Shown: positions 1 to 50,754, counted from the stretch's first letter. The stretch: 50,754 nucleotides of DNA from Chiloscyllium plagiosum (GCF_004010195.1 NC_057740.1:6995671-7046424), one strand, 5' to 3'. Program-made: numbers and translations. Notes: a model not told the origin generated them from the letters alone.

Positions 1-25
1 TGCTCCAGGCTCACTGCCTTTATTC

Positions 26-53
26 CTGATGAAGGGCTTTTGCCCGAAACGTC
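26..53 (+). ncRNA. minimal hammerhead ribozyme motif (Penelope terminus, family A)
   Basis: CTGATGA-a-gggc(tttt)gccc-GAAAC-GTC; catalytic core intact. Confidence 0.75.
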
Positions 54-169
54 GATTTCGAAGCTCCTTGGATGCTGCCTGAACTGCTGTGCTCTTCCAG
101 CACCACTAATCCAGAATCTGGTTTCCAGAATCTGGTTTCCAGCATCTGCAGTCATTGTTTTTACCTCTA

Positions 170-1372
170 TGCCTTACCACCCACTTTACCTTCAACAACA
201 AAACCTACAGATAAACCAATGGAACACCCATGGGATCTCCGATAGCAGGGCTCTTAGCAGAGGCAGTAATGCAGGGACTCGAACAAACAGCTCTGCCAAC
301 CATCCAACCCAAACTTTGGGTCCACTACATGGATGACACCTTTGTCATCACTAAACAAAACAAATTAGAAGAAACCTTCAAGACCATCAATAATACCCTT
401 ACTGCATGAAATTCACTAAAGAGGAGGAAACCAACAACAAACTGCCATTCCTAGATGTTGCAGTAGAGCGAACAGTCAATGGGGAACTTCAAACCAGCGC
501 CTACATGAAAACAACACATACTGACCAAATACTGTATTACACCCTAACACCCACAAACGAAGCTGCATTAGAACATTATTTCAATGAGCCACCACACACT
601 GCAGCACAGAGGAACTAAGCAGAGCAGAGGAAAATCACCTATACAGTGTATTCAAAAAGAACGGGTACCCAATGAACAAGTCCACTGATTTCTCAGCAAT
701 AAACCCAAACAAGCAGATAAAATGCGTCCAGAAGCCTTAGCCACTCTCCCTTACATAAAGACATCTCAGAAATGACTGCTAGACCCCTCAGACCTCTTTG
801 GTAGCCCACATACCCACCAACACACTAAAACAGTAGCTAATGAACTTGAAAGACCCTACAGACAACAAGCAAAACTAATGTCATTTACAAAATACCGTAC
901 AAGAACTGTAACAAACACTACATTGGACAAACAGGCAGAAAACTAGTCACCAGGATACATGAACATCAACTAGCCACAAAAAGACATGAGCCACTTTCAC
1001 TAGCATCCTTACATACAGATGAGAAAGGACACCACTTCGATTGGAACAACACATCCATCTGAGGACAAGCCAAACAGAGACACGTGTGAGAATCCCTAGA
1101 AGCATGGAATTCCAACTGGAACTCTGTCAACAAACACATTGACTTGGATCCCATTTACCATCCCCTGAGAAAAAGAACAGGAAATGATGTCACCACTTGA
1201 AATGACATCACCACAGGAAATGACACCACCAACCCAAGGAAACCTAAACACATAAATAGAAAGTGGGCCATGCCACTAGTCCTTCATCTGGAGGCTCATT
1301 GATGATGTTCCTAGTATGATGATGAAACGTCTAAAAACGAACCTTGCAGCTCAGCGAGCAAACCTACATCCA
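170..1372 (+). mobile_element. Penelope-like retroelement, 5'-truncated and decayed (RT + GIY-YIG)
   Basis: Frameshifted remnants GTPMGSP, YMDDTF, LPFLDV and NVIYKIP..HYIGQTGR. The 3' terminus has a degenerate hammerhead at about 1299-1331. Confidence 0.88.
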
Positions 1373-1482
1373 GGTCATGCTGTGGGATTCTATGACTCTA
1401 TGACTCTACGATAACTATGGATGAAGCCATTTGAATTGCTTTCAGTCAAGTCTTCATTCCTCTTTGCGTCAGAATGAATCTA

Positions 1483-1683
1483 CAGGTATTCCCTGCTTTT
1501 CGAAAGTTCACTTTATGCCACTTTGCCTTTACAAAAGACCTACATTAGCACCTGTTTTCACTAACCAAAAGAAATCCAAAGAGGATTTTCGCTTTTTCAC
1601 CGATTGCTTCTTCACTTTATGCCATTTCGGCTTATGAAAGGTTCCTCAGGAATGTTCTACTTTTGGATAGCAGGAGAAACATG
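1483..1683. mobile_element. Tigger/pogo-like MITE
   Basis: Starts TA|CAGGTATTCCCTGCTTTTCGAAAGT and ends with an imperfect inverted copy (ACTTTTGGATAGCAGGAGAAACATG); about 200 bp, non-coding. Confidence 0.55.
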
Positions 1684-3500
1684 TTTATTTGAATCAATCG
1701 GTAGAATTCTCCCAGTCCTTGTATGACATGGGAGATCAGAAATGCAAGATCAGAAAAATGAGATTCTCAACTTTATGAAAAACAGTTCTAGTTTGTAACC
1801 AATTTTGAACAATGAGATGAGAATCCTGCCAATGAAAAACAAGAGGCCTGTTTCCATGATCAAACATCTCAATGTTGCTTATTCTCATGTTATTTATCTG
1901 CAGTTTGCTATTCTCCCAGCAGTGGGGAGAAACTAGGTGGCACCAATTCCCCACATGACCCTCAAAGGTGGCACCTGGAGGCTCCCACTCAACGCATGCT
2001 CCTCTGGACCACCATCTTGGCCAGTATTCCCAATATCTCAGCGTTCACTCCCTGGGTAATGACTAACGCGAATCCCGGGTCCATGGAGTTTGGCATCAGA
2101 CATGCATCAGCCTGACTACATCGTCATGGCACGTCTCTGACTCACTTACAACACACCTCTCCACTTCAGTGCTGCAGTATGGAGCACACTGACAGCTTTC
2201 ATTGTAATGCTGCTGCCAGTATACTTTGTACTCAGGGTCAGGCACCCACATTATGCATTGGATCAGGGTCCATCACAGAGCACTTTGCTCACTATGTAAC
2301 ACTTACTCACCTTACACTGCCTTCGATGCTCGCAGTATCTATGCTCTGCCTCGCCTTGGCTTTTGGCACTTTGCTGCCTCATTCAGAACTTACACACAGT
2401 ACACTCTGTGTTGCTTTGCCTTTTAGCACAGCCACGGGGCTAGGCGGCTTGTTGGGGTTGTCAGCAGTGACTGGTTAAAGAGGGAGGTGGACATGTTGCT
2501 GTATGTCACTGGTCAACATCTATCTCACACCTAACACAGCAAACACTGTGTGTTCTTCAGTTAATTGTCCACATCTCGAAGTTTAAGGGGAGTAGACCTC
2601 AATCAGGACAAGGGATTGTGTTGCCATTCAGGGAGTTTCACCACAGTCAGACAAGGGCACCGTCTGATCTCAGTCCGGGACCCAGGACACATATTCAATT
2701 GGTCGCTTAGGAGAGTCAGTTCTGCGGTTCTATATCACTACAGTCTGGGGAGAGGGCACAGTCTGTCCTGTAGATCCAATGCAACCAGTCAGGGCACTAT
2801 CTGTGTGCCGATCGGGCAGCTGCACACAGAACAGTCAAGGGTCTGGTCTCTTATGAGTCAAGGCTGTTGTTCCAGCTTGGGCAGGGGGCACGGGCCACGG
2901 TCAGTCCTGGTGGGTGTCTCTTCAATGAAAGTCAAGGTGATTTACCAGGGCCCAGTGCTGTGATTGGGAGTGAATTGTTGGGGATTCCAGAGGGTATTGT
3001 CATTCTGACAGTGGGGAGCACAAAATATAAGAATGGGAGATTACAGCACATTGGAAGACATGGGCTATTCTGGGATGGGGAGGAAACGGTGTCGGACAGG
3101 GACAGCAAGACAAAATGAACATGTAGGATGACCAAGGACAATTCCATCAAACAGGTTCTTGCACAGTACAGGCTGAAGACAGCTATAAGCACAGAGTCCC
3201 GGTGTGAAACACAAGCAGTCACCACTGTGTGGGATACAAATGCTTGCCGCAAGTAATCTTGAGCATGTCATTGTGAGTATAAACTGATCACAGTCATCCC
3301 TGTGAAGCAGCCACTGGAGCTTGTTATTTATTCATTCGTGGGATGAGGGCACCATTGCCTAAGCTGGCATTGATTGCACACCCCTATTTTATAATTTAGT
3401 TGACTACAAACTTTGGAGCCCTCATACCTATCTTTGTGTAACAAGTTCCTTTCCCTCCCCAGATATAACTGTGAGGCACCATCCAAAGTCTTGGCTAGCT

Positions 3501-5080
3501 CTGGATGTAGGTTTGCTCGCTGATTGGAAGGTTCATTTTCAGATGTTTCGTCACCATACTAGGTAATATCTTCAGAGCACCTCCGGACGAAACACTGCTG
3601 ATGTTTCCTCCTTCCTATTTGCATGTTTGGGTTTCTTTGGGTTATTGATGTCATTTACTGTGGTGATGTCATTTCCTATTGTGATGTCATTTCCTGTTCT
3701 TTTTCACGGGGTGTGGTAAATGAGGACCAAGTCAATGTGTTTGTTGATGGAGTTCCAGTTAGAATGCCATGCTTCTAGGAATTCTTGTGCATGTTTCAGT
3801 TTGGCTTATCGTAGGATAGATGTGTTGTCCCAGTCGAAGTAGTGTCCTTCCTTATCTGTACATAAGGATACTAGTGAGAAAGGTTCATGTTGTTTTGTGG
3901 CTAGTTGACGTTCATGTATCTTGGTGGCTAGTTTTCTGTCTATTTGTCCAATGTCGTGTTTGTTACAGTCTTGCACGGTATTTTGTAAATGTCATTAGTT
4001 TTGCTTGTTGACTGTATAGGGTCTTCCAAGTTCATTAGCTGCTTTTTTAGTGTATTGGTGGGTTTGTGGGCTACCATGATGCCAAGGGGTCTGAGTAGTC
4101 TGGCAGTCATTTCCGACATGTCTTTGATGTAGGGGAGAGTGCCTAGGGTTTCTGGACGTGTTTTGTCTTCTTGTCTGGGTTTGTTGCTGAGAAATCAGCG
4201 GACTGTGTTCATTGGGTACCCATTCTTTTTGAATACACTGTATAGGTGATTTTCCTCTGCTCTTTGTAGTCCCTCTGTGCTGCAGTGTATGGTGGCTCGT
4301 TGAAATAATATTCTGATGCAGCTTTGTTTGTGGATGTTGGGATGATTGCTTCTGTAGTTCAATACTTGGTCTGATTTCTCAGCAACAAACCCAAACAAGC
4401 AGACAAATGCATCCAGAGACCCTAGCCACTCTCCCCTACATCAAAGACATCTCGGAAATGACTGCCAGACTACTCAGACACTTTGGCATCATGGTAGCCC
4501 ACAAACCCACCAACACACTAAAACAGCAGCTAATAAACTTGAAAGACCAGATACAGACAACAAGCAAAACTAATGTAATTTACAAAATACCTTGCAAGAA
4601 CTGTAACAAACATTACATTGGACAAACAGGCAGAAAACTAGCCACCAGGATACATGAACATCAACTAGCCACAAAACGACATGACCCTCTCTCACTTACA
4701 TACAGATAAGGAAGGACAGCACTTCGACTAGAACAACACATCCATCCTAGGACAAGCCAAACAGAGACACACACAAGAATTCCTAGAAGCATGGCATTCC
4801 CACCGGAACTCCATCAGCAAACACATTAACTTGGACCGCATTTACCACCCCCTGAGAAAAAGAACAGGAAATGACATCACCATAGCAAATGACATCACCA
4901 ACCCAAAGAAACCCAAACATATAAATAGAAAACAGGAAACATCAGCAGTGCTTCGTCCGGAGGCTCACTAAAGATGTTACCTAGTATGGTGATGAAACAT
5001 CTGAAAATGAACCTTCCAGCTTAGCGAGCAAATCTACATCCAGAACATCAAAGTGATCTACATATCTTCTCAAAACCTGC
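3501..5080. mobile_element. Penelope-like element with inverted arms (minus arm about 3501-4372, plus arm about 4373-5080)
   Basis: Same family as 170-1372. GIY-YIG ORF at 4407-4709 (NVIYKIPCKNCNKHYIGQTGRKLATRIHEH). The arms are reverse complements. Flanks ttggctagct/ttggccagct look like a target-site duplication (TSD). Confidence 0.9.
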
Positions 5081-5729
5081 TTTTGGCCAGCTGTTTGGAT
5101 CCATCAGGCTCTGAATGGCAATCCACATCTAAAGGTAACATGATGAAATAGTAAGCACATAGAAGCCAGCTCTCTTCCAAGATATTAGTAATGCTTTGAT
5201 TCAAAGGAAAACTTATCCGCTCTTGGAGTTGGACTCATAGGGAAAGGATTCCTTTCCTACAGTGCATTGTGTTTTGGTTTGGGGATTTATTTGCCTTTGG
5301 CTGCAAGATGGTTTATATTAACTCCCGGGGACCAAATTTGCCATCATCTGTATGTGTGATTTATAGAATGTACGCACAGTCTAAGTATTAATGACTAATC
5401 AGGAAAACTCAGGAGCTTTCTTTGAAGGACAGCTCAACTCTGTACATGTTCATTACTCACCAGCAACTTAATGTTTTATTTTTCTGAGAATATACTGCAT
5501 TATGGAAAGATGAAGAGTCAATCAAGAGAGGGGGAACCTTGAAATACTTCATTTTGAATTTCAGGAAACTGGTTAAAAAAATGACATTGTGACCTTACAC
5601 TCTATGCTGAGTTCAACTGATGTGTAAATATTTCTGTTTTTAAACAAAAAAAAAGGTTTCAATCAAATCATGAGAAGATTATTCAACAGATCGAGGAATG
5701 TGATATATTCCATGGTGTTCCCAGTTTTA

Positions 5730-7900
5730 GAATCATAGAATCCTACAGTGCAGAATAGACCCTTCAACCTTTCAAGTCTGTATTGCCAAAAATGAAGTAC
5801 TCCCTACATTTGTTCGATTTTCCCACACTAGGCCAGAGCCTTAAACTTATGACACTGTAAGTACTCATCCAAGTACTTTTTAAAGGTTAGGAAGTTTCCC
5901 ACATCAACTACCCTCCCAAAAAGAGCATTCCAGACAGACTCCCACCAACTTCTGGTTGGAAATTGTTTTTTTCTCAAATCCCCTCTCAACCTCCTACCTT
6001 TCATTCTAAAATTATTCCCCCTTGTTATTGTTGCTTCAACTAAGGAGAACAGCTGCTTTCTATTCATCTTATCCCTCCCTTCAATATCTTAGAAATTTCG
6101 TTCAGGTTCCCCCTTAACCTTCTCTGCTCCAAAGAAAACAATCCAAGCATATCCAGCCTCTCTTCATTATAAAAATGCTCCATCCCAGATAATATCCTGG
6201 TGTATTTTCTCCACACTCTCTTCAGTGCAATTACATCCATCCTGCAGTGTATTGACCAGAACTGCACACAGTACTCCAGCTGTGGCCCAACCAAAGCTCT
6301 GTACAGCTGCAATACGAACTTTCTGCCTTTATAATCAATACCATGACTGATAAAGATAAACCCAAACGCCTTCTGAACCCCCTTGTTAACCTGTTCTGCC
6401 ACCTTCAGGGATCTGGGGACAAGCACCCCATGATCTGTCTGCCCATTCTGGTGTCTTGTCACTTACTGAGTTGTCCCTTGTCTTGTTCCTCCTTCCAAAG
6501 TGCATCACCTCACATTTATCAGAGTTAAATTCCATCTACCATTGATCTGCCCATCTGACCAATCTACTTACATGCTCCTGTATCCTAACGCCTTCCCTCT
6601 CACTGTCGACCACCAGGCCAATCTTTATGTAATGTGCAAAATTATTTATCATTTCTCCCAGTCTTATCTACAAACAATAAGGGACCCAGCCCAAATTCCA
6701 GCAGTACGCCACTGCACATCAGGCTCCAATCACACACCACCACTCTCTGCCTCCCATCACTAAGCCAATTTCAGATCCATCTTGCCAGGTTACCTTCATT
6801 GCCAGTTTCCCATATGGGACGATGTCTAAGGCTTGCTGAAATCCATATCAACTACATCAACTACCCTACCTCCATCCAAACACCATAGAGTCATAATGTA
6901 CAGCATGGAGACAGACCCTTCGGGCCAACTCGTCCATGCCGACCAGATATCCTAACCCAATCTAGTCCCAAATGTTGCAATTGTACCAGCCTCCACCACT
7001 TCCTCTGGCAGCTCATTCCATACATGTACCACCCTCTGTGTGAAAAGGTTGCCCCTTAGGTCTCTTTTATATCTTTTTCCTCACCTTGAAAACTTCCACC
7101 AATTTTGTTCTGCAGGACTTGTCTCTGACAAAGCCATTCTGACTATCCCTGATCAAACCTTGCCTCTCTAAATGGAGATTAATTTTCTCCTTAACTATTT
7201 TCTCTAATAGTTTCTCAACCACCGATGGTCTATTGTTCCCTGGTCTATACCTCGCACTCTTCTTGCAAAGCAGAACCACGTTAGCTGTCTGGCAGTCCTC
7301 TGGCGCCTCCCTGTGGCCAGAGATGATTTGAACATTTGGGTCAGAGTCCCTGTAATTTCCTCCCTCATCTCCTGCAGCAGTCTGCGTGCAACAGTAAGAC
7401 AATGGCTTAGTTGTGTTATGAATAGACTATCAATCAAAAAGACCCCAGCAATGATCTGGGGACCTGCACTCGAATGCTGCCTTAAGTATTTCAAATATCT
7501 GCCCCTTCCATACTCTGATTATCTTCATTAATATCGGGGTCATTGTAATTTCCAAATATAACTGCCCTATTATTTTTACGCACTTTAGTAAATTGATTGA
7601 CAGATATCTACTCTTATAATAATCCTAACAGCGTGACTGCTCCCTTTTTATCCCTAAATTCTACCCATAATACCTCATTCACTGACCCTTCCAAGATATC
7701 ATCTCTCCTCACTGCAGTATCCCTAATAATGCAACACCACCTCCAACATTACATCCTTCCCTACCTGAAAATCCTATACTCTGGAATGGTAAGTTTTCCC
7801 TCCCTCAACCATTTCTCTGTATTAGCAACAACATCACAGTCCATGTGTCAATCCATTCACTTAACTCATCTGTCTTAACTCTCATACTCCGAGCATTACA
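5730..7900 (-). mobile_element. nested, decayed CR1-type LINE fragments
   Basis: ORF pieces LYRALVGPQLEYCVQFWS, LGLFSLEQRRLRG, ANVVLLCKK and SQNGFVRDKSC, typical of CR1 ORF2. Confidence 0.85.
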
Positions 7901-9017
7901 GTAGAGGCTATCCAGCCTCACCTTACTCCCTTAAGACATCACATGACTAAATTTGTTCAGCTTTGGTCCTTTTTCTTAACCAAATCAAACATACTAGGTC
8001 CCAAACACTTCATCCAAAAAAGGTTAATTTATAAAAGAAATTACTGAGAGTCTATTCTGAAATCAGACAGAATAAAAAATGTTGGAAGAAGATTAAATTG
8101 GGACATGTCACAGGTCATCAGATACTTCCTCCATGTCACTATAGAGTTGGAAGATCTGACAGCCCAGGTGACAGAACAGGATCTATTGTAACTGTAACTG
8201 ATGAAATGAACCATTGCATCTAATCATATTCCCTTTCAGTTCACGTTAGTTCTTAATTTTAATAATGACCTTTACCAAATTTTAGAAAAGCTGAGGCAGA
8301 TTTACGAATTGGACACTCCTGTCCTAACCATTGTTGCACTTATTGAAAACCTAATCCAACTTTCCATTTATCAGAGACAAATTCTAAATCCCTTCTCGTC
8401 ACTAATTCGCCAATGCTTTACACAACTGATTTGGGAACTTTCTCGGTTTTCACCATGCAGAACAAGGGACATGAACTGGAGTGTTCTGACGAAAGAGTGT
8501 TGCTGAGCTCTATTTTCCTCCGGGAAATTAAGCTAGAATTTAAAAATCCTTCAACATGTCTGAACAATTCTGATTTTTACAGACTCGTTAGTTCATTTTC
8601 TCCTTTACAGGTTGGTACCACTCCGACCAAAATTCAAAATGAAATATTGTCTAATAGTTTTCAAATTCTGTATTTATACAAACCACTGTGTTTTTTTTAT
8701 CAATCCGATTCCTTAAAGGACCAAAGCAATTCAATTCCTGACAAATTAATTTTTAATGAAGTCATGTTGTCTTTCTAATAAACTCATTCATGCAATAATT
8801 CACAATGCTTTGTATACAGACACTAAATCGTTATTGTTCATGTATTCTGAAGTAGGTATTGCAATCTCTTTTTACCAGTCATTTGGTCAGGGATTGTATC
8901 CTGAACACCAGTACAGACATTGGCCCAACTTCATATCTAGATGCATTTAACCACTCAACATTTCAAAGTATGGAAACAGGATGAGAACTGGGCAAAGATG
9001 ATGGGGTCTCCTCACAT

Positions 9018-9045
9018 CTGAAGAAGGGCTCATGCCCGAAACGTC
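9018..9045 (+). ncRNA. minimal hammerhead ribozyme motif (family A) in a 91-bp insertion
   Basis: CTGAAGA-a-gggc(tcat)gccc-GAAAC-GTC. Insertion 9017-9107 is flanked by the direct repeat tctcctcaca (9007-9016, 9108-9117). Confidence 0.72.
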
Positions 9046-9208
9046 GATTTTCCTGCTCTTTGGTTGCTGCCTGACCTGCTGCGCTTTTCCAGCAACACAT
9101 TTTCAGCTCTCCTCACAGCGAGACTGCTCAGTGATGTCAGGGATCAGGGTGTGTAAATAAGGTACACAACACATGTGTACATGTGGAACTATTTCTGTAC
9201 TGATTCAC

Positions 9209-9214
9209 TTTATT
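9209..9214 (-). terminator. possible polyadenylation signal of the IgL C exon
   Basis: First AATAAA I see on the minus strand after the C-exon stop, about 500 nt downstream. Confidence 0.4.
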
Positions 9215-9314
9215 GGAAAGTACATAGTGACTGGACATTGTTGACTGTTCCACGTGAAAAAGCTACCTTCAGGAAATCCAGCATTGGGTTTTCAGTCAAG
9301 TACCTACTTGAACT

Positions 9315-9448
9315 AGGTAAAAACAATGACTGCAGATGCTGGAAACCCGATTCTGGATCAGTGGTGCTGGAAGAGCACAGCAATTCAGGCAGCATCTGAG
9401 GAGCAGTAAAATCGACGTTTTGGGCAAAGGCCCTTCATCAGGAATAAA
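9315..9448 (-). mobile_element. short Penelope-terminus insertion in the putative IgL C 3' UTR
   Basis: Family A terminus with mutated hammerhead (GAAA>AAAA). Direct repeat acctacttgaact at 9302-9314 and 9449-9461. Confidence 0.8.
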
Positions 9449-9711
9449 ACCTACTTGAACTGAAATTCCTGGCTGGAGCTGTTATTGGTCACTTTAAGCC
9501 TCCTGCAGCCTCTTCAAACAGGAGAAACTGAACAAAACCTTCTTCAGGTACAAACACTTTAAACATAACACAGCAGAATCACACAGAGCAAAACAGGAAC
9601 ACAAATGCAGCAGATTCCAGAGGAAGAGGCTGGGTAATGGTGATGGGGTGGAAGATAAGTGTCATTTTCTGCCTAAATTAGACAGTAAACACAGATGAAA
9701 CTTCCAAATAT

Positions 9712-10034
9712 TTAACAGCCGGATTGAGAGACTGTTGCGGTTGTTTCTGAAGCTGCTCCTTGTTGCACTGTGCAGGAGTACACCTTCCCACTGCTCCAAT
9801 CACGGCCAGGGACGGTCAGGTAGCTGCTGAGACTGAAGCTGTTGTCCGGGTCACGGGACGCCACGCTGGTTTGGACCTCACTGCTCGTCGGACTCCCATC
9901 CACTGTCCAGCTGACCGCAGCAAAGCCCATGGACAGTTTGCTGACCAGACAAACTAATGTGCCTGCCCCTTTACTGGACATCTCCTCATCTGAAGGCCCA
10001 AGCAGTTTTACTGAAGGGACAGGGAGTTGCTGAG
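9712..10034 (-). CDS. Immunoglobulin light chain constant-region exon, probably sigma isotype
   Basis: Acceptor tattctcttgcag|, phase 1, open frame xQQLPVPSVKLLGPSDEEMSSKGAGTLVCLVSKLSMGFAAVSWTVDG...DNSFSLSSYLTVPGRDWSSGKVYSCTVQQG...SQSGC*. C1-set Cys/Trp/YxC motifs and the terminal interchain Cys are present. LSMGFAAVSW resembles recalled sigma/teleost L2 C domains; the isotype is an inference. Confidence 0.92.
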
Positions 10035-10154
10035 CTGCAAGAGAATAGACAATGTTTGGATAAAGTTAGGCAACATTGTTTCAGCTTAACAGCAGGTTGA
10101 AGGTGTTAGCTTTCTATAGTTACCTTGGAATTGCATTAAGTGAGAGACAATATT

Positions 10155-11482
10155 AAGAGTGTGTTGCTGGAAAAGCATAGCAGGTCGGGCAGCATCCAAG
10201 GAGCAGAAGAATCGACATTTCGGGCACGAGCCCTTCAACAGGAATGAGGTTTGTGAACCAAGGGGGTGGAGATTAAATGGGAGGGAGGTGGGGGTAGGAA
10301 GCTGAGAGTGCGAAGGGTAGATGGAAGTAGGGATAATGGTAGGAGGGTGGAGTGGATAGGTGGGAAGGAAGATGGACAGGTAGGACAGGTCATGAGGGCA
10401 GTGCCGAGGTGGAAGGTTGGGAATGGGATACGGTGAGGGTTGGGGAAATGAGGAAACTGGTGATGCCATGGGTTGAAGGGTCCCAAGGCGGAAGATGAGA
10501 TGTCGGGTGGTTAGGGTGTGGCGATGGAGGAGGCCCAGGACCTGCATGTCCTTGACGGAGTGGGAGGGGGAGTTGAAGTGTTCGGCCACGAGGTGGTGGG
10601 ATTGGTTGGTGCGGGTGTCCCGAAGATGTTCTCTGAAGCACTCTACAACGAGGCGTCCTGTCTCCCCAATGTAGAGGAGACCACATCGGGAGCAACAGAT
10701 CTCTTGTCAGATGCCCCCCACCAACCCACCCTCCCATCCCAGCACCTTCCCCTGCCACTGCAGGCATTGCAAACTTGCACCCACACCTCACCCCTCATTT
10801 CCATCCAAGGCCCCAAAGGAACCTTCCACATCCAGAGTTTATCTGCACTTCCACACGTCATTTACTGCATCCGTTGCTCCCGAAGCAGTCTCCTCTACAT
10901 TGGGGAGACAAGACACCTACTCGTTTCAGACAACATCTCTGGGACACCCGCACCAACCAACCACACCATCCCATGGCCGAACACTTCAACTCCCCCTCCC
11001 ACTCTGCCAAGGACATGCAAGTTCTGGGCCTCCTCCATCACCACACCCTAACTACCTGACATCTGGAGGAAGAATGCTTCATCTTCCATATTGGGACCCT
11101 CCAACCACACATCATCAATGTGGAGTTTCCTCATTTCCCCTCCCCTCACATCCCAATTCCAACCTTCCAACTCAGCACCGCCCTCATGGCTGTCCTACCT
11201 GTCCATCTTCTTTCCCACCTATCCGCTCCACTCTCCTCCTTGACCTATTACCTTTACCCCCACTTCCATCTACCCTTCGCACTCTCAGCTCCCTTCCCCC
11301 TGGCCCCACACCCCTCCCATTTATCTCTCCACCCCCTTGGATCACAAGCCTCATTCCTGATGAAGGGCTGTTGCCCGAAACGTCAATTTTCCTGCTCCTC
11401 AGATGCTGCCTGACCTGCTGTGCTTTTCCAGCACCACCCTCGTGACGCTGATCTTTAGCATCTGCAGTCCTCACTCTTTCCT
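10155..11482. mobile_element. Penelope-like element (family A), inverted arms, just 5' of the IgL C exon
   Basis: GIY-YIG remnant VIYCIRCSRSSLLYIGET and AEHFNSPSH on both strands. The inversion point is at about 10700. Hammerhead motifs lie at both outer ends. Confidence 0.9.
11357..11384 (+). ncRNA. minimal hammerhead ribozyme motif (family A)
   Basis: CTGATGA-a-gggc(tgtt)gccc-GAAAC-GTC. Confidence 0.72.
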
Positions 11483-13088
11483 GAAAGACAGCATTGTCTG
11501 TTTAAAGTTGCCAAGAGTTTGACACCAGGGAGTATTAATTTCAATAATGTCTTCTTTGTGTGGTCCTGCTATGATTCTGTGCATTAGAGTGTCCTTCACT
11601 CCCAGGTTGTTTGCTGGTCTGTGTTGTATCAGTTAGTTTCAAGTGAGCTCACCAGGAACAGTGCCCTGGACCTCAGCATCCTTGATTGAAGAGTGAGAGT
11701 CCACACCTCAATCTTCAGTAAGACCCAGTGATCACTGCCTCTCTACCACCCCAAGAGGTGAGCAGATCATTTTGTTTGCTCCAAATCAAGTGTTGATCCT
11801 TTTTTGTTGAGGAATAATTTCTATATTTGAATCAATGGTGTTTTCTCCTACATCAGTCATTCTCTTTCTGATTTTTCTCTCCACCAACCACAGCATTGAT
11901 AGCTTCCATATTCCTCAGTGACAAATACTACATGATGGAGGCAGGATGAATTCTCAATGGTCAACTTCTTCTGACAGACAAAGGAAAGATAATCACGCTA
12001 CTGGTATTATTCTGTAGGAGAAGGAATAATGGGAGAAGGAAATCTGCATGACAATTTTGGAGGTGTGAAAGAATTATAAAGTGATTTTGGGAAAATTTAA
12101 GTGCCCAAATATCATCTGGGCTTAAGTTAAAGGTGGTGACTTTCTGAAATAACACAAATAGTTTCCTTAATGATTTAAGTCCTGATCCAACAAGGAAGGA
12201 GAATAGATGGGTCAACTGCTAAAAGATGAGGCAGAAAAAATGGACTCCCGAGTGTCAGAGCAGGAGCACTTCTGTAAGTGTATCATAAGGTTTAGATTAG
12301 CCATGTAGAAGAATGGGGAACAATCTAGAATCGAAATTCTAAATTGGAAGAGGGCTAATTGTAATGGATTGAGGGGGCATCTAACCAGGATAAAATGGAA
12401 CCAAAGATTGAAAAGTAAAAACTGTAACGGAACACTGAATGATCTTTAAGGAAGAGATCTTTCAGGCACAGGCCAGGCACATTCCAACAAGGGAGAAAGA
12501 TAGGGGAATCAAAGTCAGGGCTCCATGAATGATGAGGAATACACAATGAAACAAAGAATTGGGTTTATTATCCAAATCAAATGAAATGCTAAAGTGAGTA
12601 TCAGCCCAAATCCAGTACATTGAAAGAGGAAGTGAAGAAGAAATTGAGAGTGCCAAAAAGATTAAGACAATAGAAAAGCATACCCGTATATCTTCTGCCA
12701 GCATGTAATCATAATCAAATAGTACAAGATGAAGTGGGCCATATCAGGAAGAAGACTTAGAAGTACACTTAGAGGAACTGGGGATGGCTAGAGTACTTAA
12801 TATATACTTCATATTAGTTTTACATTGGACATAAATCAGGAGCAGAGTAGGGCATTCATCTCTTCAAACCTGCTCAACCATTCAACGAGAACTGTTTGTG
12901 TTCTGATTTGCACATTCATATCTGTCATGAAAATCATTGATACTCCTGCCGAACAAAAGTCTATCTTGGCCTTAAACAATTCAATGACCCCACCTCCACT
13001 GGCTTCTGGGGGAAAGGGTTCCAAAGTTGTGCAAACATCTGAGAGACAAATTCCCCTCATCTCTACGCTAAAAAGACAATCCATAGTG

Positions 13089-14270
13089 ATAGAACATAGA
13101 ACATAGAACAATACAGCACAGAACAGGCCCTTCGGCCCACGATGTTGTGCTGAACATTTGTCCTAGCTTAAGCACCCATTCATGTACCTATCCAATTGCC
13201 GCTTAAAGGTCGCCAATGATTCTGACTCTACCACTCCCACAGGCAGCGCATTCCATGCCCCACCACTCTCTGAGTAAAGAACCTACCCCTGACATCCCCC
13301 CATACCTTCCACCCTTCACCTTAAATTTATGTCCCCTTGTAACACTCTGTTGTACCCGGGGAAAAAGTTTCTGACTGTCTACTCTATCTATTCCCCTGAT
13401 CATCTTATAAACCTCTATCAAGTCACCCCTCATCCTACGCCGTTCCAACGAGAAAAGGCGGAGAACTCTCAACCTATCCTCGTATGACTTCCTCTCCATT
13501 CCAGGCAACATCCTGGTAAATCTTCTCTGCAAAGCAGAGAAATGACATCCAGTGAGAGTGAGTAGACTGTTGTTGGGATGAGGTGAAGGAGCCTCTTGGC
13601 AAAACCACATCGTCTCCAACCTCATCCGTGTTGGCAGATGTCGTTGGTGATGGTGGGGAGGGCTAATGGAGGGGGGGGTGAAGAGGAGGAACTCAAGCGG
13701 CTGCTGCCTGCACCTGTCTTCAAAGGGACCACTTTCAAGAAGTGGAATTCCACTTGTAACTGGGCTCCAGGCTGAATATTTACCATCTACCACCACTCTC
13801 TGCCTTCGACCGGTTAGCCAGTTTTCTATCTAATTGGCCAAATTTCCCTCTATCCCCTGCCTCCTGACTTTCCGCATAAGCCTAACATTGGGGAACCTTA
13901 TCAAATGCCTTACTAAAATCCATGTATACTACATCCACTGCTCTACCCTCATCCACATGCTTGGTCACCTCCTCAAAGAATTCAATAAGACTTGTAAGGC
14001 AAGACCTACCCTTCACAAATCCGTGCTGGCTGTCCCTAATCAAGCAGTGTCTTTCCAGATACTCATAAATCCTATCCCTCAGTATCCTTTCCATTACTTT
14101 GCCCACCACCGAAGTAAGACTAACTGGCCTGTAATTCCCGGGGTTATCCCTATTCCCTTTTTTGAACAGGGGCACAACATTCGCCACTCTCCAGTCCCCT
14201 GATACCACCCCCGTTGACAGTGAAAACGAAAAGATCATTGCCAACGGTACTGCAATTTCCTCTCTTGCAT
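13089..14270 (-). mobile_element. CR1-type LINE, 5'-truncated, RT core replaced by unrelated sequence
   Basis: ORFs WRVANVVPLFKKG..NYRPVSLTS..VYMDFSKAFDKVP and RFTRMLPGME. The 3' tail microsatellite (ATAGAAC)n is at about 13089-13110. Confidence 0.92.
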
Positions 14271-16009
14271 CTAATTCTGGACTCACCCACAGGTGAAATA
14301 TCCTTTCCACGTCCACCTTGTTGGGACCATTCAGGATCTTATACACTTCAAATCAATTCACTAAAGTAGGTCTCAACCTAGTAAATCTCCACTGAATAGT
14401 TTCGATCAAAATTGTATTCTTCCTTAAATAAGGAGGAAAACAGCACACAGTATTCAAGATGTAGTCTCAGCAATGCCTGAAATGTAACATCCTTACTTTT
14501 CTGTTCAATTTCTTGTCAGATAGGATAGTATCCCATTCAATTTCTTCATCACTTGCTGTGCCTCCACACTAGGTTTATGAGACTCATGCACTATGACACC
14601 TTTCTTTGCACTTGCAATAGTTCTCTATTTAAATTATATTCTGCTTTTCCTATGCCAGTGTTTTGCCCACTCACTTGAGCAGTCCATATTGGCCTGCATC
14701 CCTGAAATGACCTCTTCACAACATATTTTCCGATCTAGCTTTGTGTCATCACTATTTTAACCTTCAATCCTTTCACCTAAGTCGTTGATATAAATTGTTT
14801 AAGCTGAGTGCCCAGGGAAAGGTTGCTGACAAAACATTGGTAAAATCAGCAGTAATGAGGCAATGGATAATGTTTGTGAAAATTTACCAGAAAGGCTGAC
14901 TACATCTCCAATTGCTTAGATCAGCTGGTCCAGGTGCTTTTCCAAACAGGTTGTTAAAGGAAATGGAACTGAAGATAGTAGAAGGGTTTGCCATAATCTT
15001 CTAACTTGTGTTGACAGCGGGAATGTACAAGTGATTGAAGAGAAGTGACTGATATCGTTATCCAAAAACATGTCAAACGGCCTAGCCACCTATTCAGTTG
15101 TATCAAACTAATAAAAAATATCATGAATGGAATGTGACTGGATCAACCACCTGGCACTGACCTCTGCAGTAAAAAGAACTAACTCAGTTCTGTTGAACCC
15201 TCCTCCAATTACCTTGTTCCTAACATGAGGGCTAATGCCAAAATTGGGAAAACTAGCTTACAGACTAGTCAAGCCATAGCCTGATATAATCCATTTGTGG
15301 AATCATAACTTACAATGTCCCAGTCAGTACCATCATCACCCCGGATATGTTCTGTACCCACAGCAAGACAGAACTAGTAGATGTGGTGACTAGTGGTATG
15401 GACTCAGGAGGGAGATGCTCATCGCATCAGGTGAAGCAGGGCAAGGAAGGTTCTTCCTGATTCCCATGTGCCACCATCACCTCAGCTGATGAATCATTAT
15501 TCCTCAACGTTGAACATGGAGAAGGTACTGTGGGTGGTGAAGTCCAATCCTCAGATTAAGGAAACCCTCCATTGTATTGTGTGACACTACCACCATGCTA
15601 AATGGGATAGACTTCAAACAGGTCTAGCAACTCAAGACTCTACATTCATGAAGCACTGTGGGCCATCAACAACAGCAGAATTGTACTTCAACACAATATG
15701 CAAATACATGCCATATTCTAGATTGGAGTGGTGCTGGAATCTGGTCTAGAATCTAATCTAGAATCTGGTTTCCAGCATCTGCAGTCATTGTTTTTACCAA
15801 ATACATGCTATGATATTTCCCACACTTAACCATTACCATTAAGCCATGATGTGGAGGTGCTGGTATGGGGCTGGGGTGGACAAAGTTAAAAATCACTCAA
15901 CACCAGGTTATAGTCCCACAGGTTTATTTGGAAGCACTAGCTTTCGGAGTGCCGCTCCTTCAACCAAGAAGGAAATGCTAGTCCATTCAGGTGGAATTCT
16001 AAATTACAG

Positions 16010-16276
16010 ATTTAGATTAATTACTTACAGTGTGGAAACAGGCCCTTTGGCCCAACAAGTCCACACCTGACCCGCCAAAGCGCAATCCACCCAGATCCAT
16101 TCCCCTACACCTAACACTACGGGCAACTTATCATGGCCAATTCACCTAACCTGCACGTTTTTGGACTGTGGGAGGAAACCCACACAGACACGGGGAGAAT
16201 GTGCAAACTCCACACAGCCAGTCGCCTGAGGTGGGAATTGAACCCGGGTCTGTGGCGCTGTGATGCAGCAGTGCTA
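16010..16276 (-). mobile_element. HE1-like tRNA-derived V-SINE
   Basis: Reverse complement of the SINE at 45178 and 48776 (ttagcactgctgc..acccgggttcaattcc..tgtgtggagtttgcacattctcccc). Confidence 0.85.
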
Positions 16277-17797
16277 ATTGGAGATTACATCTACTATGTT
16301 GAGCAAATCAAGGTTACTTATTAAGAATATAATCTTTGCAAGTAGTGACTTTTGGCAATGGAGTTGACCAAATGTCATATACTCACTTCCTAAATGCTTG
16401 GCTGGCAGTTTCATTGATCTCTTTGATTGCCAGTAACAACTGTCTTCCTCATTTCTTTTTCTGCTCCCTTATTGTGTTGTAGAGATAACTTCTGAACTTC
16501 TCCAACCGTCCCATCACCAGCATCATAAAAAAGCCAAATGTTCCTTGTCACTGAAGCTTAACAGATGAGGCAGCTGAAACTTTGGTTTTGAAGTGCTTAG
16601 CATGCTTGCACTGGAGATAGAGATGATAGCTAAACGTTGTCCACAAATGAAACCAAGAGAGATACATGTACCAAACACTAAGACAAGAATGACTAGACCA
16701 GATGTAGGGAAGAATAAATCTGAAGGCACCAGCTGCTTAGCTGTTCCATTATCCAACTTTGAGGCATGTACAAGACACCTGATGCGCATCGTAAGATTCA
16801 GTATCTGTGTTTCTCGCACCTCATCACATTGTGAAGGATTTAATGATTTTCAGCATCTTGGCCCTCACTGACCCAGAACTGGGTACCAACGTTTGAATTA
16901 CTATACTCCAGTGCACAGAGAACACAGCAGTCACAAAATTAGTTCTGTAACTGATAGTGTAACTAACAATACAATCTATTATATTCTTCAGGAGTCTAGT
17001 TTTAAATCTGAAAGCTCACCATGTCAGGCCAAACCTGCAACTGAGGCATGGCCCCTTCAAATGCAATGTACATTTATAAGATAATGTAAGTGTATGACAG
17101 AACATTCAGGAGAAGTAATCTGAGGCTTAATTTACTAATTCATAAATTGGCTAATTTACAGAATTTGAGCTGCAACATCTGTTTAATGAGGAAAGCAAAG
17201 TTCATTCCAGGGGGTTACAACATTGCAAGTAATGACCTACAGTTTTTTGGTGAACTGGACAATTGTCAAATACTAGAAACGCTCACACCATCATCAATCA
17301 CCTCAACACACACTGCCTGATTATTCATTCTGTTCAGGTCAAAAATTTCTACTTTGGATACAAAGTGTGGAAATGGGGCTCCCTGTAATATTGATACGAT
17401 CAGCAAGTGCCCTAATGTATGGATAGAGTCTTGCCCAATCATGTTACTTGTCATGCATGTCTAAGAAATCAACTCTGCCATTCATGATCAAGAGTTGGAA
17501 CTCGGCAGAGAAAAGGAACAGGATTTAACCAGGAGGAAGATATAGTGATGCATGAATTCGGACAGATTTCCATTGTTTCACATAATTAAGCAGACACCTG
17601 GATTACAATTTGGCCAAAATTGATAGATGGTAGTGCTGCTGCGAAAACATCCATCCAATCAGAATATCAAGGCAACATTTACACTGGCCATGATTTTCCA
17701 CAATCTTCTAGACGTAGGAGAAAATGAGAACTGCAGATCAGAGTCGAAGAGTCAGGCAGCATCCAAGGAGCAGGACAGTCACCGTTTCAGGCATTTC

Positions 17798-17825
17798 CTG
17801 ATGAAGGGCTTATGCCCGAAACGTC
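17798..17825 (+). ncRNA. minimal hammerhead ribozyme motif (family A)
   Basis: CTGATGA-a-gggc(ttat)gccc-GAAAC-GTC. Confidence 0.72.
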
Positions 17826-18193
17826 GACTCTCCTACTCCTCAGATGTTGGAAAGGCTGTGCCTTTCCAGCACCACAATGTCCTCAACGTATACCAGCAGA
17901 CTGTAAGTTAGCAAAATGTTTCAAGAAGGGACAGAAAAGACAGGATTTTTTTAAAATGGCAAAATAAACCAGAGGGGATAGATCTTTGATTTAACTCATT
18001 TGTAATCTAAATGCGTTACCTGAAACAGTGGTAGCCCAAATTCCTTAGTAACTTTCAAAAGAGAAATGCTTGGAAAAGTGATCAAATCCTTTGGAGTATG
18101 TTATTGTGCAGGCTAAATACTTTTTGAACTAATGAGTAGAATTAGAGTAAAAATCAAGCACAGGGAGGCCAGGAAAACTTTGCGAATTTGAAC

Positions 18194-18199
18194 TTTATT
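18194..18199 (-). terminator. polyadenylation signal of rpl37
   Basis: AATAAA on the minus strand 23 nt after the stop codon. Confidence 0.8.
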
Positions 18200-18222
18200 T
18201 GTTGTGTAGATACACTGATAGT

Positions 18223-18292
18223 TTATGCAGTGCTGGAGGAAGCCATTGCTGAACGTCTGGGCTTCGGAGTAGTCCCCTCGCGGAATCCATTC
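18223..18292 (-). CDS. rpl37: rpl37 exon 4, coding part (70 nt including stop)
   Basis: gtgcag|GAATGGATTC...TAA; translates (R)NGFREGTTPKPRRSAMASSSTA*. The four exons sum to 3+136+85+70=294 nt, i.e. 97 aa plus stop. Confidence 0.97.
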
Positions 18293-18584
18293 CTGCACAC
18301 AAAGGTGGGAAAGTAGTTAGGGTAGTGGAATGTTTCGTGGCAAAAACCAAGTACAACTGAGTATGCCTCTATAGGAATGCCAGAATAATCTTCACTCTTT
18401 CGAACCCCCAGCACTTTTGCTGTACCCTTCTATAGGAATCATTGTCTCTAGCCAAAGACTAATTGTAGCTTTGTTTGTCCTCTCTAATTCTCTTACAAAG
18501 GTGACAATTCCAATTAAGTACAATCTGATGGATGCCAGCAGCCCTCTGGTGGTCATTTTTCCCACCTAACTGTATAAAATGAGT

Positions 18585-18746
18585 ACAGCGCGTTCTGGTA
18601 TAATGCAACAGTTGCGTTCCTCTGCAACCTGGTGCTATGGGAAAATCATTGTACCCATTCCGTCGAAAATTTGCATTATCCAAACAGCATCCACATTTTG
18701 TCAATTGCACTACAGCCAATTCACATTAATGAAACATGCGTTATAC
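18585..18746. mobile_element. possible Tigger-like DNA transposon remnant in rpl37 intron 3
   Basis: TA|CAG..gttctggtataatgc start and a partial inverted end catgcgttata. Confidence 0.35.
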
Positions 18747-18774
18747 TTTAACACACTAAAGATAATTAGCAGGA

Positions 18775-19460
18775 TTTAGAGTCATACTGCAAGGAAACAG
18801 ACCTTTCAGTCTAAACTATACATAATTATATGCTACACATAATCCCAAACTAAACTAGTCCCACCTGCCTGCTCCTGGCCCATATCCCACCAAACCTTTC
18901 CTATTCATGTACTTATCGAAATGCCTTTTAAACATTGTAATTGTACCCACATCCATCACTTCCTTAAGAAGTTTATTCAACATACAAACCACCTTTGTAA
19001 AAAAATTTGCTCTCCTGTCTTTTTTAAAAGTGAGAAGCAAGATATTTTTAAATGTGCCCCCTAATCTTGAAATTCCCCCAAGATAGGGAAAAGACAATTA
19101 CCATTAACTCTATCTCTACCCCTCATATTTTATTCTATACGGTCACTGCTCAACTTCCTATACTCCAGTGAAATAAGTTCCAGCCTTTCTTTATAACTCA
19201 AGCAGTCCATACTTGGCAATATCTTGGTAAACCTCTTCTCAACCACCTCAAGCTTCATAGTATCCTTCATATAACCAGAACTGGACACAATATTCCAATA
19301 GGCCTTACCAATGCCCTGTACAATCTCAACATGACTTCCAAACTCTGTACTCAAAGGATGGACCGATGAAGACAAGCATGCTAAATGCCTTTTTAGCCAC
19401 TCTGTCTATATGTAAGGGAAACTTCAAAGAATTATGCACCTGAACTCTTAGGGCTCTTTA
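18775..19460 (-). mobile_element. CR1 LINE 3' fragment
   Basis: Remnants KRFTKILP and FKRHFDKYMNRKGL.GYGPGAGRWD. Confidence 0.85.
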
Positions 19461-19704
19461 TGTGGGCATATTTTTAAAATGAGAGGAGAGAGTGTAGTAA
19501 GATATGAGGAGCACATGTTTTACACAGAGGATGGCTCGCATGTGGGATAAATTTCCAGAGGAAGTGGTGGATGTGGGTACAATTACAACATTTAAAAGAC
19601 ATTTGGACAGTACATGAACAGGAAAGGCTTGGTGGGATATGGGCTGAAAATGTGTTGCTGGAAAAGCGCAGCAGGTCAAACAGCATCCAAGGAACAGGAG
19701 AATC

Positions 19705-19732
19705 GACGTTTCAGGCATAAGCCCTTCTTCAG
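19705..19732 (-). ncRNA. minimal hammerhead ribozyme motif (family A), sense within rpl37 intron 3
   Basis: Minus strand CTGAAGA-a-gggc(ttat)gcct-GAAAC-GTC, with a G-U pair closing stem II. Confidence 0.65.
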
Positions 19733-19806
19733 GAATGAGGAAAGTGCGTCCAGCAGGCTAAGATAAAAGGTAGGGAGGAGGGACTTGGGGGAGGGGCGTT
19801 GGAAGT

Positions 19807-19957
19807 NNNNNNNNNNNNNNNNNNNNNNNNNNNNNNNNNNNNNNNNNNNNNNNNNNNNNNNNNNNNNNNNNNNNNNNNNNNNNNNNNNNNNNNNNNNNNN
19901 NNNNNNNNNNNNNNNNNNNNNNNNNNNNNNNNNNNNNNNNNNNNNNNNNNNNNNNNN
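19807..19957. other. assembly gap (151 N)
   Basis: Run of N. Confidence 1.
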
Positions 19958-20135
19958 CCCCCCACACTGGGCTCAAATTCTCTCTACCCCCACACCGGGC
20001 TCGATCTCTCTCTACCCTTGCACTTGTCTCAATCTCTCTCTCTCCGTGCTGGGCTCGATCTCTCTCTATCCATTGCACTGGGCTCAGTTTCTCGCCCCCC
20101 GCGTTGGCCTTGATCTCTCTACCCTTGCACTGGGC
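19958..20135 (+). repeat. minisatellite, unit of about 26-30 bp
   Basis: About six imperfect units of the type cactgggctcgatctctctctacccttg, abutting the gap. Confidence 0.75.
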
Positions 20136-23100
20136 GGATATGGAAGTGTCCCTTGGGGCCTTGGAGGGAAGTAAGGGGGGAGGTGTGGGCGCAAGTTTTG
20201 CATTTCTTGCGGTTGCAGGGGAAGGTGCCGGGAGTGGAGGTTGGGTTGGTGGGGGGTGTGGACCTGACGAGGGAGTCACTGAGGGAGTGGTCTTTTCAGA
20301 ACGTTCATAGGGGAGGGGAGGGAAATATTTCCCTGTTCAGGAATGAGGAAAGTGTGTCCAGCAGGCTAAGATAAAAGGTAGGGAGGAGGGACTCCAGCAG
20401 GCCAAGATAAAAGGGAGGGAGGAGGGACTCCTTGGATGCTGCCTGACCTGCTGCGCTTTTCCAGCAACACATTTTCAGCTCTGATCTCCAGCATCTGCAG
20501 TCCTCACTTTCTCCTTGGTGGGATATGGGCCAGGAGCAGGCAGGGTAGGACTAGTTTAGTTTGAGATTACGGTCAGGATGGACTGGTTGGACTGAAACAT
20601 CTGTTTCCATGCCGTGTTACTCTATAACTACCCAAGGGCCTACCACTAATTGTATCAACCCCACCCTTGTGTGTTGTCTGTTGAATAATACCCCTGCAAT
20701 CATCTGTGCTGGAGTCTCACCCATTCACCATACTTATTAACAAATTACATAACTAATTAGCTCACCACTAACCTTAACTTAATGATGGCATAAAAAATGT
20801 AGCAGTGTAAGGAGCGTGGATGAAGCATAAAACTACAAATATATTATTAAATGGATGCTAAAAACTGCGATAAATGGATATTGAATACAGGCAAATAAAA
20901 GATCCAATATAGATCCTATGAGGATAAGACAGAACTCTTTCTAAACGTTGTAGAAAAGTGTGGCGCTGAAAAAACACAGCAGGTCAGGCAGCATGGCTCT
21001 TCCTAAACGTTGAAAAGCTAGAAACAGTGAAGGTCCAAAGAAACTTGGGGCTCCATGCACAAATCATTAAACTGGCAAGAAAATAATAAATGTTAATAAA
21101 AAGGGTAATGAAATACTGCTTTCCTTTCTAGAGGACTAGTATTCAAGGCAGTAAAGTTATACTTTGACTAGGTAAGGCCTTGACTGTGAGCAGTCTGGGC
21201 ACCATACTTTAAGAAGGATATATTGGCCTTAAGAGACAATGCGGTGCAGATTCACCAAAACTATCATTGTACCTAGGAGGTTAAATTACAAGGAGACTAC
21301 AAACACTAGCCAGTGCTCCCTGGAATTTGATGCAATATGATCAAAATCAAGATATTTAGGGAAACAAGTGGAAGTAGAGAGAAACTGTTTGTATGTTGGG
21401 GAATATGGATCAGAAGACCGTCTAAAATTAGAGCCAGGCCTATCAGGACTGAAATCCGGACACTTAAACACATAACTCGTCAAGATATTTGTGCTCTTCT
21501 GCAAATTGCAACTAATACTAGACGGTTACATTTTAAACATGAAATTAATGGAAATTTGTTTTTCAGACATATAAAGCAATTTAGGACAAAGGTCAATTAG
21601 TTTGGAGAGCAGTCATGGTATCACAGAATAAGAGAAAGGAAAAAAAAACTGAAGAAATAGGAGCAAGAGCAGGCTATTCAGCACCTGAAGCTGGCCTCAT
21701 CATTCAACAAGATTATGGCTGATTTGCCCAAGGCCTCAATTTCTCTTTCTGGTCAGCTCCTCGTAGCCATCAACTTGTTGACGCTTCAAACATCTATTTA
21801 CCTCCTCCTTGAATGTTTTCAGTGATATAGCCTCCAGAACTATGGGGCTGAGAATTTCAGACATTTTCTACCCTCAGAAAAGATTTCTTTGCATCTAAGT
21901 TATAAATGATTGTTTCCTTATTGTGTAACAATGTTCCTATTGTCTCACTACTGAAAACATCTTGTCAACATCTACTGTCAAGTCCCTCAGAATCTTGTAT
22001 ATTTCAATAAGATTACCTCTTGTTCTCTGAAACTCTAATGAGTTTAATTCTAATAGGCTAACCTGTTCAACCCTCTCATCTCAGGAACCTCTCGAACAAC
22101 CTCCAATGCCAACCTTCCTTAAATACGAGGACGCAACTGTATGCAGTATTCCACGTGTGATGTCACTAACATCCTACACAATTGCCCGACCACAAGAAAT
22201 GCAGGGGTTTTTAAAATTCTAAACCCCCAGAAAATTTCAACTTGTCTTGTTAACTACTTAATGCACATGCATGCTAACATTGTGTTTCGTGCGGATCATC
22301 CAAATTCCTCTTTTGTGGAGTTTTTCTCCTTTTAAATCAGTTTCGGATGCTTCCTACTAAAGTGCAAAAACTCACCTTTTCCTACATTAAACACCACTTG
22401 CCAAGTATTTGCCCAAACAGTCAATTGCAAGTGGTTTTCCAATACATTGGAATCCTCCCTAATATTAGCGAGTTCGAGAATATTTCAACCAATTCTCAAG
22501 TACTCAATATTTCCTTCAATTATAAAGAACACCAGTCCTCTGGAATACCTTCCTCTTCATTTATGTAATAGTACTCCAAAATTTGATGCTATTGCAGAGA
22601 AACCTCGAAGTTTCAGCAAACCATTTTCCAAATTGTTGCAGGTTTTGCTACTCAACTTCATTGTTATGCAGCACCTTGGAATATTCCAAGAATCTGAAAG
22701 GTGCTAATTTGGAGTAATATACATGGAATAGACAAGTAGTAGGGTTTTTTTTTAAAAAGTGATAACTTATAAAAACACACCACATTCCTTCTCTAAAACT
22801 TGTTACTTTAAGATGGCATTTGACCCCAATTCAATGTACAGTAAACATTTTAGGTGGCAGAAAAATGTCAAATCAAGGCTTAAGCACCACCACTAACACA
22901 ACAATTATCATATATTAAATTAACAGGCTGTTTCCATTATGTGAACAAAGGAATTTAAAAAGGAAAACCTAACAAAAAACACCAACATTTTAACGACAAG
23001 AAATGTAGAAGTGTAAAATACACACCCTCTAGGGGTTTCTGAGGGTTTCCCAAACATCCAGGCTGCATTCATAACAGATCATTTTAATCATTGATTTGGG

Positions 23101-23828
23101 GCATGCCTTAGATTCATTTTTCTCCCAACTATCCAGCCGAACACCCGAATCAAATTATAAAAAGGTGCTGTAATGTGTTCTGATTCAAGGCCTTAATATA
23201 TTCTAAATATTTATCGATCTCAAATCAAAACTTCTTGAAGAAGGAGAAAGTGAGGAATGCAGATGCTGGAGACCAGAGTTGAGAAGTGTGGTGCTGGAAA
23301 AACACAGCAGGCCAGGCAGCATCCGAGGAGCAGGAGAATCGACATTTCAGGCAAAAGCCCTTCTTCAAGTTCTTGAAGAACCCCAGTCCAAGCTCATTTG
23401 ATGAGGAAAGCGGAAATTCAGTGATTTGGATTCAGACTAGATTACAGAGGTTACAGACTCGCTCCTGATCTGGCATACTACTACCTCCCAGATTCACCAC
23501 CCAATGCTGCCCCTCTCCGACATACAGCCATAAACACTGCTCTTTCTGAGATACAACCCACTCCTTCACTCCAACACTCCTTCCTCTAGATAAACCAACC
23601 CTATCCCACTCCACAATATGAGCCTCTTACAGATGGCCTTCCCAGCCCAAACTGTACCTCTGTCAGGAGATAAAAAAAAGAACACTCTAGAAGCCTATTC
23701 CAATTTTCTACTTTTCATCTTATGGAAGAATTGATGTTTGATCATTTCACACAGAAACAGTGATCATGTGCATTAGCACTGCTGCCATGATCATTACAAA
23801 CAGCCTCTCAGCATCACTACACCCCTTA

Positions 23829-23978
<150 letters not shown>

Positions 23979-24429
23979 CTATTCAACAAGAGTGGATGTT
24001 CCCACCGACCAGTTCACAAACCAGAGATTACAGCCTCTCAGTTTACTCCATATATCAAACATTTAAATAATGTTGAAACATGGGGATTTTACTATAGCTA
24101 AGGGGTAATACTTCTGAGGATACCTTGAGATGTTGAGAATTCATCAGTACAAGATCAAGAGTTGACCGAATTAAAATCTTCAAACTTCTGAAGAACTACA
24201 CAAGTCAAATAGCAACGCCTTCTTTTCACTGGTCAAATAAGGAGCACAAATTGAAAATAACCACAAACGACACCAGAGCAGTTAAGAATTTTTACAGCAT
24301 GATATGGGTTTTTGACTGGTAAAGACTGAATGGTAAGAACACCAGGAGTGAAATCAGGCATAAGTGAATTGAAGAACAATGCCTGCATGAACTTTAGGGT
24401 GAAAATCAAGTGATTGCTAAAAGCATTCT

Positions 24430-26215
24430 TATTTTTTATTCATTTTGTGGGACTTGGGCGTCGCCAGCTGGACAACATTGATAGCCCATCCCTAGTTGCC
24501 TTTGAGAAGGTAGTGGTGGGCTGCCTTTTTGAATCGCTGCAGTCCACTTGCTGTTGTTTGACACACAATGCCAGTAGGGAAGGAATTTTCCGGTTCCAAG
24601 GTTGATGCCAGGTGGTCTGTCTGGTTTCATTTCTTTGTTGTGAATTTCTAGCGATTGATACAACGGAGGAGCTTGCTAGGCCATTTCAGAGGGCAGTTGA
24701 GACTCAACCACATTATCGTGGCTCTGGAGTCACATGTAGGCCAGACCAGGTAAGGAGCTCCACAGGCAGGAGGCTGGAAAAACACAGCAAGCCAGGTAGC
24801 ATCAGAAGGTGGAGAAGTCAACATTTCGGGTGGAACCCTACTACAGGACAAGGAGCTGGGTGTGGGGGGATCTGCAAATAAAGGGGATCATGGGGACAGG
24901 GTAGTGAAGTGGGAATAGGTGAAGACAAGTACAGGGTACGACCTGGTTGGTCAGTGGGAAGAATGAATCTGGTTGATGGCAGGAAGCAGTGGAAGGGATG
25001 GGGAGGAGCTGGGGGAGGGAAGCTATTTGAAATTGGAGAACTCAACATTGAAATGTTGAGTCCTCCGGGCTGCAGGCTGCCCAGGCAGAAGATGCGGTGT
25101 TGTTCCTCCAATTTGCGCTGTAGTTCATTTTGGCAATGGAGGAGGCCAAGGATGGTCATATCAGAAAAGGAGTGGTTGCGAGAATTGAAATGGGCAGTGA
25201 CCAGGAGGTCGAGTCAGCCCTTCCAGACCCAGTTGCGATGCTCGGTGAGCGTTCCCTAAGTTTACATTTGGTCTCCCCTATATGAAGAAGATGACATAGA
25301 GAGCACCTGAAGCAGGAAACTAGGTGGAAAAGAGGCAGGTGAGCTTCTGTCTCACCTGGAAGGACCGTTTGGGGCCCTGGATGGAGGTGTGGCAGGTGGT
25401 GTACTAGCAGGTTTTGTATCTTTTCCAGTTGCGGGGGAAGGTACACGGAGGTTCAGGGGACATCGGTAGGGACAGTGGCGCAAACCAAGGATTGGCCAAG
25501 GAACTGTCCTTGCGGAAGGCAGAGGGGTGGGGAAGGGAAGATGTTCTTGGTGGTGGGGTCTCATTGGAGTTAGCGGAAGTGCTTACGGATGACTCATTAG
25601 ATGCAGAGACTGGTGGGGTGGAAGGTGAGGGAGAGGGGTTAGAGCAGTGAAACAGAGAACAGAAATGGTGAAGCAGAGGGCTGTCTACATGACAGCAGGA
25701 GGAAAAGCACATTGTTCAAAATAGGTGGACATCTGGGAAGCTCGCAAATGGAATGTCTCCTCATCCAAGCAGATGTGGCAGAGGCTGAGGAATTTGGAGA
25801 ATGGGATGCAGTTCTTACAGGATACTGGGTGGGAGGTAGTGTAGTCCATGTGGTTATGAGAGTCTGTAAGTTTGGAGTAAACGCCCATCTCGAGACTATC
25901 GCCCAAGATGGAAATGGTGAGGTCAAGAAAGGGGAGGGAAGTGTCTGAGATGAACCAAGTGAACTTGAGGAAGAGGTGAAAGTTGTGGGTGAAGTCAATG
26001 AAAGGCAGATTTCCCTCCCTAAAGGACAGTTGGGTTTTTCTGACAATTGACAATTGGTTTTGTGGTCATCAATCAACTCTTAATTCCAGATTTGTTTTCA
26101 TTGAATAGAAATTCCACTATGTGCTGTGGCGGGATTTGAACCCAGGTCCCCAGAACATTATTCTGGGTTTCTGGATTAATAGTCAAGTGGTAATACCACG
26201 AGGGCATCACCTCCC
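24430..26215 (-). mobile_element. SINE (Deu/SacSINE-like) interrupted by a Penelope-like element at about 24765-26003
   Basis: Penelope remnants LPFLDL, DYTTSHP..CKNCIPFSKF and HIGETK. The flanking SINE halves join across the insertion (ccaggtaagg / aaggcagatttccctcc), with a tRNA-like head near 26130-26200. The family name is from recall. Confidence 0.65.
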
Positions 26216-26544
26216 CAATAGCTAATAATTAAATAATCAAATATTTCAAGACGCTTGACTTTTACAGCCACAAGACCATTTGTGAGGGCTGACAAGCATT
26301 TATCTTAACATCAATCACTCCTCTCCATTCCTGGAGAAACATTGTTCAAAAGATACTGATCACTCACTGACATCTAACGGAATGTCCACAATAACATACG
26401 AAACAACATAGTCAGCATCAACTTAACCATGAAGCACCACATAACTGAAATAAAGCACACTCTCACCTGACATTCAACTTAATGCTCAACTATGTCACCT
26501 AACACAAACCCACTTTTTGCTATTCTCAAAAGCACAATATAACC

Positions 26545-27660
26545 ATAGAGTCAGAGTCATTGAGATGTACAGCATGGAACAGACCCTTCGGTCCAACCCA
26601 TCCATGCTGACCAAATATCCCAACCCAATCTAGTCCCACCTGCCAGCACCCGGCCCATATCCCTCCAAACCCTTCCTATTCATATACCCATCCAAATGCC
26701 TCTTCAATGTTGCAATTGTACCACCCTCCACCACATCCTCCAGCAGCTCATTCCATACACGTACCACCCTCTGTGTGAAAAGGTTGCCCTGTAGGTCTCT
26801 TTTATATCTTTCCCCTCTCACCCTAAACCTATGCCCTCTAGTTCTGGACCCCCACCCCAGGGAAAAGACTTTGCCTATTTACCTTATCCATGCCCCTCAT
26901 AATTTTGCAAACCTCTAAGGTCACTCATCAGCCTCCGACGCTCCAGGGAAAACAACCCCAGCCTGTTCAGCTTCTCCCTAAAGCTCAAATCCTCCAACCC
27001 TGGCAACATCCTTGTAAATCTTTTCTGAACCCTTTTAAGTTTCACAACATCTTTCTGATAGGAAGGAGACGAGAATTGCACGCAATATTCCAAAAGTGGC
27101 CTAACCAACGTCCTGTACAGCCGCAACATGACCTCCCAACTGCTGTACTCAATACTCTGACCAATAAAGAAAAGCATACCAAACGCCTTCTTCACTATCC
27201 TATCTATCTGCGACTCCACTTTCAAGGAGCTATGAACCTGCACTCCAAGGTCTCTATGTTCAGCAACACTCCCTAGGACCTTACCATTAAGTGTATAAGT
27301 CCTACTAAGATTTGCTTTCACAAAATGCAGCATCTCGCATTTATCTAAATTAAACTCCATCTGGCACTTCTCAGTCCATTGGCCCGTCTGGTCAAGATCC
27401 TGTTGTAATCTGAGGTAACCTTTTTCACTGTCCACTACACCTCCAATTTTGGTGTCTACTGCAAACTTACTAACTATACCTCTTATGCTCGCATCCAAAT
27501 CATTTATGTAAATAACAAAAAGTAAAGGACCCAGCACCGATCCTTGTGGCACTCCACTGGTCACAGGCCACCAGATTGAAAATCAACCCTCCACCACCAC
27601 CTTTGAGCCAGTTCTGTATCCAAATGGCTAGTTCTCCCTGTATTCCATGAGATCTAACCA
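26545..27660 (-). mobile_element. CR1-type LINE 3' portion (RT) in rpl37 intron 2
   Basis: ORF 26884-27564: TSGVPQGSVLGPLLFVIYINDL..KFAVDTK..LEYCVQF. Confidence 0.95.
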
Positions 27661-27992
27661 GTTAATTAAAACAACTTTAAAAATACTAAATCTATTCCTG
27701 ATATCTGTGGCAGAGCAGATACACGTCACAGACCTAGCCCAAGGTTGAGTGGGTGAAGATGCCACAGACAAGTGAAGTGTAAGTTAAAACAACTGCTCTA
27801 GAGACTGCTGACAAAAAGTACATGTCAAAAGACCAGAAATAACTTGAATTGCAGGGATTTCCAAAGAACCTCCCAATACTCAGTAATCATGTACAAAGAC
27901 AACATTTTTGCCATGGTATGTGCTAAAATGATGCTCATATGGGAATCAGCACAGGTGACAGGGAGATAAAGCATTCTCATCCTCAGCATTCA

Positions 27993-28178
<186 letters not shown>

Positions 28179-30224
28179 CTAAGAAAGAATAAGAATAAAA
28201 CCAACAAATCATTGTATGAAAGAGGGATTAAAAACAATCAATTTAACCTTAGCTCAGAGTTCAGCATAATGAGAGCCAAACAATAACAAGTGGCCATTAA
28301 CACCTCACGCTCTGACGAAATTACAAAACAGCAGCAAGGCTGCAGACTCCAGGCAAGTTCAGGCAGGGAATTACATGTCCAGAATGGACAGACCATTGAA
28401 TCCAACTGGACTACACAAAAGTTAATGCTCCAAGGCTACTTCATCTAACCCTATTGATGCATCCTTCTACTCCATCTTCCCTCATACACTACTGTCGGTT
28501 CTATCTTCAACTACTGCCATTTATTGCACTGGTGCATTTACATGTTGACATGAACATCCTCACAAACTATAATAAAGCCAAGAACTGTGAATACTGGAGA
28601 TCTGAAACAGAAAGAGAAATTGCTAGAGAATCTCAGCACATCTGACATCTCTCCACAGATGCTGCCAGATGTGAGTTTCTCTAGCAATTTGTTTTATTTC
28701 CTCACAAACTATGCCTAATTAAAATGAAAACAGAAAATGCTGGAGATGTTTAGCAATTCAGGAAACTTCTGTGAAGAGCAAAGCAGAGTAAATATTGGGA
28801 TAACTTTATTTTGATGCTACACATAAATCATCTCCTGCATCGTTTAGAGCCTGGCAAAGGTGATCAGATGCTTCACCTTGGGCACTGTAAATGTGACTGA
28901 CTAATTTAAGGTTTTCAACTGTAATATCAATTAATTTTAATGGTGTTGTGCAATACGATGCACTATTTGAGGAGAAAGCAAGGAGTTGAAAAGTGTTGGA
29001 AAAGCACAGCTGTTCAGGCTGCATCCGAGGAGCAGGAGAATCATCGTTTCGGCCATTAGCCCTTCACCAAGAATGGGCACTATTCCTACACTAACCAGGC
29101 ACTATTTGAGAACAAGCAAACTTGGGAACTGACTGGTAAGTCAATTTATTTGCTCTCAGACGAAATATTTGTACATCATTTATTATGCACGGTCAGAAGT
29201 GTTCAGGGACAAATATGACGTGAAAAAGAACAAAAAAACAAAGGAAGTGCCATCTTTTCAGTGCAGTCAGTACATCTTTGAAAATTATAGAGAAATCAGA
29301 TTAGGAGCTGAAAGGTTAAAATCAAACTTCTCCCATTCAAAATGCTGTAAATCTACAATACTGAATAGTGTCACAGAAGTCACATCCCTAATAGGGACTT
29401 CCTCAAATCCATCATAAAATGACCAAAAATATTGATTGAAAGAAAAGGCTCTTAGCCAAACAATAAAAGAATGTGAAACATTAACATTCTTCAAACTGCT
29501 CAGAATCTGTTGCACAGAAATAATCAGGATCGGGAGTGTTACAAAAACAAAATACTGTTAATGCTGAAAATCTGAAATAAAAATACCATGCTTGCAAAAC
29601 TCTACTTGTCAGGTAGTATGTGGAAGGAAAAGCAGTTGCTGTTTCAGATCTTAGGAGCTTCCTTCATATCTGGGTCAGAATTCACTGTGGAGAAGAATAA
29701 GTTACTCCCTCACGTCTGAGGAAAGCTCACAGATCTGGTTTTCTCTACAGTGGTGCTGTATGGCCAAGCTGAGTCTTTGCTGCACTTTGTTTTCGCTTGG
29801 TCTTGCACTGTAGCTATAATGCATTACCTGGCGAAGACATGAGGATTCATTGTGAGATGGAGTGACTGGAGAATCAGAAACGGGAGGGATAGGCAGGGGC
29901 TATATCAATTCAAACCGTGGCCAGGAAACGGAGCCTTGCTTAAGAAGATACATGACCAAGTAAAAGCGTCACTTTATACAAAGCTCTGCCTGCTGTCAAA
30001 TAGAAGCACTAGGCCCAATGTTAAGCCCCCGATTCGAGTGTGAGCACCGCTGCAGCGGCTAAACGCCTGCAAATTCCTCGGCCATTCCCCATAATATCTG
30101 TGCGGCACAATAGTTAAACATATATCGAACTAACTCCTCATGATGGGCTGATGGTAATGGCCCGGCTGGGAATGGATGGACGTGGATTTCTCCCAGGCCT
30201 TCACCGCCTTTAACCCTCACTCAC

Positions 30225-30227
30225 CAT
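30225..30227 (-). CDS. rpl37: 60S ribosomal protein L37 (eL37), coding exon 1 (ATG only)
   Basis: Minus strand reads cttccggtctctcaggcgcgcagtgaaaATG|gtgagt: pyrimidine-rich 5' leader, ATG, then a canonical donor. This matches the vertebrate RPL37 exon structure. Confidence 0.93.
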
Positions 30228-30242
30228 TTTCACTGCGCGCCT

Positions 30243-30291
30243 GAGAGACCGGAAGTCGACTTCAGTAGCCTCTTATACCTTGACACCGGAA
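30243..30291 (-). promoter_or_regulatory. rpl37 core promoter: TCT/TOP-like start, TATA-like box, two ETS/GABP motifs
   Basis: Minus strand ...tttccggtgtcaaggTATAAGaggctactgaagtcgaCTTCCGGTCTCTC. TATAAG at 30272-30277 lies about 30 nt upstream of the tctctc tract. CCGGAA motifs at 30249-30254 and 30286-30291. This architecture is typical of ribosomal protein genes. Confidence 0.7.
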
Positions 30292-31819
30292 ACAATTCCT
30301 TCCCTAACCTGACCTTCAGCCAAGTCCTAGTTTCAAAGCTGTCCCCGCACAAACCGAAGGTGAAAAATAGTTCCTATACATTTCTGATGAAGAATCATTG
30401 AGATTGGAAATATTTGATTGTTTTTTTTCCATCGATGCTGCCTGATACCCAGTATTTTTTGTTTTCAGTACAGATTCAGTAATTTGCTTCCATTTATTTA
30501 TCTTTGATGCCAGTGTTCATTGCCTGTTCATCAAAATGGCATGGGAAGTAGAATTAGTAATTTCAAAACTGTTAAATCACTAATTTTTCCCAGATGCGAT
30601 GACATTTGAAAATCAGTTTCTCCACGGACAGATGACAACTGAATCCACATTGTTATTTGTTTTTATTTCAGACTCCCAGATTTTTCGTACATTCCTTAAA
30701 TGCATTTGGTGTAGCAGGCGCAATGGGCCAAATGGCCGCCTTTTGCACCATAACAATTCTGTGACCGTGTTCTTGAATTAAAAAGAGGCCTCAGGCCCAT
30801 TTTTTTCTGTGTCAACTCCTGAAAGAGCTGTCCATTATTATTTAATTCCTGTGCTCTTCCTTTGTTCTGCTTCCACTCAAGACTTTTGGAGATCCTTTTT
30901 GAAAATTAGTGTTGCATCTGTTTCCACTGCCCTTTCCATTCGTGCTTTCAGTCAACAACTGATTTCGAAAAGAGTAATTGTCATTCCCACATCCATTATT
31001 TTGCCAAACTACTTTAAATATGTATCCTATGGTCCCAATACTTGGTTTGGGTATAGTCTTTATCATCTAGAAGTTCATTCACATTTTTATCCATGTTGGT
31101 CTTCCTCTAACTGGTGCAAAGTTCAGTAAAACTGAATTGAATAAAATAATCATTGCTTGGGATCTTCCATGAAAGGACTCATCAGTCTCTATCTCAGTCA
31201 GCTTCCCTCAACCATCTCCTGTGGGTCCCAGAACCCCATTTGTTCTTGATTTGTTTCAACTCAATAATGCGTTCTGGATGGAATTCCTCTGTTAAAGATC
31301 GGCTCTGGTCCAGGAATGAATAACATTGCAGTTCCTGCTGCTAGCTTATGTGTGGGGATGCTGTTGTAAGGGATGTTGGTGTGGGTGCTAGATGTAGATT
31401 GGGACACCCCACATAATCGGTGCTGGTGTGGGAACCTCGGAGTCCGAGTGAAGCTGCCTTTCTACATTTGACTTTGTTCCAATTTTAGTAAGCTACCTTG
31501 CAACAGTCAGTGCTGTGATGACTGTCTTTGCACCATTCCCTTCGATCAGTTCAATGTGGGGTAACTTCATTGATTTTGTTTCATGTTTCCATCAATGCTC
31601 TTTATTCAATGGACCTTCTTTAGTACTTTTCTCCTGAATTCAATTTCTCTGATTCCATTTCAGGTGATCACCTCCCTACTAATATTATGCATAAGCTCTA
31701 AGACTCCAGCATCTATCATGTTCCTCACCTAAAGCCATTTCTTTGTCCTGTTGACACTACTGTCCATGCCAGTGCTTCAGAAATTTTCTCAGCTCTGTCC
31801 TTACACCCATCTCTTTGTT

Positions 31820-32630
31820 GGTAGAGTCGACAAAGTGAAGAAGGCTATCTAAGATTACAAAGCGATCTTGATCAAATGGGAGAATAGGCTGAGGAGTGGC
31901 AGATGGAGTTTATTACATCTTGGTAAAATAAAAAAAAGGGCAGAACTTACACAGTTAATGATAGGGCTCTGGGTAGTGTTGCCGAACAGACACACTTAGG
32001 GGTTCAGGCAGATACTTCTTTGAAAGTTGTGTCACAGGTAGACAGGATGGTTAAGGCGGCGTTTAGCATGCTTGCTTTCATTGCTGAGACCATCGAGTAT
32101 AGGAGTTGAGAGGTCATGTTGAGGTTGTGCAGGATGTTGGTGAGGCCACTTTTGAAGTACTGTGTACTGTTCTGGTCGCCCTGCTATAGGAAGGATGTTA
32201 TTAAATTGGAAAGGAATCAGAAAAGATTTACCAGAATGTTGCTGGGAGTGGAGGACTTGAATTAGAAAAATAGGCAGCTGGAACCTTTTTCACTGGAGTG
32301 TAGAAGGTTGAGGGGTGACCTTGTAGAGGTTTAGAAAATCATGCGCGGTTTAGATAAAGTGAATCACCGAGGTCTTTTCCTGAGGGTTGGAGAGTTCAAA
32401 ACTAGTGAGCATATCTTTAAGGTGAGAGAGGAAGATTTAAAAGAGACTGAAGGGTAACTTTTTCCATGCAGAGGGTGATTCATATGTGGAATGATCTGCC
32501 AAAGGAGGTGGTAGTTGGAGGTACAGTTAGAACATTTAAAAGACATTTAGATATGTATATGAATTAGAAAGGTTCAGAGGGATATAAGTCAAATGCAGGC
32601 AAATGGGACTAGTTTAGTTTGAGAAACTAG
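31820..32630 (+). mobile_element. CR1 LINE 3' fragment
   Basis: Decayed nucleotide match to the CR1 copies at 26545-27660 and 40808-41925. Confidence 0.85.
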
Positions 32631-33679
32631 TTTCCAAGTTTAGTTTGGCTCAGCGGTTAGCACTGTTGCCTCATAGTGCCAGGGACCCGTATTTGATTCC
32701 AGCCTTAGGCAACTGTCTGTCCATTTTTAATCCATTTAAAGTAAAGTCACCATAATCCAACTGTCTCATTAGAAGGACAGCTGGTTGTGGTTTAACCTGC
32801 AGGTCACCAGGTGAGAGGTGATGTTTCGAAGGTAAGTATCTTCATGGTAACCTCAGCCAGTAGGGGAATTGAACCTGCACTGTTGTTGTCACTCTGTACC
32901 ACAAACCAGACATCCAACTAACCAAACCTCACTGGTGGATTTGGGGGAGGGTGGGAGAAGATATACAAGCCTGCTGCATGTTCAATGCAATGTAATAAGA
33001 AGGATGAGTTTTACAGATTTTCTCCACAGCCCCAGTTTGTATTTGACAAAAAGTAAAATGGCAAAAACTAGAACATGCATTTTTTTTAAAAAAAAGGAAA
33101 TTGTTGGGACATTTAATGAAAATCTGAAACTTCTGGTCATTCGACACAAGGTGGTGAACCATCTCAGGTTTTCAATGTTACTGAAGATGTGGTATTAAGA
33201 AATCTTTCTTCACAGTCTTGAAGGCCTTAATATTCTTTCTAAAGTATGGTACCCAGAGTTGGCAATTAATCTAGCTAGGACTGAAGCAATGATTTAAATA
33301 TGATTAACATATATCACTGCATTCGCATGAAGTTCTTTAAGCAACCTTTGCAAGTTAATGCAACCTTCAAGGATTTGTGCACATCACCGTCCAAGTTTTC
33401 TTATACCTCTATCTGTCCATTATTTAATAGTGCTTTTAATTCATATTTGCTTTCAAATTGCATAATCTTACACTTATGATAAATTTCATTTATCACATCT
33501 GAACATTTTATCTGCTTAAGCTGGTACTAACATTCTAATGGTTTGCTACATTTCTGCACAATGGAACATTACAAATTACAACACACATAATTAACAACAA
33601 TAAATTTTATTTTTAAAGTGCCTTTAACAAAGTAACAATTTCCAAGTCAATATAAAATAAAACCTGACATCAAGTCAGA

Positions 33680-35670
33680 GAGATGTATGTGAGATATGGA
33701 CCTCAGTAAGGCATTCGACAAGGTTTTTCATGGTAGACTGGTTAGCAAGATTAAATCACATGGAATACAGGAAGAACTAGCCATTTGGATACAGAACTGG
33801 CTTGAAGATAGAGAACAGAAGATGGTGGTGTAGGGTTGCTTTTCAGACTTGAGGCCTGTCACAAGGTCCACTGCTTTTCATCATTTATATAAATGATTTG
33901 GATGTGGACATAGGAGGTATAGTTAGTAAATATGCAGATGACACCAAACTTGGTGGTGTAGTGGACAGCAAAGAAGGTTATCTCAGAGTACAACGGAATC
34001 TTGGGAAAGGCAAATCAGGGCAGGAATTATACACTTAATGGTAAGGGTCGAGAGTGTGGTGCTGGAAAAGCACGGCCGGTCAGGCAACATCCAAGGAGCA
34101 GGAGAATCAACATTTCAGGCACAAGCCCTTCATCAGGAATGAGGCTTGTGGGCCAGGGGGCTGAGAGTAAGTAGGAGGGGTGGGGCTGGGGGGAGGGGAG
34201 CTGAGAATGAGATAGGTAGATGAAGGTGGGGGAGAATGTGATAGGTCAGAGAGGAGGGTAGAGTGAATAGATGGGAAAGACAATGGACAGGTCAAGAGGG
34301 CAGTGCCGAGTTTGAGGCTTAGGACTGGGATAATGTGGGGGGAGGGGAACTGAATACCACCCGATGCCTGGAGGAAGAATGCTTTATCTTCCACCTTGGG
34401 ATCGTGCAACCACATGGGATTCATTTGGATTTGGCCAGTCTCCTCAGTTCCCCTCCCCCGAAATTATTCCAGTCCCAAGTCATAAACTCGGCACCACCCT
34501 CTTGACCTGTCCATTGTGTTTCCCATCTATCAGCTCCATCCTCCCATTCGATCCATCACCTTCTCCCCCACCTTCATCTATACATCGCATTCTCAGCTCC
34601 CTTGCCCCCAGCCCCACCCGCTCCCAAATATCTCTCACCCCCCTGGCCAACAAGCCTCATTCCTGATGAAGGGCTTATGCCCAAAACATCGATTCTCCTG
34701 CTCCTCAGATGCTGCCTGACTGGCTTTGCTTTTCCAGCTCCACCCTCTTGACTCTGATCTCCAGCATCTGCAGTCCTCACTTTCTCCTACTTGATGGTGA
34801 GGCCCTGGGTACTGTTGCTGAACAGAGAGATCTTGGATGCAGGTTCAGAGTTCGTTGAAAGTGGAGTGTCAGTTAGATAGGAGAGTGAATAAGGCATTTG
34901 GAATGCTTTCCTTTATTGGTCAGAGCATTGAATGTAAGAGTTGGGAGATCAAGTTGTGGCTGTACAGGACATTGGTTAGGCCACTTTTGGAATATTGTGT
35001 GCAATTCTGGTCTCCGTCCTATAGGAAGGATGTTGTGAAACTTGTAAGGGTTCATAAAAGATTGAAAAGGATGTTACCAGGGTTGGAGGGTGTGAGCTAA
35101 AGGGAGAGGCTGAATAGGCTGGGGATGTTTTCCATGGAGCGTTGGGGGCTGAAGGGTGATCTTTCAGAGGTTTATAAAATCATCAGGAGCATAAATTAAA
35201 AATCACACAACAGCACAACCACCTGATGAAGTGGCAGCGCTCCAAAAGCTAGTGTTTCCAATTAAACCTGTTGCAATTTAACCTGGTATTGTGCGATTTT
35301 TAACTTTGTACATGCCAGTCCAAATCACGAGGAGCATGGATAGGATAAATAGACAAAGTCTTTTCCCTGGGTTGGGGAGTCCAGACCGAGAGAGCATAGG
35401 TTTAGGGTGAGACAGGAAAGATTTGACAGGACCTAAGGGGTAACCTTGTCATGCAAAGGGTAGTGCGTATGTAGAATGAGCTGCCAGAGGAAGTGGTGGA
35501 GGCTGATACAATTACAGCATTTAAAAGGCATTTGGATGGGTACCTAAGTAGGAAGGATTTAGAGTGATATGGGCCAAATGTTGGCAAATGGCTCTAGATT
35601 AATTTAGGATATCTGGACGAGTTGGACTGAAGTTTGTTTCCGTGCTGTATATCTGTATGACTGACTCTAT
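33680..35670 (+). mobile_element. CR1 LINE with nested Penelope-terminus insertions
   Basis: MDLSKAFDKV, KYADDTK and LEYCVQFWSPSYRKD; interrupted at about 34047-34788 and about 35195-35322. Confidence 0.9.
34047..34788. mobile_element. fold-back Penelope (family A) insertion
   Basis: Inverted arms with decayed hammerheads at about 34108-34136 (-) and about 34663-34690 (+). Near-direct repeat acttaatggtaagg / acttgatggtgagg. Confidence 0.85.
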
Positions 35671-38237
35671 TAGCAATTTTTTTGCACAAGTTCTAGGTGC
35701 AATTCCTGTAAGATGCCACTGGGTGACAGCAAATGAAGCAATTCAACCCAAACTCATTGCACAATAACAAGAAGGAAGCTGATACGTATTGAAAAAGCAG
35801 CATGTAAAAAGTAACCTAAAAAATTCTAGCAAGTACCTGTACTAATGAAGCAACTGGAACATTAAGCATCTCCTGGATTAAGAAAAAGCCAATTGAGTTA
35901 TTCCGAATCCACCCAGCTCAGCTCAGATTTCTTCTCACAGTGGGTGTTGTCTATATCAGCATTCCCACCCTTGGTCTATCCCACTCCTATCCATGTCACA
36001 GCCAGCAAAATACCCTGCTATCACTGATAAGGCTCTTTGTACCACCGGGCCCCTACTGTATACCCACTGACTCACATTAACAATTCCCCATTGGAAATTT
36101 GAGTGATCACAGACACCAATGCAGCAGATAATGTTTACATTTTTCAAAATCCACTGATTAGGCATGAGCATTGCTTATGAGGTCAGCAATTATTGCCCAT
36201 CACTAATTGCTCTTAAGAAGGTGTTGATCCACCTTGAATGCCATAGTCCATCTGATGATGAGACATCCACAGTGGCATTAGGGAGGGAGGGAGTACTAAT
36301 CTTTGGGCCAGGGACATTAAAAGAATGGAGATATAATGCTGAGTCAAGATGGTATTCGAACTGGAGGAAAACACATAAGCAGTTGTGTTCCCATGCATTT
36401 AGGCAGATGGAAGGTGCTTTCAAAGGAGTTGTGGTGGGTTGCTATGTATGTTCATCCTGCAGATGGTACACATTGCTGCCACTGTGTCAGTGGTAGAGGA
36501 AGTGGATATTTAAGATGGTGGATGTGATGTCAGTCAAGTGGGCAGCTTTGTCCTGGATGTTCCAAATTGTCATCTTATCACAGAGTTAAGGTCATTGATG
36601 GAGCAGCTAAAGATGGTTAGGCCCAGTGCACATCCTGAGAAACTCCTGCAGTGAAGTCATTAAGTTAAAATTATTGACATCCAACAATTGTAACTATTCT
36701 CCTTTGTGCCAGGTAATACTCTAACAAGTGGACAACTTTTGTGAGGGCTCCCTGTTGTCACACTTCATCAAATCACAGAATTGTTACAGTACAGAAGGAA
36801 GCCATTTGGCCCATCATGTCTATGCCAGCTCTCCCAAGGAGCAATTCACCCAGAGTCATTACCCCATAGAGCTGCATGTACTTCCTTTTAAGGTATGAAT
36901 ACAATTTCCTGTTGAATGTCTCAATTGAAACAGTCTCTACCACACTCTCAGGGTGCGCTTTCTCGATCTTAATAAGTTTTAATCACATTGCTGTTACTTC
37001 TTTTAACATTTACCTTAAATTCATGCCACCTGGTTTTCAATCCTTCCACCAATGGAACCAATTTCTCATTACCTGCTTCAAACCCCTCATGGTATTGAAC
37101 ATTTCTATTAAATCTTCATTTCTCAATTTTGTGGAGTGGTGTGGAGCGGCCCGGGGGCTTGGAATGGTGTGGAGAGCCTGAGAGCTCGGAATGGAGCGGG
37201 TCAGAGGCCTGGAGTGGAGTGAGGATGGTTGTTTGACTGGGGTCTGCTGTGGATGATCAGCAGCTTGCGAAGCCGGTCAGACAATGTATGAAAGCCCTGC
37301 GCTGAGCTACTGCAATGTAATGTTTATCTGTAAATTATTTATCTGATTAGAATGTTTATCCTTTTAACTATTTCTTATTTCTAATTTATACTTTGAATCA
37401 CTGTAAGGTAATGCAACTTTGCTTTTTTATCTCTCTTTTCATATCTGGGATTTATACCGAAGATGGCATCATGACAGGTGACATTGTAAACTTTTCACTG
37501 TACTCTTGTACTTCTGTATTTGAGTACACATGACAATAAGGGATATTCTATTCTATTCTCTACCCCAAGGAGAACAATGCTTTCCTGATTTCAATAGCAA
37601 TCATTCTGACCTCACTTCTGAAATTCAGCTCGAGTTGTCCATTTGGACCTAAGTTGGAATGTGGTCTGCAGCAAAGTAGCCCTGTCACAACCCAACCTGA
37701 ACATCAGTGAGCAAGTTATTGTTGATTTAGAGCTACTTGACAGCACTATCAATTACATCTTCCACCACTTTGTTGATGATTGAATGTGGACTGATGAGCT
37801 GGTTACTATTTGCAATCTGTATGAAAGCCTTGGATGTAGGGATAGAAAGTATTGAAGCCAAATTTGCAGATGACAGCAAAATAGGTGGTACAGTAAGTTG
37901 CAATAAAGGAATAAGAAATTTAAAAGTGTTTATGGTTTGGCCAAGTGAGTGGGCCAAAATTTGGCAGTTTAACAAGGATAAGTGTGAGGTTATCCATTAT
38001 AGTTGGAAGAATAAAAAGTGAACATATTATCTAAATGGAGAAAAACTTTAGAGCACTTCAGTGCAGAGGGAGTTGGGTGTCCTCATGCATGAATCATAAA
38101 GAACTAGTATGCGGTATAACAGGTAAGAAGGAAGGCAAATGGAATGTTGGAATTTATTGCTGAAAGAACAGAATATAAAAATAGCAAGTCTTGCAACAGG
38201 AGTATTGCATGTAGTTTTCGTCCCATTACTTGAGAAA

Positions 38238-38986
38238 TGATGTGGAGATGCCGGTGTTGGACTGGAGTGGACAAAATTAAACATCACACAACATCAGGTT
38301 ATAGTCCAACAAGTGTATTTGGAAGTACTAGCTTTCAGAGTGCTGCTCCTTCATCGGGTAGCTGTGGTGCAGGATCATAAGACACAGAATTTATAGCAAA
38401 AGATTATAGTGCCATGCAACTAAAACAATATATTGCACAAACCTAGATTACTGTTAAGTCTTTCATCTTTTAGAATGGGTTGCAGGTTTCAGTTCACTAA
38501 TATGTAAATCCCAGAACTTCTTTCAAGTCACATTCCCAAGACAACTTAAGGTTTTATTTTTAAAAAAGTTGACATCTCAGCTCAGGCAATGCATTAAAGA
38601 TGTGAGATTAGAGTTTGTCTGTATGCCAAGCTTGAGTCAAACTGGTTCTATTTTCAAAGTAGTCATTTATAAATGTTACAAGGATTGATTGCCTGCAGAT
38701 TGTGTGCTTTTTGAGCAAAGTAGAATGTTTCTGCAAAAACAATTCTGCAAATGCAAATTCACCTCATAGACTTATATATGGGTGTGTGTGCATGAGAGAA
38801 AGAAGGAGTGAGAGTGGGTGCGTGTGAGAGTGTGTGTTTGTGTGTGTGAGTGTGACGGAGTATAAGCCTGTGAGAGGGTGTGTGCATGGATGTGAGTGCG
38901 GGGTGTGTATGTGTGTGTGTATATGAGAGAGAGCATGTGTATGAGAGAGGGTTTGCATGAGTGTGAGAGTATGTAAGAGTGTGTGT

Positions 38987-39017
<31 letters not shown>

Positions 39018-39510
39018 CGAGTGTATAGAGTGTTGGAGTCACCTGTAGTGTGACATGAACCCAAAGTCCCAGTTGAGGCCATCCTCATGGGTACCTAACT
39101 TGGCTATCAGCCTCTGCGTTGTTGTGTATCCCGAAGTCCACCTTGGAGGATGGGCACGTGAAAATCCGAAACCGAATGTTCCTGACCGCTGAAGTGTCCC
39201 CCAACTGGGAGGGAACATCTCTGTCTGGCGATTGTTGCACAGTGTCCAAATCATCCGTTGTTGTAACATCTGCTTGGTCTCATCAATGTACCATATATAT
39301 TAATGAACCAAAAACTGCAAACCATTCTAAAAGATGAAAGACTTAACAGCAATCTAGGTTTGTTCAATTAATCATTTCAGTTGCATGACACTGTAATCTT
39401 TTGCTATAAATTCTGTATCTTATGATCCTGCTCCACAGCTACCTGATGAAGGAGCAGCGCTCTGAAAATAAACTTGTTGGACTATAACCTGGTGTTGTGC
39501 AAATTTTAAC
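38238..39510. mobile_element. fold-back Penelope-like insertion (family B) within a decayed CR1 (about 37800-39990)
   Basis: Inverted arms; hammerhead-like ctgatgaaggagcagcgctctgaaa; TSD ttacttgagaaa at 38226-38237 and 39511-39522; endonuclease C-terminal remnant QRLIAKLGTHEDGLN. Confidence 0.8.
38780..39025 (+). repeat. compound (GT)n/(GA)n microsatellite
   Basis: Direct inspection; lies inside the family B element. Confidence 0.9.
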
Positions 39511-40148
39511 TTACTTGAGAAAGGATGTCATTGCATTGAGGCAGTTCAAAGAAGGTTCACTAGATTCATTCCAGAGGCTTGTCTTATAAAGACATATTGA
39601 ATAGTTTCAGCCTATACTCCCTGGAGCTTAAAAGGACGAGAGGAGATATAATTGTGTTTTATCAGATGCTAAAAGGGATTTATGAAATAGATGTACAGAG
39701 TATGTTTCCTATAATGGGACAATTGAGAATGAGAGGTCATAATCTATAATTTAAGGTAGCAGATTTAAGGCAAGGATGAGGAGAAATTACTTCGATCAAA
39801 AGGTCATGAATCTATGGAATTCACAACCTTACAGTGTGGTGGATACTGGGATATTTAATAAATTGGATGGGGAGAGATACAGACTTTTCATCAGTAATGA
39901 CTTGAAGCATTATGTAGAGCAGTAGGAAAGTGGACTTGAGGCCAAGACAACATCTACTATGATCACACTGAATGACAGGCCAGGCTTAAAGGACTGAATT
40001 GCTTTTGTGTCTTTTGGTAATTGGCTAGATTGAATTTGTCTTGATTTTTATGGTTCAGACATATTTGAGTAATTTTCTACATTATCAGGTAATGACAGTG
40101 CTGTAGGGTAACTGGAAAACCTTTGCTGCTCCCACTGCTTAGCATGTA

Positions 40149-40380
40149 TGTAGTTCCACAGAGGCTGGCATCCCAACACTAAGTCACCCTTTGTTTACAC
40201 ATGAACAGTCCTTGCCTCAGTGCTGCCTCGTACAGAGTCAGGCATCAGACTGTCAATATCAGTGACACTCATCTTTTGATATGTCAGCCAGGGGTCTCTG
40301 ATGAGACTAGAATAACAGTCTCAATCAGGGAACTCATATTCTATGAGGTCTAGCTGGCTGACCTCATTACAATCACCACA
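40149..40380 (-). mobile_element. LTR (solo or detached) of the Gypsy element
   Basis: TG...CA ends. Homologous to 49328-49512 and to 43831-43852 (gacctcattacaatcac). Confidence 0.65.
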
Positions 40381-40807
40381 GTCTTGTGTCACATTCTTCA
40401 TCATCTAGAATATCAGGGAAAATACTGTCCTCATTCCCCGGCTGTTGTGATTTGGAGTCTTTGACAATAATTTTACTTTCCTCTCCCTTTGTGGCCTCCT
40501 TCACATTGCTGTACCATGATGACAGCATCATCAGTCCCACCACCACTTCATCACCCAACCTCAACCTGGCTTCTTCCCATGTCTTGACACTTGGGAAGCA
40601 ACTCACCTCCATTCTATTCCATGTTATTGAAATGGAGAGGGAAAAGCAAAAACCTGACTTACCATGGTGGGAGTTCCGGATTACTAGTCCTCTCTGCAGA
40701 ATATGGTGTGTGGGTGGCAGGGATGCTAAAACATCCAGTGAGAGAGGTCACAATATCCTGAAAAAGATACGTCTTAGCTCCAGCAGGTTAGAGTTATAAC
40801 AAATACT

Positions 40808-41925
40808 GTTCCAAATTTCTCAGTAGGCTATTATACAAAATGCGGAGGAATGGGAGTGTGGGAGACATAGCAGTTTGGATAAGTAATTGGCTTACTGAAA
40901 GAAAACAGAGGGTTGTAGTTGATGGAACATGTTCATCTTGGTGTCCAGTTACTAGCGGCGTACCACAAGGGTCAGTGTTAGGTCCACTGCTGTTCGTCAT
41001 TTTTATAAATGACCTGGATGAGGGCATAGAAAGATGGATTAGCAAATTTGCGGACGACACTAAGGTCGATGGAGTTGTGGATAGTGATGAAGGATGTAGT
41101 AGGTTGCAGAGAGACATAGATATGATGCAGAGCTGGGCTGAGAGGTGGCAAATGGAATTTAATATGGACAAGTGTGAGGTGATACACTTTGGACGGAATA
41201 ATCGAAACGCAGAGTATTGGGCTAATGGTAGGATTCTAGGGAGTGCGGATGAGCAGAGGGATCTTGGTGTCCATGTACACAGATCCCTGAAAGTTGCCAC
41301 CCAGATTGACAGGGTTGTTAAGAAGGAATACATTGTTTTGGCCTTTATTAATAGAGGGATTGAGTTCCGGAACCAGGAGCTTATGCTGCAGCTGTACAAA
41401 GCTCTGGTACGGCCACACTTGGAGTATTGTGTACAGTTCTGGTCACCGCATTATAAGAAGGATGTTGAAGCTTTGGAAAGGGTGCAAAGGAGATTTACTG
41501 GGATGTTGCCTGGTATGGAGGGAAGGTCTTATGAGGAAAGGCTGAGGGCCTTGAGGCTGTTCTTGCTAGAGAGAAGAAGGTTGAGAGGTGACTTAATAGA
41601 GACATACAAGATAATCAGAGGGTTAGATAGGGTGGACAGGGAGAGCCTGTTTCCAAGCATGGGGAAGGCAAACACGAGGGGACACAGTTTTAAGGTGAGG
41701 GGAGATAGGTATAAGACAGATGTCAGAGGCAGTTTCTTTACTCAGTGTGTAGTAAGGATATGGAATGCATTGCCTGCAATGGTAGTAGATTCACCAAGTT
41801 TATTTAAGTCTTCATTGGACAGGCATATGGATGTAAGTGGATGGGCTTCAGAGTAGTAAGACAGGGCGGCGCAACATCGAGGGCCGAAGGGCCTGTACTG
41901 CGCTGTAATGTTCTATGTTCTATGT
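40808..41925 (+). mobile_element. CR1-type LINE, 5'-truncated, with open 338-aa RT C-terminal ORF (40840-41856)
   Basis: VTSGVPQGSVLGPLLFVIFINDL, KFADDTK and HLEYCVQFWSP; 3' tail (TTCTATG)n. Confidence 0.95.
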
Positions 41926-42229
41926 ATTTCTTTAAATAACCTGGTGAACAAAGTATCAGTCACTTGAGATCTGTTTAATTTATTTTCAAAATTAACATTT
42001 CTTAATCTATATTAAATGGTTTGAATTCTTCATTAGGACTTTTTAAACATTACATTGTAAAGTGGATGTTTAGTCTTTTCTGTAGAAAAGCAAATTACCT
42101 CATATAACAAGTCATTCAATTCTTTACTATGTATTACAGTATCATCTGCATCTGACTTTAATGTCCTCCTCATCCTAATTACCATGCCTTTCTCTTAATA
42201 GATGTATTAAAAATATTTCTGTCTTTCCT

Positions 42230-43305
42230 CAAGTGGGGGGCAAACTCTCAGATGAGTTTGATTAGCTTTGCAGGGTGTGGGAGAGAGCTGGTGTTGAAGT
42301 CTCCTCAGAGACATGGGGAGATATTTGGGAGAACACAAAAATGGTATCAATTTGCAAAAGGACCCATGCTTTACAGTTGAAGATTCTCAACAGGGTCCAC
42401 TTGGCTTTGGATCATTTGTCAAAATTTAAACCAGGAGTATCTTCACAACATGCCCCAAGTGTAAAGTTAGTACGGGCACTCTTACCCATTGTCTCTGGTC
42501 CTGTGGCAGACTTCAAACTTACCTGCGTTGTGCCAGGTGCAATGGAGGGGATTTTGGGTGTAAGGGTGGAAAAGGACCCGATTTCTCTTCTTCTTGGCCT
42601 GTTCCCTGTAGATGCACATAAGAGAAAACTTTTGAACATCCTCACTTTCTGCGCAAAAAAGAATATCTTGTTAGGTTGGGTGTTTGAAAATCCTCCAGGC
42701 CTGTCGGGTTGGCGTAAGATTGTTATGGAGCATATCCCTTTGGATTTTCTTATAAGTACGGTACACCCCAAAACTGAGAATTTCCATAAGATATGACGAG
42801 CCTTTTTGGACTACCTGGACACAGATTTATCTGCCACACTAATAACAGCTTTTATATAGCCGTAACGATTGTGCTTTATGAGTCCAATATCCAGAGAGTG
42901 GGAATTGCGAAAGTATGAATATGTGAAAATTAATGCTCTCGATATTCGAGAGTTAGTATTTTGTTTTGGTGAGCTATATTATTATTATTTATTAGTTTGT
43001 TGTTAGTTATTATTTATTTAGTTAAGTAGTTTTTTTAGATTAGATTAGATTAGATTACATTCGAGAGTTAGTATTTTGTTTTGGTGAGCTATATTATTAT
43101 TATTTATTAGTTTGTTGTTAGTTATTATTTATTTAGTTAAGTAGTTAGTTCGGAATTTTTAATTTTTTTTATATATATTTATACATTTGTGCATGACAAC
43201 AGTTTGGATTTTAATTTTTTTTTGTGGTCTTTCTTTGTATTGTTTTGTATTTGTTATTAAAATATTAACAAATCTATTTTTCAATAAATATATATTTTTA
43301 AAAAG
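42230..43305 (+). mobile_element. L1/Tx1-like LINE 3' end
   Basis: ORF WGDIWEN..SICKR..LQLKILNRVHL with a frameshifted CPKC..H..W.C zinc knuckle, T-rich 3' UTR, and AATAAA plus an A-tract at about 43284-43305. Confidence 0.75.
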
Positions 43306-43830
43306 TCTTTGTCAGTTTTCGTGTACTATGTGGGTTCTCTCAAATTAATTTTGCATCTCTTACCACTTTTTGTATCCAATTGTATCCTTTTCGAGCTCCG
43401 CTCGTCCACTGGATTTTAATTTTCCCTGCATTTATGTCGGCCTTTTTGTTCAGCCTGAAACTGTCTCTTGCCTAATATGCTGACCATAGTTGCTTAACTA
43501 TACACGTAAACCTTTTGCCTTTTAGGAGAATATATTTGCCTTGGATTCTAACAAATACTTCTCACTGTGTGTTTCTCCCATTAGATTTACTCCTTACCAG
43601 TTCAGCTCAGTTTACGGTGGTCAAATAGTGTCTCATCCTTTTGAAATTAGACTTTGATAAACAAACTTTGGTTTGTTAATTTCTCCCTTGAACTTCAGGT
43701 CGAACATTCAGGCACTGCCAGGGATGGGTACGGAATCACGCAGGTTGGAATTTTGCACTGCCAGCCAGTGTGTTGATCCCAGATCCATCCTTGCCCCAGG
43801 CTATTTCTCCCGGTGGCAGGATGGGATGTG

Positions 43831-46800
43831 TGACCTCATTACAATCACTGCATCCCTCCCTCCCGTGCCTTTTGCTTGGAAGACCTCCTGGGGTATTTTA
43901 GCATCAGGTCAGTTTCCTCTGACTCGGCTTCCAACATGGGCAGCATGTAACACACGGGAGCTCACTTCTTGTGCCAGGAGAGCCTCTGTAGAATTTAATT
44001 CTCTTCTTCTGGCAGCAAAGGCATTGAGATGGCTACTTCCATCATGTCCATCTCTGAGAAGACTCAACACTGTTTGATGGAGAGGGTGAACCCGCAGGTT
44101 CTGGCAGCATTTCTGACAGTTCTGAGGGGCAGGGCACGTTTTGGTCCTCCACCGTTTGAGAATTCATGGCCCTCAAATGGCCCTATGCTTATTCAGGACC
44201 ATCACACCCACCTGAACTTTATACGTCACCGGTCCTGACCTCACAACGACCATGCCTCTTACTCATGCAGGGCTGTTTCCGTGCTTTTTACACCAAACTT
44301 CACCCGCTGTATCAAACTATCTCTTTTGCTTGGCAGAGTCTTGTGTCTGGCATTGATGTTCCTGATGCTGTTTCACCCTCCACTCCAGATCCAGGAAGAT
44401 CAGAGTTAACCTGGTGTGGAATCTTCTACTCATTAGCAACTTTGTCGGTCCTATTCCTGTGATTGCATGAGGGGTGGTCCTTTAATTAAACATAAACTTT
44501 GACAGCTGGTATCCAGCAAGACTGGAGAATATTTTCACAATCCAGCCTTTAAAGTTTGGATTGTTTTTTCTGCCAAGCTGTTGGATGATGGGTGTTATGC
44601 AGCTATTCTAATATGTAGAACCCCATTTGACTTTAAGAAATACCTAAATATCCTGCTGGTAAATGATGGCCATTATCTTTGACCAGCACTTCCAGGACAA
44701 ATGCGCACAGCTTTTCTATCATCAGCTCAGTGTTTGGTGAATGGACCCTATGTGCATCCAACCACTTTGATTGGGCATCTACAATGACTAAGATCATTGA
44801 ACCCATGAAAGGATCTGCATAGTCTGTTTACCCAGCCATTCGTATATATGTCGGGAGTTCCAGGCAGTAACCTTTGTCCTGGTTGTCATTCAGGGAACTA
44901 TCCCCCAATGTGGCCATGTTAGCATCCAGATATAATTTCTTGCCAACATCTTTATTTTAGAGACCCCTGGACGGCCCTGGTGGAGTTCAGCCTGTGTTTA
45001 ATAGTAAACTTTGCTTAGGACAATCACTCTCGCTCCCCATAATAATATACCATCCTCCACCATGAGCTGGTTTCTCCGGGTCCGAAAAGGTTTCAATTAT
45101 AGTTGTGATGACAATTTGGTTTCCCCAGTCAATATCAGTTATTTTAGTTTGTAAATGTCTGGATCTTTCTGTGTTCTGGGTGGCACAGTGGCTCAGTGGT
45201 TAGCACTGCTGCCTCACAGCGCCAGTGACCCAGTTTCAATTCCAGGATCAGGCGACTGTCTGTGTGGAGTTTGCACATTCTCCCTGAGTCTGTGTGGGTT
45301 TCCTCCAGGGGCTCTGGTTTCCTCTCAGAATCCAAAGATGTGCAGGCTAGATGAATTGGCCAGGTTAAATTTCCCATAGGTTCAGGAATGTGTAGGCTAG
45401 GTGCAAAAGTCAGGGGTAAATGTAGAGTAACAGGGTGTTGGAATGGGTCTGGTTGGGTTACTCTTCGGAGGGTCGGTGTGGGCTTGTTGGGCCAATGGCC
45501 TGTTTCCACACTGTAGGGATTCTATGATTCAAAGTCTGATATTGTTAGCCATGACTGCCAGTGTGTACATAAAATTTAACATCATTACAGACTCTTCCAT
45601 TGCAATGCGACCACTGCTGCCCATTCCACAAACGATATTGGTTTGATGTTTCCTTCACTTTCCAGCCTTCTGATTTCCGTCTCTACTTTTGCCCACAAGG
45701 CAAATGACAGTGGGCAGGCCTTACAGAATCATGGAATGGTTATCTGGTCAACATGCAGGTGAGAAGTCACACGGCACCAGGTTATAGTCCACCAGGTTTA
45801 TTTGAAATCACAAGCTTTTGCAGCGTAGCCTCTTCATCAGTGTAGTCACTTTTACTACAATCATTGGTAACTGAACCAGCTGCTTTTCTTAAGACACCAG
45901 AATTGAAGATGTACTCTTAATCTGTAAAGGTTCCCTGGTATAGGTTCTCAGCCTAGCTGAGGTTTTGTGCAAGAGTAAAGGAAGTCAAGGCACATTTTAT
46001 TCAAAACTTGTTCTGCAAACAGTGATATGGCCGTGCCAGTACCAACTCCATTAGAATTGGATAACCATTTAACCAGACATTTACTTTGTTTGGTTTTGAT
46101 TTTGATGTTGCTCAGCATTTTAACTGTTCCAAACCAGATGTAGATGGACTTTCCACGGTATGAACTCTCCTTAATACAAGCCTAAGAGTTATCTTACTTA
46201 ATTTATGTCAAGTAGAACTCTTTTCTGTCTCAAGTATGCATACTGGCAACAACTAAAATGCCTTGTCGACCAAGATTCTGAGGGAAATTTTAACCATTTG
46301 GCCTAACCTTGGGGTTTTTTGAGGTTTCGCTGTGGACATACATTGTTATGTCTTGGGCAAGGATATGCAATTGCCTGCACTCAAGTGGTTTCCTCCAAGC
46401 TCAGCTGAACTGGTGAGAGTGTCCACTTCCATCAGAATACCCTGCAACTTGTATGCTCCACTTGCAGCATTTTCCAATAATAAAGGCAGTTGTAGCGCTT
46501 GTTTGAAGTCCAGTTGGGCTTCAACCAGCATGCGTTTGTTTACAGTCAGACCATTAATCCCACGTGCCATATGGTCTCTCAGCATCTTATTAAAGGTTAA
46601 ACCAAGTTCAGTCTTCTGTCAGTCACCCTGATCTAGTAAAAAAATTCCATACAGATTCCCTGGTTCTTGAATTGCTGAGTAAAAGCAATAGCATCTCAAA
46701 ATTAGAAGAGGAATGGGGTTGCAATATTCCTTAACTATGTCAGTCAATTCTTGAAATGTTTTAGTATCTGATGCCTTAGGAAAAAGTAGGCTCCTGGAAC

Positions 46801-47020
46801 AGAAAGGCTGCAGCTCTTCGGGAAAATTACCTGTTGTTTTTCACCTGCCACAATATCATTTGCCTGGAAAAAATAATGCATTCTTTCGACATACTGGGCC
46901 CAGGCCTCAATAGCAGAGTTGGACTAGTCACGCTTCTCAAAAAAAGGCAAAAGAAATGCTTACTCCAACACTGTTATGAGTGAGTTTCTTCAGGATCATG
47001 CTTTACTCTTGTCGCCAGTT
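43831..47020 (-). mobile_element. Gypsy-type LTR retrotransposon internal region, decayed
   Basis: PBS-like TGGCGAC at about 47011-47017; gag remnants WAQYVERM.YFFQANDI and MLRDHMARGIN; integrase remnant DPFMGSMILVIVDAQSKWLD; polypurine tract next to the LTR start at about 43853-43864. Confidence 0.8.
45178..45530 (+). mobile_element. HE1-like tRNA-derived V-SINE
   Basis: gggtggcacagtggctcagtggttagcactgctgcctcacagc (A box), B-box-like tttcaattcc, V-domain, and a CR1-shared 3' tail. Confidence 0.9.
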
Positions 47021-47087
47021 CAGTCCTTCGAGTACAGGGGTTTGGGAAGTCATGTTGAGGTTGTACAGGACATTGGTGAGTCCTCTA

Positions 47088-48260
47088 GGAGAAAGTGAAG
47101 ACTGTAGATGCTGGAGATCAGAGTTGAGTGTGTGGTACTGGAAAAACACAGCCAGTCAGGCAGCATCCGAGGAGCAGGGGAATCAATGTTTCGGGCATAA
47201 GGATTCAGGAATGAGGCTTGTAGGTCAGGGCTGAGAGATAAATGGGAGGGGGGTGGGATTGGGGGGAGGTAGCTGGAAAAGCGATAGGTGGATAAAGGTG
47301 AGGGAAAAGGTGATAGGTCAGAAGGGACAGTGATGGACAGGTCCGGAGGTCAGTGCCGAGTTGGAGGCTTGGGACTGGGATAATGTGGGGAGAGGGGAAA
47401 TGAGGAAGCTGTTGAAATCCACATTTATTCTGTGTGATTGCATGGTTCCAAGACAGAATATGAGGCGTTCCTTCTCCAGGTATTAAGTGGTAACGTTTGG
47501 GGGTAGAGGAGGCCCAGGACCTGCATGTCCTTGACGGAGTTGGGGGTGGGAGTTGAAGTGTTCAGCCACGGAGCGGTGAAGTTGGTGGGTACGGGTGTCC
47601 AGAGATGTTCTTTGAAATGATCTGCATGAAGGTGTCCTGTCTCCCCGATGTAGAGGAGACCACACCGGGTGCAACAGATGCAGTAGATGACATTGGAAGA
47701 GGTGCACGTGAATTTCTGATGGATGTGGAAGGATCCCTTGGGGCTTTGGACAGAGGTGGTGGTGGTGGTGGGGGGGGGCACAGGCTTTGCACTTCCTGTG
47801 GTAGCAAGGAAAGTTACAAGCAGTGGGGTGTGGGCTGGTGGGGGACGTGGACCTGACAAGGGAGTCACAGAGGGAATGGTCTTTTGGAATGCTGAGAGGG
47901 GTGGGGAGGGAAATATATCTCTGGTGGTGGGGTCTGTTTGGAGGTGGATTATGCATTATATGCGGAGGTTGGTGGGGTGGTAGGTGAGGACCATGGGTGT
48001 GTTCTGTACTTGTTGCATTGGGAGGGGCGGGGTTTAAGGGCAGCGGTGCATGGGAAGTGGAGGAGATGCACTGGAGGGCATCGTCAACCACATGGTAATG
48101 GAAGTTGCGATCATGGAAGAAGGACACTATCTGGGACTTTCTGAGGTGGTATTGGTCATCCTGGGAACAGATGTGCTGATACAGTCATTGATGGAGCGGA
48201 GGAATAGGTGGGGGGTGGTGTGGACGTAACTGCAGAAGATGGACGGTTCCACATATCCGA
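47088..48260 (-). mobile_element. Penelope-like element (family A), truncated
   Basis: GIY-YIG remnant FTCTSSNVIYCICCTRCGLLYIGETG and VAEHFNS. Confidence 0.9.
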
Positions 48261-48327
48261 AACGAGCTGAAGATGTGTTGCTGGAAAAGCCCAGCAGGTC
48301 AGGCAGCATCCAAGGAACAGGAGAATC

Positions 48328-48355
48328 GACGTTTCGGGCATAAGCCCTTCTTCAG
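48328..48355 (-). ncRNA. minimal hammerhead ribozyme motif (family A) in a 98-bp insertion
   Basis: Minus strand CTGAAGA-a-gggc(ttat)gccc-GAAAC-GTC. The insertion is flanked by the 14-bp direct repeat ttccacatatccga (48247-48260, 48359-48372). Confidence 0.72.
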
Positions 48356-48775
48356 GAATTCCACATATCCGACAGGGTGATAGGATAGGGGGATGGGTCA
48401 GGGTGGGATACTCTTCAGAGGGTCTGTGTGGACTTGTTAGGCCAAATGGCCTGTTTCCACACACTAGGTATTCTATGGTAAATTCTATTCTAATAGTAAT
48501 TGTCTTTTCCCTAGAATGGGTGGTTTCAAGACTAAGATGAGAGGAGGCAGATTTTAAAAAGACATGAGAGGTAAACCTTTTACACAGAGGGTGGTTCGTA
48601 TGTGGAATGAACTTCCTAAGGAAGTTAAAAATCACATAACACCAGGTTATAGTCCAGCAGGTTTATTTGGAAGCACTAGCTTTCATAGCGCTGCTCCTTC
48701 AAAATAAACCTGTTGGACTTTAACCAGGTGTTTTATGATTTTTAATTTTGTCCACGGTGGCTCGGTGGGGGGGGG

Positions 48776-49105
48776 GGCGGCACGGTGGCTCAGTGGTTAG
48801 CACTGCTGCCTCACAGCACCAGGGACCCAAGTACCCAGGTTCGATTCCAGCCTTGGGTAACTGTCTGTGTTGAGTTTGCACATTCTCCCCGTGTCTGCGT
48901 GGGTTTCCTCCGGGTGCTCCAGTTTCCTCCCACAGTCCAAAGATGTGCCGATCAGATGAATTGGCCATGCTAAATGGCCCATAGTGTTAGGTGCATTAGT
49001 CAGAGGGAAATAGGTCTGGGTAGGTTACTCTTCGGATGGTCGGTGTGCACTTGTTGGGCCGAAGGGTCTGTTTCTGCACTGTAGGGAATTCTATCTAATT
49101 CTATC
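48776..49105 (+). mobile_element. HE1-like V-SINE nested in family B terminus and CR1 fragments
   Basis: gggcggcacggtggctcagtggttagcac...ggttcgattcc... Confidence 0.9.
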
Positions 49106-49327
49106 TAAATCTAGCCAACACCAGCTCCTCCACATCATTCCTGGTGGATGTGGGTACTATTACAATGATTAAAAGACATTTGGATGAGTACATGAATAGG
49201 AAAGATTTGGATGGATATGGGCCAGGAGCAGGCAGGTTGAACTAGTTTAATTTGGGATTGTGTTCAGCATGGACTGGTTGGACTGAAGGGCTTGTTTCCG
49301 TGCTGTATGACTCTGTAACACTATGAC

Positions 49328-49512
49328 CAAGTCACCTTGTTATTTACATATGAACAGTGCTGGACTATAATACTGCCTCATCCAGAGTGAGACGCCAGAG
49401 TGTCAGTATCTCTGACACCCACCCTTTATATCTGTCAACAAGATTAACAACTCCAATCGACGAACTCATATTCTATGAGGTCTAGCTAGCTGATCTCATT
49501 ACAATCACTACA
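49328..49512 (-). mobile_element. probable 5' LTR of the Gypsy element
   Basis: Homologous to 40149-40380. Separated from the PBS by about 2.3 kb of nested CR1, Penelope and SINE insertions. Confidence 0.6.
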
Positions 49513-49980
49513 AATCCCTTTCCCTGACAACTGTTTAAGACTGAACCAGATTGTTTGCAACTTCTGGGGTCACAATTGAGCTTTCAAACACATACAATCT
49601 ATCCCTAGAAACACCTATTTTCACCTCAATAATACCATTCAATTCCTTAGCTCAACTGCTGCAGAAACCTTTATCCATGTCTTTGTTGCCTCTCATCTTG
49701 CTACTAAACCATGGCCTCCTCTAAATGGCAGCACTGAAGGTACATGGCCTGGCTGGACTTGCTAGCACCGAGGAAATGCGACATTACTTGATATCTTCTG
49801 GAGAAGATATCAAACTAAAACAAGATATCAAAACCAAACCCAAAAGATCCTGTTGTACTTGTTCAAGAAAATTCTAACTTCCTGGTGTCCTAGTCAACAC
49901 TTTCCCTCCAAACAATATAAATAATGTGTTTCTGCTAAAGATTATGGAATTTTAAAGCTGAGTTATGTCTGCAACCACTT

Positions 49981-50754
49981 AGAACATAGAACATAGAACA
50001 TAGAAGAATACAGCGCAGTACAGGCCCTTTGGCCCTCGATGTTGCGCCGATCCAAGCCCACCTAACCTACACTAGCCCACTATCCTCCATATGCCTATCC
50101 AATGCCCGTTTAAATGCCCATAAAGAGGGAGAGTCCACCACTGCTACTGACAGGGCATTCCATGAACTCACGACTCACTGAGTAAAGAACCTACCCTAAC
50201 ATCTGTCCTATACCTACCACCCCTTAATTTAAAGCTATGCCCATTCGTAATAGCTGACTCCATACGTGGAAAAACATTCTCACTGTCTACCCTATCTAAA
50301 CCCCTAATCATCTTGTACACCTCCATCAAGTCACCCCTAAACCTTCTTTTCTCCAATGAAAACAGCCCCAACTGCCTCAGCCTTTCCTCATACGATCTCC
50401 CTACCATACCAGGCAACATCCTGGTAAAACTCCTCTGCACCCGTTCCAGTGCCTCCACATCCTTCCTATAGTATGACGACCAAAACTGCACACAATACTC
50501 CAGATGCGGCCGCACCAGAGTCTTATACAACTGCAACATGACCTCAGGACCCCGGAACTCAATTCCTCTACCAATAAAAGCCAGTACACCATATGCCTTC
50601 TTCTGACATTTACCTGGGTGGCAACTTTCAAAGATCTGTGCACATGGACACCAAGATCCCTCTGCTCATCCACACTACCAAGTACTCGTCCATTAGCCCA
50701 GTACCCCATCTTTTTGTTACTCTTACCAAAGTGAATCACCTCACACTTAACTAC
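49981..50754 (-). mobile_element. CR1-type LINE 3' end (runs off the window)
   Basis: ORFs LYKTLVRPHLEYCVQFWS and EQRDLGVHVHRSLKV; tail (AGAACAT)n at 49981-50003. Confidence 0.95.

What the first reader, a model, noticed from the sequence alone, without database searches (positions are those of the whole stretch)
26..48355. Dense population of minimal hammerhead ribozymes in three or more Penelope-terminus families
Seen: about 20 copies of CUGANGA-[stem II]-GAAA-[self-complementary 4-mer]-H. Family A has stem gggc/gccc and GAAACGUC, with intact cores at 26, 9018, 11357, 17798, 19705(-) and 48328(-), and decayed ones near 9414, 10213, 23341, 29045, 34108 and 34663. Family B has stem ggagc/gctcc and GAAAGCUA (about 15937, 35223, 38328, 39443, 48677; all mutated). 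Family C has consensus stem gttacc/ggtgac and GAAACGUC (about 1299, 3542, 4968). Stem II differs completely between families while the core is kept, and the family A loop varies freely (tttt, tcat, tgtt, ttat). Known: Penelope-like elements carry minimal type I hammerheads that lack a stable stem III and are proposed to cleave as dimers via the palindrome. Inference: at this density the genome holds very many copies, so transcripts could pair in trans.
Basis: partly seen in the sequence, partly recalled or inferred. Interest (0 to 1): 0.7.

Follow-up and report, generated by a model that had tools for sequence, protein, structure and literature searches.

The report
Shark Penelope retroelement minimal hammerheads
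The repeated motifs are real copies of the small hammerhead-ribozyme sequence that Penelope-type jumping genes are already known to carry at their ends, here from three or more families and in an estimated half a million mostly decayed copies in what is likely a shark genome, and they are most likely passive by-products of copying rather than RNAs that pair up and cut host transcripts.

Summary
Observation confirmed: all 20 listed motifs are present, plus 4 more; 6 pass a strict descriptor (shuffles: 0.01). They are minimal type I hammerheads in the terminal repeats of Penelope-like elements: A and B Neptune-type, C Penelope/Poseidon-type with its start codon inside the ribozyme. Exact patterns match 87,506 (A), 4,218 (B) and 973 (C) places in the genome; sampling suggests 0.5-0.75 million copies. 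Stems I and II covary between lineages, but inserted copies decay neutrally. Trans-pairing is not supported: 40 of 46 intact copies lack a same-strand partner, the active dimer is predicted unfavourable, families cannot cross-pair, and RNA reads run through the cut site with no pile of ends. Side results: copy 5' ends pile up 2-10 nt before the motif; junctions at the predicted cut are modestly enriched (2.3 versus 0.6-1.4 per 100 copies); family B has a used poly(A) signal 10 nt after the cut. The class is published (2014), and this scan noted the same motifs, and each side result, before on other DNA. New members of a known kind.

The parts
26..53 (+). Family A minimal hammerhead, core intact, stem I 2 bp
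185..1269 (+). Family C (Penelope/Poseidon-type) ORF remnant: RT pieces, thumb, GIY-YIG; broken
   Evidence: tblastn
1299..1331 (+). Family C hammerhead, decayed (C3U, stem II changes)
3542..3575 (-). Family C hammerhead, palindrome hit by CpG decay; left arm of a head-to-head inverted insertion
3611..4932 (.). Family C ORF remnants in both orientations (3611-4369 minus, 4413-4932 plus with GIY-YIG)
4968..5001 (+). Family C hammerhead, decayed (G5A); right arm of the inverted insertion
9018..9045 (+). Family A hammerhead, core intact, stem I 1 bp; short copy starting about 10 nt upstream
9414..9441 (-). Family A hammerhead, G12A; short copy downstream of the Ig constant exon, same strand
10214..10241 (-). 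Family A hammerhead, A6U and CpG decay; left arm of inverted insertion 10157-11441
10344..11231 (.). Family A (Neptune-type) linker Zn finger and GIY-YIG remnants in both orientations
11357..11384 (+). Family A hammerhead, core intact, stem I lost (G1.1A); right arm
15938..15963 (-). Family B hammerhead, 5'-truncated inside the CUGA box
17798..17825 (+). Family A hammerhead, core intact; a truncated inverted copy abuts it at 17751-17795
19705..19732 (-). Family A hammerhead, core intact but C11.1U; partner arm at 20428-20486 lacks the motif
23341..23368 (-). Family A hammerhead, decayed
24820..24846 (-). Related family (E; stem II GGGU/ACCC), decayed; Neptune-type ORF remnant upstream at 25022-26029 minus
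29043..29070 (-). Family A hammerhead, decayed
30384..30414 (+). Further decayed hammerhead-like copy with an A-like tail (single copy seen)
34109..34136 (-). Family A hammerhead, CpG-decayed; left arm of inverted insertion 34044-34755
34663..34690 (+). Family A hammerhead, G12A; right arm
35223..35251 (+). Family B hammerhead, G12A; ATTAAA at 35261-35266
38329..38357 (-). Family B hammerhead, U4C; left arm of inverted insertion
38831..39293 (-). Family B (second Neptune-type) GIY-YIG C-terminal remnant and microsatellite-rich 3' UTR
39443..39472 (+). Family B hammerhead with the cleavage site deleted; AATAAA at 39467-39472; right arm
45812..45840 (-).
47131..48181 (-). Family A element 3' part: thumb, linker Zn finger, GIY-YIG, then a hammerhead with a deletion at 47208
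48328..48355 (-). Family A hammerhead, core intact, stem I 2 bp; short copy starting about 4 nt upstream
48622..48748 (.). Family B head-to-head stub pair; minus arm truncated inside the CUGA box

Best explanation
The motifs are minimal type I hammerhead sequences in the terminal repeats of at least three Penelope-like retroelement families, kept intact in the lineages that multiply and likely carried passively into every new copy, where they decay like neutral DNA. Shown: the motif lies on the sense strand, 3' of RT and GIY-YIG remnants and 40-100 nt from the element end; stems covary between lineages; inserted copies lose core bases at ordinary rates. Inferred: reverse transcription starts at one of two sites 40-100 nt downstream of the motif (the two 3' ends, as in the anole element PAc), so even the shortest copy includes it, which explains the density; many short copies run to an RNA start 2-10 nt upstream of the motif; the great majority of template RNAs were uncut (or resealed) at the site. 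Predicted, untested: cutting at GUC (A, C) or CUA/CUU (B) needs a second motif of the same family in a tandem element transcript and help from the element's protein, and affects a minority of RNAs.
For: Sense motif downstream of PLE ORF remnants in window and loci; HHR-ORF-HHR partial tandem with the ORF starting at an ATG formed by A9, the unpaired U and G10.1 (L201), as reported for PAc (PMC11167929). Two 3' ends 35-40 nt apart in A, B and C. Head-to-head inverted pairs dominate. Covariation: family C stem I pair 3 is CG 14, UA 10, GC 7 of 36 and stem II pair 3 is paired in 36 of 36; 91.9% of 234 cells paired against 86.4% shuffled and 24-39% when slid; family A pair 10.2-11.2 is A-U in 7 of 10 copies that have A; 15.2-16.2 is CG or GC in 146 of 179 core-intact copies, and 26 more are CpG-decay forms. 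Neutral decay: G12A in 14 of 91 A and 13 of 43 B copies, like other CpG sites; B non-CpG core 35 of 473 letters changed against 119 of 1634 in the tail. 5' ends at -2 to -10 in 21 of 93 A copies against 5 in the next 20 nt. Junctions at the cut 2.3 per 100 copies. No pile of RNA ends at the cut. Published: monomers inactive and dimers weak (PMC4209133); PAc motif cuts only with protein and cutting is not needed for insertion in vitro.
Against: No cleavage assay. No intact full-length element was recovered for any family (longest open PLE frames are 300-400 aa), and clades rest on motifs, not on an RT tree. Junctions at the predicted cut are 1.6-4 times more frequent than at four control positions, so some templates may have been cut; 55 of the first 100 can equally be read as GA microhomology joins and 15 as small indels (counted by hand). 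Stem I of the most abundant A subfamilies is only 2 bp plus a mismatch, shorter than the 4-5 bp reported for Schistosoma motifs. The RNA run is one poly(A) single-cell library of a species not shown to be the same, and such libraries miss 5'-OH ends. Covarying copies are related, so counts reflect a few lineage events.
Confidence: 0.85

Rival explanations
1. One reading: copies are so dense that host transcripts carrying them meet, pair through the palindrome and cut each other in trans.
For: An estimated 1.4-2.1 x 10^5 intact cores (42 in 716,714 sampled bases; 87,506 exact A). RNA reads cover A and B motifs, on both strands. Different A subfamilies are compatible partners on paper. Dimer cleavage is published for this class (PMC4209133; review PMC6765202).
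Against: Active dimer predicted 2.4-15.5 kcal/mol above two monomers for 40-46 nt constructs and 23-75 with natural flanks (the model ignores tertiary contacts and, with flanks, leaves them unpaired). Only 2,219 of 12,955,460 records lay on the A stretch, which I estimate as sub-nanomolar. Cross-family stem I cannot form. No end pile-up at the cut. Cores are not protected from mutation.
Confidence: 0.07
2. The fold is kept mainly as a 5'-end signal of the element RNA (protein binding, start-site or translation control), and cutting is incidental. Compatible with most of the best explanation.
For: 5' ends of copies pile up just before the motif; in C the start codon is part of the motif; in B a used poly(A) signal follows it; cleavage is dispensable for PAc insertion in vitro; Naiad elements thrive without the motif (Craig et al.).
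Against: All catalytic positions, the palindrome and H17 are kept across families whose stems and flanks differ, which is what selection for chemistry predicts; junction excess at the cut.
Confidence: 0.3
3. The short copies are a non-autonomous retrozyme family that replicates through its own small circular RNA.
For: Short same-strand tandems with two intact motifs exist: L079 (B, 355 nt), L076 (C, 409 nt), L115 (A, 334 nt). A 2026 preprint reports such tandems in one cartilaginous fish.
Against: Copies have no fixed unit length; upstream extents are scattered and run into PLE ORF sequence; tandems are a minority (6 of 46 intact copies have a same-strand intact neighbour); none in the window is a tandem unit.
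Confidence: 0.05

Closest known systems
Minimal hammerheads (min-HHR) of metazoan Penelope-like elements (Cervera and De la Pena 2014, PMC4209133; parts 1-2 of 4 read: abstract, results, discussion; supplements not seen). Lunse et al., RNA Biol 14:1499, seen only as a title and through a review.
   Same: Type I topology, no loop III, palindromic 15.2-16.2, unpaired base after A9, G10.1-C11.1, place in pLTRs, several families per genome, mostly single motifs or opposite-strand pairs from truncated elements; reported in fish Xena, Poseidon and Neptune.
   Different: Number: 87,506 exact matches for family A alone against about 4,000 (coelacanth) and 9,000 (Xenopus) motifs there (different descriptors). 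Stems are shorter in A (II 4 bp, I 2-4 bp) than in the Schistosoma families (7-8 and 4-5 bp). No cartilaginous fish is named in the parts read.
Poseidon element PAc of Anolis carolinensis (Frangieh et al. 2024, PMC11167929; main text read)
   Same: Family C: ORF start at the base of stem II, cut 28 nt after the ATG (26 in PAc), 3' end about 103-108 nt into the ORF (RT start 111-118 in PAc), two 3' ends that define a tail, no RNA-seq ends at the cut.
   Different: No intact C ORF recovered and no assay here. Families A and B carry A, not U, at the unpaired position and have no conserved ATG there.
Neptune clade of EN+ PLEs (Craig et al. 2021, bioRxiv 10.1101/2021.04.23.441226, passages; Arkhipova et al. 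2013, PMC3846280, passages)
   Same: Families A and B: RT, then a C-x4-CxxC linker, then C-terminal GIY-YIG with CCHH-type residues; inverted 5'-truncated copy; one-sided 30-40 bp tail.
   Different: Placement by motifs only; Nematis also has a linker. Family B has a long microsatellite-rich 3' UTR and a used poly(A) signal 10 nt after the cut, which I did not find described (no 'polyadenyl' in PMC2377424 or PMC3846280).
Non-LTR retrozymes (Li et al. 2026 preprint 10.64898/2026.07.22.740005; parts 1-2 of 5 and passages)
   Same: Type I hammerheads derived from PLE pLTRs; found in one cartilaginous fish.
   Different: Defined as tandem non-coding repeats with a motif in each unit; the window's copies are dispersed ends and inverted pairs of coding elements.

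Membership tests
PLE minimal hammerhead (min-HHR) | Core CUGANGA ... GAAA ... UH in type I order | tested here: met
   6 strict copies in the window against 0.01 in shuffles; 42 in 716,714 sampled bases against 0 in 10 shuffles of 200 kb
PLE minimal hammerhead (min-HHR) | One unpaired base between A9 and 10.1, and G10.1-C11.1 | tested here: met
   57 of 59 descriptor hits in the sample chose the register with one extra base; the 2 others are not family copies; consensus G10.1-C11.1 in all families
PLE minimal hammerhead (min-HHR) | Palindromic 15.1-16.1, no loop III | tested here: met
   CG 102 and GC 44 of 179, 26 CpG-decay forms, 7 other
PLE minimal hammerhead (min-HHR) | Covarying stems I and II among families | tested here: met
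   few independent lineage events
PLE minimal hammerhead (min-HHR) | Helix sizes (II 7-8 bp, I 4-5 bp in Schistosoma; II 6 and I 2 in D. virilis) | tested here: inconclusive
   II is 4 (A), 5 (B), 6-7 (C); I is 2-4. The paper gives sizes per organism, not as a class rule
PLE minimal hammerhead (min-HHR) | Lies in the pLTR of a PLE | tested here: met
   sense, 3' of RT/GIY-YIG remnants; both ends of a partial tandem in L201
PLE minimal hammerhead (min-HHR) | Self-cleavage, as a dimer or with protein | not testable with these tools
   needs an assay; folding energies only
EN+ Penelope-like element | Single ORF with RT and C-terminal GIY-YIG | tested here: met
   remnants in that order for A (L069, L074), B (L172/L189), C (L201); relatives of 840-950 aa carry RVT_1 and GIY-YIG; no intact copy found
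EN+ Penelope-like element | Inverted 5'-truncated copy and one-sided 30-40 nt tail | tested here: met
   3' ends at 55-65/95-100 (A), 50-55/90-95 (B), 40-45/75-80 (C) nt after the cut
Neptune clade (A, B) | CX2-5CxxC linker between RT and EN | tested here: met
   C-x4-CxxC in natural frames of A (L042, L053) and B (L172, L176)
Neptune clade (A, B) | RT phylogeny with Neptune references | not tested
   no named reference PLE proteins were at hand
Penelope/Poseidon clade (C) | No Zn-finger linker; ORF begins inside the pLTR hammerhead | tested here: met
   L102 frame; L201 reads from the ATG into an N-terminal domain; U at the unpaired position in 34 of 35 C copies
Penelope/Poseidon clade (C) | RT phylogeny with Poseidon references | not tested
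   nearest proteins are unnamed flatworm PLE proteins at 46-47%
Non-LTR retrozyme | Tandem non-coding units, each with an intact motif | tested here: not met
   no such tandem among the window's copies; 6 of 46 intact copies have a same-strand intact neighbour
Rfam hammerhead families | Match to a curated model | tested here: not met
   no hammerhead family among 12 matches at E up to 10

The most novel reading that the evidence does not exclude
The motif does cut in vivo when the element's protein binds, and the genome keeps a record of it (a 1.6-4-fold excess of copies that start at the cut). In family B the cut lies between the message and a working poly(A) signal, so the many B ends that serve as transcript 3' ends would be latent off-switches that lose their poly(A) tail whenever the element is expressed.
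Probability: 0.08. Interest if true: 0.7.

Novelty: new member of a known kind. Interest (0 to 1): 0.27.

Why it matters
Why Penelope-like elements keep a barely active ribozyme is still open (Craig et al.; PMC11167929). A genome with hundreds of thousands of copies turns insertion junctions into a statistical record of where the RNA starts, where copying starts and how often the RNA was cut, which small genomes cannot give. It also warns that hammerhead counts in shark genomes are retroelement debris, not evidence of host regulation. The class itself is not new.

Tried and rejected
Rfam: no hammerhead hit. Search for an intact full-length element: best open frames were chimeric or inflated by N gaps (the '1220 aa' frame in L099 and the 673 aa frame in L069). 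Candidate same-strand pairs 2.4-3.8 kb apart (L083, L184, L185) held no ORF between the motifs. Local test for a spike of 5' ends at the cut: 2 of 291 A copies, no power; replaced by genome-wide patterns. My first reading that GA microhomology explains the whole cut-site count was revised after two GA-start controls gave lower rates. The look-up of sequencing runs: no RNA holder listed; run X20 gave 0 reads and is no test. Chance motif, tRNA- or SINE-derived origin: rejected because the copies continue into PLE ORF sequence. Lunse et al. 2017 is not held. Paper searches for a description of these shark families found none; subscription journals, Repbase and Dfam were not searchable, and supplements of PMC4209133 and of the preprints were not seen and may list shark motifs. 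No structure or complex prediction was run.
Full report
Setting. The window is G000:C31:6995671-7046424 of a 3.556-Gb assembly. It holds an immunoglobulin C1-set exon at 9712-10065 minus and LINE RT remnants; the nearest protein to a family A frame is labelled Chiloscyllium punctatum, 69% identical. The host is therefore most likely a shark; I did not identify the assembly.

Observation. All 20 listed motifs are there, and 4 more. A strict descriptor finds 6 in the window against a mean of 0.01 in 100 shuffles. Written in hammerhead numbering the three families read CUGANGA, one unpaired base, stem II opening with G10.1-C11.1, GAA, a four-base palindrome that starts at A15.1 (ACGU in A and C, AGCU in B), H17, then the 3' strand of stem I. 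There is no loop III, so helix III can form only between two motifs. The six best copies have 0-2 contiguous stem I pairs. Rfam finds no hammerhead.

Copy number. Exact patterns match 87,506 (A), 4,218 (B) and 973 (C) places, with 0 for the reversed patterns; the B and C patterns cover only part of their families. In 74 stretches of 10 kb chosen at round coordinates (716,714 non-N bases) profile searches found 97 A, 38 B and 15 C copies that cover the core, and 0 in reversed sequence; 42 pass the strict descriptor. Scaling by bases, or by the 26 exact A matches in the sample, gives 0.5-0.75 million recognisable and 1.4-2.1 x 10^5 intact motifs (my arithmetic). Cervera and De la Pena counted about 4,000 in coelacanth and 9,000 in Xenopus with another descriptor. 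Clustering shows at least three further related families with the ACGU palindrome.

Carrier elements. Each family lies on the sense strand downstream of Penelope-like ORF remnants. A: RT, a C-x4-CxxC linker and GIY-YIG. B: a different element of the same plan with a long 3' UTR; its remnant is in the window at 38831-39293 minus. C: no linker. By the criteria in Craig et al. and PMC3846280 (passages) A and B are Neptune-type and C Penelope/Poseidon-type; no RT tree was built. In L201 a C element reads motif, ORF (with an internal deletion and breaks), motif, and the frame starts at an ATG made of A9, the unpaired U and G10.1 and runs into an N-terminal domain, the arrangement reported for the anole element PAc. 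The 3' ends of all three families fall at two places 35-40 nt apart (135 A, 62 B, 43 C copies), the known PLE tail, which PAc work ties to two RT start sites. Adjacent same-family copies within 3.5 kb are head-to-head inverted in 38 of 72 pairs, same-strand in 25 (23 of them family A, often of different subfamilies) and convergent in 9. No intact full-length copy was recovered.

Selection acts on the multiplying lineages, not on the copies. Among 179 distinct copies with an intact core in all loci held (a set enriched by my pattern searches), 15.2-16.2 is CG or GC in 146 and a CpG-decay form in 26; N7, the loop and H17 vary. In C, stem I pair 3 takes three Watson-Crick forms in 31 of 36 copies and stem II pair 3 is paired in 36 of 36; on 26 aligned copies (the distinct ones with an 18-nt stem-loop) 91.9% of cells pair, against 86.4% shuffled and 24-39% slid, but only one pair changes on both sides. 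In A, pair 10.2-11.2 is A-U in 7 of the 10 copies with A, of 91. Related copies inflate these counts; they stand for a handful of lineage events. Against this, copies picked by their tail alone show G12A in 14 of 91 (A) and 13 of 43 (B), as at other CpG sites, and B's non-CpG core differs at 35 of 473 letters against 119 of 1634 in the tail (copies under 60% identity over the motif or 75% over the tail were dropped; A's 5' box is inflated by truncated copies).

The trans-pairing inference. 40 of 46 intact copies have no same-strand intact partner of the same palindrome within 3.5 kb, so cis dimers are the exception. Nearest-neighbour energies put the active dimer 2.4-15.5 kcal/mol above two free monomers for 40-46 nt pieces; the model lacks tertiary terms, so this shows weakness, not impossibility. 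Stem I is also intermolecular in the dimer, and A-C, A-B and B-C pairs form 0-1 stem I pairs, so partners must be of one family. In one poly(A) single-cell run (X19, about 2% read; species not shown to be the same) 2,219 of 12,955,460 records lay on an A stretch, on both strands, about 1,200 deep across the cut, with no place where many molecules begin or end; the same holds for a stretch with B and A copies. Such libraries are poor at 5'-OH ends, so this is weak evidence. Published assays agree in direction: monomer inactive, dimer weak; PAc cuts only with its protein, cutting is not needed for insertion, and no RNA-seq ends were seen at the site.

What the junctions record. Prompted by earlier notes of this scan, I mapped 5' ends: 21 of 93 A, 8 of 51 B and 4 of 37 C core-bearing copies start within 11 nt upstream of C3, against 5, 1 and 2 in the next 20 nt (ends from local alignment, a few bases uncertain). 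This fits short copies made from an internal RT start up to an RNA start just before the motif; no cap data were at hand. For A, patterns requiring four mismatches upstream of a given base gave 510 junctions at the predicted cut, 312 at +3, 83 at -3, 160 at -8 and 159 at +18. With 62,272 anchor copies, survival from the first 100 listed there (41 and 65, counted by hand) and from small local counts, the rates are 2.3, 1.1, 0.7, 1.4 and 0.6 per 100 copies. The excess is 1.6-4-fold, but of the first 100 cut-site junctions 55 join to the element's own sequence at a GA microhomology and 15 are small indels, and the denominators are rough. So over 95% of these copies came from RNA that was uncut or resealed there, and a minority may record cutting.

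Family B poly(A) signal. AATAAA or ATTAAA starts at the tenth base after the cut in 39 of 43 copies. In X19, 339 and 618 reads end in poly(A) at L107:1919 and 1922, 12-15 nt after the hexamer and before a GU-rich stretch, where the genome is not A-rich; depth at the cut is about 2,100 and the reads are mostly sense. These RNAs are polyadenylated and uncut. The site lies upstream of both element ends, so full ends must be copied from read-through RNA (inference). Whether the reads come from elements or host genes is unknown. Two earlier notes report the same; I saw it before that look-up.

Verdict. Real, and a new member of a published class. The scan's index holds 1,401 notes with these words in at least 38 genomes. 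Six paper searches found no description of these shark families, though a 2026 preprint includes one cartilaginous fish and repeat databases were not searchable. The extras (scale, start-site pile-up, slight cut-site excess, poly(A) signal) make an open question more testable but do not change the kind. Interest 0.27.

Noticed in passing
window 9712-10065 (-), 9360-9441 (-), 9209-9214 (-): Immunoglobulin light-chain-like constant exon (C1-set, E 9e-18). No A(A/T)TAAA lies between its stop and the sense family A copy at 9441; the first is at 9209-9214, so that copy (G12A, likely inactive) would sit in the predicted 3' UTR.
   Followed up: partly
L107:1902-1922; window 35261, 39467, 15923, 45797, 48662: Family B carries a poly(A) signal 10 nt after the predicted cut, used in RNA reads.
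   Followed up: partly
G000-wide: Recurrent junctions that look like deletions of the whole ribozyme body (16 of the first 100) or of stem II alone (about a quarter of the first 100) between short GA/GAA repeats, perhaps RT jumps across the folded motif.
   Followed up: no
A element 3' end, e.g. L196:3810 onward: The long A tail ends in a pyrimidine tract that resembles a 3' splice site; PLEs are known to hold introns near the pLTR.
   Followed up: no
L079:4259-4703, L076:4536-5035, L115:2231-2600: Short same-strand tandems (355, 409, 334 nt) with two intact motifs: the natural candidates for cis-dimer assays.
   Followed up: partly
window 30384-30414 (+), 24820-24846 (-); L043, L130, L147, L191: At least three further hammerhead families with the ACGU palindrome and other stems (GGGU/ACCC, GGGUC/GACCC, GAGUC/GACUC), sharing an A-like tail.
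   Followed up: partly
window 40792-41856 (+), 26884-27582 (-), 13203-14352 (-), 50168-50754 (-), 42266-42796 (+): CR1-like LINE RT remnants (RVT_1 hit at 40792-41856) and an L1/Tx1-like C-terminal fragment; family labels recalled, not tested.
   Followed up: no
L003:132-1148 (-), L035:2571-7515 (+): Open frames that look like retrovirus-like or LTR-retroelement gag, pol and env fragments (labels from recalled motifs); observed only.
   Followed up: no
window about 19805-19955: A 151-N assembly gap inside an inverted family A insertion; many loci show gaps at such insertions, so long and tandem copies are likely under-assembled.
   Followed up: no
P0069: A bamboo-shark protein annotated as EYA3-like isoform matches 16% of the family C frame at 89% identity, suggesting an exonised or mis-annotated C fragment.
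   Followed up: no
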